Below, piece after piece: positions 1 through 64,000 of a stretch of DNA of 64,000 nucleotides. Below the pieces are notes generated by a model, which was not told the origin of the DNA, made no database searches, and saw only the letters and a program-made list of their open reading frames with translations. Numbering within the stretch: the stretch's first letter is position 1; every line of letters begins with the position of its first letter. The DNA is from Torpedo marmorata (taxonomy: Eukaryota), in NCBI GenBank assembly GCA_977017645.1, contig OZ360244.1:40362001-40426000 (forward strand). Reading direction: 5' to 3'. Both the position numbers and the translations under genes were made by a program.

Positions 1-1011
1 TGATTGAGAAATTAGGAGAAGATTTGATTGCTCCAAGACATAATGAGTTAGAATTATTAATAACGAAAGCAAATATTAATAAGTTTATTTCTCAAATGTA
101 TAAATTATTTCAGAGAAAAATGCTTAAAGTAGGATTACATAAATCAAGATTAAAATGGGAATTAGATTTAAATATTAATATAGCTGAAAATCATTGGAAA
201 GATTTATGTAAGTTAAGTATGACTAAAGTCATTAATGTTAGATATAGATTAGTACAATATAATTTTTTCCATCAACTATATTTAACACCAAAAAAATTAA
301 AGAAATTTAATCCGACATTGTCGGATCTGTGTTTTAGATGTAAGAATGAAGTAGGTTCTTTTGTTCATTCTACATGGCTATGTCCAAAGATTCAGGATTT
401 TTGGTTGAAAGTTAAGAATTTTTTAGATAGAGTTTTTAACGTTATGTTTCCAATGGACCCTATGTTATTTCTATTTGGAGATATTAGAAAATTTAGTATT
501 AGGAATAGATTGAATATGTATCAGGTAGAATTTTTGCGAATTGCTTTAGCTGTCTCAAAAAAATATATTGCTATTACTTGGAAATCAGATTTAGATTTAA
601 GTTTAGATAGGTGGCATGCAGAACTTCGTTCGTGTATTCCTTTGGAAAAGATTACTTACAACTTACATAATAAATATCATTCTTTTTTAAAAATTTGGAG
701 CCCATATATGAGAATTATGGGTTTAAGGATTTGAAATCTCTAGAAATCAGGTCTATCGGCGAGTTTAACCTCCAGGATAGAATAAGATTTTAGATGGTTC
801 TCTCCTCACTATTAATCTATTAATCTATTTTTCTTTTTCTTTCTTTTTTTTAAACTATTTTTAGAATAGTGGGGTGGGGGGGGGGTTAGGGTGGGGTGGG
901 AGGGTTTGGGGGAGGAAATTTATATCACTTGTATTTTGGAAACTATATATTTTGATTTGTGTATTGTGTGATTTAAAATTTAAATAAAATAATAAAAAAA
1001 AAAAAAAAAAA
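1..1011 (+). mobile_element. L1-clade LINE 3' end, copy 1 of the triplicated insertion (cut by the window start)
   Basis: ORF2 C-terminus with the cysteine-rich CFRC...H...C motif, G-rich 3' UTR and poly(A), followed by the TSD agaaattctgcctgcc at 1012. Confidence 0.93.
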
Positions 1012-1176
1012 AGAAATTCTGCCTGCCCCACAGGAAAAAGAATCTCAGGGTTGTATGTGATGTCATGTATGTACTCTGACAAGAAAGCTGAAATATGAAC
1101 TTTGAACAATTAAACTTTGTGTAGAGATTGCGGAGAAAAAGCTTTGGGTTAACTAAACCTATTTGCATTTGAGCAG

Positions 1177-1290
1177 GGACTGAAACAACCGTTCAGGTGA
1201 CAACAGCGGGAACGACTCCATCAGAAACTTCAACATTAACAAGCACGACAGTTGTTTCCACGTCACCCACCGGAACACCAACCACAGAAG
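1177..1290 (+). CDS. Exon A of unit 1 (phase 1-1): (G)TETTVQVTTAGTTPSETSTLTSTTVVSTSPTGTPTTE
   Basis: gagcAG acceptor at 1175-1176 and GAAG|GTAACG donor at 1291; 2+111+1 = 114 nt; Thr-rich translation. Confidence 0.85.
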
Positions 1291-4200
1291 GTAACGACAA
1301 AGTCAAATATTGATGAAAATTATGATGTGGATGTTGATTTTAAGAAGATGTAACGGAGAAACAGATCAGCTTCAATTGACCGTTTCTTTTACAACCGATC
1401 ACTGGTGATGTGGGGTTGGACGTTGGATGGGGAAGGTAAATCTGACAAGATGCACAAATCTCACTCAAGGGTCCATATTTTTAACAGAAAGCACAACAAG
1501 TGGAGAGGAGTCAACGACGGGATCACCTTCCACTGAGAAACCAACAGTAACGAGCAGTCCGTCTGTATCAAGCCCATTCACAGGATCCTCCTCTTCAGCA
1601 GGTAAATGGAAGAGATCAAAGCCCTTTGCTTAAATTTGTTCCTCAATTACTTCTGCGACAACTGAGAGTGCAGAACAAAACATAGAAGAGACGATTTAAA
1701 AACAAACCGGTCCACTGAAAACGGCGATTGTTAAAGGCTTTGTGCAGCAGTTCGGGCAGAGTTTCAGCATGTAACCCCGATGAGGACCAGAATGTTCAGG
1801 GTGGTCACAGGGATTAACGCGGGGAGCAATTGAAGGTTTACGATACACTTTGTGACAAGTATCAGAAATTTGACATTAACGTGCAGCTTTTCTGTAATTC
1901 TTCAACGATACCTTGACTGTGCCAAATGACGTAATGTCCAGCATTTGCCACATATCAGTTGTTTTGATCGCCTGTTGGCTGTAAAACTAAAGCGGCAGCA
2001 ATTGAAATGCAGCTTTCCACTCCATTTGAAGGAAAGGCAAGATTCGAAGGTCAGATGTCCCATTGTGGCTCCAATCTATGAGTTCCTGAATCGCAGGAGA
2101 AACTGCAGCTTCTGACAATGTGTTTTCCAAATCTGGACTGATTACAATTAGAAAACTTAACGCACTCAACACAAACATTAGAAATTCTGCCAGCCTCAAA
2201 TTACGGAAACCTATTTATTACCAAGAACTTTTTTGAATGCTATTATTACAGTTATACCAAAGAAAGATAGAGATGTATTAAAAACTGAGTCATATAGACC
2301 TATTTCTTTATTGAATATAGATTATAAAATTATGGCAAAAATTTTGGCTAATAGAATAGCTAAATATTTACCAAATTTGATACATCCAGATCAAGCTGGT
2401 TTTATTAAAAATAGATATTCAAAAGATAATAAAGTTAGATTATTAAGTTTAATTAGTTTACATAAAAAGAAACTGGATTTACCATTGGTGGTAACGTTGG
2501 ATGCAGAAAAGGCTTTTGATAGATTAGAATGGAATTTTTTATTTAAGGTGTTAGAGAAATTTGGTTTGGGAATATTTTTATAAATTGGATTAAAACTATA
2601 TATAAGGAATCTACAGCTAAAGTAATTACAAATGGACAAATATCGTCAAAATTTTCTTTAACGCGTTCTACGAGACAGGGATGTCCTCTATCACCAGCTT
2701 TATTTGTTTTGGCAATAGAACCTTTAGCTGAATTGATTAGGATAGATCCTAATATAGTTGGGATTAAAGTTGGTATGGAAGAACATAAGATTAGTTTGTT
2801 TGCAGATGATGTATTAATATATATGACAAAATATATTACATCACTTCAACAATTAGCTATTATATTAACAGAATATGGTGAAATATCTGGGTATAAAATT
2901 AATTCAGATAAAAGTGAAATAATGGCTTTATCTCAAGGTGATTACACTAGGTGTAGAGCAGTTACGGAATTTAAGTGGGAAAAAGAAGGAATTAAATATT
3001 TGGGAGTTAAAGTAGATACAAAATTAGAAAATTTATATAAATTAAATTATATACCTTTATTTAAGAAAATAAAGAAAGATTTGGAAAATTGGAAAGATTT
3101 GCCTATGACTTTAATGGGGAGAGTAAATTGTATTAAGATGAATATTTTTCCAAGAATTCAATATCTTTTTCAATCAATTCCTTTTGGAATTCCAAAATTT
3201 TTTTTTAAAGATTTAAAGTTTATTGTTAGGAAATTTTTATGGAAAGGGAAGTTAGCAAGAGTAAGTATGGATAAGTTAGCATGGAATTATGAGATGGGAG
3301 GATTGCAACTTCCTAATTTTCAATATTATTATAAAGCAGCTCAATTAAAATTTGTAAATGAATTTTTTGATTTAACTAAAACTTCTGCTTGGGTTAATAT
3401 AGAATTAAATAATATAGGAGAAAATTATAAATAGGATATTATTTATAAGTGGAATTCTAAACTACTATTAGTAAAAAAGGAAAATTCACCGATTATTAAA
3501 CATTTGTTGGAAATATGGACACAGGTAGATAAAGAAATAGGTGGGAAAGGATTAATTTCTTTAAATATGCCATTATATCAAAATCCACTTTTATTATTTA
3601 CTATGAATAATCAATTATTGAAAGTATGGTTTCAAAAAGGAATTAAGAATTTTAAAGATTGTTTTGAGGCTGGAAGATTTGTTACGTTTCAAAGATTGAA
3701 GGAAAAATTTAATGTATTAGATAATATATGGTTATCTTATTATCAAGTTAAGACTTTTTTGATTGAGAAATTAGGAGAAGATTTGATTGCTCCAAGACAT
3801 AATGAGTTAGAATTATTAATAACGAAAGCAAATATTAATAAGTTTATTTCTCAAATGTATAAATTATTTCAGAGAAAAATGCTTAAAGTAGGATTACATA
3901 AATCAAGATTAAAATGGGAATTAGATTTAAATATTAATATAGCTGAAAATCATTGGAAAGATTTATGTAAGTTAAGTATGACTAAAGTCATTAATGTTAG
4001 ATATAGATTAGTACAATATAATTTTTTCCATCAACTATATTTAACACCAAAAAAATTAAAGAAATTTAATCCGACATTGTCGGATCTGTGTTTTAGATGT
4101 AAGAATGAAGTAGGTTCTTTTGTTCATTCTACATGGCTATGTCCAAAGATTCAGGATTTTTGGTTGAAAGTTAAGAATTTTTTAGATAGAGTTTTTAACG

Positions 4201-7200
4201 TTATGTTTCCAATGGACCCTATGTTATTTCTATTTGGAGATATTAGAAAATTTAGTATTAGGAATAGATTGAATATGTATCAGGTAGAATTTTTGCGAAT
4301 TGCTTTAGCTGTCTCAAAAAAATATATTGCTATTACTTGGAAATCAGATTTAGATTTAAGTTTAGATAGGTGGCATGCAGAACTTCGTTCGTGTATTCCT
4401 TTGGAAAAGATTACTTACAACTTACATAATAAATATCATTCTTTTTTAAAAATTTGGAGCCCATATATGAGAATTATGGGTTTAAGGATTTGAAATCTCT
4501 AGAAATCAGGTCTATCGGCGAGTTTAACCTCCAGGATAGAATAAGATTTTAGATGGTTCTCTCCTCACTATTAATCTATTAATCTATTTTTCTTTTTCTT
4601 TCTTTTTTTTAAACTATTTTTAGAATAGTGGGGTGGGGGGGGGTTAGGGTGGGGTGGGAGGGTTTGGGGGAGGAAATTTATATCACTTGTATTTTGGAAA
4701 CTATATATTTTGATTTGTGTATTGTGTGATTTAAAATTTAAATAAAATAATAAAAAAAAAAAAAAAAAGAAATTCTGCCTGCCCCACAGGAAAAAGAATC
4801 TCAGGGTTGTATGTGATGTCATGTATGTACTCTGACAAGAAAGCTGAAATATGAACTTTGAACAATTAAACTTTGTGTAGAGATTGCGGAGAAAAAGCTT
4901 TGGGTTAACTAAACCTATTTGCATTTGAGCAGGGACTGAAACAACCGTTCAGGTGACAACAGCGGGAACGACTCCATCAGAAACTTCAACATTAACAAGC
5001 ACGACAGTTGTTTCCACGTCACCCACCGGAACACCAACCACAGAAGGTAACGACAAAGTCAAATATTGATGAAAATTATGATGTGGATGTTGATTTTAAG
5101 AAGATGTAACGGAGAAACAGATCAGCTTCAATTGACCGTTTCTTTTACAACCGATCACTGGTGATGTGGGGTTGGACGTTGGATGGGGAAGGTAAATCTG
5201 ACAAGATGCACAAATCTCACTCAAGGGTCCATATTTTTAACAGAAAGCACAACAAGTGGAGAGGAGTCAACGACGGGATCACCTTCCACTGAGAAACCAA
5301 CAGTAACGAGCAGTCCGTCTGTATCAAGCCCATTCACAGGATCCTCCTCTTCAGCAGGTAAATGGAAGAGATCAAAGCCCTTTGCTTAAATTTGTTCCTC
5401 AATTACTTCTGCGACAACTGAGAGTGCAGAACAAAACATAGAAGAGACGATTTAAAAACAAACCGGTCCACTGAAAACGGCGATTGTTAAAGGCTTTGTG
5501 CAGCAGTTCGGGCAGAGTTTCAGCATGTAACCCCGATGAGGACCAGAATGTTCAGGGTGGTCACAGGGATTAACGCGGGGAGCAATTGAAGGTTTACGAT
5601 ACACTTTGTGACAAGTATCAGAAATTTGACATTAACGTGCAGCTTTTCTGTAATTCTTCAACGATACCTTGACTGTGCCAAATGACGTAATGTCCAGCAT
5701 TTGCCACATATCAGTTGTTTTGATCGCCTGTTGGCTGTAAAACTAAAGCGGCAGCAATTGAAATGCAGCTTTCCACTCCATTTGAAGGAAAGGCAAGATT
5801 CGAAGGTCAGATGTCCCATTGTGGCTCCAATCTATGAGTTCCTGAATCGCAGGAGAAACTGCAGCTTCTGACAATGTGTTTTCCAAATCTGGACTGATTA
5901 CAATTAGAAAACTTAACGCACTCAACACAAACATTAGAAATTCTGCCAGCCTCAAATTACGGAAACCTATTTATTACCAAGAACTTTTTTGAATGCTATT
6001 ATTACAGTTATACCAAAGAAAGATAGAGATGTATTAAAAACTGAGTCATATAGACCTATTTCTTTATTGAATATAGATTATAAAATTATGGCAAAAATTT
6101 TGGCTAATAGAATAGCTAAATATTTACCAAATTTGATACATCCAGATCAAGCTGGTTTTATTAAAAATAGATATTCAAAAGATAATAAAGTTAGATTATT
6201 AAGTTTAATTAGTTTACATAAAAAGAAACTGGATTTACCATTGGTGGTAACGTTGGATGCAGAAAAGGCTTTTGATAGATTAGAATGGAATTTTTTATTT
6301 AAGGTGTTAGAGAAATTTGGTTTGGGAATATTTTTATAAATTGGATTAAAACTATATATAAGGAATCTACAGCTAAAGTAATTACAAATGGACAAATATC
6401 GTCAAAATTTTCTTTAACGCGTTCTACGAGACAGGGATGTCCTCTATCACCAGCTTTATTTGTTTTGGCAATAGAACCTTTAGCTGAATTGATTAGGATA
6501 GATCCTAATATAGTTGGGATTAAAGTTGGTATGGAAGAACATAAGATTAGTTTGTTTGCAGATGATGTATTAATATATATGACAAAATATATTACATCAC
6601 TTCAACAATTAGCTATTATATTAACAGAATATGGTGAAATATCTGGGTATAAAATTAATTCAGATAAAAGTGAAATAATGGCTTTATCTCAAGGTGATTA
6701 CACTAGGTGTAGAGCAGTTACGGAATTTAAGTGGGAAAAAGAAGGAATTAAATATTTGGGAGTTAAAGTAGATACAAAATTAGAAAATTTATATAAATTA
6801 AATTATATACCTTTATTTAAGAAAATAAAGAAAGATTTGGAAAATTGGAAAGATTTGCCTATGACTTTAATGGGGAGAGTAAATTGTATTAAGATGAATA
6901 TTTTTCCAAGAATTCAATATCTTTTTCAATCAATTCCTTTTGGAATTCCAAATTTTTTTTTTAAAGATTTAAAGTTTATTGTTAGGAAATTTTTATGGAA
7001 AGGGAAGTTAGCAAGAGTAAGTATGGATAAGTTAGCATGGAATTATGAGATGGGAGGATTGCAACTTCCTAATTTTCAATATTATTATAAAGCAGCTCAA
7101 TTAAAATTTGTAAATGAATTTTTTGATTTAACTAAAACTTCTGCTTGGGTTAATATAGAATTAAATAATATAGGAGAAAATTATAAATAGGATATTATTT

Positions 7201-10200
7201 ATAAGTGGAATTCTAAACTACTATTAGTAAAAAAGGAAAATTCACCGATTATTAAACATTTGTTGGAAATATGGACACAGGTAGATAAAGAAATAGGTGG
7301 GAAAGGATTAATTTCTTTAAATATGCCATTATATCAAAATCCACTTTTATTATTTACTATGAATAATCAATTATTGAAAGTATGGTTTCAAAAAGGAATT
7401 AAGAATTTTAAAGATTGTTTTGAGGCTGGAAGATTTGTTACGTTTCAAAGATTGAAGGAAAAATTTAATGTATTAGATAATATATGGTTATCTTATTATC
7501 AAGTTAAGACTTTTTTGATTGAGAAATTAGGAGAAGATTTGATTGCTCCAAGACATAATGAGTTAGAATTATTAATAACGAAAGCAAATATTAATAAGTT
7601 TATTTCTCAAATGTATAAATTATTTCAGAGAAAAATGCTTAAAGTAGGATTACATAAATCAAGATTAAAATGGGAATTAGATTTAAATATTAATATAGCT
7701 GAAAATCATTGGAAAGATTTATGTAAGTTAAGTATGACTAAAGTCATTAATGTTAGATATAGATTAGTACAATATAATTTTTTCCATCAACTATATTTAA
7801 CACCAAAAAAATTAAAGAAATTTAATCCGACATTGTCGGATCTGTGTTTTAGATGTAAGAATGAAGTAGGTTCTTTTGTTCATTCTACATGGCTATGTCC
7901 AAAGATTCAGGATTTTTGGTTGAAAGTTAAGAATTTTTTAGATAGAGTTTTTAACGTTATGTTTCCAATGGACCCTATGTTATTTCTATTTGGAGATATT
8001 AGAAAATTTAGTATTAGGAATAGATTGAATATGTATCAGGTAGAATTTTTGCGAATTGCTTTAGCTGTCTCAAAAAAATATATTGCTATTACTTGGAAAT
8101 CAGATTTAGATTTAAGTTTAGATAGGTGGCATGCAGAACTTCGTTCGTGTATTCCTTTGGAAAAGATTACTTACAACTTACATAATAAATATCATTCTTT
8201 TTTAAAAATTTGGAGCCCATATATGAGAATTATGGGTTTAAGGATTTGAAATCTCTAGAAATCAGGTCTATCGGCGAGTTTAACCTCCAGGATAGAATAA
8301 GATTTTAGATGGTTCTCTCCTCACTATTAATCTATTAATCTATTTTTCTTTTTCTTTCTTTTTTTTAAACTATTTTTAGAATAGTGGGGTGGGGGGGGGT
8401 TAGGGTGGGGTGGGAGGGTTTGGGGGAGGAAATTTATATCACTTGTATTTTGGAAACTATATATTTTGATTTGTGTATTGTGTGATTTAAAATTTAAATA
8501 AAATAATAAAAAAAAAAAAAAAAAAAGAAATTCTGCCTGCCCCACAGGAAAAAGAATCTCAGGGTTGTATGTGATGTCATGTATGTACTCTGACAAGAAA
8601 GCTGAAATATGAACTTTGAACAATTAAACTTTGTGTAGAGATTGCGGAGAAAAAGCTTTGGGTTAACTAAACCTATTTGCATTTGAGCAGGGACTGAAAC
8701 AACCGTTCAGGTGACAACAGCGGGAACGACTCCATCAGAAACTTCAACATTAACAAGCACGACAGTTGTTTCCACGTCACCCACCGGAACACCAACCACA
8801 GAAGGTAACGACAAAGTCAAATATTGATGAAAATTATGATGTGGATGTTGATTTTAAGAAGATGTAACGGAGAAACAGATCAGCTTCAATTGACCGTTTC
8901 TTTTACAACCGATCACTGGTGATGTGGGGTTGGACGTTGGATGGGGAAGGTAAATCTGACAAGATGCACAAATCTCACTCAAGGGTCCATATTTTTAACA
9001 GAAAGCACAACAAGTGGAGAGGAGTCAACGACGGGATCACCTTCCACTGAGAAACCAACAGTAACGAGCAGTCCGTCTGTATCAAGCCCATTCACAGGAT
9101 CCTCCTCTTCAGCAGGTAAATGGAAGAGATCAAAGCCCTTTGCTTAAATTTGTTCCTCAATTACTTCTGCGACAACTGAGAGTGCAGAACAAAACATAGA
9201 AGAGACGATTTAAAAACAAACCGGTCCACTGAAAACGGCGATTGTTAAAGGCTTTGTGCAGCATTTAGGGCAGAGGTTCAGCATGTAACCCTGATGAGGA
9301 CCAGAATGTTCGGAGTGGTAACAGGGATTAACGCGGGGAGCAATTGAAGGTTTACGATACACTTTGTGACAAGTATCAGAAATTTGACATTAAAGTGCAG
9401 CTTTTCTATAATTCTTGAACGATACCTTGACTGTACCAAATTACGTAATGTCCAGCATTTGCCACATATCAGTTGTTTTGATCACCTGTTGTGTAAAAAA
9501 CTATAGCGGCAACAATTGAAATATGCCTTTCCACTCCATTGGAAGGAAAGGCAACATTGGAAGGTCAGATGTCCCATTGTGGCTCCAATCTATGAGTTCC
9601 TGAGTCGCAGGAGAAGCTGCAGCTTCTGACAATGTGTTTTCCAAATCTGGACTCTGATTACAATTGGAAAACTTAACGCACTCAACACTAACATTAGAAA
9701 TTCTGCCAGCCCCGCAGGAAAAAGAATCTCAGGGTTGTATGTGATATCATGTATGTACTCTAACAATAAATCTGAATTATGAATTTTGAACAATTTAAAG
9801 TTTGTGCAGAGATTGCAGAGAAAAAGCTTTGAGTTAACAAAACCTACCGGTATTTGTGATTGAACAGGGTCTGAAACAACTATTCAGGAGACAACAGAGG
9901 GAACGTCATCATTAGAAACTTCAACATTAACAAGCACGACAGTTGTTTCCACTTCACTCACCGGAACACCAACCACAGAAGGTAACGAGAAAGTCAAATA
10001 TTGATGAAATTCAGGGCGTGGATGTTGATTTTAAGGAGATGTAACGGACAAACAGATCAGCTTCAATTGACCGTTTCTTTTACAACCGATCACTGGTGCT
10101 GTGGGGTTAAACATTGGATGGGGAAGGTTTATCTGACATGATACACAAATCTCACTCAAGGATTCATATTTTTAACAGAAAGCACAACAAGTGGAGAGCA

Positions 10201-13200
10201 GTCAACGATGGGATCACCTTCCACTGAGAAACCAACATCAACGAGCAGTCCGTTTGTTTCAAGCTCAATCACAGGATCCTCCTCTTCAGCAGGTAAATGG
10301 AAGAGATCAAAGCCCTTTCCCCGAATTTGTACCTCAATTACCTTTGCGAGAATTGAGAGTGCAGAACAAAACATAGAAGAGACAATTTAAAAACAAACCG
10401 GTCCACTGAAAACAGCGATAGTTAAAGGCTTTGTGCAGCAGTTAGGGCAGAGGTTCAGCATGTAACCCCGATGAGGACCAGAATGTTCAGGGTGGTCACA
10501 GGGATTAACGCGGGGAACCATTGAAGAATTTCGATGCACTTTGTGACAAGTATCAGAAGTTTGACATTAACGTGCAGCTTTTCCTGTAATTCTTGAACAT
10601 TACCTTGTGTGTGCTAAATGACATAATGTCCAGTATTTGCCACATATCAGTTGTTTTGATCGCCTGTTGGCTAAAAAATCTGTATAGCACCAGCAATTGA
10701 AATGCACCTCTCCACTCCACTGCAAAGAAAGGCAACATTGGAAGGTCAGATGTCCCGTTGTGGCTCCAATCTATGAGTTCCTGAGTCGCAGGAGAAACTG
10801 CAGCTTCTGACAATGTGTTTTCCGAACCTGGACTCTGATTACAATTGGAGAACTTAACGCACTCAACACTAACAGTAGAAATTCTGCCTGTCCCGCAGGA
10901 AAAAACAATCTCAGGGTTGTATGTGATATCATCTTTTTTTTTTTTTTTTTTAAATATTTTATTTAAAATTTTTAAATCACACAATACACAGTTTAAAATG
11001 CAAATTCCTCAAATTACATGTGATACATTTTCACCCCCCCTCCCCCCACCCTCCCCTCCCTAACCCTCCCGAAAAGAAAGAAAGAAGAAGAAAAGGATAG
11101 AGTAAGGAGAATGTCAATCTAAAAAGAACAACTATAAACTGATCTTATTGTGGAGGATAGGCTCGCCAGCCAGACCCGATGTCCAGAGATCTTCAAATCC
11201 TTAAACCCACAATTTTTATATATGGGCTCCATACTTCCAAAAAGAAATGATACTTATCACGTAAATTATATGTAATTTTTTCGAGTGGTATGCAAGAACG
11301 CAATTCTGCGTGCCATCTTTCCAACCCCAAATCTACATCCGACTTCCATGTAGTGGCAATACATTTCTTAGAAACAGCCAAAGCAACACGCAAAAACTCC
11401 GTCTGGTACATATTCAATTTCACTCCAACACTGGTTCCTTCAATATCTCCAAACAAAAATATCATAGGATCCATTGGAAGTGTAGTTCCTAATACTTTAT
11501 CTAAAAAGTTTTTAACTTTCAACCAAAAATCATAAACTTTTGGACAAAACCATGTAGAATGTACAAAATAACCTTCCTCTTTATTACATCTAAAACATAA
11601 ACCAGATAATGTCGGATTAAATTTCTTTAGTCTTTTAGGTGTTAAATATAGTTGATGAAAAAAATTATATTGCACCAATCTATATCTAACATTAATAATC
11701 TTCGTCATACTTTGTTTACATAATTTTTTCCAGTGTTCTTCATCTATTGTTATATTCAAATCTTTTTCCCAATTTAATCTTGATTTATGAATTCCTGTTT
11801 TAGGAAGTTTCCTCTGTAACAATCTGTACATTTGAGAAATAAATTTAGGCACACCTCCATTAGTAACTAATAATTCCAATTCAGTCTGTCTTGGTAAGAT
11901 CAAGCCGCGGCCCAACCTTTCCCCTAAAAACGCCCTAATTTGATAATAAGCAAAGATTGTATTATTTGCTACCCTAAATTTATCTTCCATTCTCTGAAAC
12001 GTAATAAATTTACCAGCTTCAAAACAATCATTTATTTCCTTAATTCCCTTTTGGTACCAAATTTTAAATAGTTGATTATCAACAGTAAATGGAATAAGTT
12101 CATTTTGATATAGAGGCATTCTTCGAGAAATTGATCCTTTCGCTCCTATTTCTCTATCCACTCTATTCCATATTTCTAGCAAGTGCCTAAAAATAGGAGA
12201 ATTTTTCCCTCTTGTTAATAATAATTTAGAATTCCATTTATAAATGACTTCTTCTTTCAAATCCTCTCCTATATTATTTAATTCTATTCTCATCCAAGCA
12301 GAGAGCTTCCCTAAATCAAACAATTCGTTAATAAATTTTAGTTGGGCTGCTTTATAATAATATTGAAAATTAGGAAGCTTTAGACCACCCATTTCGTAGT
12401 TCCAGGTTAATTTCTCCAATCCTACTCTCGCCAACTTTCCTTTCCACAAAAATGTCCTAATAATTAAATTTAAATCCTTAAAAAACTTCTGAGGGATTTC
12501 ATAGGGAATTGATTGAAAAAGATACTGAATTCTCGGAAAAACGTTCATTTTAATACAATTTACCCTTCCCATTAAAGTTATAGGCAAATCCTTCCATCTC
12601 TCCAAATCCTTTTTTATATTCACAAATAGTGGTAAATAATTTAATTTATACAAATTGGATAATTTTGTATCAATCTTTATTCCCAAATACTTAATTCCTC
12701 CCTTTGCCCATTTAAATTGTGTAATTTCTTTACAATCGCTATAGTCCCCTTGTGTTAAAGGCATAATTTCACTTTTATCCGAGTTAATCTTGTAACCAGA
12801 TATTCCCCCAAATTCTTTCAATAAAACAGACAATTGTGTTAGAGAATTAATAGGTTCTGTCATATATATCAATACGTCATCTGCAAACAAACTAATTTTG
12901 TGTTCTTCCTTACCAACTTTAATACCTGCAATCTTACTATCTTGTCTAATTAATTCGGCTAAAGGTTCTATTGCTAAAACAAACAATGCTGGCGACAAAG
13001 GACAACCTTGTCTAGTAGATCTGGTTAAGGAAAATTTTGAAGATATTTGACCATTTGTGACCACTCTGGCAGACGGTTCTTTATATATAGTTTTAATCCA
13101 ATTAATAAATGTATTTCCAAAACCAAATTTTTCCAATACCTTAAATAAATAATTCCACTCTAATCTATCAAAAGCCTTTTCGGCATCTAATGTTAATACT

Positions 13201-16200
13201 AATGACAGTTCTTCTCTTTGTTGTGCCACGTTTATTAGACTAATTAATCTAGCGATATTATCTTTTGAATATCTGTTTCTAATAAAGCCTGCCTGATCTC
13301 CATGGACTAAGACTGGTAAGAACTTAGCCACTCTGTTTGCTAAAATTTTCGCCATTATTTTATAGTCCACATTTAACAACGATATTGGTCTATATGATTC
13401 TGTTCTCAACAAGTCTCTATCTCTTTTCGGTATAACTGTTATTAATGCATTGGTGAAGGATTCCGGTAGAGAATGGGTTTCTGTTATTTGTTTTAACACC
13501 TCCATATAAGGAGGGATCAATAAGTCCTTAAATTTCTTATAAAACTCTGATGGGAAACCATCCTCCCCCGGAGATTTCCCACTTGTCAAAGAACTAAGAA
13601 CCCCATCGACTTCCCTCATCGTAAATGGTGAATCTAAAGATTCTTTACTAAGTGTATCTAACCTGGGCATCTTAATTTTGGATAAAAATGTGTTAATTTT
13701 AGAATCATCTTTCTCGGCTTGAGATGTATATAAATTCAAATAAAAATCTTTGAAAGAATCATTTATTTCTCGCGGTTTATAAGTTATTTTCTTAGAATTC
13801 TTTTTTATAGCCGTTATAGTTCTAGAGGTTTGTTCCTTCTTTAATTGCCAGGCTAAAACTTTATGAGCTCTTTCTCCCAGTTCATAGTACCTTTGCTTAG
13901 TCCTTTCAATGAGTTTTTCCAATTTATGTGTTTGTAACGTATTATAATATAACTTTTTCCCAATTAAATCTTTCTTCTTTTCTTCTGATCTCTTCTTTTG
14001 TAGATCCTTCTCCAAAAATTCAATCTCCTTCTCCAAATTATCAAATTCCTGAATATTTTCCTTCTTAACTTTTGCTGAATAACTTATTATCTGACCTCTT
14101 AAATAAGCCTTCAAAGCATCCCAAATAATAAATTTGTTATCCATGGAATCCGTATTAATCTGTAAAAATTCCTGGATTTCTCTTCTTATATATTTACAAA
14201 AATCCACTCTCTTTAGTAAAGAAGAGTTAAACCTCCATTTATATATAATTTTTTCTTTTTCTGGAATTATGCACAACATTAATAAAGGCGAGTGGTCAGA
14301 AATTAATCTAGCCTTATATTGTACTTGAGTCACCCTATCCTGTAATTGTGATGACAGCAAAAACATGTCTATTCTAGAATAAGAATCATGTCTAGAGGAA
14401 TAAAAGGAGTAATCTTTTTCTCTCGGATTCAACTTCCTCCAAATATCAGTTAGATTCAGGTCTTCCATCATCGTTAGAATTCTCTTTGCAGTTTTAGTTC
14501 TAATAATTGATTTGGATGTTTTATCCATTACTGGGTCCAAGCAACAATTAAAATCTCCACCAATTAAAATATTATCATATGCCTCTGACAGATGCATAAA
14601 GGAATCTTGAATAAATTGATCATCTTGCGTATTCGGCACATATATATTCATAAGAGTCCACATTTCTGAGTATATCTGACAGTTTATTAAGACGTATCTT
14701 CCTGACCCATCAGTAACCACTGAGTGTATTTTAAGGGGTAGCTTCTTATTAACTAGAATAGCGACCCCTTTAGCCTTGGAATTAAATGAAGACGCCACCA
14801 CTTGACCAACCCAATCTCTTTTCAACTTCTGATGTTCTAAATCAGTCAGATGCGTCTCCTGTAATAAAGCTATGTCTGCCTTCAATTTTTTGATGTATGC
14901 TAAAGTTTTCTTCCTTTTAATAGGGTTATTGAGCCCATTTATATTAATACTAACTACATTTATTAATTTACTGTCTGCCATTGCTGATGTACAGTAACTT
15001 TCTCTCCCTCGGATCCGCTGGCTCCCCCCCCCACATCTGTAAACTATTTGACACCTCCTTAGAAGAAAAAAGAGAAAAGGATATAAAAAGAGAATAGAGA
15101 ACTAGAGAACCCCCTATATATAATACTGGTAAACTTACACCAGTACTACCCCCTTCCATTGCTCGGGAAGTGGCCCTCGCCACTAAAATGACGCGCGACT
15201 AGGTCAAGTAAGACCAGAAGTCCACCTCCCCCATACGGATTCCGAACAAATTATGTTATCGTCTCTTCGTCAAACAACTCCAAGATTCCTATTAACTTAA
15301 TCTTCATCGGTTACTACCCCAACGACATGTTCCAAAACTCTTGACGAGAGCAATTTTAAGCCAGTCAGATGGTTTGGTGACGCTCCGTAGAACCTTGACC
15401 TTTCTTTGAGTCCGGAAGCCTATTTGCATGACGTAAAGCTTCTTGGGGATCAGTAAAGAACATTGGTTGGTTCTCTGCAGACTGCACTCTCAATGTCGCA
15501 GGATACCTAAAAGAAAATTTATAACCTTTTCCCCACAAAACCGCTTTCGCCGGATTAAATTCCTTCCGTTTCTTTATGATTACCGAGCTCAAATCTGCGT
15601 AGAAAAATACCCTGCTCTTATCGATTCTTAACGGGCCCTGCTGAATTCTTGCCTTTTGAATAGCCAATTTCAATATTTTTTCCTTATCCTGATATCTCAG
15701 GCATCTAATTAGAATTGAGCGTGGCCTTTGATCAGGATATGGTTTCCTCCTACTATCCCTGTGGGCTCTGTCCAGTTCAAGTCCATTCGGAAAGTGATCC
15801 TTTCCTAAGGTCTGCGGGATCCAGTCTTGAAAAAAAGTAGTTGGATTGGTTCCTTCAAAATCCTCGGGCAGTCCCACAATTTTAATATTATTTCTACGGC
15901 TTTGATTTTCTAATACATCTAATTTTTGTAACAATTCATTCTTTTGCAGCTCCCAACCCGTGAACGAATCCTCCACTTTGTCCACTCTGTCTTTGTAGTC
16001 CACCAAATCTTCGTCGTGTTCCTCAACCTTTTCCTCAATTTTCTTAACCCTCGATGACACTTTATCCACAATGTCTGAATGCTTCTTCATATCTTCTTTA
16101 ACAGCTTTTATTTCTTCCCTAATTGCTTTAAATCCATATTGCATACGCTGATTTAGAGATGCAACTTCTTTTGTTAACCTGTCCATTGCTTCTATCATTG

Positions 16201-19200
16201 ACTTTGCTAACTCTTGCCCACCTAAAAGCATTGGAGCCTCCTCTTCATCACTTTCTTCTTCCTCCCCCTCTCTCTCCATCTCTTGTAGTCCTTCTTCCCC
16301 TTCATGTTCTTCTTGTTCCTCTCTTCTTCTTTTCCCTGGATCTGCCGACGTTAGAATGCCCTGCTCAGCCTCACAGCTGAGCATTAGCGTTGAACTGTCA
16401 CTGTCAGCTGTGGCTGACAGTTCTCGAACGTCTTCGCGCATGCGCGTCGTTCCGCGCATGCGCAGTGGGTCCGCCGGAAGTGGCCCGACCGGAAGTTGTA
16501 GTTCTTTACAACTCCGGGCCCCAGCGCCATTTTCCCCAGTTCCCCGGGAGGGCGGTGTTGGTGCTCCAGGTACCTTCGCCGTCTTCTTCTGTGTCTTCCG
16601 CGGGGGGAGAGGAGCTTGTTCCCGAGGCTCCAACAACAAGGTAGGCCGATTTTTCTCTTGACCTAAACTTTCCCTTAACACTGTTTTCTTTAATTTCCCT
16701 TCCTTCATTCTTTTACTGGACATCCCTGAACCTTTCCTCCACACTTTAACTTAATTTTAATAACCCTAACTTCCTTTTCGTCTATTTTTAATTAAATCCG
16801 TTGGGAGAGGTGTAATGACCCGTCTCCACCTCACGTCATCACGTGACACCCCCTCATCATGTATTTAATCTGACAATAAATCTGAACTATGAACTTTGAA
16901 CAATTTAAACCTTGTGCAGAGATTGCGGAGAAAAAGCTTTGGGTTAACAAATCCTATTTGCATTTGAACAGGGTCCGAAACAACCGTTCAGGTGACAACA
17001 GTGGGAACGACTCCATCAGAAACTTCAACATTAACAAGCACGACAGTTGTTTCCACTTCACTCACCGGAACACCAACCTCAGAAGGTAACGAGAAAGTCA
17101 AATATTGATGAAATTCAGGGCGTAGATGTTGATTTTAAGGAGATGTAATGGAGAACCAGATCAGCTTCAATTGACCGTTTATTTTACAACCGATCACTGG
17201 TGCTGTGGGGTTAAACGTTGGATGGGGAAGGGAAATCTGACAAGATGCACAAATCTCACTCAAGGGTCCATATTTTTAACGGAAAGCACAACATGTGGAG
17301 AGCAGTCAACGACGGGATCACCTTCCACTGAGAAACCAACATCAACGAGCAGTCCGTCTGTTTCAAGCCCATTCACAGGATCCTCCTCTTCAGTAGGTAA
17401 ATGGAAGAGATCAAAGCCCTTTCCCCAAATTTGTTCCTCAATCACTTCTGCGACAACTGAGAGTGCAGAACAAAACATAGAAGAGACGATTTAAAAACAA
17501 ACCGGTCCACTGAAAACGGCGATAGTTAAAGGCTTTGTGCAGCAGTTAGGGCAGAGTTTCAGCATGCAACCCAGATGAGGACCAGAATGTTCGGAGTGGT
17601 CACAGGGATTAACGCGGGGAGCAATTGAAGGTTTACGATACACTTTGTGACAAGTATCAGAAATTTGACATGGACGTGCAGCTTTTCTATAATTCTTGAA
17701 CGATACCTTGACATAATGTCCAGCATTTGCCACATATCAGTTGTTTTGATCACCTGTTGGCTAAAAAATCTATACAGCACCAGCAATTGAAATGCACGTT
17801 TCCACTCCATTGCAAAGAAAGGCAACATTGGAAGGTTAGATGTCCCATTGTGACTCCAATCTATGAGTTCCTGAGTCGCAGGAGAATCTGTAACTTCTGA
17901 CAATTTGTTTTCCAAATCTGGACTCTGATTACATTTGGAGAACTTAACACACTCAACACTATTAGTAGAAATTCTGCCTGCACCGCAGGAAAAAGAATCT
18001 CAGGGTTGTATGTGATGTCATTTATGTACTCTAACAATAAATCTGAATTATGAATTTTGAACAATTTAAACTTTGTGCAGAGATTGCGGAGAAAAAGCTT
18101 TGGGTTAACAAAACCTATTTGCATTTGAACAGGGTCCGAAACAACCGTTCAGGTGACAACAGCGGGAACGACTCCATCAGAAACTTCAACATTAACAAGC
18201 ACGACAGTTGTTTCCACGTCACCCACCAGAACACCAACCACAGAAGGTAACGACAAGGTCAAATATTGATGAAAATCAGGGCGTGGATGTTGATTTTAAG
18301 CAGATGTAATGGAGAAACAGATCAGCTTCAATTGACCGTTTCTTTTACAACCGATCACTGGTGCTGTGGGGTTAAACGTTGGATGGGGAAGGTAAATCTG
18401 ACACGATGCACAAATCTCACTCGAGGTTTCAAATTTTTAACAGAAAGCACAATAAGTGGAGAGCAGTTAATGACGGGATCACCTTCCACTGAGAAACCAA
18501 CATCAACGAGCAGTCCGTCTGTTTCAAGCTCATTCACAGGATCCTCCTCTTCAGCAGGTAAATGGAAAAGATCAAAGCCCTTTCCCCAAATTTGTACCTC
18601 AATTACCTTTGCGAGAATTGAGAGTGCAGAACAAAACATAGAAGAGACGATTTAAAAACAAACCGGTCCACTGAAAACGGCGATAGTTAAAGGCTTTGTG
18701 CAGCAGTTAGGGCAGAGGTTCAGCATGTAACCCAGATGAGGACCAGAATGTTCAGGGTGGTCAAAGGGATTAACGCCGGGAGCAACTGAAGGTTTACGAT
18801 ACACTTTGTGACAAGTATCAGAAATTTGACATTAACCATATAACCATATAACAATTACAGCACAGAAACAGGCCATTAGGCCCTGCTAGTCCGCACCGAA
18901 CCAAACACTCCTCTCTAGACCCACCTACCTGCACCCTGCCCATAACCCTCCACCTCCTTCTCATCCATATACCTGTCCAACTTTTTCTTAAATAATAAAA
19001 TTGACACTGCCGCCACTACTTCTCCCGGATGCTCATTCCACACCGCTACCACTCTCTGAGTAAAGAAGTTCCCCCTCATGTTACCTCTAAACCTCTGCCC
19101 CTTAACTGTTAGCTCATGTCCTCTTGTTTCAATCTCTCCTACTCTTTTTTTTTTAAAAATATTTTATTTAAAATTTTAAATCACACAATACACAATTCAA

Positions 19201-22200
19201 AATATATAATTTCCATAATACAAGTGATATAAATTTCCTCCCCCCAAACCCTCCGACCCTTCCCTAACCCCCCCAACCCCACTAATCTAAAAATAGTGAA
19301 AAAAAAAGAGAAAAAGAAAAAAAAGAAAAATAGATTAATATTGAGGAGAGAACCATCTAAAAACTTATTTTATCCTGGAGGTTAAGCTCGCCAATAGACC
19401 TGATTTCTAGAGATTTCAAATCCTTAAACCCGTAACTCTCATATATAGGCTCCAAATTTTAAAAAAAGAATGGTATTTATTACGTAAATTATAAGTAATT
19501 TTTTCCAAAGGAAAACACGAACGAAGTTCTGCATGCCACCTATCTAAATTTAAATCTAAATCTGATTTCCAAGTAATAGCAATACATTTTTTTGAGACAG
19601 CTAAAACAATTTGCAAAAATTCTACCTGATATATATTCAGTCTATTCCTAATACTAAATTTTCTAATATCTCCAAATAAAAATAACATAGGTTCCATTGG
19701 AAACATAACATTAAAAACTTTCTCTAAAAAATTCTTAACTTTCAGCCAAAAATCTTGAATCTTTGGACATAACCATGTAGAATGGACAAAAGAACCTACT
19801 TCATTCTTACATCTAAAACACAAATCCGACAAAGTCGGGTTAAATTTCTTTAATTTTTTTGGTGTTAAATATAATTGATGAAAAAAATTATATTGTACTA
19901 ATCTATATCTAACATTAAAAACTTTAGTCATACTTAACTTACATAAATCTTCCCAATGTTTTTCAGCTATATTTACATTTAAATCTAATTCCCATTTTAA
20001 TCTTGATTTATGTAATCCTACTTTAGGCAATTTCCTCTGGAATAATTTATACATTTGAGAAATAAACTTATTAACATTTGCTTTAGTTATTAATAATTCT
20101 AACTCATTATGTCTTGGAGCAATCAAATCTTCTCCTAATTTCTCAACCAGAAAAGCTTTAACTTGATAATAAGATAACCATATATTATCTAATACATTAA
20201 ATTTTTCCTTCAATCTTTGAAACGTAACAAATCTTCCAGCCTCAAAACAATCTTTAAAATTCTTAATTCCTTTTTGAAACCATGTTTTCAATAACTGATT
20301 ATTCATAGTAAATAATAAAAGTGGATTTTGATATAATGGCATATTTAAAGAAATTAATCCTCTCCCACCTATTTCTTTATCTACTTGTGTCCATATTTCC
20401 AACAAGTGTTTAATAATCGGTGAATTTTACTTTTTTACTAATAATAATTTAGAATTCCACTTATAAATAATATCCTCTTTATGATTTTCTCCTATATTAT
20501 TTAATTCTATATTAACCCAAGCAGAAGTTTTAGCTAAATCAAAAAATTCATTAACAAATTTTAATTGAGCTGCTTTATAATAATATTGAAAATTAGGAAG
20601 TTGCAATCCTCCCATCTCATAATTCCATGTTAACTTATCCATACTCACTCTTGCTAACTTCTCTTTCCATAAAAATTTCCTAATTATAAACTTTAAATCT
20701 TTAAAAAAAATTTTTGGAATTCCAAAAGGAATTGATTGAAAAAGATATTGAATTCTTGGAAAAATATTCATCTTAATACAATTTACTCTCCCCATTAAAG
20801 TTATAGGTAAATCTTTCCAATTTTCCAAATCTTTCTTTATTTTCGTAAATAAAGGTACATAATTTAATTTTTACAAATTTTCTAATTTCGTATCCACCTT
20901 AACTCCCAAGTATTTAATTCCTTCTTTTGCCCACTTAAATTCCGTAACTTCTCTACACCTAGTATAATCACCTTGACAAAAAGCCATTATTTCACTTTTA
21001 TCTGAATTAATTTTATACCCAGATATTTCACCATATTCTGTTAATATAATAGCTAGTTGTTGAAGTGATGTAATTGATTTCGTCATATATATTAATACAT
21101 CATCTGCAAACAAACTAATCTTATGCTCTTCCATGCCGACTTTAATCCCTACTATATTAAGATCTGTCCTAATCAATTCAGCTAAAGGTTCTATTGCCAA
21201 AACAAATAAAGCTGGCGATAAAGGACATCCCTGTCTCGTAGAACGCGTTAAAGAAAATTTTGGCGATATCTGTCCATTTGTAATTACTTTAGCTGTAGGT
21301 TCCTTATATATAGTCTTAATCCAATTTATAAAAATATTCCCAAAACAAAATTTCTCTAACACCTTAAATAAAAAATTCCATTCTAATCTATCAAAAGCCT
21401 TTTCTGCATCCAACGTTACCACCAATGGTAAATCCTGTTTCTTTTTGTGTAAATTAATTAAACTTAATAATCTAGCTATATTATCTTTTGAATATCTATT
21501 TTTAATAAAACCAGCTTGATCTAAATGTATCAAATTTGGTAAATATTTAGCTATTCTATTGGCCAAAAGTTTTGCCATAATTTTATAATCTACATTTAAT
21601 AAAGAAATAGGTCTATATGACTCAGTTTTTAATACATCTCTATCTTTCCTTGGTATAACCTAATAATAGCATTCAAAAAAGATTTTGGTAATAAATGAGT
21701 TTCCGTAATCTGATTCAATACCTCCATATATGGAGGTATTAATAAGTCTTTAAATTCTTTATAAAATTCTACTGGAAAACCATCATCACCAGGAGATTTA
21801 CCACTTTTCAACGTCGATAGAACTTCATTAACTTCTCTCATCGTAAAAGGTAAATCCAAAGAATTTTTATTTTGAATATTTAATTTAGGTAAAGTAATTC
21901 TAGATAAAAATCTAATCTCTCCTACTCTTAACGGAAATAGTCTATCCACATCCACTCTGTCTATCCCTTTCATAATCTTAAATACCTCTATCAAATCCCC
22001 TCTCAACCTTCTATGCTCCAAAGAATAAAGACCTAATCTGCTCAATCTCTCCTTGTACTCAAGAGGTTTAAACCCAGGTAACATTCTGGTAAATCTTCTC
22101 TGCACTATCTCCACTCTGTTGATATCCTTCCTATAATTTGGCGACCAGAACTGCACACAGAACTCTAAATTAGGCCGCACCAACGCCTTATATAATCTCA

Positions 22201-25200
22201 ACATCACTTCCCAACTCCTATATTCTATGCAATGATTGATAAAGGCCAGCATACTAAAAGCCTTCTTCACCACCCTATTCACATGAGTTTCTACCTTCAG
22301 GGAACGATGCACCATTACTCCTAAATCTTTCTGCTCTTCTGTATTCATCAATGCTCTCCCATTTACTACGTATGTCCTGTTCTGATTCTTCTTACCAAAA
22401 TGAAGCACCTCACACTTATCAGCATTAAACTCCATTTGCCATTTTTCAGCCCACTTTTCTAAGCAGCCCAAATCCCTCTGCAATCCTTGAAAACCTTCTT
22501 CATTATCCACTATTCCACCTATCTTAGTATCGTCTGCATATTTACTAATCCAGTTCACCACCCCATCATCTAGATCATTAATGTATATAACGAACAACAA
22601 TGGGCCCAATACAGATCCCTGAGGCACACCGCTGGTCACCGGCCTCCAACCTGACAGACAATTATCCACTACCACTCTCTGGCCTCTCCCTTTCAGCCAA
22701 TGTTCAATCCATTTGACTATCTCAAAATTTATACCTAAAGACTGCACCTTCCTAACTAACCTTCCATGTGGTACCTTATCGAAGGCCTTACTGAAGTCCA
22801 TATAGACAACATCCACCGCGCTACCCTCATCCACATTCCTAGTCACCTCTTCAAAAAATTCAATCAGATTGGTCAAACAGGACCTTCCGCTCACAAATCC
22901 GTGTTGAGTGTTCCTGATCAGACCCTGTCTATCCAGATATTTATAAGTACTATTACGGTGACTTCGATCCACCAATAGTCACCTGGAGGCTAAGTGTGGT
23001 CCTTTTCTTTGACGCGTTTTAATCAATTTACCAACAAAGTCCAAAATGTTCAAAAACCTTTATTTACATTTGACTTGCAGTAATCTTCAAGTGACTTTAA
23101 TATAAACAGTTCTTGAAATGATGTAAAACAATGTAAAACGATCTAAAACGATGTAAAACGTCTAAAACGGTCAATAAAGATGTGGAGACCTCACTCACCC
23201 TCCTAACATCTCATTCCTTTCTTTTTCTAGAAGCTTCGCACCTCCTCCGTCGCTCCTAAACCCCCTGCGCACCCTCCACCGCGCATACTACATTTCCCAG
23301 ACTCCCACGCGCACCATGACGTCACTCCACACTGCGCATGCACCCGTCGGCACTCCAGCGCATGCGCAGAGCACAGAACGGGCCGATGACGGCCCTGGCT
23401 GACAACGCGAGCGCTCCAGAAGCTGACGAGGCGCCGGAGCGCCGCAGCAAGGTAAGTTAAATGAGCCTACGGCTCTTACACCGGCCCCTAATTATTATAA
23501 TTAGAAGCAATGTCTTTAATAATAATTACACTATAAAATTATAATAACAATAACCGTAACATTCAACAATACAAATCTTCTTTCTTCCTTCTTCATAAAT
23601 CTAGAGTTTACCATTACTCTGATTCAACAAAAGTCTGTAAATAACAACAAATAAAGTCAGTTTACATTTATCAAAGTTCCTCTTTTGTCAACAAAAGACA
23701 GACCTTGTTAATAGGTCTGTTTAGAAAACCAGTCTTAGCTTTAATTCGCACTTGACGCACAAGTCCTCTTTTGTCTTGAAAAGTCTCAATAATTTTTCCA
23801 AGTAACCAGGAGTTTCCCGAAGTTGAACCATCCATAATAATCACAATGCCTCTTTAAAGTTCTTTTATCTCTATAATCTTTGAGTTAAAACGTCAACCAG
23901 TAAACTTCAAATCTTCCTCAGATAAAATAGATACAGTTTTTCTTTTGAATTTAACACAAGGCACTTCTTCGACATGTCGTTTCACTTTATTTCTTTTTTC
24001 AGTATTCCACTTCTCATGTGAAGAATTTAAACTCCTAGAACTAGAATTTGAATATTTATTTGATCCTTTCGATTTTAAACAGGTCTGTTTAACCACTCTG
24101 GTTTCTATGGCTCTTTCCTGCAATTCTAAATCCAATTTTGCAACTTTCAATTCGGTCTCAGTTCTTTCCGAGAAATTAATAATTTGATCTGAAGTCAAAA
24201 TATCATGTGATACGTTGATATTTCCATTGTCAATCCTGTTGCGACAAACTTGAAATTTTTTAATTTCTTTATCTTGTTTGTTACATTTCTGCAATGCAAT
24301 ATCACATTCTTTCTGTATTGTTAATTGTTTTGTGTTATTAACCAATAACTTGTTCTCTTTCAAAACATTAATCTCTTCCTCCAACCTTTTACATTTTGAT
24401 AATGCTGAATCTCTTTCCTCAATAACTGTATTCATCTCTTCAGCAGTTATTCTTTTCTTCCGCTTTCTGACTTTGCGAGTTTTACTTACAATTAAATCTT
24501 TCTGTTTACTGTTTTCTTGATTATCTAATATTTCCAATTCCCCTTTCAACATTTTGTTCTCTGAATTCAATTGCATTAGATTATCATTCACATTATTCTT
24601 TATTCCATCAGCACAATTTTCTGTGTTTTCCAGTTTTACATCACATTGTAATCTTTCTTCATTAGCTTTGTCTGTTGTAATTTCTGAACTACAAAATCTA
24701 CATTCAGATTTGTTTTCAGTCACTTGTTTTATTCCTGTATTTGATTCAATTACACATGAATGATCAATAGTATTATTTGCAACATCTTCTAATACTTCAC
24801 TTTAATCCATTTCTGACGAAATTAATTCCTTCAATGTTGTTTTAAATACTAAAAATACGGCTTGGATTAATATAGAATTGAGTAATATAGGAGAAAGAAA
24901 TAAGGAAGATATTATTTATAAATGGAATTCTAAATTATTATTGATTAAAAAGAAAAAGTCACCGATTATTAAACATCTATTGGAAATTTGGAATCAATTA
25001 GATAATGAAATAGGACGAAAAGGATTAATTTCTTTAAATATACCATTATATCAGAATTTATTATTACCATTTTCTATTGATAATCAATTTTTAAAATTAT
25101 GGTATCAAAAAGGAATTAAGAAGATTAAAGATTGTTTTGAGGCAGGAAGATTTGTTACTTTTTCTAGATTGAAAGAAAAATTTGGAATAATGGATAATAC

Positions 25201-28200
25201 AGTTTTGGCTTATTATCAAGTTAAAGGATTTTTAGTTGAGAAATTAGGGAATCAATTAATATCCCCTAGACAAGATGGGTTAGAGTTATTAATTACTAAT
25301 GGAAATGTTAACAAATTTATATCGCAAATGTATAAACTACTTCAGAAAAAAATGTTTAAAGTAGGACTACATAAATCTAGATTAAATTGGGAATCAGATC
25401 TAAACACTAGTATAGATGAACAACACTGGAAAGAATTATGTAAACTGAGTATGACTAAGATTATTAATGTTAGATATAGATTAGTACAATATAATTTTTT
25501 TCATCAATTATATATAACACCTAAAAAATTAAAGAAATTCAATTCGGCATTGTCAGATATGTGTTTTAGATGTAAAGATGAAATAGGTTCTTTTGTACAT
25601 TGTACATGGTCGTGTTTGAAAATTAAAAATTTTTGGTCTAAAGTTAAGGAATTTTTAGATAGAATTCTTAATATTACGATTCCAATGGACCCTATGATAT
25701 TTCTGTTTGGAGATATTAAAAAAATCAGTATTAGAAATAGATTGAATATGTACCAAATAGAATTTTTACGAATTGTGTTAGCAATTTCAAAAAAATGTAT
25801 TGCTATTACTTGGAAATCAGATTTAGATTTAAATTTGGATAGATTACATGCAGAGTTACGCTCGTGTATACCATTGGAAAAAATTACGTATAATTTACGA
25901 GACAAATATCATTTCTTTCTGAAAATTTGGAGCCCATATATGAGAATTATGGGTATGAATTAATTCTCTAGAAGTTAGTACCGCTGACAAAGTAACCTCC
26001 AATATATAAGTAGAGTTAGCTTGAAATAGTTTTTTCTCCTCATACTAACACTAATTTTCTTTCTTAACTTTATTATTCAACCTTTTTCTTTCCTTTTAAT
26101 TAACATTTTTATATTCTATTTTCTTTTTTATTAGATAGCGTGGGAGGGTTGGGGAGGGGAGGGTGGGAAGGGGGGGTAGTAAATATATCACATGTATTTT
26201 CAATAATATATTATTTTCTTGATATATGTATTTTGTGATTTTAAAAAATTAAATAAAATTATAAAAAAAAAAATAAAAAAAAAATGTTGTTTTAAATACC
26301 ATTGATTTATTTTCATATTGATCTGTTTTCTTTTCTTCAAAAGTGATTTTCTTATTCACGGTTTTTTGCTCTTCGCTTAACTTTTCAACTTTCTCAACCG
26401 AAATTCTATTAATATTTATCGCTAACTGTTCCTGAGCAATATCATTATTTCTTTCCAGTGGTCCATTGATTGTCCAACCAAGCATGGTTTTAACAGCATA
26501 AGGTCCATTCCTTTTACTCTCTATTACTTCTTTTGGTACCAAAACCTTTGGCACATCTGAACCAATCAGCATTTCTATTTCAGAATTAATTTCAGGTAAA
26601 TAAACCTTCCACAGATAAGCTAAATGATGGATATCCCTTTGATGAGGAATATTTCCTTCATTCACAGGCATAGTCTTCTGAGTATATACACTTGGAAGAT
26701 CACAAAATTTTTTGTCATCCAATCCAGCAACCTCTAAGCCTGAAACAATGTTAGTTTCAACAACCTTTTCTTGTCCCATGGTTTTTAACATAATTCTTGA
26801 TCTTTTTCCTTGAATATTAAGTTTATTCATTAGTCCTTCTGTGCAAAAAGATGCAGTGCTGCCTGGGTCTAAAAATGCATATGTTTTTACTATTGCATCC
26901 CCTTTCTTGGCCTTGACTTGTACAGGCACTATCGAAAGTTTGTAGTTGTTCACACCGGCCCCAGTAAGACCACTTGTCTGAACCGAGGTTATAACATTAT
27001 TTTCTGTTGTTTCCTTTGTTTCTGTTTGCTCCTTTTCCAATTCCTTGTTTCTGTTATGGATATGCAAAATTCTAGGATGTTTCAAATTGCATATGTTACA
27101 ATTAATTCGCTTCTCGCAGTTTTTACTGATGTGCCCTTTACACAGACAGCTAAAACATATTCCATTTTCCTTTAAGAAAGTGATCTTTTCCTTTTGTTCC
27201 TTCTTTTCCAATCGTAAACACATTTCCAAAGCATGTCCACCTTTACAGAACAAACAACTCTTTTCATTAGGCAAACTTTCCTTTTCCTTATTTACTTTGT
27301 CCTTTTCTTTACTTATCACTTGCACATTAGTAGCAAAAGTACTCCTTTTTACTTTCGGACTAGACTGTGTGTTAAACTTCCTTACATCTTTGCCCATCGA
27401 ATTATCTCTGGTATTTCCATACAGTGGATCTGTTTCAACGTACACCCGTCATTCAAGAAAATTTACCAAATCCTTTAAGGTAATTTTTCAACCGTAATCT
27501 ACTTGTAAATCACAAGCCAAATCTCTCCATCTATCCCATAACTTGTAAGGTAATTTTTCTAAGATGATTCGCATATTACTATGCACTTCAAGCTCACGAA
27601 TATTATCGATTTCTTCCATAGCATTACAACATCCTCTTAAAAACAAAGTATATTCTTGCAGAGCCTTTACATCATTTTGTTTTATTGATGTCCATTTAAG
27701 AGCTTTATCCATATAAGCTAAAGCAATTCGATGTTTGTTGCCAAAATATTGTTCCAGTAAAGCCTAAGCTTTGTCTAATCCTCTTTCTGAAGACATTTGT
27801 TTACAACTCTTTACCAGTTCTTTTGGATGTCCCTTTGTGAACATTTCCAAATAATAAAGACATTCATCACGATCTTGGCATTTATCTTCAATATTGCGTT
27901 TAAAAGATCTCATAAATGATTGATATTGAAGTGGATCACCATCAAAAGTTTGTATCTCTTTCTTGGGTAAAGAAGAGAGAGACTGTAACTGAAACAATGA
28001 TGCAGCAATTTCATTTTGTCTTTCCTTGGATGACAATACATTGCTCTGTTCACTGTCTCTTGTTGCATGCAATGTATCTGGAAACCTCACTGGTGTAGTT
28101 TCTTCCATATTTCTGATGCTTGACTCAAATAACAAAGAAGCTGCTTCGTTCGACCGAACCCAAGCCGCAGCTTTGCTTTCAGATGTTACCGTTGGTACAT

Positions 28201-31200
28201 GTGACTCGATATCAATATGCTCTTGAAAGGTTTGTCCTTCTATTTGAAAATCTTGTATCCTTGATTCTAAAATATCTATCCTTTTGGTTGGTTTCTTTTC
28301 CTGTGACTCTTTTTTAAAATATGACCTTTTATTATCAGACATTTTAGATAATTTACTTCGAGCGCCAGATACTATTGAGCCTTCTATTGCTTTCTTTTTT
28401 GCCTGGGCAATAACAATATTTGCTTCTATCTCCTGCTGTTCTTTTCTCTGCCTTAGCTGCTCCTGCATTTGTCTTAGCTGCTCCTCCTGTCGTTCTAAAA
28501 TATGTTTATCCTTAAGCGTTTTTTGTTGTGCAAAAAGAGCGGCCAAGTCCACTTCAATCTTTGTACGTGACGATGCAGAAATTGAAGTACGAGAAACTCT
28601 GGAGCTCGTACCAGAACTTCTTTTGCTTCTCCTGCTTTCAGCAATTGAGACACTGTCACTTGCTTGTATTTCATCCTGCAGTTCATATGTTGTCTTCATA
28701 CTTACCTCTTTATCCAATTTGAATTGTATATCCTTTGCATCTTCAACCACTTTAATTTCTTCATCATTTGTTGACACAATTTCAGCCATTTCCAAGTTAT
28801 CTTCTTGTTCATTTAATGAAGCTGCCTCTTCATCCTTTGCCTGCTTCAATCTTTCGATAAGAACCCTTTTATTTCCTCTTATGTCCTTTTTCAGTCGCTT
28901 CAATTCTTCTTTAATATCCGCAACCTTCATGTCTTCAATACGTTGGTCCTCAACAGCAACATCAGCGGTTGCTGCATCAGCTGCTGATATATCAGTAGCT
29001 GCTGTATCAGTGGCTGCTGCGGCCATTTTACTCGTCTTGTTCCTCTTTCCTTCAATCATACACAATACCAGCCAAACAACAGTCCCCAATGGACCAGCGG
29101 CAGCAATTCCAATCTGTGTTCTTACTTGCTAAAGATACACAGAAGGAGTCCACAGACTTATGCCAACCACTTCAAATGACTGTAATGTGCTGCAATCCAC
29201 AAACGAGTTTCAACCACAACATCCGTCACTAATATCACTGATTTTCCAGAAAATGGTTTCTCCAACGTATTTATAGGACACTTTACTATAAGATTTGAAG
29301 CTTTAAATCCCTCTCTGGCTGTTATTCATGGCAGATGGATGTCGATTACAAAATGCCCCCAACTCGAGGCATCTCCAAGATGGCCGCCATATTATTTTAA
29401 ATATCAGTCCAAAGCACAGAGAGTTTTTTTTATCTTCTTTCCTTCGTTTTTTCTGTTCCAAAAACAGCCAGCTCTTTATTGACTAGATTACGGTGACTTC
29501 GATCCACCAATAGTCACCTGGAGGCTAAGTGTGGTCCTTGTCTTTGACGCGTTTTAATCAATTTACCAACAAAGTCCAAAATGTTCAAAAACCTTTATTT
29601 ACATTTGACTTGCAGTAATCTTCAAGTGACTTTAATATAAACAGTTCTTGAAATGATGTAAAACAATGTAAAACGATCTAAAAAGATGTAAAACGTCTAA
29701 AACGGTCAATAAAGATGTGGAGACCTCACTCACCCTCCTAACATCTCATTCCTTTCTTTTTCTAGAAGCTTTGCGCCTCCTCCGTCGCTCCTAAACCCCC
29801 TGCGCACCCTCCACCGCACATACTACATTTCCCAGACTCCCACGCGCACCATGACGTCACTCCACACTGCGCATGCGCCCGTCGGCACTCCAGCGCATGC
29901 GCAGAGCACAGAACGGGCCGACGACGGCCCTGGCTGACAACGTGAGCGCTCCAGAAGCCGACGAGGCGCCGGAGCGCCGCAGCAAGGTAAGTTAAATGAG
30001 CCTACGGCTCTTACAAGTACTATCTCTAAGAACTTTCTCCATTAATTTACCTACCACAGACGTCAAACTTACAGGCCGATAATTGCCAGGCTTCCTCCTT
30101 GAACCCTTTTTAAATAACGGAACCACATGCGCAATACGCCAATCCTCCGGCACTATCCCCATCTCTAATGACATTTGGAAAATCACCGTCAGAGCCTCTG
30201 CTATTTCCTCCCTTATTTCTCTCAAGGTCCTGGGGAAGATCCCGTCGGGTCCCGGAGACTTAACCACCTTTATATGCCTCAAAAGCCCTAACACTACATC
30301 TTTCGTAATCACTATATTCTCCATATTTACCCAATATGCTTTTTTTTATCTCGCATACCCAATATCCTTCTCCTTGGTGAATACCGAAGAAAAGACACTG
30401 TTCAATATCTCCCCCATTTCTCTAGGCTCCACACACAGTTTTCCGCTCTGATTCTCTAAGGGACCAATTTTGTCCCCCGCTTTCCTTTTACCATTAACAT
30501 ATTTGTAGAAACCTTTTGGATTAATTTTCACCCTGCTTGCGATAGTCTCCTCGTACCTTCTTTTAGCTTTCCTAATTCCTCTCTTAAGATTCCTTTTACA
30601 TTCAATGTATTTTTCAAACATATCCTTAATTCCATGCTTCTTATACTTAATGTACGCCTCCCTTTTTTTTCGAACCAAGTTTCCAATATTTCTCGAAAAC
30701 CACGGCTCTCTCAAACCTTTTGCCCCTCTTTTAACCTAACAGGAACATAAAGCTTTTGCACTCTCAAAATCTGATCTTTAAAACGTGCAGCTTTTCCATA
30801 ATTCTTGAACGAATCCTTGTCTTTGCCAAATGACGTAATGTCCAGCATTTGCCACAAATTAGCTGTTTTGATCGCCTGTTGGATATAAAACTAAAGCGGC
30901 AGCAATTGAAATGCAGCTTTCCACTCCATTTGAAGGAAAAAGGCAAGATTCGAAGGTCAGATGTCCCATTGTGGCACCAATCTATGAGTTCCTGAATTGC
31001 AGGAGAAGCTGCAGCTTCTGACAATGTGTTTTCCAAATCTGGACTCTGATTACAATTGGAAAACTTAACGCACTCAACACAAACATTAGAAATTCTGCCT
31101 GCCCCGCAGGAAAAAGAATCTCAGGGTTGTATGTGATGTCGTGTATGTACTTTGACAATAAAGCTGAAATATGAACTTTGAACAATTTAAAGTTTGTGCA

Positions 31201-34200
31201 GAGATTGCGGAGAAAAAGCTTTGGGTTAACAAATCCTATTTGCATTTGAACAGGGTCTGAAACAACCGTTCAGGTGACAACAGCGGGAACGACCCCATCA
31301 GAAACTTCAACATTAACAAGCACGACAGTTGTTTCCACGTCACCCACCGGAAGACCAACCACAGAAGGTAACGACAAAGTCAAATATTGATGAAAATCAT
31401 GATGTGGATGTTGATTTTAAGGAGATGTAACGAACAAACAGATCAGCTTCAATTGACTGTTTCTTTTGCAACCGATCAGTGGTGCTGTGGGGTTAAACGT
31501 TGGATGGGGTAGTTAATCTGACACGATGCACAACTCTCACTCGAAGGTTCATATTTTTAACAAAAAGCACAATAAGTGGAGAGCAGTTAATGACGGGATC
31601 ACCTTCCACTGAGAAACCAACATCAACGAGCAGTCCGTCGGTTTCAAGCCCATTCACAGGATCCTCCTCTTCAGCAGGTAAATGGAAGAGATCAAAGCCC
31701 TTTCCCCAAATTTGTACCTCAATTACCTCTGTGACAACTGAGAGTGCAGAACAAAACATAGAAGAGACAATTTAAAAACAAACCGGTCCACTGAAAACGG
31801 CGATTGTTAAAGGCTTTGTGCAGCAGTTAGGGCAGAGGTTCAGCATGTAACCCCGATGAGGAACAGAATGTTCAGGGTGGTCACAGGGATTAACGCCGGG
31901 TGCAAATGAAGGTTTACGATACACTTTGTGACAATTATTCAGAAATTTGACATTAACGTACAGCTTTTCCATAATTCTTGAACGAATCCTTGTCTTTACC
32001 AAATGACGTAATGTCCAGCATTTGCCACATTTCAGTTGTTTTGATCGCCTGTTGGCTGTAAAACTAAAGCGGCAGCAATTGAAATGCAACTTTCCACTCC
32101 ATTTGAAGGAAAGGCAAGATTCGAAGGTCAGATGTCCCATTGTGGCTCCAATCTATGAGTTCCTGAATCGCAGGAGAAGCTGTAGCTTCTGACAATGTGT
32201 TTTCCAAATCTGGACTCTGATTACAATTGGAAAACTTAACGCACTCAACACAAACATTAGAAATTCTGCCTGCCCCGCAGGAAAAAGAATCTCAGGGTTG
32301 TATGTGATGTCATTTATGTAATCTGACAATAAATCTGAATTATGAATTTTGAACAATTTAAAGCTTGTGCAGAGATTGCGGAGAAAAAGCTTTGGGTTAA
32401 CAAATCCTATTTGCATTTGAACAGGGTCTGAAACAACCGTTCAGGTGACAACAGCGGGAACGACTCCATCAGAAACTTCAACATTAAAAAGCACGACAGT
32501 TGTTTCCACTTCACTCACTGGAACACCAACCACAGAAGGTAACGAGAAAGTCAAATATTGATGAAATTCAGGGCGTGGATGTTGATTTTAAGGAGATGTA
32601 ACGGAGAACCAGATCAGCTTCAATTGACCGTTTCTTTTACAACCGATCACTGGTGCTGTGGGGTTAAACGTTGGATGGGGAAGTTAATCTGACAAGATGC
32701 ACAAATCTCACTCAAGGATTCATATTTTTAACAGAAAGCACAACAAGAGGAGAGCAGTCAACGACGGGATCACCTTCCACTGAGAAACCAACAGCAACGA
32801 GCACTCCGTCTGTTTCAAGCTCATTCACAGGATCCTCCTCTTCAGCAGGTAAATGGAAGAAAACGAAGCCATTTCCCCAAATTTGTACCTCAATTACCTC
32901 TGCGAGAACTGAGAGTGCAGAACAAAACATAGAAGAGAGGATTTAAAAACAAACAGTTACACTAAAAACGGAGATTGTTAATGACTTTGTGTAGCAGTTC
33001 GGGCAAAGTTACAGCATGCAACTCCGATGAGGACCAGAATGTTCGGCGTGATCACAGGGATAACTCAGGGAACCATTGAAGACTTTGATACACTTTGTGA
33101 CATGTATCATAAATTTGACATTAACGTGAAGCTTTTCCGTAATTCTTGGACGTTACCTTGTGTGTGCCAAATGAAGTAATGTCCAGCATTTGCCACATAT
33201 CAGTTGTTTTGATCACATGTTGGCTAAAAAATCTATATAGCACCAGCAATTGAAATGCACGTTTCCACTCCATTGCAAAGAAAGGCAACATTGGAAGGTC
33301 AGATGTCCCATTGTGGCTCCAATCTATGAGTTCCTGAGTCGCAGGAGAAGATGCAGCTTCTGAAAATGTGTTTTCCGCGTCTGGACTCTGATTACAATTG
33401 GAGAACTTAACGTACTCAACACTAACGGTAGAAATTCTGCCTGGCCCGCAGGAAAAAACAATCTCAGGGTTGCATGTGATGTCGTGTATGTAATCTGACA
33501 ATAAATCTGAACTATGAATTTTGAACAATTTAAACTTTGTGCAGAGATTGCGGAGAAAAAGCTTTGGGTTAACAAATCCTATTTGCATTTGAACAGGGTC
33601 CGAAACAACCGTTCAGGTGACAACAGCGGGAACGACTCCATCAGAAACTTCAACATTAACAAGTACGACAGTTGTTTCCACGCCACCCACCGGAACACCA
33701 ACCACAGAAGGTAACGACAAAGTCAAATATTGATACAAATCAGGGCGTGGATTTTGATTTTAAGCATATGTAACGGAGAAACAGATCAGCTTGAATTGAC
33801 CGTTTCTTTTGCAACCGATCACTGGTGCTGTGGGGTTGGACGTTGGATGGGGAAGGGAAATCTGACAAGATGCACAAATCTCACTCAAGGGTCCATATTT
33901 TTAACAGAAAGCACAACAAGAGGAGAGCAGTCAACGACAGGATCACCTTCCACTGAGAAACCAACAGCAACGAGTAGTCCGTCTGTTTCAAGCTCATTCA
34001 CAGGATCCTCCTCTTCAGCAGGTAAATGGAAAAGATCAAAGCCCTTTCCCCAAATTTGTTCCTCAATTACATCTGCGACAACTGAGAGTGCAGAACAAAA
34101 CATAGAAGAGACGATTTAAAAACAAACAGTTACATTGAAAATGGCGATTGTTAAAGGCTTTGTGCAGCAGTTAGGGCAGAGTTTCAGCATGCAACCCAGA

Positions 34201-37200
34201 TGAGGACCAGAATGTTCGGAGTGGTCACAGGGATTAGCGCAGGGAGCAATTGAAGGTTTACGATACACTTTGTGACAAGTATCAGAAATTTGACATTAAC
34301 GTGCAGCTTTTCTATAATTTTTGAACGATACCTTGACTGTGCCAAATGACGTAATGTCCAGCATTTGCCACATTTCAGTTGTTTTGATCGCCTGTTGGCT
34401 ATAAAACTAAAGCGGCAGCAATTGAAATGCAGCTTTCCACTCCATTTGAAGTAAAGGCAAGATTCGAAGGTCAGATGTCCCATTGTGGCTCCAATCTATG
34501 AGTTCCTGAATCGCAGGAGAAGCTGCAGCTTCTGACAATGTGTTTTCCAAATCTGGACTCTGATTACAATTGGAAAACTTAACACACTCAACACAAACAT
34601 TCGAAATTCTGCCTGTCCCCGCAGGAAAAAGAATCTCAGGGTTGTATGTGATGTCATTTATGTAATCTGACAATAAATCTGAATTATTAATTTTGAACAA
34701 TTTAAAGTTTGTGCAGAGAATGTGGAGAAAAAGCTTTGGGTTAACAAATCCTATTTGCATTTGAACAGGGTCTGAAACAACCGTTCAGGTGACAACAGCG
34801 GGAACGACTACATCAGAAACTTCAACATTAAAAAGCACGACAGTTGTTTCCACGTCGCCCACCGGAACACCAACCACAGAAGGTAACGAGAAAGTCAAAT
34901 ATTGATGAAATTCAGGCCGTGGATGTTGATTTTAAGGAGATGTAACGGAGAAACAGATCAGCTTCAATTGACCGTTACTTTTGCAACCGATCACTGGTGC
35001 TGTGGGGTTAAACGTTGGATGGGGAAGGTAAATCTGACAAGATGCACAAATCTCACTCAAGGATAAATATTTTTAACAGAAAGCACAACAAGAGGAGAGC
35101 AGTCAACGACGGGATCACCTTCCACTGAGAAACCAACAGCAACGAGCAGTCCGTTTGTTTCAAGCTCAACCACAGGATCCTCCTCTTCAGCAGGTAAATG
35201 GAAGAGATCGAAGCCCTTTCCCCAAATTTGTACCTCAATTACCTTTGCGAGAATTGAGAGTGCAGAACAAAACATAGAAGAGACTATTTAAAAACAAACC
35301 GGTCCACTGAAAACAGCAATTGTTAAAGGCTTTGTGCAGCAGTTAGGGCAGAGTTTCAGCATGCAACCCCGATGAGGACCAGAATGTTCAGGGTGGTCAC
35401 AGGGATTAACGCGGGGAGCAATTGAAGGTTTACGATACACTTTGTGACAAGTATCATAAATTTGACATGGACGTGCAGCTTATCTGTAATTCTTGAACGA
35501 TACCATGTCTTTGCCAAATGACATAATGTTCAGCATTTGCCACAAATTAGTTGTTTTGATCGCCTGTTGGCTGTAAAACTATAGAGGTAGCAATTGAAAT
35601 GCAGCTTTCCACTCCATTTGAAGGAAAGGCAAGATTCGAAGGTCAGATGTCCCATTGTGGCTCCAATCTATGAGTTCCTGAGTCGCAGGAGAAGCTGCAG
35701 CTTCTGACAAAGTGTTTTCCAAATCTGGACTCTGATTATAATTGGAAAACTTAAGGCACTCAACACTAACGGTAGAAATTCTGCCTGGCCCGCAGGAAAA
35801 AACAATCTCAGGGTTGTATGTGATGTCATGTATTTAATCTGACAATAAATCTGAACTATGAACTTTGAACAATTTAAACTTTGTGCAGAGATTGCGGAGA
35901 AAAAGCTTTGGGTTAACAAATTCTATTTGCATTTGAACAGGGTCTGAAACAACCGTTCAGGTGACAACAGCGGGAACGACTCCATCAGAAACTTCAACAT
36001 TAACAAGCACGACAGTTGTTTCCACGTCACCCACAGGAACACCAACCACAGAAGGTAACGACAAGGTCAAATATTGATACAAATCAGGCCGTGGATGTTG
36101 ATTTTAAGGTGATGTAACGGAGAAACAGATCAGCTCCAATTGCCTGTTTCTTTTGCAACCGATCACTGGTGCTGTGGGGTTGGACGTTGCATGGGGAAGG
36201 GAAATCTGACAAGATGCACAAATCTCACTCAAGGATTCATATTTTTAACAGAAAGCACAACAAGTGGAGAGCAGTCAACGACGGGATCACCTTCCACTGA
36301 GAAACCAACAGCAACGAGCAGTCCGTCTGTTTCAAGCTCATTCACAGGATCCTCCTCTTCAGCAGGTAAATGGAAGAGATCAAAGCCCTTTCCCCAAATT
36401 TGTTCCTCAATCACTTCTGCGACAACTGAGAGTGCAGAACAAAACATAGAAGAGACGATTTAAACACAAACTGGTCCACTGAAAACGGCGATAGTTAAAG
36501 GCTTTGTGCAGCAGTCAGGGCAGAGTTTCAGCATGTAACCCCGATGAGGACCAGAATGTTCGGAGTGGTCACAGGGATTAACGCGGGGAGCAATTGAAGG
36601 TTTACGATACACTTTGTGACAAGTATCAGAAATTTGACATTAACGTGCAGCTTTTCTATAATTTTTGAACGATACCTTGACTGTACCAAATGACGTAATG
36701 TCCAGCATTTGCCACATTTCAGTTGTTTTGATCGCCTGTTGGCTGTAAAACTAAAGCAGCAGCAATTGAAATGCAGCTTTCCACTCCATTTGAAGGAAAG
36801 GCAAGATTCGAAGGTCAGATGTCCCATTGTGGCACCAATCTATGAGTTCCTGAATCGCAGGAGAAGCTGCAGCTTCTGACAATGTGTTTTCCAAATCTGG
36901 ACTCTCATTACAATTGGAAAACTTAACGCACTCAACACAAACATTAGAAATTCTGCCTGCCCCGCAGGAAAAAGAATCTCAGAGTTGTGTGTGATGTCAT
37001 TTATGTAATCTGACAATAAATCTGAATTATGAATTTTGAACAATTTAAATTTGTGCAGAGATTGCGGAGAAAAAGCTTTGGGTTAACAAATCCTATTTGC
37101 ATTTGAACAGGGTCTGAAACAACCGTTCAGGTGACAACAGCGGGAACGACTCCATCAGAAACTTCAACATTAACAAGCACGACAGTTGTTTCCACTTCAC

Positions 37201-40200
37201 TCACTGGAACACCAACCACAGAAGGTAACGAGAAAGTCAAATATTGATGAAATTCAGGGCGTGGATGTTGATTTTAAGGAGATGTAACGGAGAACCAGAT
37301 CAGCTTCAATTGACCGTTTCTTTTACAACCGATCACTGGTGCTGTGGGGTTAAACGTTGGATGGGGAAGGGAAATCTGACAAGATGCACAAATCTCACTC
37401 AAGGATTCATATTTTTAACAGAAAACACAACAAGAGGAGAGCAGTCAACGACGGGATCACCTTCCACTGAGAAACCAACAGCAACGAGCAGTCCGTTTGT
37501 TTCAAACTCAATCACAGGATCCTCCTCTTCAGCAGGTAAATGGAAGAGATCAAAGCCCTTTCCCCAAATTTGTACCTCAATTACCTTTGCGAGAATTGAG
37601 AGTGCAGAACAAAACATAGAAGAGACGATTTAAAAACAAACCGGTCCACAGAAAACGGCAATTGTTAAAGGCTTTGTGCAGCAGTGAGGGCAGAGTTTCA
37701 GCATGTCATCCCGATGAGGACCAGAATGTTCAGGGTGGTCACAGGGATTAACGCGGGGAACAATTGAAGGTTTACGATACACTTTGTGACAAGTATCAGA
37801 AATCTGACATGGACGTGCAGCTTTTCTGTAATTCTTGAACGATACCTTGTCTTTGCCAAATGACGTAATGTGCAGCATTTGCCACAAATTAGTTGTTTTG
37901 ATCGCCTGTTGGCTATGAAACTATAGAGGTGTGGTAAACCACTGTTTAGTATTGTGTCATAGGTATGTCCTGCAGGCTGTCCCGAGGTCTACTCCCCCCC
38001 CTCCCTTGGGTGTCCAGGTAATCCCTCCCCTTTCCTCACCTGAATAAAGGCCACTGTGCCACGGTCACTCCCTCAGTCCGGGATCAGATCTGCAGGAAAC
38101 TACTGCTCTGTTTTAAGGTCATAAAAGCCTATGGTTCGTTCACACTCATAGTCTTTGAGTACTTATTGATAGGCCTATCAATTTTATTACCTTAATAAAA
38201 ATCTGATGGAAGGAGCTCTAAGACCGGATCGTCTGGACATCGATCATCTAGCTCCTGATGCTAGTAACTCTTTTGAACACTGGCTACGCTGTCTAGAGTC
38301 CTTCATGATCACCATCCAAGCAGAAAGCGAGGAGCAGCAACTAAGAGTCCTCGTGTCCAGGGTGAGCTCTCGGTTATTCTCAACGGTGAGAGACTGTAGA
38401 ACCTATACGGAGGCGATGGATGCGCTGAAAAGAATCTACCTGACGCCTGTCAACGCGATCTACGCGAGGTACAGACTCTTTTCGCGAAAGCAGCGAGCCG
38501 GGGAGTCGACCGTGGAGTATGTCAAGGACATACAGTCGCTTGCACGAGCATGCGACTGTAAAGCCCTAACGGCCGAGGAGCACGTTGGAGTGTTGGAGAG
38601 AGACGCTTTCATCATGGGGATCAGGTCGGTTTACGTGCGTGCGCCAGAGGCTGCTGGAGCACGCCGACCTGGACTTTCGTGCGGCGGTATCAATGGTCCA
38701 CACGCTGGAGTCCACGCTGCGGAACTCCGACGCCATGCAGGCGCGCGACCCCCAGCCCGCAGCGTGGTCAGCCCCATCCCCCAGCCCTGCCAACGAACTG
38801 ACTGCCGCCGCCATTTGTAGCGATCCGATCGCTACCGCGATCCTCACCGCCGCTGCCGTTAACCGCGAGCCCGAGAAGTGTTACTTCTGCGGGCTCGATA
38901 AACACCAGAGGAAACGCTGCCCGGCCCGCGACGCGACTTGTTCCAGCTGCGGCAAGAAAGGCCATTACGCGAAGGCCTGCCGCTCCAAGTCGCGCTCGGG
39001 TCCGAGCAGCGCCGCGTGCGAGCTGCGGGAGTGGCCATCTTTGATGCTGGCACTTCCGGCGGCGACCTCGTGCGAAGCGTGGAGGCGGCCATCTTTGATG
39101 CTGGCTCTTCCGGCGCCACCATCTAGTAGGCCCACGTCTGTACTTCCGGCATTACTACCGCCGCCATCTTACAGCGCGAGCAGCAGCGACACGTGCGATC
39201 CACGGGAGCGGCCATCTTTAACAATGGCAGAAGATCAAGATGACTACATCCCAACCCTTGCATTGGTCACCCTTGACCAGAGTGTTCCCCACCAGTTATC
39301 GCGATCCATGATGGACATCCTGGTGGAGGGGCACAAAACCACCTGTCTCTTCGATACGGGCAGTACGGAGAGCTTCATCCACCCGGACACCGTCCAGCGC
39401 TGTGGCCTCACTACCATACCGGTAAGCCAGAGGGTGGCCATGGCGTCTGGGTCACACACAACAGACATCCGGGGGGCTTGTGTGGCAAATATCGTGGTAC
39501 AAGGGACTGAGTATCGCCAATTTTCTCTGTTTATTATGAATCGTTTGTGTGCACCAGTGTTATTAGGTCTTGATTTTCAGAGCCACTTACGGAGTGTCAC
39601 GATGCGGTATGACGGTCCCCACCCTGCGATCACTGTAGCAAACCACCAGTTCCTGAACAACACGCCCCAGACTACCTGTGGCCTCTCCACTCTTAAGATC
39701 TCGCCCCCGTCGCTATTCGCCAACCTGACCCCTGACTGTAAGCCTGTGGCAACCAAGAGCAGGCGATACAGTGCGGGGGACAGGGCGTTTATCAAGACGG
39801 AGGTGCAGAGATTATTACAGGAGGGGATTATTGAGAGGAGTAATAGTCCCTGGAGGGCCCAGGTAGTCGTAGTGAAAGGGGCCAAGAGTAGGATGGTGGT
39901 TGATTACAGTCAGACGATTAATCGATTCACACAGTTGGACGCATATCCGCTACCACGAATAGCGGATATAGTAAATCAGATTGCCCAATATAGGTTCTTT
40001 TCCACCATAGACCTGAAATCCGCGTATCACCAGCTCCCTATCCGAAGGGAGGACCGACCATACACTGCGTTCGAGGCAGATGGTAGGCTGTTCCATTTCC
40101 TGCGGGTTCCGTTCGGGGTTACTAATGGTGTATCGGTTTTTCAGCGGGAGATGGACAGGATTGTGGACCATTATAAACTTAAGGCCACTTTCCCGTACCT

Positions 40201-43200
40201 GGATGATATTACCATCTGTGGTCTTGATCGTCAGGACCACGACAACAACCTCCGGAGGTTCCTGCAGGCGGCCAAAGCACTAAACCTAACATACAATAAA
40301 GAAAAATGTGTGTTCGGTACCACTCGCCTCGCTATTTTGGGGTACGTGGTAGAGAACGGGGTGATTGGACCCGACCCCGACCACATGCGGCCCCTGCTGG
40401 AACTTCCACTTCCCTCCACACCCAAAGCACTCAAACGATGCCTCGGGTTTTTTTCTTATTATGCACAGTGGGTTCCAAATTATGCTGATAAGGCCCGCCC
40501 CCTGGTGAAATCCACCGTTTTTCCCCTTGCTTCGGAGGCATGTAAGGCGTTTGAACTTATAAAAGGGGACATTGCGCGAGCAACAATGCACGCGGTGGAT
40601 GAAGAGACACCTTTTCAGGTAGAGAGCGACGCATCGGACTTCGCGCTGGCTGCTACCCTCAACCAGGCGGGAAGGCCGGTGGCGTTTTTCTCACGGACCC
40701 TCCAAGGCCCCGAAATTCGGCACTCCGCGGTGGAGAAGGAAGCCCAGGCCATAGTGGAAGCAATCAGGCACTGGAGGCACTATCTCGCCGGCAAGCATTT
40801 TACCCTGCTGACCGACCAACGCTCGGTGGCATTTATGTTCAACAATCAGCAGCGGGGTAAGATCAAAAACGACAAGATCATGAGGTGGAGAATAGAACTC
40901 TCCACCTACAATTACGACATCCTTTCCCGGCCTGGGAAGCTCAATGAGCCCTCCGACGCTCTATCCCGGGGATCATGCGCCAGCGCGCAGATCAACCGAT
41001 TACATGCCCTACACGACGTCCTCTGCCACCCAGGAATTACCAGGCTCTTTCACTTTGTGAAGTCACAGAACCTGCCATACTCCCTGGAAGAGGTCAGGAC
41101 AATGATCAGCAGTTGCCGGGTTTGCGCGGAGTGCAAACCCCAGTTCTACCGCCCCGACAAGGCACAGCTGATCAAAGCCACCCGCCCTTTTGAACGTCTC
41201 AGTATTGACTTCAAGGGGCCCCTTCCCTCCACGAACCGCAACGTGTACTTCTTGAATATTATTGATGAGTACTCACGGTTCCCCTTTGCCATCCCCTGCC
41301 CCGACACTTTGGCTACCTCAACCATAAAAGCTCTCCACCAGGTATTTACGCTGTTTGGCTTCCCAAACTATATACATAGCGACCGGGGAGCAGCTTTTAT
41401 GAGTGAGGAGCTGCGACGGTACCTGCAGGCCCGAGGCATCGCCACTAGCAGGACCACCGGATACAATCCCCGGGGAAATGGACAGGTGGAAAGGGAGAAC
41501 GCTACTGTCTGGAAGGCGGCGCTCCTGGCTCTCAAGTCCAGGGGATGGCCGGTCTCCCGCTGGCAGGATGTCCTCCCCGAAGCCCTCCACTCTATCCGGT
41601 CCCTGCTGTGCACATCCACAAACGCTACCCCCCATGAACGATTTTTTTCCTTCCCCAGGAAGTCGACCACCGGAACTGCCCTACCTGCCTGGCTGACGTC
41701 CCCGGGACCGGTGCTGCTCCGCAATCACCTTCGGAGCAGCAAATATGAGCCGACAGTCCAGAGGGTGCAGTTGGCGTACGCCAACCCACAATATGCATAC
41801 GTGGTCTTCCCGGATGGGCGAGAGGACACTGTCTCGATTCGTGATCTGGCGCCCGCTGGGGCACCGGAAGAAAATCCCGACGGGCGAGACCACCTGCTGC
41901 AACCCCTTCCTAATCCCCCGCCCAGTGCGTCAGACCCAGCCCCCTCGCCGGGACAACAGACACTCCAAGAAGCCAGGCAGGAGGCGACTGCACAGACAAC
42001 CCTACCATCTCCCCCATCACCACAACCCGCCCCGCCACTACGCAGGTCACAGCGGCAAATTCGACCGCCGGATCGCCTTGACCTGTGAAAGTGCATGTAT
42101 ATATATATATTTCTGTATGATAGTCACTGTATGTTTTTCTGTAACATAGTTAGAGTGGTCCCGTCACCCCGCTGGACTCTTTTTTAAAAAGGAGGGGTGA
42201 ATGTGGTAAACCACTGTTTAGTATTGTGGTATAGGTATGTCCTGCAGGCTGTCCCGAAGTCTACTCCCCCCCCTCCCTTGGGTGTCCAGGTAATCCCTCC
42301 CCTTTCCTCACCTGAATAAAGGCCACTGTGCCACGGTCACTCCCTCAGTCCGGGATCAGATCTGCAGGAAACTACTGCTCTGTTTTAAGGTAATAAAAGC
42401 CTATGGTTCGTTCACACTCATAGTCTTTGAGTACTTATTGATAGGCCTATCAAGAGGTAGCAATTGAAATGCACCTTTCAACTCCATTTGAAGGAAAGGC
42501 AAGATTCGAAGGTCAGATGTCCCATTGTGGCACCAATCTATGAGTTCCTGAATCGCAGGAGAAGCTGCAGCTTCTGACAAAGTGTTTTCCAAATCTGGAC
42601 ACTGATTACAATTGGAAAACTTAACGCACTCAACACAAACATTAGAAATTCTGCCTGCCCCGCAGGAAAAAGAATTTCAGGATTGTATGTGATGTCGTGT
42701 ATGTACTCTGACAATAAAGCTGAAATATGAACTTTGAACAATTTAAAGTTTGTGCAGAGAATGCGGAGAAAAAGCTTTGGGTTAACAAATCCTATTTGCA
42801 TTTGAACAGGGTCGGAAACAACCGTTCAGGTGACAACAGTGGGAACGACCCCATCAGAAACTTCAACATTAACAAGTACGACAGTTGTTTCCACTTCACT
42901 CACTGGAACACCAACCACAGAAGGTAACGAGAAAGTCAAATATTGATGAAATTCAGGGCGTGGATGTTGATTTTAAGGAGATGTAACGGAGAACCAGATC
43001 AGCTTCAATTGACCGTTTCTTTTACAACCGATCACTGGTGCTGTGGGGTTGGACGTTGGATGTGGAAGTTAATCTGACAAGATGCACAAATCTCACTCAA
43101 GGATTCATATTTTTAACAGAAAGCACAACAAGAGGAGAGCAGTCAACGACGGGATCACCTTCCACTGAGAAACCAAGAGCAACGAGCAGTCCGTCTGTTT

Positions 43201-46200
43201 CAAGCTCAACCACAGGATCCTCTTCTTCAGCAGGTAAATGGAAGAGATCGAAGCCCTTTCCCCAAATTTGTTCCTCAATTACCTTTGCGAGAATTGAGAG
43301 TGCAGAACAAAACATAGAAGAGACTATTTAAAAACAAACCGGTCCACTGAAAATGGCAATTGTTAAAGGCTTTGTGCAGCAGTTAGGGCAGAGTTTCAGC
43401 ATGTAACCCCGATGAGGACCAGAATGTTCAGGGTGGTCACAGGCATTAACGCGGGGAGCAATTGAAGGTTTACGATACACTTTGTGACAAGTATCAGAAA
43501 TTTGACATTAATGTGCAGCTTTTCTGTAATTCTTGAACGATACGTTGTCTTTGCCAAATGACTTAATGTCCAGCATTTGCCACAAATTAGTTGTTTTGAT
43601 CGCCTGTTGGCTATAGAACTATAGAGGTAGCAATTGAAATGCACCTTTCCACTCCATTTGAAGGAAAGGCAAGATTCGAAGGTCAGATGTCCCATTGTGG
43701 CACCAATCTATGAGTTCCTGAATCGCAGGAGAAGCTGCAGCTTCTGACAAAGTGTTTTCCAAATTTGGACACTGATTACAATTGGAAAACTTAACGCACT
43801 CAACACTAACGGTGTAAATTCTGCTTGGCCCGCAGGAAAAAACAATCTCAGGGTTGTATGTGATGTCGTGTATGTACTCTGACAATAAAGCTGAAATATG
43901 AACTTTGAACAATTTAAACTTTGTGCAGAGATTGCGGAGAAAAAGCTTTGGGTTTACTAAACCTATTTGCATTTGAACAGTGTCTGAAACAACCGTTCAG
44001 GTGACAACAGCGGGAACGACTCCATCAGAAACTTCAACATTTACAAGCACGACAGTTGTTTCCACGTCACCCACCGGAACACCAACCACAGAAGGTAACG
44101 ACAAAGTTAAATATTGATACAAATCAGGGCGTGGATTTTGATTTTAAGCATATGTAACGGAGAAACAGATCAGCTTGAATTGACCGTTTCTTTTGCAACC
44201 GATCAATGGTGCTGTGGGGTTGGACGTTGCATGGGGAAGGAAAATCTGACATGATGCACAAATCTCACTCAAGGGTCCATATTTTTAACAGAAAGCACAA
44301 CAAGTGGAGAGCAGTCAACGACAGGATCACCTTCCACTGAGAAACCAACAGCAACGAGCAGTCCGTCTGTTACAAGCTCATTCACAGGATCCTCCTCTTC
44401 AGCAGGTAAACGGAAGAGATCAAAGCCCTTTCCTCAAATTTGTTCCTCAATCACTTCTGCGACAACTGAGAGTGCAGAACAAAACATAGAAGAGACGATT
44501 TAAAAACAAACCGGTCCACTGGAAACGGCAATTGTTAAGGCTTTGTGCAGCAGTTAGGGCAGAGTTTCAGCATGTAACCCCGATGAGGACCAGAATATTC
44601 AGGGTGGTCACAGGGATTAACGCGGGGAACAATTGAAGGTTTACGATACACTTTGTGACAAGTATCAGAAATTTGACATGGACGTGCAGCTTTTCTGTAA
44701 TTCTTGAACGATACCTTGTCTTTTCCAAATGACGTAATGTCCAGCATTTGCCACAAATTAGTTGTTTTGATCGCCTGTTGGCTATAAAACTATAGAGGTA
44801 GCAATTGAAATGCACCTTTCCACTCCATTTGAAGGAAAGGCAAGATTCGAAGGTCAGATGTCCCATTGTGGCACCAATCTATGAGTTCCTGAATCGCAGG
44901 AGAAGCTGCAGCTTCTGACAAAGTGTTTTCCAAATCTGGACTCTGATTACAATTGGAAAACTTAACACACTCAACACTAACGGTAGAAATTCTGCCTGGC
45001 CCGCAGGAAAAAACAATCTCACGGTTGTATGTGATGTCATGTATTTAATCTGACAATAAATCTGAACTATGAACTTTGAACAATTTAATCTTTGTGCAGA
45101 GATTGCGGAGAAAAAGCTTTGGGTTAACAAATCCTATTTGCATTTGAACAGGGTCCGAAACAACTGTTCAGGTGACAACAGCGGGAACGACTCCATCAGA
45201 AACTTCAACATTAACAAGCACGACAGTTGTTTCCACGTCACCCACCGGAACACCAACCACAGAAGGTAACGACAAAGCCAAATATTGATGAAAATCATGA
45301 TGTGGATGTTGAATTTAAGTAGATGTAACGGATAAACAGATCAGCTTCAATTGACTGTTTCTTTTGCAACCGATCACTGGTGCTGTGGGGTTAAACGTTG
45401 GATGGGGAAGGGAAATCTGACACGATGCACAAATCTCACTCGAGGGTTCATATTTTTAACAGAAAGCACAACAAGTGGAGAGCAGTCAACGACGGGATCA
45501 CCTTCCACTGAGAAACCAACAGCAACGAGCAGTCCGTCTGTTTCAAGCTCATTCACAGGATCCTCCTCTTCAGCAGGTAAATGGAAGAGATCAAAGCCCT
45601 TTCCCCAAATTTGTTCCTCAATTACTTCTGCGACAACTGAGAGTGCAGAACAAAACATAGAAGAGACGATTTAAAATCAAACCGGTCCACTGAAAACGGC
45701 GATAGTTAAAGGCTTTGTGCAGCAGTTGGGGCAGAGTTTCAGCATGTAACCCCGATGAGGACCAGAATGTTCGGCGTGGTCACAGGGATTTATGCCGGGA
45801 GAAATTGAAGGTTTTTGAAACACTTTGTGGCAAGTATCATAAATTTGATATTAACTTTCAGCTTTTCCGTAATTCTTGGACGTTACCTTGTGTGTGCCAA
45901 ATGACGTAATGTCCAGCATTTGCCACATATCAGTTGTTTTGATCACCTGTTGGCTAAAAAATCTATAAAGCACCAGCTATTGAAATGCACCTTTCCACTC
46001 CACTGCAAAGTAAGGCAACATTGGAAGGTCAGATGTCCCGTTGTGGCTCCAATCTATGAGTTCCTGAGTCGCAGGAGAAGCTGCAGTTTCTGACAATGTG
46101 TTTTCCGAACCTGGACTCTGATTACAATTGGAAACATTAACACACTCAACACAAACAGTAGAAATTCTGCCTCGCCTGCAGGAAAAAGAATCTCAGGGTT

Positions 46201-49200
46201 GTATGTATTGTCATGTATCCACTCTGACAATAAATCTGAACTATGAACATTGAACAATTTAAAGTTTGAGCAGAGATGCGGAGAAAAAGCTTTGGGTTAA
46301 CTAAACCTATTTGCATTTGAACAGGGTCTGAAACAACCGTTCAGGTGACAACAGCGGGAACGACTCCATCAGAAACTTCAACATTAACAAGCACGACAGT
46401 TGTTTCCACGTCACCCACTCGAACACCAACCAGGGAAGGTAACGAGAAAGTCAAATATCGATACAAATCAGGGCGTGGATGTTGATTTTAACGTGATGTA
46501 ACGGAGAAACAGATCAGCTTCAATTGACCGTTTCTTTTACAACCGATCAATGGTGCTGTGGGGTTGGACGTTGGATGGGGAAGGGAAATCTGACAAGATG
46601 CACAAATCTCACTCAAGGGTCCATATTTTTAACAGAAAGCACAACAAGTGGAGAGCAGTCAACGACGGGATCACCTTCCACTGAGAAACCAACAGCAACG
46701 AGCAGTCCGTCTGTTTCAAGCTCATTCACAGGATCCTCCTCTTCAGCAGGTAAATGGAAGAGATCAAAGCCCTTTCCCCAAATTTGTACCTCAATTACCA
46801 TTGCGAGAATTGAGAGTGCAGAACAAAACATAGAAGTGACGATTTAAAAACAAACAGTTACACTGAAAACGGCAATTGTTAAAGGCTTTGTGCAGCAGTT
46901 AGGGCAGAGTTTCAGCATGTAACCCCGATGAGGACCAGAATGTTCAGGGTGGTCACAGGGATTAACTCGGGGAGGAATTGAAGGTTTACGATACACTTTG
47001 TGACAAGTATCAGAAATTTGACATTAACGTGCAGCTTTTCTGTAATTCTTCAACGATACCTTGTCTTTGCCAAATGACGTAATGTCCAGCATTTGCCACA
47101 AATTAGTTGTTTTGATCGCCTGTTGGCTGTAAAACTAAAGCGGCAGCAATTGAAATGCAACTTTCCACTCCATTTGAAGGAAAGGCAAGATTCGAAGGTC
47201 AGATGTCCCGTTGTGGCTCCAATCTATGAGTTCCTGAATCACAGGAGAAGCTGCAGCTTCTGACAAAGTGTTTTCCAAATCTGGACTCTGATTACAATTG
47301 GAAAACTTAACGCACTCAACACAAACATTAGAAATTCTGCCTGTCCCGCAGGAAAAAGAATCTCAGGGTTGTATGTGATGTCATGTATGTACTCTGACAA
47401 TAAAGCTGAAATATGAACTTTGAACAATTTAAAGTTTGTGCAGAGATTGCGGAGAAAAAGCTTTGGGTTAACTAAACCTATTTGCATTTGAACAGGGCCT
47501 GAAACAACCGTTCAGGTGACAACAGCGGGAACGACCCCATCAGAAACTTCAACATTAACAAGCACGACAGTTGTTTCCACGTCACCCACTGGAACACCAA
47601 CCACAGAAGGTAACGACAAAGTCAAATATTGATGAAAATCATGATGTGGATGTTGATTTTAAGGAGATGTAACGGAGAAACAGATCAGCTTCAATTGACC
47701 GTTTCTTTTGCAACCGATCACTGGTGCTGTGGGGTTGGACGTTGGATGGGGAAGGGAAATCTGACACGATGCACAAATCTCACTCGAGGGTTCATATTTT
47801 TAACAGAAAGCACAACAAGAGGGGAGCAGTCAACGACGGGATCACCTTCCACTGAGAAACCAACATCGACGAGCAGTCCGTCTGTTTCAAGCTCATTCAC
47901 AGGATCCTCCTCTTCAGCAGGTAAATGGAAGAGATCAAAGCTTTTCCTTAAATTTGTTCCTCAATTACTTCTGCGACAACTGAGAGTGCAGAACAAAACA
48001 TAGAAGAGACGATTTAAAAACAAACCGGTCCACTGAAAACGGCGATTGTTAAAGGCTTTGTGCAGCAGTTAGGGCAGAGTTTCAGCATGTAACCCCGATG
48101 AGGACCAGAATGTTCAGGGTGGTCACAGGGATTAACGCGGGGAGCAATTGAAGAATTTCGATACACTTTGTGATAAGTATCAGAAATTTGACATTAACGT
48201 GCAGCTTTTCTGTAATTCTTCAACGATACCTTGACTGTGCCAAATGACGTAATGTCCAGCATTTGCCACAAATTAGTTGTTTTGATCGCCTGTTGGCTAT
48301 AAAACTAAAGCGGTAGCAATTGAAATGCACCTTTCCACTCCATTTGAAGGAAAGGCAAGATTCGAAGGTCAGATGTCCCATTGTGGCACCAATCTATGAG
48401 TTCCTGAATCGCAGGAGAAGCTGCAGCTTCTGACAAAGTGTTTTCCAAATCTGGACTCTGATTACAATTGGAAAACTTAACACACTCAACACTAACGGTA
48501 GAAATTCTGCCTGGCCCGCAGGAAAAAACAATCTCACGGTTGTATGTGATGTCATGTATGTAATCTGACAATAAATCTGAACAATGAACTTTGAACAATT
48601 TAAACTTTGTGCAGAGATTGCGGAGAAAAAGCTTTGGGTTAACAAATCCTATTTGCATTTGAACAGGGTCCGAAACAACTGTTCAGGTGACAACAGCGGG
48701 AACGACTCCATCAGAAACTTCAACATTAACAAGCACGACAGTTGTTTCCACGTCACCCACCGGAACACCAACCACAGAAGGTAACGACAAAGCCAAATAT
48801 TGATGAAAATCATGATGTGGATGTTGAATTTAAGTAGATGTAACGGATAAACAGATCAGCTTCAATTGACTGTTTCTTTTGCAACCGATCACTGGTGCTG
48901 TGGGGTTAAACGTTGGATGGGGAAGGGAAATCTGACACGATGCACAAATCTCACTCGAGGGTTCATATTTTTAACAGAGAGCACAATAAGTGGAGAGCAG
49001 TTAATGACGGGATCACCTTCCACTGAGAAACCAACAGCAACGAGCAGTCGGTCTGTTTCAAGCTCATTCACAGGATCCTCCTCTTCAGCAGGTAAATGGA
49101 AGAGATCAAAGCCCTTTCCCCAAATTTGTTCCTCAATTACTTCTGCGACAACTGAGAGTGCAGAACAAAACATAGAAGAGACGATTTAAAATCAAACCGG

Positions 49201-52200
49201 TCCACTAAAAACGGCGATTGTTAAAGGCTTTGTGCAGCAGTTGGGGCAGAGTTTCAGCATGTAACCCCGATGAGGACCAGAATGTTCGGCGTGGTCACAG
49301 GGATTTATGCCGGGAGAAATTGAAGGTTTTTGAAACACTTTGTGGCAAGTATCATAAATTTGATATTAACTTTCAGCTTTTCCGTAATTCTTGGACGTTA
49401 CCTTGTGTGTGCCAAATGACGTAATGTCCAGCATTTGCCACATATCAGTTGTTTTGATCACCTGTTGGCTAAAAAATCTATAAAGCACCAGCTATTGAAA
49501 TGCACCTTTCCACTCCACTGCAAAGTAAGGCAACATTGGAAGGTCAGATGTCCCGTTGTGGCTCCAATCTATGAGTTCCTGAGTCGCAGGAGAAGCTGCA
49601 GTTTCTGACAATGTGTTTTCCGAACCTGGACTCTGATTACAATTGGAAACATTAACACACTCAACACAAACAGTAGAAATTCTGCCTCGCCTGCAGGAAA
49701 AAGAATCTCAGGGTTGTATGTGATGTCATGTATCCACTCTGACAATAAATCTGAACTATGAACTTTGAACAATTTAAAGTTTGAGCAGAGATGCGGAGAA
49801 AAAGCTTTGGGTTAACTAAACCTATTTGCATTTGAACAGGGTCCGAAACAACCGTTCAGGTGACAACAGCGGGAACGACTCCATCAGAAACTTCAACATT
49901 AACAAGTACGACAGTTGTTTCCACGTCACCCACCGGAACACCAACCAGGGAAGGTAACGACAAAGTCAAATATCGATACAAATCAGGGCGTGGATGTTGA
50001 TTTTAACGTGATGTAACGGAGAAACAGATCAGCTTCAATTGACCGTTTCTTTTACAACCGATCACTGGTGCTGTGGGGTTGGACGTTGGATGGGGAAGGG
50101 AAATCTGACAAGATGCACAAATCTCACTCAAGGGTCCATATTTTTAACAGAAAGCACAACAAGTGGAGAGCAGTCAACGACAGAATCACCTTCCACTGAG
50201 AAACCAACATCAACGAGCACTCCGTCTGTTTCAAGCTCATTCACAGGATCCTCCTCTTCAGCAGGTAAATGGAAGAGATCAAAGCCCTTTACCCATATTT
50301 GTACCTCAATTACCATTGCGAGAATTGAGAGTGCAGAACGAAACATAGAAGTGACGATTTAAAAACAAACAGTTACACTGAAAACGGCGATAGTTAAAGG
50401 CTTTGTGCAGCAGTTAGGGCAGAGTTTCAGCATGTAACCCCGATGAGGACCAGAATGTTCAGGGTGGTCACAGGGATTAACGCGGGGAGCAATTGAAGGT
50501 TTACGATACACTTTGTGACAAGTATCAGAAATTTGACATTAACGTACAGCTTTTCTGTAATTCTTCAACGATACCTTGTCTTTGCCAAATGACGTAATGT
50601 CCAGCATTTGCCACAAATTAGTTGTTTTGATCGCCTGTTGGCTGTAAAACTATAGAAGCAGCAATTGAAATGCACCTTTCAACTCCATTTGAAGGAAAGG
50701 CAAGATTCGAAGGTCAGATGTCCCATTGTGGCTCCAATCTATGAGTTCCTGAATCGCAGGAGAAGCTGCAGCTTCTGACAATGTGTTTTCCAAATCTGGA
50801 CTCTGATTACAATTGGAAAACTTAACGCACTCAACACAAACATTAGAAATTCTGCCTGCCCCGCAGGAAAAAGAATCTCATGGTTGTATGTGATGTCATT
50901 TATGTAATCTGACAATAAATCTGAATTATGAATTTTGAACAATTTAAAGTTTGTGCAGAGATTGCGGAGAAAAAGCTTTGGGTTAACAAATCCTATTTGC
51001 ATTTGAACAGGGTCTGAAACAACCGTTCAGGTGACAACAGCGGGAACGACTCCATCAGAAACTTCAACATTAAAAAGCACGACAGTTGTTTCCACTTCAC
51101 TCACTGGAACACCAACCACAGAAGGTAACGAGAAAGTCAAATATTGATGAAATTCAGGGCGTGGATGTTGATTTTAAGGAGATGTAACGGAGAAACAGAT
51201 CAGCTTATATTGACCGTTTCTTTTACAACCGATCACTGGTGATGTGGGGTTGGACATTGGATGGGGAAGTTAATCTGACAAGATGCACAAATCTCACTCA
51301 AAGATTCATATTTTTAACAGAAAGCACAACAAGTGGAGAGCAGTCAACGACGGGATCACCTTCCACTGAGAAACCAACAGCAACGAGCAGTCCGTTTGTT
51401 TCAAGCTCAATCACAGGATCCTCCTCTTCAGCAGGTAAATGGAAGAGATCAAAGCCCTTTCCCCAAATTTGTTCCTCAATCACTTCTGCGACAACTGAGA
51501 GTGCAGAACAAAACATAGAAGAGACGATTTAAAAACAAACAGTTACACTGAAAACGGCGATAGTTAAAGGGTTTGTGCAGCAGTTAGGGCAGAGTTTCAG
51601 CATGTAACCCCGATGAGGACCAGAATGTTCAGGGTGGTCACAGGGATTAACGCCGGGAGCAATTGAAGGTTTACGATACACTTTGTGACAAGTATCAGAA
51701 ATTTGACATGGATGTGCAGCTTTTCCATAATGCTTGAACGATACCTTGTATTTGTCAAATGACGTAATGTCCAGCATTTGCCACAAATTAGTTGTTTTGA
51801 TCACCTGTTTGCTATAAAACTAAAGCGGCAGCAATTGAAATGCACCTCTCCACTCCATTGGAAGGTCAGATGTCCCATTGTGGCTCCAATCTATGAGTTC
51901 CTGAATCGCAGGAGAAGCTGCAGCTTCTGACAATGTGTTTTCCGCATCTGGACTCTGATTACAATTGGAAAACTTAACGCACTCAACACAAACATTAGAA
52001 ATTCTGCCTCGCCTGCAGGAAAAAGAATCTCAGGGTTGTATGTGATGTCGTATATGTACTCTGACAATAAAGCTGAAATATGAACTTTGAACAATTTAAA
52101 CTTTGTGTAGAGATTACGGAGAAAAAGCTTTGGGTTAACTAAACCTATTTGCATTTGAACAGGGTCTGAAACAACCGTTCAGGTGACAACAGCGGGAACG

Positions 52201-55200
52201 ACTCCATCAGAAACTTCAACATTAACAAGCGCGACAGTTGTTTCCACGTCACACACTGGAACACCAACCACAGAAGGTAACGACAAAGTCAAATATTGAT
52301 GAAAATCATGATGTGGATGTTGATTTTAAGGAGATGTAACGGACAAACAGATAGCTTCAATTGACTGTTTCTTTTGAAACCTATCGCTGGTGCTGTGGGG
52401 TTGGACGTTGGATGGGGAAGGTAAATCTGACACGATGCACAAATCTCACTCAAGGGTCCATATTATTAACAGAAAGCACAACAAGTGGAGATCAGTCAAC
52501 GACAGAATCACCTTCCACTGAGAAACCAACAGTAACGAGCAGTCCATCTGTTTCAAGCTCATTCACAGGATCCTCCTCTTCAGCAGGTAAATGGAAGAGA
52601 TCAAAGCCCTTTGCTTAAATTTGTTCCTCAATTACTTCTGCGACAACTGAGAGTGCAGAACAAAACATAGAAGAGACGATTTAAAAACAAACCGGTCCAC
52701 TGGAAACGACGATAGTTAAAGGCCTTGTGCAGCAGTTAGGGCAGAAGTTCAGCATGTAACCCCGATGAGGACCAGAATGTTCGGAGTGGTAAAGGGATTA
52801 ACTCGGGGAGCAATTGAAGGTTTACGATACACTTTGTGACAAGTATCAGAAATTTGACATTAACGTGCAGCTTTTCTATAATTCTTGAACGATACCTTGT
52901 CTTTGCCAAATGACATAATGTCCAGCATTTGCCACATATCAGTTGTTTTGATCGCCTGTTGTGTAAAAAACTATAGCGGCAACAATTGAAATGCACCTTT
53001 CCACTCCATTGGAAGGAAAGGCAACATTGGAAGGTCAGATGTCCTGTTGTGGCTCCAATCTATGAGTTCCTGAGTCGCAGGAGAAGATGTAACTTCTGAC
53101 AATTTGTTTTCCAAATCTGGACTCTGATTACATTTGGAGAACTTAACACACTCAACACTAATAATAGAATTTCTGCCTGCACCGCAGGAAAAAGAATCTC
53201 AGGGTTGTATGTGATGTCATGTATCCACTCTAACAATAAATCTGAATTATGAATTTTGAACAATTTAAAGTTTGTGCAGAGATTGCAGAGAAAAAGCTTT
53301 GAGTTAACAAAACCTACCGGTATTTGTGATTGAACAGGGTCTGAAACAACTATTCAGGAGACAACAGAGGGAACGTCATCATTAGAAACTTCAACATTAA
53401 CAAGCACGACAGTTGTTTCCACTTCACTCACCGGAACACCAACCACAGAAGGTAACGTGAAAGTCAAATATTGATGAAATTCAGGGTGTGGATGTTGATT
53501 TTAAGGAGATGTAACGGAGAAACAGATCAGCTTCAATTGACCGTTTCTTTTGCAACCGATCACTGGTGATGTGGGGTTGGACGTTGGATGGGGAAGGGAA
53601 ATCTGACACGATGCACAAATCTCACTCGAGGGTTCATATTTTTAACAGAGAGCACAATAAGTGGAGAGCAGTTAATGACGGGATCACCTTCCACTGAGAA
53701 ACCAACATCAACGAGCAGTCCGTCTGTTTCAAGCCCATTCACAGGATCCTCCTCTTCGGCAGGTAAATGGAAGAGATCAAAGCCCTTTCCCCAAATTTGT
53801 TCCTCAATTACTTCTGCGACAACTGAGAGTGCAGAACAAAATATAGAAGAGACGATTTTAAAACAAACAGTTACACTGAAAACGGCGATAGTTAAAGGCT
53901 TTGTGCAGCAATTAGGGCAGAGTTTCAGCATGCAACCCAAATGAGGACCAGAATGTTCGGGACGGTCACAGGGATTAACTCGGGGAACCATTGAAGAATT
54001 TCGATGCACTTTGTGATAAGTATCAGAAGTTTGACATTAACGTGCAGCTTTTCCATAATTCTTGAACGTTACCTTGTCTGTTCCAAATGACGAAATGTCC
54101 AGCATTTGCCACATATCAGTTGTTTTGATCACCTGTTGTGTAAAAAACTATAGCGTCAACAATTGAAATGCACCTTTCCACTCCATTGCAAAGAAAGGCA
54201 ACATTGGAAGGTCAGATGTCCCATTGTGGCTCCAATCTATGAATTCCTGAGTCGCAGGAGAAGCTGCAGCTTCTGACAATGTGTTTTCCAAATCTGGACT
54301 CTGATTACAATTGGAGAACTTAACGCACTCAACACTAACAGTAGAAATTCTGCCTGGCCCGCAGGAAAAAACAATCTCAGGGTTGTATGTGATGTCGTGG
54401 ATGTAATCTGACAATAAATCTGAACTATGAACTTTGAACAATTTAAACTTTGTGCAGAGATTGCGGAGAAAAAGCTTTGGGTTAACAAAACCTATTTGCA
54501 TTTGAACAGGGTCCGAAACAACCGTTCAGGTGACAACAGCGGGAACGACTCCATCAGAAACTTCAATATTAACAAGTACGACAGTTGTTTCCACGTCACC
54601 CACTGGAACACCAACCATGGAAGGTAACGAGAAAGTCAAATATTGATGAAAATCAGGGTGTGGATGTTGATTTTAAGCAGATGTAACGGAGAAACAGATC
54701 AGCTTCAACTGACCGTTTCATTTGCAACCGATCACTGGTGCTGTGGGGTTGGACGTTGGATGGGGAAGGGAAATCAGACAAGATGCACAAATCTCACTCA
54801 AAGGTCCATATTTTTAACAGAAAGCACAACAAGTGGAGAGCAGTCAATGACGGGATCACCTTCCACTGAGAAACCAACAGCAACGAGCAGTCCTTCTCTT
54901 TCAAGCTCATTCACAGGATCCTCCTCTTCAGCAGGTAAATGGAAGAGATCAAAGCCCTTTCCCAAAATTTGTACCTCAATTACCTTTGCGAGAATTGAGA
55001 GTGCAGAACAAAACATAGAAGAGACAATTTAAAAACAAACCGGTCCACTGAAAACAGCGATAGTTAAAGGCTTTGTTCAGCAGTTAGGGTAGAGGTTCAG
55101 CATGTAACCCCGATGAGGACCAGAATGTTCAGGGTGGTCACAGGGATTAACTCGGGGAACCATTGAAGAATTTCGATACACTTTGTGACAAGTATCAGAA

Positions 55201-58200
55201 GTTTGACATTAACGTGCAGCTTTTCCACAATTCTTGAACGTTACCTTGTGTGTGCCAAATGACGTAATGTCCAGTATTTGCCACATATCAGTTGTTTTGA
55301 TCACCTGTTGGCTAAAAAACTATAGCGGCAACAATTGAAATGCACCTTTCCACTCCACTGAAAAGAAAGGTAACATTGGAAGGTCAGATGTCCCATTGTG
55401 GCTCCAATCTATGAGTTCCTGAGTCGCAGGAGAAACTGCAGCTTCTGACAATGTGTTTTCCGAATCTGGACTCTGATTACAATTGGAGAACTTAACGCAC
55501 TCAACACTAACGGTAGAAATTCTGCCTGGCCCGCAGGAAAAAACAATCTCAGGGTTGTATGTGATATCATGTATTTAATCTGACAATAAATCTGAACTAT
55601 GAACTTTGAACAATTTAAACCTTGTGCAGAGATTGCGGAGAAAAAGCTTTGGGTTAACAAAATCCTACTTGCATTTGAACAGGGTCTGAAACAACCGTTC
55701 AGGTGACAACAGCGGGAACGACTCCATCAGAAACTTCAACATTAACAAGTACGACACTTGCTTCCACTTCACTCACTGGAACACCAACCACAGAAGGTAA
55801 CGACAAGGTCAAATATTGATGAAATTCAGGGTGTGGATGTTGATTTTAAGGAGATGTAACGGAGAAACAGATCAGCTTCAATTGACCGTTTCTTTTACAA
55901 CCGATCACTGGTGCTGTGGGTTTGGACGTTGGATGGGGAAGGTAAATCTGACATGATGCACAAATCTCACTCAAGGATTCATATTTTTAACAGAAAGCAC
56001 AACAAGTGGAGAGCAGTCAATGACGGGATCACCTTCCACTGAGAAACCATCAGCAACGAGCAGTCCGTTTGTTTCAAGCTCAATCACAGGATCCTTCTCT
56101 TCAGCAGGTAAATGGAAGAGATCAAAGCCCTTTCCCCAAATTTGTACTTCAATTACCTTTGCGAGAATTGAGAGTGCAGAACAAAACATATAAGAGATGA
56201 TTTAAAAACAAACAGTTACACTGAAAATGGCGATTGTTAAAGGATTTGTCCAGCAGTTAGGGCAGAGGTTCAGCATGTAACCCCGATGAGGACCAGAATG
56301 TTCAGGGTGGTCACAGGGATTAACGCGGGGAGCAAATGAAGGTTTACGATACACTTTGTGACAAGTATCAGAAATTTGACATGGACGTGCAGCTTTTCCA
56401 TAATGCTTGAACGATACCTTGTATTTGCCAAATGACGTAATGTCCAGCATTTGCCACAAATTAGTTGTTTTGATCGCCTGTTGGCTATAAAACTATAGAG
56501 GCAGCAATTGAAATGCACCTTTCCACTCCATTTGAAGGATAGGCATGATTTGAAGGTCAGATGTCCCATTGTGGCACCAATCTATGAGTTCCTGAATCGC
56601 AGGAGAAGCTGCAGCTTCTGACAAAGTGTTTTCCAAATCTGGACTCTGATTACAATTGGATAACTTAACGCACTCAACACAAACATTAGAAATTCTGCCT
56701 GCCCCGCAGGAAAAAGAATCTCAACGTTGTATGTGATGTCGTGTATGTACTCTGACAATAAAGCTGAAATATGAACTTTGAACAATTTAAACTGTGTGCA
56801 GAGATTGCGGAGAAAAAGCTTTGGGTTAACTAAACCTATTTGCATTTGAACAGTGTCTGAAACAACCGTTCAGGTGACAACAGCGGGAACGACTCCATCA
56901 GAAACTTCAACATTAACAAGCACGACAGTTGTTTCCACGTCACCCACTGGAACACCAACCACAGATGGTAACGACAAAGTCAAATATTGATACAAATCAG
57001 GGTGTGGATGTTGATTTTAAGCATATGTAACGGAGAAACAGATCAGCTTGAATTGACCGTTTCTTTTGCAACCGATCACTGGTGCTGTGGGGTTGGACGT
57101 GGCATGGGGAAGGAAAATCTGACATGATGCACAAATCTCACTCAAGGGTCCATATTTTTAACAGAAAGCTCAACAAGTGGAGAGCTGTCAACGACGGGAT
57201 CACCTTCCACTGAGAAACCAACAGCAACGAGCAGTCCGTCTGTTTCAAGCTCATTCACAGGATCCTCCTCTTCAGCAGGTAAATGGAAGAGATCAAAGCC
57301 CTTTCCCCAAATTTGTTCCTCAATCACTTCTGCGACAACTGAGAGTGCAGAACAAAACATAGAAGAGACAATTTAAAAACAAACCGGTCCACTGAAAACG
57401 GCGATAGTTAAAGGCTTTGTGCAGCAGTTAGGGCAGAGATTCAGCATGTAACCCCGATGAGGACCAGAAGATTCAGGGTGGTCACAGGGATTAACGCCGG
57501 GAGCAATTGAAGGTTTACGATACACTTTGTGACAAGTATCAGAAATTTGACATGGACGAGCAGCTTTTCCATAATGCTTGAACGATACCTTGTATTTGCC
57601 AAATGACGTAATGTCCAGCATTTGCCACAAATTAGTTGTTTTGATCACCTGTTTGCTATAAAACTAAAGCGGCAGCAATTGAAATGCACCTTTCCACTCC
57701 ATTGGAAGGTCAGATGTCCCATTGTGGCTCCAATCTATGAGTTCCTGAATCGCAGGAGAAGCTGCAGCTTCTGACAATGTGTTTTCCGCATCTGGACTCT
57801 GATGACAATTGGAAAACTTAACACACTCAACACAAACATTAGAAATTCTGCCTGTCCCGCAGGAAAAAGAATCTCAGGGTTGTATGTGATGTCGTGTTTG
57901 TACTCTGACAATAAAGCTGAAATATGAACTTTGAACAATTTAAACTTTGTGCAGAGATTGCGGAGAAAAAGCTTTGGGTTAACTAAACCTATTTGCATTT
58001 GAACAGGGTCTGAAACAACCGTTCAGGTGACAACAGCGGGAACGACTAAATCAGAAACTTCAACATTAACAAGCACGACAGTCGTTTCCACGTCACAAAC
58101 TGGAACACCAACCACAGAAGGTAACGACAAAGTCAAATATTGATGAAAATCATGATGTGGATGTTGATTTTAAGGAGATGTAACGGACAAACAGATAGCT

Positions 58201-61200
58201 TCAATTGACTGTTTCTTTTGAAACCTATCGCTGGTTCTGTGGGGTTAAACGTTGGATGGGGAAAGGAAATCTGACACGATGCACAAATCTCACTCGAGGG
58301 TTCATATTTTTAACAGAAAGCACAATAAGTGGAGAGCAGTCAATGACGGGATTACCTTCCACTGAGAAACCAACATCAACGAGCAGTCCGTCTGTTACAA
58401 GCTCATTCACAGGATCCTCCTCTTCAGCAGGTAAATGGAAGAGATCAAAGCCCTTTCCCCAAATTTGTTCCTCAATTACTTCTGCGACAACTGAGAGTGC
58501 AGAACAAAACATAGAAGAGACGATTTAAAAACAAACAGTTACACTGAAAACAGCGATTGTTAAAGGGTTTGTGCAGCAGTTAGGGCAGAGGTTCAGCATG
58601 TAACCCCGATGAGGACCAGAATGTTCGGAGTGGTCACAGGGATTAACTCGGGGAACCATTGAAGAATTTCGATACACTTTGTGACAAGTATCAGAAGTTT
58701 GACATTAACGTGCAGCTTTTCCACAATTCTTGAACGTTACCTTGTGTGTGCCAAATGACGTAATGTCCAGTATTTGCCACATATCAGTTGTTTTGATCAC
58801 CTGTTGGCTAAAAAACTATAACGGCAACAATTGAAATGCACCTTTCCACTCCACTGAAAAGAAAGGTAACATTGGAAGGTCAGATGTCCCATTGTGGCTC
58901 CAATCTATGAGTTCCTGAGTCGCAGGAGAAACTGCAGCTTCTGACAATGTGTTTTCCGAATCTGGACTCTGATTACAATTGGAGAACTTAACGCACTCAA
59001 CACTAACGGTAGAAATTCTGCCTGGCCCGCAGGAAAAAACAATCTCAGGGTTGTATGTGATATCATGTATTTAATCTGACAATAAATCTGAACTATGAAC
59101 TTTGAACAATTTAAACCTTGTGCAGAGATTGCGGAGAAAAAGCTTTGGGTTAACAAAATCCTACTTGCATTTGAACAGGGTCTGAAACAACCGTTCAGGT
59201 GACAACAGCGGGAACGACTCCATCAGAAACTTCAACATTAACAAGTACGACACTTGCTTCCACTTCACTCACTGGAACACCAACCACAGAAGGTAACGAC
59301 AAGGTCAAATATTGATGAAATTCAGGGTGTGGATGTTGATTTTAAGGAGATGTAACGGAGAACCAGATCAGCTTCAATTGACCGTTTCTTTTACAACCGA
59401 TCACTGGTGCTGTGGGTTTGGACGTTGGATGGGGAAGGTAAATCTGACATGATGCACAAATCTCACTCAAGGATTCATATTTTTAACAGAAAGCACAACA
59501 AGAGGAGAGCAGTCAATGACGGGATCACCTTCCACTGAGAAACCATCAGCAACGAGCAGTCCGTTTGTTTCAAGCTCAATCACAGGATCCTTCTCTTCAG
59601 CAGGTAAATGGAAGAGATCAAAGCCCTTTCCCCAAATTTGTACTTCAATTACCTTTGCGAGAATTGAGAGTGCAGAACAAAACATATAAGAGATGATTTA
59701 AAAACAAACAGTTACACTGAAAATGGCGATTGTTAAAGGATTTGTCCAGCAGTTAGGGCAGAGGTTCAGCATGTAACCCCGATGAGGACCAGAATGTTCA
59801 GGGTGGTCACAGGGATTAACGCGGGGAACAAATGAAGGTTTACGATACACTTTGTGACAAGTATCAGAAATTTGACATGGACGTGCAGCTTTTCCATAAT
59901 GCTTGAACGATACCTTGTATTTGCCAAATGACGTAATGTTCAGCATTTGCCACAAATTAGTTGTTTTGATCGCCTGTTGGCTATAAAACTATAGAGGCAG
60001 CAATTGAAATGCACCTTTCCACTCCATTTGAAGGATAGGCATGATTTGAAGGTCAGATGTCCTATTGTGGCACCAATCTATGAGTTCCTGAATCGCATGA
60101 GAAGCTGCAGCTTCTGACAAAGTGTTTTCCAAATCTGGACTCTGATTACAATTGGATAACTTAACGCACTCAACACAAACATTAGAAATTCTGGCTGCCC
60201 CGCAGGAAAAAGAATCTCAACGTTGTATGTGATGTCGTGTATGTACTCTGACAATAAAGCTGAAATATGAACTTTGAACAATTTAAACTGTGTGCAGAGA
60301 TTGCGGAGAAAAAGCTTTGGGTTAACTAAACCTATTTGCATTTGAACAGTGTCTGAAACAACCGTTCAGGTGACAACAGCGGGAACGACTCCATCAGAAA
60401 CTTCAACATTAACAAGCACGACAGTTGTTTCCACGTCACCCACTGGAACACCAACCACAGATGGTAACGACAAAGTCAAATATTGATACAAATCAGGGTG
60501 TGGATGTTGATTTTAAGCATATGTAACGGAGAAACAGATCAGCTTGAATTGACCGTTTCTTTTGCAACCGATCACTGGTGCTGTGGGGTTGGACGTGGCA
60601 TGGGGAAGGAAAATCTGACATGATGCACAAATCTCACTCAAGGGTCCATATTTTTAACAGAAAGCTCAACAAGTGGAGAGCAGTCAACGACAGGATCACC
60701 TTCCACTGAGAAACCAACATCAACGAGCAGTCCGTCTGTTTCAAGCTCATTCACAGGATCCTCCTCTTCAGCAGGTAAATGGAAGAGATCAAAGCCCTTT
60801 CCCCAAATTTGTTCCTCAATCACTTCTGCGACAACTGAGAGTGCAGAACAAAACATAGAAGAGACAATTTAAAAACAAACCGGTCCACTGAAAACGGCGA
60901 TAGTTAAAGGCTTTGTGCAGCAGTTAGGGCAGAGATTCAGCATGTAACCCCGATGAGGACCAGAAGATTCAGGGTGGTCACAGGGATTAACGCCGGGAGC
61001 AATTGAAGGTTTACGATACACTTTGTGACAAGTATCAGAAATTTGACATGGACGTGCAGCTTTTCCATAATGCTTGAACGATACCTTGTATTTGCCAAAT
61101 GACGTAATGTCCAGCATTTGCCACAAATTAGTTGTTTTGATCACCTGTTTGCTATAAAACTAAAGCGGCAGCAATTGAAATGCACCTTTCCACTCCATTG

Positions 61201-63718
61201 GAAGGTCAGATGTCCCATTGTGGCTCCAATCTATGAGTTCCTGAATCGCAGGAGAAGCTGCAGCTTCTGACAATGTGTTTTCCGCATCTGGACTCTGATG
61301 ACAATTGGAAAACTTAACACACTCAACACAAACATTAGAAATTCTGCCTGTCCCGCAGGAAAAAGAATCTCAGGGTTGTATGTGATGTCGTGTATGTACT
61401 CTGACAATAAAGCTGAAATATGAACTTTGAACAATTTAAACTTTGTGCAGAGATTGCGGAGAAAAAGCTTTGGGTTAACTAAACCTATTTGCATTTGAAC
61501 AGGGTCTGAAACAACCGTTCAGGTGACAACAGCGGGAACGACTAAATCAGAAACTTCAACATTAACAAGCACGACAGTCGTTTCCACGTCACAAACTGGA
61601 ACACCAACCACAGAAGGTAACGACAAAGTCAAATATTGATGAAAATCATGATGTGGATGTTGATTTTAAGGAGATGTAACGGACAAACAGATAGCTTCAA
61701 TTGACTGTTTCTTTTGAAACCTATCGCTGGTTATGTGGGGTTAAACGTTGGATGGGGAAAGGAAATCTGACACGATGCACAAATCTCACTCGAGGGTTCA
61801 TATTTTTAACAGAAAGCACAATAAGTGGAGAGCAGTCAATGACGGGATCACCTTCCACTGAGAAACCAACATCAACGAGCAGTCCGTCTCTTACAAGCTC
61901 ATTCACAGGATCCTCCTCTTCAGCAGGTAAATGGAAGAGATCAAAGCCCTTTCCTTAAATTTGTTCCTCAATTACTTCTGCGACAACTGAGAGTGCAGAA
62001 CAAAACATAGAAGAGACGATTTAAAAACAAACAGTTACACTGAAAACGGCGATTGTTAAAGGGTTTGTGCAGCAGTTAGGGCAGAGGTTCAGCATGTAAC
62101 CCCGATGAGGACCAGAATGTTCGGAGTGGTAACAGGGATTAACTCGGGGAGCAATTGAAGGTTTACGATACACTTTGTGACAAGTATCAGAAATTTGACT
62201 TTTTTTTTTTTTTTTTGAATATTTTATTTAAAATTTTAAATCACAAAATACATTATATAAATCGCAAAATTATCAAAATACATGTGATATATTTTCTCCC
62301 TCCCAACCACCCTCCCCACCCTAACCCCCCCACCCCTCCCTAACCCTCCCACCCCTACTAATCTATAAAATAAAATAAAATAAAGTAAAGAAAGGAAAAA
62401 GAAAAACTAAGGAGATTGCCAATCTAAACTAAAAAATAACTATGAACTAAAATTTTGTGGAAATTAGGTTACCAGCCTGATCCAATGTTCAGAGATTTTC
62501 AAATTTTTATTTTTAAGCCGACCAATTTTATATATGGGCTCCATACTTTCAAAAAGAAATGATATTTATTACGTAAATTATAAGTAATTTTTTCAAGTGG
62601 TATACAAGAACGAAGTTCTGCGTGCCACCTTTCTAAACCTAAATCTACATCAGATTTCCAAGTGATAGCGATACATTTCTTAGCAACCGCTAAAGCAATT
62701 CTCAAAAACTCAATTTGATACATATTTAAATTCATCATAATACTAATTCTTTTAATATCCCCAAATAAAAATATCATCGGATCCATTGGAAGTACATTTC
62801 TTAATACTTTGTCAGAGAACGTGCAGCTTTTCTATAATTCTTGAACGATACCTTGTCTTTGCCAAATGACATAATGTCCAGCATATGCCACATATCAGTT
62901 GTTTTGATCACCTGTTGTGTAAAAAACTATAGCGGCAACAATTGAAATGCACCTTTCCACTCCATTGGAAGTAAAGGCAACATTGGAAGGTCAGATGTCC
63001 CATTGTGGCTCCAATCTATGAGTTCCTGAGTCGCAGGAGAAGATGTAACTTCTGACAATTTGTTTTCCAAATTTGGACTCTGATTACATTTGGAGAACTT
63101 AACACACTCAACACTAATAATAGAAATTCTGCCTGCACCGCAGGAAAAAGAATCTCAGGGTTCCATGTGATGTCATATATGTACTCTAACAATAAATCTG
63201 AATTATGAATTTTGAACAATTTAAAGTTTGTGCAGAGATTGCAGAGAAAAAGCTTTGAGTTAACAAATCCTACCCGTATTTGTGATTGAACAGGGTCTGA
63301 AACAACTATTGAGGAGACAACAGAGGGAACGTCATCATTAGAAACTTCAACATTAACAAGTACGACAGTTGTTTCCACGTCACTCACCGGAACACCAACC
63401 ACAGAAGGTAAGGAGAAAGTCAAATATTGATGAAATTCAGTGTGTGGATGTTGATTTTAAGGAGATGTAACGGAGAAACAGATCAGCTTCCATTGACCGT
63501 TTCTTTTACAACCGATCACTGGTTCTGTGGGGTTGGACGTTGGATGGGGAAGGTAAATCTGACATGATGCACAAATCTCACTCAAGGATTCATATTTTTA
63601 ACAGAAAGCACAACAAGTGGAGAGCAGTCAACGACGGGATCACCTTCCACTGAGAAACCAACAGCAACGAGCAGTCCGTTTGTTTCAAGCTCAATCACAG
63701 GATCCTCCTCTTCAGCAG
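1177..63718 (+). CDS. Internal part of a large spliced gene encoding a mucin-like Ser/Thr/Pro-rich tandem domain; 30 units of exon A (114 nt) + exon B (114 nt), 76 aa per unit
   Basis: Exon A starts (each 114 nt): 1177, 4933, 8691, 9868, 16972, 18133, 31254, 32425, 33597, 34769, 35941, 37111, 42810, 43981, 45152, 46325, 47496, 48667, 49840, 51011, 52163, 53338, 54510, 55683, 56854, 58007, 59179, 60350, 61503, 63294. Exon B starts (each 114 nt): 1488, 5244, 9002, 10179, 17283*, 18444, 31564*, 32735, 33908, 35080, 36252, 37422, 43120, 44292, 45463, 46636, 47807, 48978, 50151, 51321, 52473, 53649, 54821, 55994, 57165, 58317, 59490, 60661, 61813, 63605 (* = mutated acceptor). Typical flanks are tttgaacAG|A|GTaacg and tttttaacAG|B|GTaaat. 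No stops or indels were seen in the exons read, whereas the introns carry indels. Confidence 0.85.
1488..1601 (+). CDS. Exon B of unit 1 (phase 1-1): (E)STTSGEESTTGSPSTEKPTVTSSPSVSSPFTGSSSSA
   Basis: tttttaacAG acceptor at 1486-1487 with an upstream CTCAC branch-like motif, and GCAG|GTAAAT donor at 1602; 114 nt; 197-nt intron from exon A. Confidence 0.85.
2196..4767 (+). mobile_element. 5'-truncated L1-clade LINE, copy 2 (RT region, disrupted)
   Basis: Motifs YRPISLLN, LDAEKAFD, RQGCPLSP and FADD; frameshift near 2570-2583 and TAG at 3432-3434; poly(A); 16-bp TSD agaaattctgcc(a/t)gcc at 2180-2195 and 4768-4783; target TT|AGAAA. Confidence 0.95.
5952..8525 (+). mobile_element. 5'-truncated L1-clade LINE, copy 3
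   Basis: Near-identical to 2196-4767 at an offset of 3756, with the same junctions and the same lesions (stops ending at 6339 and 7190). Confidence 0.95.
11193..14981 (-). CDS. L1 ORF2p: APE endonuclease, reverse transcriptase and C-terminal cysteine-rich domain (1262 aa)
   Basis: SININGLN, LQETH, GGDFN, SRIDMF and SDH (endonuclease); YRPISLLN, RQGCPLSP and FADD (RT); CFRC..H..C; uninterrupted frame. Confidence 0.96.
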   Translation of the reverse strand: MADSKLINVVSININGLNNPIKRKKTLAYIKKLKADIALLQETHLTDLEHQKLKRDWVGQVVASSFNSKAKGVAILVNKKLPLKIHSVVTDGSGRYVLINCQIYSEMWTLMNIYVPNTQDDQFIQDSFMHLSEAYDNILIGGDFNCCLDPVMDKTSKSIIRTKTAKRILTMMEDLNLTDIWRKLNPREKDYSFYSSRHDSYSRIDMFLLSSQLQDRVTQVQYKARLISDHSPLLMLCIIPEKEKIIYKWRFNSSLLKRVDFCKYIRREIQEFLQINTDSMDNKFIIWDALKAYLRGQIISYSAKVKKENIQEFDNLEKEIEFLEKDLQKKRSEEKKKDLIGKKLYYNTLQTHKLEKLIERTKQRYYELGERAHKVLAWQLKKEQTSRTITAIKKNSKKITYKPREINDSFKDFYLNLYTSQAEKDDSKINTFLSKIKMPRLDTLSKESLDSPFTMREVDGVLSSLTSGKSPGEDGFPSEFYKKFKDLLIPPYMEVLKQITETHSLPESFTNALITVIPKRDRDLLRTESYRPISLLNVDYKIMAKILANRVAKFLPVLVHGDQAGFIRNRYSKDNIARLISLINVAQQREELSLVLTLDAEKAFDRLEWNYLFKVLEKFGFGNTFINWIKTIYKEPSARVVTNGQISSKFSLTRSTRQGCPLSPALFVLAIEPLAELIRQDSKIAGIKVGKEEHKISLFADDVLIYMTEPINSLTQLSVLLKEFGGISGYKINSDKSEIMPLTQGDYSDCKEITQFKWAKGGIKYLGIKIDTKLSNLYKLNYLPLFVNIKKDLERWKDLPITLMGRVNCIKMNVFPRIQYLFQSIPYEIPQKFFKDLNLIIRTFLWKGKLARVGLEKLTWNYEMGGLKLPNFQYYYKAAQLKFINELFDLGKLSAWMRIELNNIGEDLKEEVIYKWNSKLLLTRGKNSPIFRHLLEIWNRVDREIGAKGSISRRMPLYQNELIPFTVDNQLFKIWYQKGIKEINDCFEAGKFITFQRMEDKFRVANNTIFAYYQIRAFLGERLGRGLILPRQTELELLVTNGGVPKFISQMYRLLQRKLPKTGIHKSRLNWEKDLNITIDEEHWKKLCKQSMTKIINVRYRLVQYNFFHQLYLTPKRLKKFNPTLSGLCFRCNKEEGYFVHSTWFCPKVYDFWLKVKNFLDKVLGTTLPMDPMIFLFGDIEGTSVGVKLNMYQTEFLRVALAVSKKCIATTWKSDVDLGLERWHAELRSCIPLEKITYNLRDKYHFFLEVWSPYIKIVGLRI
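15365..16723 (-). CDS. L1 ORF1p (Transposase_22-like RNA-binding protein with coiled coil, RRM and CTD)
   Basis: LENQSRRNNIKIVGLPE, LELDRAHR and YPATLRV motifs; first ATG at 16723 (the ORF track extends it to an upstream GTG at 16744). Confidence 0.92.
   Translation of the reverse strand: MSSKRMKEGKLKKTVLRESLGQEKNRPTLLLEPREQAPLPPRKTQKKTAKVPGAPTPPSRGTGENGAGARSCKELQLPVGPLPADPLRMRGTTRMREDVRELSATADSDSSTLMLSCEAEQGILTSADPGKRRREEQEEHEGEEGLQEMEREGEEEESDEEEAPMLLGGQELAKSMIEAMDRLTKEVASLNQRMQYGFKAIREEIKAVKEDMKKHSDIVDKVSSRVKKIEEKVEEHDEDLVDYKDRVDKVEDSFTGWELQKNELLQKLDVLENQSRRNNIKIVGLPEDFEGTNPTTFFQDWIPQTLGKDHFPNGLELDRAHRDSRRKPYPDQRPRSILIRCLRYQDKEKILKLAIQKARIQQGPLRIDKSRVFFYADLSSVIIKKRKEFNPAKAVLWGKGYKFSFRYPATLRVQSAENQPMFFTDPQEALRHANRLPDSKKGQGSTERHQTI
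19147..21913 (-). mobile_element. 5'-truncated, frameshifted L1 inserted into the CR1
   Basis: ORF2 fragments closely related to the triplicated L1; TSD aatctctcctactctt at 19131-19146 and 21914-21929; target TT|AAGA on the minus strand. Confidence 0.93.
22951..23480 (-). repeat. BEL 3' LTR (530 bp)
   Basis: Direct repeat of 29484-30015; termini TGTAAG...GTAATA on the minus strand. Confidence 0.92.
23893..29026 (-). pseudogene. BEL polyprotein pseudogene: SAP-like N-terminus, Gag, zinc knuckles, protease, then a MIPOL1-like coiled coil
   Basis: ORFs 27764-29089, 27488-27712 and 26249-27445 share one frame and are separated by point stops. After removing the L1 at 24850-26282 and one TSD, the frame continues through a single TAA into ORF 23893-24723. 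SAP-like motif: IEDMKVADIKEELKRLKKDIRGNKRVLIERL. Confidence 0.8.
24850..26282 (+). mobile_element. 5'-truncated L1 inserted into the BEL element
   Basis: ORF2 C-terminus (24878-25963), G-rich 3' UTR and A-tail; 17-bp TSD aatgttgttttaaatac at 24833-24849 and 26283-26299. Confidence 0.94.
29484..30015 (-). repeat. BEL 5' LTR (~532 bp)
   Basis: Direct repeat of 22951-23480 with a few substitutions; termini TGTAAG...AATCTA on the minus strand. The inner boundary is uncertain by about 3 nt. Confidence 0.9.
37930..38180 (+). repeat. Gypsy 5' LTR
   Basis: TGTGGTAAAC...GGCCTATCA; about 4 substitutions relative to the 3' LTR, counted by eye. Confidence 0.95.
38206..42088 (+). pseudogene. Gypsy gag-pol, one ORF broken by a 4-bp duplication
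   Basis: Knuckle CSSCGKKGHYAKAC, protease LFDTGS, RT YLDD, RNase H DAS..E..TD, integrase HHCC and DDE core (SIDF..HSDRG..VER). GTGC is duplicated at 38635-38642; removing one copy restores ...YVRQRLLE. Confidence 0.9.
42202..42452 (+). repeat. Gypsy 3' LTR
   Basis: Direct repeat of 37930-38180, immediately after the PPT. Confidence 0.95.
62200..62817 (-). mobile_element. Short L1 3'-end fragment
   Basis: T-run from 62200, C-rich (G-rich on the minus strand) UTR and the last ~95 aa of ORF2; no TSD, and about 3 bp of target (ATT) are missing. Confidence 0.92.
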
Positions 63719-64000
63719 GTAAATGGAAGAGATCAAAGCCCTTTCCCCAAATTTGTACCTCAATTACCATTGCGAGAATTGAGAGTGCAGAACAAAACAT
63801 AGAAGAGACAATTTAAAAACAAACCGGTCCACTGAAAACGGCGATTGTTAAAGGCTTTGTGCAGCAGTTAGGTCAGAGTTTCAGCATGTAATCACGATGA
63901 GGACCAGAATGTTCAGGGTGGTCACAGGGATTAACGCGGGGAGCAATTGAAGGTTTACGATACACTTTGTGACAAGTATCAGAAATTTGACATGGACGTG

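Follow-up and report, generated by a model that had tools for sequence, protein, structure and literature searches.

A 224-kb tandem array in Torpedo marmorata as the predicted multi-exon PTS domain of a MUC3/MUC12/MUC17-family transmembrane mucin gene

The array and its exons

The window analysed here is a 64-kb stretch of the 6.2-Gb genome of Torpedo marmorata (C58:40362001-40426000, plus strand, where C58 stands for the numbering of contig OZ360244.1); coordinates without this prefix and of up to five digits are positions in the window. Sequence was read over 864 kb around it. Alignment to a reference unit places 30 A and 30 B segments of 114 nt each in the window, in units of ~1.15–1.17 kb, the full units being 90–96% identical to the reference unit (Table 1). 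A scan for AG-114 nt-GT segments that are Ser/Thr-rich and open in phase 1 recovered 58 segments. Thus 58 of the 60 have AG and GT ends and are open in phase 1-1, and two B copies have lost the acceptor, carrying GG and AA in its place. The initial annotation had described 60 exons; there are indeed 60 segments of 114 nt, but with two dead B acceptors the count reads 58 intact exons and two that are probably skipped. The translations that it gave for A and B are those found, and a recount by hand again gives 45 Ser or Thr among the 76 residues of the A+B consensus. Its intron indels lie where it had placed them, but measure 13 nt (~17710) and 18 nt (~51860, 57700 and 61200), not 14 and 19.

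The array reaches far outside the window and spans 224 kb (C58:40318896-40543128) in a region without Ns. It contains 235 exon-like segments, of which 116 are intact A, 111 intact B, seven broken and one a longer open variant of 195 nt located at the end. The broken segments comprise four splice-site losses, one exon split by a 6-kb insertion (counted as two segments) and one remnant; by the count from the gene model, six A exons have no intact B partner. The exon copies encode 59 distinct A and 86 distinct B peptides, and the diversity among copies is 0.060–0.071 in exons versus 0.078–0.083 in introns. Exons A and B share 63 of 114 bases, versus 40 in codon shuffles. Tandem Repeats Finder did not detect the array, to which it is blind because the period exceeds 500, and Pfam found no domain in exons A or B.

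Transposon insertions make up ~29 kb of the window, all of it intronic. They include a full-length 5.9-kb LINE with a polyA tail in a long intron (10933-16856, minus strand), in which both ORF1 (461-aa frame) and ORF2 (1,302-aa frame; endonuclease and reverse transcriptase) are open, and an LTR retrotransposon (37927-42458, plus strand) whose 252-nt LTRs share 98.4% identity and whose protease-RT-RNaseH-integrase frame of 1,172 aa is open and Ty3/Gypsy-like in domain order. A 12-kb nested insertion (18837-30781) holds LINE fragments of at least two kinds together with an element that has 529-nt direct repeats (22952-23480 and 29487-30015; 98.3%) and a SAP-domain frame. At window positions 1-9711, a 3.76-kb block made of one unit and a 2.57-kb LINE 3' fragment is tandemly repeated at 98.5–99.4% identity; insertions have been amplified together with units, and the expansion is therefore recent. 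Outside the window, at C58:40479373 and 40498852, insertions lie 6 nt before an A exon, and the duplicated target site restores the acceptor downstream and leaves the exon intact. Copies of an 80–90-nt stretch near the end of each long intron are also scattered over both strands beyond the array; the cassette thus includes part of an interspersed repeat.

The gene model

An in-silico model joins the array to unique exons on both flanks (Table 1). It comprises 240 exons and 27,309 nt over 282 kb and encodes 9,102 aa with one terminal stop, and its phases chain unbroken. The PTS part accounts for 8,715 aa in ~229 exons, with 57% Ser and Thr, 7% Pro and one Cys. The stalk of at least 2,280 aa given by the initial annotation covered the window only and is superseded by a predicted ~8,700 aa over the full array. 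The same annotation had named a lack of unique flanking exons in compatible phase as evidence against a gene and had suggested annotating the flanks; such exons were found on both sides, all outside the window, with a signal exon upstream and EGF, SEA, EGF, TM and tail exons downstream.

The signal peptide, a hydrophobic first exon of 30 aa, was judged by eye. Pfam matches SEA exon 1 at E=1.8e-4, which is under the cut-off as a fragment, and the SEA of the Narcine orthologue at E=8.5e-11. The motif GSIIV differs by one conservative change from the GS[V/I]VV-type consensus, cleaved after Gly (PMC13643018), and is common among relatives. Cys-rich exons flank the SEA on both sides; the Pfam match to EGF is weak (E=0.018), and the EGF assignment rests on the Cys pattern and homology. 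The hydrophobic stretch of the TM exon scores 3.1. The array gene has only one SEA, and there is no VWD exon among the exons of the model, which run from the signal exon through the array to EGF-SEA-EGF-TM. The model ends in -DCDY, without a class I PDZ motif; an alternative last exon is possible. A polyA-type hexamer lies ~47 nt past the last tail exon. A candidate micro-exon of 16 nt near C58:40561500 is not part of the model, as including it would break the phase chain.

Table 1. Coordinates of the repeat exons in the window and of the unique exons of the gene model (all repeat exons 114 nt)
Feature	Position	Strand	Remark
Array share of the window, 30 units, 58 intact exons	1177..63718	+	part of 224-kb array
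Unit	A 1177-1290, B 1488-1601	+	phase 1-1
Unit	A 4933-5046, B 5244-5357	+	within repeated 3.76-kb block
Two units, 8691..10292	A 8691-8804, B 9002-9115; A 9868-9981, B 10179-10292	+	
Two units, 16972..18557	A 16972-17085, B 17283-17396; A 18133-18246, B 18444-18557	+	B 17283-17396: acceptor GG, likely skipped
Six units, 31254..37535, A exons	starts 31254, 32425, 33597, 34769, 35941, 37111	+	
Six units, 31254..37535, B exons	starts 31564, 32735, 33908, 35080, 36252, 37422	+	B 31564-31677: acceptor AA, likely skipped
Seventeen units, 42810..61926, A exons	starts 42810, 43981, 45152, 46325, 47496, 48667, 49840, 51011, 52163, 53338, 54510, 55683, 56854, 58007, 59179, 60350, 61503	+	34 intact exons with B
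Seventeen units, 42810..61926, B exons	310-311 nt after respective A start	+	
Unit	A 63294-63407, B 63605-63718	+	
ATG exon, hydrophobic core (signal exon)	C58:40315305-40315395	+	out phase 1; 5' of array
Unique PTS exon	C58:40559562-40559636	+	1-1; 3' of array
EGF-like exon	C58:40564467-40564568	+	1-1
SEA exon 1	C58:40566420-40566538	+	1-0
SEA exon 2	C58:40567760-40567818	+	0-2
SEA exon 3, motif GSIIV	C58:40581779-40581918	+	2-1
Linker exon	C58:40584185-40584253	+	1-1
Second EGF-like exon	C58:40586511-40586673	+	1-2
TM exon	C58:40590710-40590871	+	2-2
Tail exon	C58:40591975-40592066	+	2-1
Tail exon	C58:40594999-40595066	+	1-0
Last tail exon	C58:40596921-40597019	+	0 to stop

Relatives and family identity

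In the second EGF exon, identity to a mucin-17-like protein of Narcine bancroftii (XP_069771473.1) is 87%. This predicted model of 470 aa matches the array-gene model at 72% identity over 465 columns, A/B repeats included; it starts with ~2.7 B- and A-type repeats in frame with EGF-SEA-EGF-TM and ends in -FHNS. Among 127 candidates it was the only longer protein matching exon A. HMMER returned 340 relatives at E up to 0.001, of which 150 were listed. Twenty relatives were looked up among the matches listed; 11 are named mucin-3A/3B/12/17(-like), eight have generic names, one is unnamed, and none of the 20 bears the name MUC13. The 11, whose names are automatic, come from a chimaera, sharks, rays, frogs, a lizard and mammals. 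When the orthologue was searched against PDB sequences, the sole matches were weak ones to complement C2, which were dismissed as chance.

A quick tree of 61 rows, with midpoint root, was built from the model and 60 further proteins, the best-scoring of those that were fetched and either cleared a coverage filter or were chosen manually; the neighbouring paralogue described below and MUC13 were left out. In it the array gene forms a clade (SH-aLRT 99) with the Narcine protein, a mucin-17-like protein of Mustelus asterias, Scyliorhinus torazame GCB78110.1 and Chiloscyllium punctatum GCC21518.1. The Scyliorhinus protein has alternating 38-aa units with a period of 76 (97% match), and its units in register with exon B agree at 18 of 38 residues, a score reached by 0 of 1000 shuffles. 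The Chiloscyllium protein has periods of 76 and 38, and the resemblance of its repeats to A or B is weak (p=0.2 and 0.02). In the Ser/Thr-rich N-termini of the 60 relatives, other best periods vary widely, and four more proteins have 38 or 76 in the top three, with matches of 0.37–0.57. The Narcine, Mustelus, Scyliorhinus and Chiloscyllium models differ from the array gene in their 220–496 aa, at most five repeats and no evident signal peptide, versus ~230 exons, and their likeness to it is at the level of protein models.

Judged from these matches, the array gene is a membrane mucin of the MUC3/12/17 family and not a gel-forming one. The gel-forming mucins, with which the initial annotation had compared it, are therefore the wrong comparison for a SEA transmembrane gene. 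Because neither the model (-DCDY) nor the Narcine protein (-FHNS) has a class I PDZ motif at its C-terminus, the gene is filed as a variant co-orthologue and not as MUC17 itself; one-to-one orthology is not claimed.

Synteny and the neighbouring paralogue

The synteny test used ACHE and SERPINE1, with sequence read on either side of 41.03-44.15 Mb. The main coding exon of ACHE (C58:40187741-40189327, minus strand) lies 126 kb upstream of the array gene; it scores 1,110–1,162 bits with one group of solved structures and <790 with all others. The top AChE structures are Torpedo enzymes and, together with the identity to Narcine, make an electric ray the likely source. A serpin (C58:44156149-44165337, plus strand) lies 3.56 Mb downstream, and its best solved relatives are PAI-1 (E=2e-14, versus 2e-7 for glia-derived nexin). 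ACHE upstream and SERPINE1 downstream of the array gene is the human 7q22 arrangement. PMC9578598 has described ACHE-MUC3-MUC12-MUC17-TRIM56-SERPINE1 as a conserved unit and has suggested that the cluster arose in amphibians.

A second MUC3/17-family gene neighbours the array gene (C58:40629500-40686000, plus strand), with its own candidate first exon and EGF, SEA and TM exons. Its candidate single PTS exon (40644041-40649014) has 4,974 nt of 11-aa repeats. Its exons match a second elasmobranch group at 50–77%, and 11-aa repeats recur in the Carcharodon model of that group. This 5-kb PTS frame at 40.644 Mb was tried as part of the array gene and rejected: it is a separate gene, lying beyond the TM, tail and stop of the array gene and coming with a candidate first exon, EGF, SEA and TM of its own.

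Further copies of mucin sequence were observed around the locus. Large inverted and direct duplications of both mucin genes, at 94–98% identity, occupy C58:40.72-40.99 Mb; in a first-exon copy there, the hydrophobic core contains Arg. A remnant of three array exons lies on the minus strand at C58:40721991-40723450, and a nearby last-exon copy has a stop and a frameshift, neither of which is present in the array gene's own last exon. Four tandem copies of an EGF exon lie at C58:40.958-40.968 Mb. On another contig, at C54:34.10-34.61 Mb, there is a long tandem array of SEA exons that is MUC16-like.

Evidence for coding

The numbers of stop, missense and synonymous variants expected in the exons were taken from substitution rates in the array's own introns, with variants counted as distinct. 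No stop-gain variant was observed versus 10.9 expected (P=1.9e-5); in the other five frames the observed and expected stops were 17/16.5, 3/5.6, 11/15.0, 5/5.5 and 9/10.1. Splice dinucleotides are broken in 0/116 A donors, 1/117 B donors, 3/116 B acceptors and 0/97 of the A acceptors scored, and the GT and AG inside the introns, used for comparison, are broken in a mean of 12–14% (medians 4–7%). Stop avoidance and splice-site conservation both span all 116–117 units, which speaks for translation of most copies at least on occasion. This bears on a reading in which the gene is real and the array little used, with most repeat exons skipped, or the signal exon spliced to the last few repeats, and a short mucin as the product. 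The Narcine, Scyliorhinus and Chiloscyllium models, which hold only 3–5 repeats (~2.7 in Narcine), would agree with a short mucin, as would the low score of the A splice sites in a simple matrix, and faithful splicing of 239 introns would be demanding. These database models look 5'-truncated, however, because no signal peptide is seen in them by eye, and we consider a mainly short product rather unlikely.

Indels give a similar contrast. Sixty of the 61 distinct indels are intronic and one is exonic (3 nt, in-frame; P=3e-5). With homopolymer slips removed, there are 0 exonic versus 41 intronic frameshifting indels (P=1.4e-4), and 0 versus 20 that are common to at least two units (P=0.013). As the short intron has only 4 indels in its 197 nt, most of the contrast is owed to the long intron. 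Missense variants number 119 versus 141 expected and synonymous variants 51 versus 58 (omega ~0.96, P=0.43), and no class of amino-acid change besides stops is clearly avoided in the exons. The initial annotation had proposed to contrast dN/dS in exons and introns; dN/dS separates nothing here and was set aside as an uninformative coding test, whereas stops, indels and splice sites do separate them. Neutral missense change is expected of a PTS domain, yet it is in itself no support for coding. Avoidance of exons by transposons was likewise discarded as evidence, as 1 of 26 interruptions >500 nt (at ~18 distinct sites) lies in an exon, which is not significant.

An omega of ~1, exons only slightly less diverse than introns, and an unstable locus with inverted duplications and broken gene copies could also be left by an old, formerly coding two-exon cassette that was amplified into a now non-coding intronic satellite and looks intact only through recency. 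At 6–8% diversity among copies, however, the ~11 stop variants expected are all missing although the other frames are neutral, frameshifting exonic indels are absent, and the repeat period is retained in sharks; such a satellite is very improbable. That false duplication of units in the assembly has inflated the array, as the near-identical blocks in the first 9.7 kb of the window might suggest, is hardly credible given that exon copies differ by several percent on average, that the A and B peptides are so varied and that the region has no Ns, and it could shift the count slightly but not the architecture.

Overall, the exons are under purifying selection against stops, frameshifts and splice-site loss. 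The reading of the apparent satellite as a hidden gene has held, with unique in-phase exons on both flanks and with stops and frameshifts avoided relative to the introns; the stop and indel rates of the 114-nt segments, whose equality with the rest of the unit had been proposed as grounds for rejecting it, are lower.

Comparison with known mucins

The array gene resembles human MUC3A, MUC3B, MUC12 and MUC17 (7q22) in the order of PTS, EGF-SEA-EGF, TM and tail, in a SEA cleavage-type motif and in its position between ACHE and SERPINE1 (PMC9578598, PMC13643018). Human MUC3A and MUC3B have been reported to have 12 exons with a single PTS exon, of 15.9 kb in MUC3A and 39.3 kb in MUC3B (PMC9578598); the array gene differs in its ~229 PTS exons, and its neighbouring paralogue has one candidate exon. 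Mammalian MUC3/12/17 members end in a class I PDZ motif, unlike the array-gene model. The MUC3B PTS has 13,089 aa (PMC9578598), so the stalk of the array gene is no length record.

One PTS repeat per exon has been described in a SEA transmembrane mucin before, in chicken Muc13 and its zebrafish homologue (PMC1552070). Chicken Muc13 is a different gene, next to HEG, whose gapped assembly shows 12 or more repeats, each of 20 aa (PMC1552070), whereas the array gene has 227 exons, each encoding 38 aa, from a cassette in which two exons alternate. The neighbour seen upstream of the array gene is ACHE. The same 2006 study has proposed control of length by splicing in multi-exon PTS domains and has called the design ancestral (PMC1552070). 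Xenopus tropicalis Otogl has a multi-exon mucin domain as in the array gene, but is gel-forming (PMC5789918). The repeats of chicken MUC2 extend across exons 32–45, with one in-frame splice variant seen; this gene too is gel-forming and has far fewer exons than the array gene (PMC3549977). The gel-forming MUC2/5/6/19 have VWD domains, a cystine knot and no TM, whereas the array-gene model has a TM and no VWD exons. MUC16 has many tandem SEA domains and the array gene one. In the literature outside subscription journals and supplements, neither the array gene nor any MUC3/12/17-family member with a multi-exon PTS was found described; PMC4948705 and PMC13345508 likewise yielded nothing on it. 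What is already known is the family and the design principle of multi-exon mucin stalks; new are the multi-exon PTS in the MUC3/12/17 family, its scale, how old the module seems to be, and the presence of the cluster in a cartilaginous fish.

Interpretation

We identify the array, with high confidence, as the PTS domain of a transmembrane mucin gene that belongs to the MUC3/MUC12/MUC17 family and looks intact. Its ~230 symmetric 114-nt exons are predicted to splice into a stalk of ~8,700 residues. The gene is also very likely functional. From what is known of the family, the protein would enter the secretory pathway and be O-glycosylated on its 57% Ser/Thr, its SEA would cleave itself between the Gly and Ser of GSIIV, and the mature protein would form a glycocalyx filament on an apical epithelial surface, likely in the gut. 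At ~0.25 nm per residue, the full stalk would be ~2 µm, versus the 1-µm glycocalyx given for MUC17. That analogue has an O-glycosylated stalk, a self-cleaving SEA and an apical filament in this 1-µm glycocalyx (PMC13643018).

The history of the array may have begun with duplication of one 114-nt exon into A and B, after which the A-intron-B-intron cassette would have been amplified and homogenised by unequal crossing-over. Repeat periods shared with sharks suggest that the duplication to a two-exon cassette predates the shark-ray split and that the length of the repeat was set by the exon boundaries. All exons are phase 1-1 with lengths divisible by three, so the loss or skipping of any exon is frame-neutral, and broken exons and transposons in introns are therefore tolerated by the array; the six A exons that lack an intact B and the intronic insertions of up to 12 kb in the window fit such symmetric exons. 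Regulated exon skipping is possible.

A wider scenario can be put forward tentatively, and may well prove wrong. The block of ACHE, MUC3 cluster and SERPINE1 would date from the jawed-vertebrate ancestor and not from amphibians. Sharks and rays would keep two designs side by side, one giant exon, the mammalian layout, with 11-aa repeats versus a 38-aa repeat locked by 114-nt exons since before the shark-ray split, and the 240-exon gene of the ray would have its filament length tuned within one animal by in-frame exon skipping.

Significance

That ACHE, mucin genes and SERPINE1 stand in this order in a ray speaks for a cluster that predates amphibians, in which PMC9578598 suggested that it arose, although genes of cartilaginous fish already bear mucin-3/17-like names in database annotations. 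The locus shows that an apparent 'satellite' of 224 kb within a large genome can consist of coding sequence, and the database models of its orthologues hold only the last 3–5 repeats. The MUC3/12/17 family gains a multi-exon design, and two opposite gene architectures of one family are found within one locus. The questions raised in 2006, whether the multi-exon PTS is ancestral and whether stalk length is set by splicing, thus become testable in one tissue.

Follow-up and report, generated by a model that had tools for sequence, protein, structure and literature searches.

What has taken the place of pol in a minus-strand BEL/Pao LTR retrotransposon that spans positions 22951-30015 of the window (the whole 64,000-nucleotide stretch of Torpedo marmorata DNA analysed here), and does the substitution belong to one dead copy or to a family? 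An earlier note on this DNA had read the whole of 23893..24849 as a MIPOL1-like host fragment captured in frame into such an element. The BEL/Pao affiliation was borne out, as paired LTRs, the GTACT duplication, a SAP domain and a DUF5641 piece were all recovered. Read along its own strand, the element consists of the following parts:

30016..30020, minus strand: target-site duplication GTACT, 5' side, repeated at 22946-22950 and located inside a CR1-type LINE that continues beyond the element
29486..30015, minus strand: 5' LTR of 530 bp, starting with TG and carrying AATAAA near its end
28838..28939, minus strand: SAP domain (PF02037, E 2e-7) near the polyprotein start
26390..28800, minus strand: Gag with three zinc knuckles and aspartic protease, with a D-P-G-S motif as in relatives and no frameshift
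23671..23850, minus strand: BEL C-terminal remnant, the second half of DUF5641 (PF18701, E 1.5e-10), 74% identical to P0244, in the same frame behind two stops
22951..23480, minus strand: 3' LTR, with a short purine-rich stretch just before it and GTACT after it (22946-22950)

The two LTRs are 98.3% identical (520/529), and seven of the nine differences are CpG transitions. Because the LTRs are near-identical, differ mostly by such transitions and have GTACT on both flanks, the insertion of the element appears young. Both LTRs begin with TG; in the present copy, no CA was found at their ends. The first 250 bases of the LTR (23230-23480 and the corresponding bases of the 5' LTR) resemble a CpG island with 63% GC and 26 CpG, and this CpG-rich first half contains the motifs GCGCATGCGC and TGACGTCA, which we take to be NRF1 and CRE sites.

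The surroundings consist of nested repeats. Positions 1012-64000 of the window are mostly occupied by a tandem repeat of about 1.17 kb with units about 90-93% alike, and an Rfam search, this repeat included, returned 0 matches. Insertions are nested in the order array, L1/Tx1-type LINE, CR1, BEL and LINE, each hosting the next; the LINE hosting the BEL insertion is presumably a CR1, judging from its RT motifs. Within positions 1-9711, a 3.76-kb unit composed of the repeat and a LINE fragment stands in tandem with 99.4% identity, either because it was duplicated very recently or because the assembly is at fault. The satellite array also contains a young-looking Gypsy-type element (38173-42088, plus strand, 55% GC) with a gag-like ORF and an open frame of 1172 codons with matches to protease, RT, RNase H and integrase.

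Gag with its three knuckles, the protease and the DUF5641 C-terminus are all encoded in one frame, whose first ATG is located at 29026. The Gag-protease region shares 49% identity over 888 columns with the full-length BEL polyprotein P0244 and 62% with P0121, while matches to DUF1759 and DUF1758 were weak (E 0.04-0.05). The polyprotein N-terminus opens with an Ala-rich run behind the AAAATGGCC start. The SAP-bearing N-terminus (28838-29026, minus strand) stands where the nearest relatives have their usual Gag start, and no SAP domain was found in the nearest BEL relatives among the stored ones compared. For the SAP region, the Atlas search gave no match and the PDB search yielded a generic SAP match only (MKL1, E 4e-4); a likeness to SAFB/SLTM is our assumption. 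This N-terminus may represent a third host capture, in addition to the two described below.

The claim that neither RT, RNase H nor integrase follows the protease was upheld by a profile built from 30 related pol regions (1177 positions), which was compared with the six frames outside the LINE that interrupts the cargo. Matches were limited to profile positions 1 to about 35, corresponding to the protease end, and 1119-1175. Profile positions from about 35 to 1118 remained unmatched in all six of these frames, and RT, RNase H and integrase were not found there. The element is non-autonomous, its pol having been replaced and not interrupted. The frame order is Gag-protease, BRCA1, MIPOL1 452-553, MIPOL1 295-~373, 62 codons and BEL tail, and the features between protease and tail are:

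26294..26386, minus strand: BRCA1-derived stretch, the first of two (skate BRCA1 196-221), joined in frame to the end of the protease
24850..26282, plus strand: 5'-truncated LINE 3' fragment of 1.43 kb, antisense to the element and specific to this copy
24496..24849, minus strand: second BRCA1-derived stretch (skate BRCA1 233-354), with a stop at 24802-24804
24238..24498, minus strand: MIPOL1 3' piece (Narcine X2 452-553), ending at a phase-2 exon end
24238..24240, minus strand: MIPOL1 junction codon (query codon 188), on which the end of one exon and the start of an earlier one both fall
24082..24240, minus strand: MIPOL1 5' piece (Narcine 295-~373), in which 27 codons spanning an exon joint are missing
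23893..24081, minus strand: 62 open codons, then a stop, between the MIPOL1 5' piece and the BEL tail

Judged by these alignments, two genes of the host, BRCA1 and MIPOL1, almost certainly contributed to the cargo. The MIPOL1 assignment of the whole of 23893..24849 has to be narrowed accordingly: MIPOL1 covers 24082-24498 only, whereas 24496-24849 (and 26309-26386) align with BRCA1. The first BRCA1 stretch is identical to skate BRCA1 196-221 at 16 of 26 residues (at 26309-26386), with a score of 80 against a shuffle maximum of 51. The second is identical at 59 of 112 residues and scores 241, while the best of 500 shuffles reached 74 and the best other stored protein 66. Among the 29 matches of the exhaustive protein search, a single one, skate BRCA1, aligned to query residues 2-100 (E 3e-10); the BRCA1 identification rests on this one database protein, which the word-based search had missed. 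The captured BRCA1 region lies between RING and BRCT and includes neither domain. An alignment of MIPOL1 398-450 to query 46-101 was dropped, as this stretch scored at chance against MIPOL1 and at a z of 22 against BRCA1.

The MIPOL1 resemblance, which the earlier note had proposed, proved specific. The best match of this part of the cargo was MIPOL1 of Narcine bancroftii (E 9.6e-23), the local score was 269 against a shuffle maximum of 64, and the 5' piece by itself scored 112 against a maximum of 55. In the near-length protein search all 86 matches carried PF27918 and PF27921, and nearly all named ones were MIPOL1. Generic coiled-coil similarity was ruled out by the shuffle controls and by a PDB search that gave only weak matches to vimentin and S4 (E 0.03 or more). 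The identity of the segment stands, but it consists of two pieces in reversed order. The last 62 cargo codons had no match to BRCA1, MIPOL1 or P0244, and their Atlas matches, at 0.82 or lower, were at chance level. Their interpretation as BEL integrase was rejected, as a weak likeness over 20 residues was not supported by the pol profile.

The present copy is damaged. Its LINE at 24850-26282, presumably of the L1/Tx1 type, is flanked by a 17-bp duplication (24833-24849 and 26283-26299), and BRCA1 matches are found on both sides of the insertion. Four in-frame stops are located at 27764, 27488 and 27449 in the Gag-protease region and at 24802 (24802-24804) in the BRCA1 stretch, and two further stops at 23893 and 23854 precede the BEL tail. 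As it reads, this copy cannot make a Gag-PR-host fusion protein because of the LINE and the stops. The earlier note, which mentioned neither the LINE insertion, the stops, BRCA1 nor the reversed MIPOL1 order, had described a frame running on from the protease; in the present copy, with its LINE and stops, it does not. The BEL C-terminal motif does resume in the same frame after the coiled-coil part, as claimed, but the two stops at 23893 and 23854 intervene.

The origin of the MIPOL1 cargo was assessed at exon limits deduced from protein isoforms, not from genomic DNA. One exon joint is marked by the frog model P0096, in which a repeated unit ends just before CKxLE, and the element is gapless through that point. 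This model, of Discoglossus pictus MIPOL1, includes several tandem copies of a single unit the size of an exon. The 3' piece crosses one exon joint intact and has a 15-codon gap over the next joint; this gap and the 27-codon gap of the 5' piece each remove another exon joint. The MIPOL1 cargo crosses an isoform-inferred joint without an intron and, with high confidence, would derive from spliced RNA. The intronless joint and the young LTRs support the proposal that a host mRNA fragment was captured into a non-autonomous LTR element.

The MIPOL1 pieces adjoin each other directly, and the best crossover between their two ungapped diagonals falls at 186-188. The phase-2 exon end at 553/554 is fixed by S/R isoforms. 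A phase-2 exon start is placed at Narcine 295: the Narcine isoforms show a one-residue difference at this position, and a skate protein continues there into intron sequence. Both exon limits fall on one codon, an outcome with a rough chance of 0.001 for free template switches. At the switch points residues are shared at the protein level. Taking the protein isoforms as basis, the junction is classified as back-splice-type, in which an exon end is joined to an earlier exon start, and the MIPOL1 template therefore was probably a circular RNA. A junction of this type is what defines copies derived from circular RNAs (PMC4897178). The term circMIPOL1 was not found in the literature searched.

In a tree with host MIPOL1 proteins, from which Amia was left out, the MIPOL1 cargo was sister to Narcine (UFBoot 97). 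It was identical to Narcine at 77 of 113 residues and to the next ray at 71 of 114, and a one-residue gap common to the cargo and Narcine was absent in the 13 others of the 14 hosts compared. These comparisons assign the donor to a Narcine-lineage MIPOL1 gene. The grouping with Narcine together with the shared gap places the capture after the split of the electric rays from the other sampled rays. The protein branch length of the MIPOL1 cargo was 0.37 versus 0.016 for Narcine, about 20 times as long, and constraint at the level of MIPOL1 therefore appears to have been lost. A single-sequence structure model of low confidence (mean pLDDT 56 overall) predicted long helices for the MIPOL1 core (residues 120-191, pLDDT 69-89).

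The occurrence of the chimera beyond this copy was studied in public sequencing runs. Of the 12 listed runs, 11 have sequence words in common with the stretch, and these carry 10 organism labels; none of the listed runs sharing words is recorded as RNA. Contigs of four of the 12 runs (X1, X2, X4 and X6) were aligned to the stretch, X1 comprising 270,371 contigs. In X1, the summed depth was 2.4-4.0 million in the cargo bins and 2.0-4.1 million in gag-protease; summed contig depth is not copy number, and the eight listed X1 pieces have depths of 11-86. Each of six listed cargo or tail sites was covered by 96-121 X1 contigs (counter maximum 128), and three X1 joints skip the LINE (24850-26282). 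A 930-nt contig of X2 runs from the end of the protease into the cargo, joining 26294 to 24843 in frame; it is LINE-free and has 22 differences (about 2%) and no gaps. The depth of X2 and X4 was low and flat, possibly reflecting single copies or trace DNA. Run X6, whose RNA status is a guess, covers the LINE as well as the element. None of the listed contigs spans the whole element or represents a second full-length copy, and none placed the element at a second insertion site. Further copies were absent from the protein searches, the metagenome candidates (0/143) and the viral candidates (0/65), and no chimeric protein turned up in the near-length, word-based or exhaustive protein searches. 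Some X1 contigs represent internally deleted derivatives: one (depth 255) skips 780 nt of cargo (23684-24465), another skips 24052-24814.

The segment is not unique to the present copy, as the cargo is as deep as gag in X1 and LINE-free copies exist. Very probably, the chimera belongs to a multi-copy family. Since LINE-free copies occur and the cargo depth equals that of gag, the chimera looks like the main form of this family, and from the depth, after allowing for contig overlap, we infer thousands of copies. Mobilisation in trans, as suggested earlier, fits an element with no pol of its own, young LTRs and a target duplication.

The 1227 codons of the frame contain four stops and no frameshift, versus 27-95 stops per stretch in the other frames. 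In six-frame searches, BRCA1 and MIPOL1 matches to the cargo fall in the polyprotein frame only. The junctions and internal gaps, about seven in all, are without exception frame-preserving, for which we estimate a chance of roughly 1 in 2000, the back-splice not being counted. The 12 best-supported of 66 indels all lie outside 23896-24849 and 26300-29026, a distribution to be read with the homopolymers that bias indels in the non-coding parts. Two X4 contigs have gap totals of 24 and 21 within the frame. Counter-signs are two X1 pieces with gap totals of 11 and 1 in the frame and several X1 skips, each seen in one contig, whose lengths are not divisible by three. The four stops compare with 1.3 expected from the LTR divergence and 3.0 expected at a divergence of about 2%, and the stop positions are absent among the 40 variants listed of 727. 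Selection is quite likely to have kept the reading frame open. The cargo protein itself evolved fast and probably serves as filler, given the branch of 0.37 versus 0.016 and a BRCA1 piece without RING or BRCT.

A scenario that would account for the element starts from a non-autonomous BEL/Pao family of a Narcine-lineage torpediniform ray. Within the particle, reverse transcriptase would switch from the element RNA, just past the protease, onto co-packaged host RNAs and return to the element RNA near its 3' end, in one round or in several, much as template switching and renewed mobilisation are described by Tan et al. (PMC5131818). A BRCA1 piece and a MIPOL1 piece would thereby replace RT-RNase H-integrase. 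The MIPOL1 circle would be entered in a late exon and read over the back-splice into earlier exons, so that one capture of a circular RNA suffices for the reversed order. The chimera would retain LTRs, Gag and protease, and obtain RT and integrase from an autonomous BEL helper; no such helper was found, the nearest full-length relative being only 49% identical. The frame would be selected for reasons acting in cis, namely supply of the element's own Gag-protease and a late stop that spares the RNA from nonsense-mediated decay. The cargo would drift as filler cut off by the protease, and the present copy would have received its LINE and stops later. Taken as a whole, this sequence of template switching, helper-driven spread, cis-selected frame and filler cargo is reasonably probable.

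The same capture may have produced a cargo protein that serves the element in assembly, nuclear tethering or the recruitment of helper RT and integrase and that drove its spread. A frame kept across about seven events, the long helices predicted with low confidence for residues 120-191 of the MIPOL1 core and the depth of the chimera, equal to that of gag in X1, are in line with such a role. We nonetheless regard it as unlikely, because the protein branch is about 20 times that of the host, deletions of 15 and 27 codons have shortened the coils, neither RING nor BRCT is present in the BRCA1 piece, and cis selection by itself accounts for the open frame. The reversed MIPOL1 order could likewise have arisen without a circle: the enzyme may have switched twice, independently, onto linear mRNA, or the template may have been a linear transcript whose exons were repeated by tandem duplication or trans-splicing. 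Tan et al. document repeated template switching, also for a Pao element, and switch points near exon junctions in one Gypsy family (PMC5131818). Dong et al. name other origins of non-colinear junctions (PMC4897178). A linear RNA with repeated exons would yield an identical junction, and the frog model P0096 has tandemly repeated exons. Two independent switches would have to place both breakpoints on exon limits, phase-matched, on one codon and without a gap (rough chance 0.001), and we consider the non-circular routes together improbable.

Far less credible is a one-off dead chimera, in which processed pseudogene pieces inserted in or recombined with one old BEL copy that did not spread. It would suit the broken state of the present copy and the lack of other copies in the protein, metagenome and viral collections; against it, pol is replaced and not interrupted, the cargo ends carry neither poly(A) nor a duplication, and the LTRs are far younger than the divergence of the cargo from its donors. 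A single copy is also hard to reconcile with joints that skip the LINE, with a contig that lacks it and differs by about 2%, and with the roughly 100 contigs over each listed cargo site. A domesticated host gene, i.e. a fixed Gag-PR-BRCA1-MIPOL1 fusion, would explain the long frame and the word-sharing runs under 10 organism labels. It is scarcely conceivable given the young LTRs, a site within nested repeats, the stops and the LINE, the many variants and the fast protein evolution; a single fixed copy with a conserved protein is not the pattern seen. The capture with filler cargo is the reading we prefer over these. The boldest reading, that pol was swapped for a BRCA1 fragment and a circular MIPOL1 RNA (SAP perhaps being a third host gene) in thousands of copies whose hybrid polyprotein is still made, and that host-derived coils or host-like RNA aid spread or silencing evasion, is unlikely. 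If true, it would describe a selfish, high-copy, exon-shuffled gene, whose anatomy would be direct evidence that circular RNAs are reverse-transcribed in LTR particles.

The kind of element is already known, with LTR-mediated retrocopies, maize Bs1 and the mouse circRFWD2 copies as precedents. In a literature search by titles, excluding supplements and most subscription papers, no report of a BRCA1 and MIPOL1 combination was found, nor, within the same scope, of an abundant family whose LTR polyprotein contains, in frame, a back-splice junction next to part of another gene; closer cases may be listed in Supplemental Table 8 of Tan et al. or Table S1 of Dong et al. Dong et al. leave the route of circular RNA retrotransposition open and note only nearby LTRs (PMC4897178). 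In the ray, the back-splice-type junction lies between paired LTRs flanked by a target duplication. This position points to template switching inside LTR particles, and the junction would date a back-splice of MIPOL1 to the lineage of the electric rays. The LTR chimeras of several genes considered here for comparison have few copies, while the ray chimera appears abundant; comparisons of its copies can therefore test directly whether captured host coding sequence persists because of its protein or solely because the frame has to stay open. Read mapping, gene models and small-RNA analysis in these rays could be misled by the numerous diverged fragments of BRCA1 and MIPOL1.

The autonomous fish BEL/Pao elements (P0244, P0122 and the cichlid P0124) resemble the ray element in Gag, knuckles and protease (49-62%) and in the C-terminus (74%), and differ in carrying RT, Peptidase_A17 and integrase. 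Neither the MIPOL1 nor the SAP Pfam accessions occur in the 120 BEL relatives listed of 154. The Oreochromis BEL polyprotein model P0149 contains a DnaJ domain (PF00226) where pol should be, possibly another capture or a gene-model fusion. Replication-defective transducing retroviruses offer a parallel from another lineage: in the avian E26 Gag-Myb-Ets, two host genes replace pol in frame with gag, and a helper is needed. The ray element differs in having no env and no sign of an oncogenic function, and in being a germ-line retrotransposon family.

Maize Bs1 is also an LTR element in which the pol region was replaced by several host-gene pieces forming one hybrid ORF (PMC13317346). It differs in its plant host, in a copy number of 1-5, in having one of its three pieces out of frame and in its demonstrated transcription and translation. 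The mouse circRFWD2 pseudogenes share the reversed-order exon junction; 33 high-confidence copies are reported, with LTR sequence enriched in their flanks (PMC4897178). Their mechanism is left open and the accessible text describes no in-frame fusion to an element polyprotein (PMC4897178), while the ray junction is enclosed by paired LTRs and a target duplication and has a fragment of another gene next to it.

A close likeness is found in the LTR-mediated retrocopies described by Tan et al. (2016; PMC5131818), whose main text contains neither 'circ' nor 'non-colinear'. Examples are the Drosophila CG4799_CG11924_r in the Pao element BATUMI, a mosquito retrocopy in BEL18_AG and a mouse four-gene 'Super' retrocopy. 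As in the ray, internal ORFs were replaced by partial host RNA, two parental genes contributed, the carrier was BEL/Pao, and both LTRs were kept (PMC5131818). The retrocopies went through further rounds as non-autonomous elements (PMC5131818), which the depth, the variant contigs and the LINE-free joints make probable for the ray element as well. Those cases are young, with one or few insertion sites in the ones described (PMC5131818). The ray element is unlike them in its diverged cargo, in the in-frame position of this cargo behind Gag-protease, in its apparent status as the main form and in its non-colinear exon junction.
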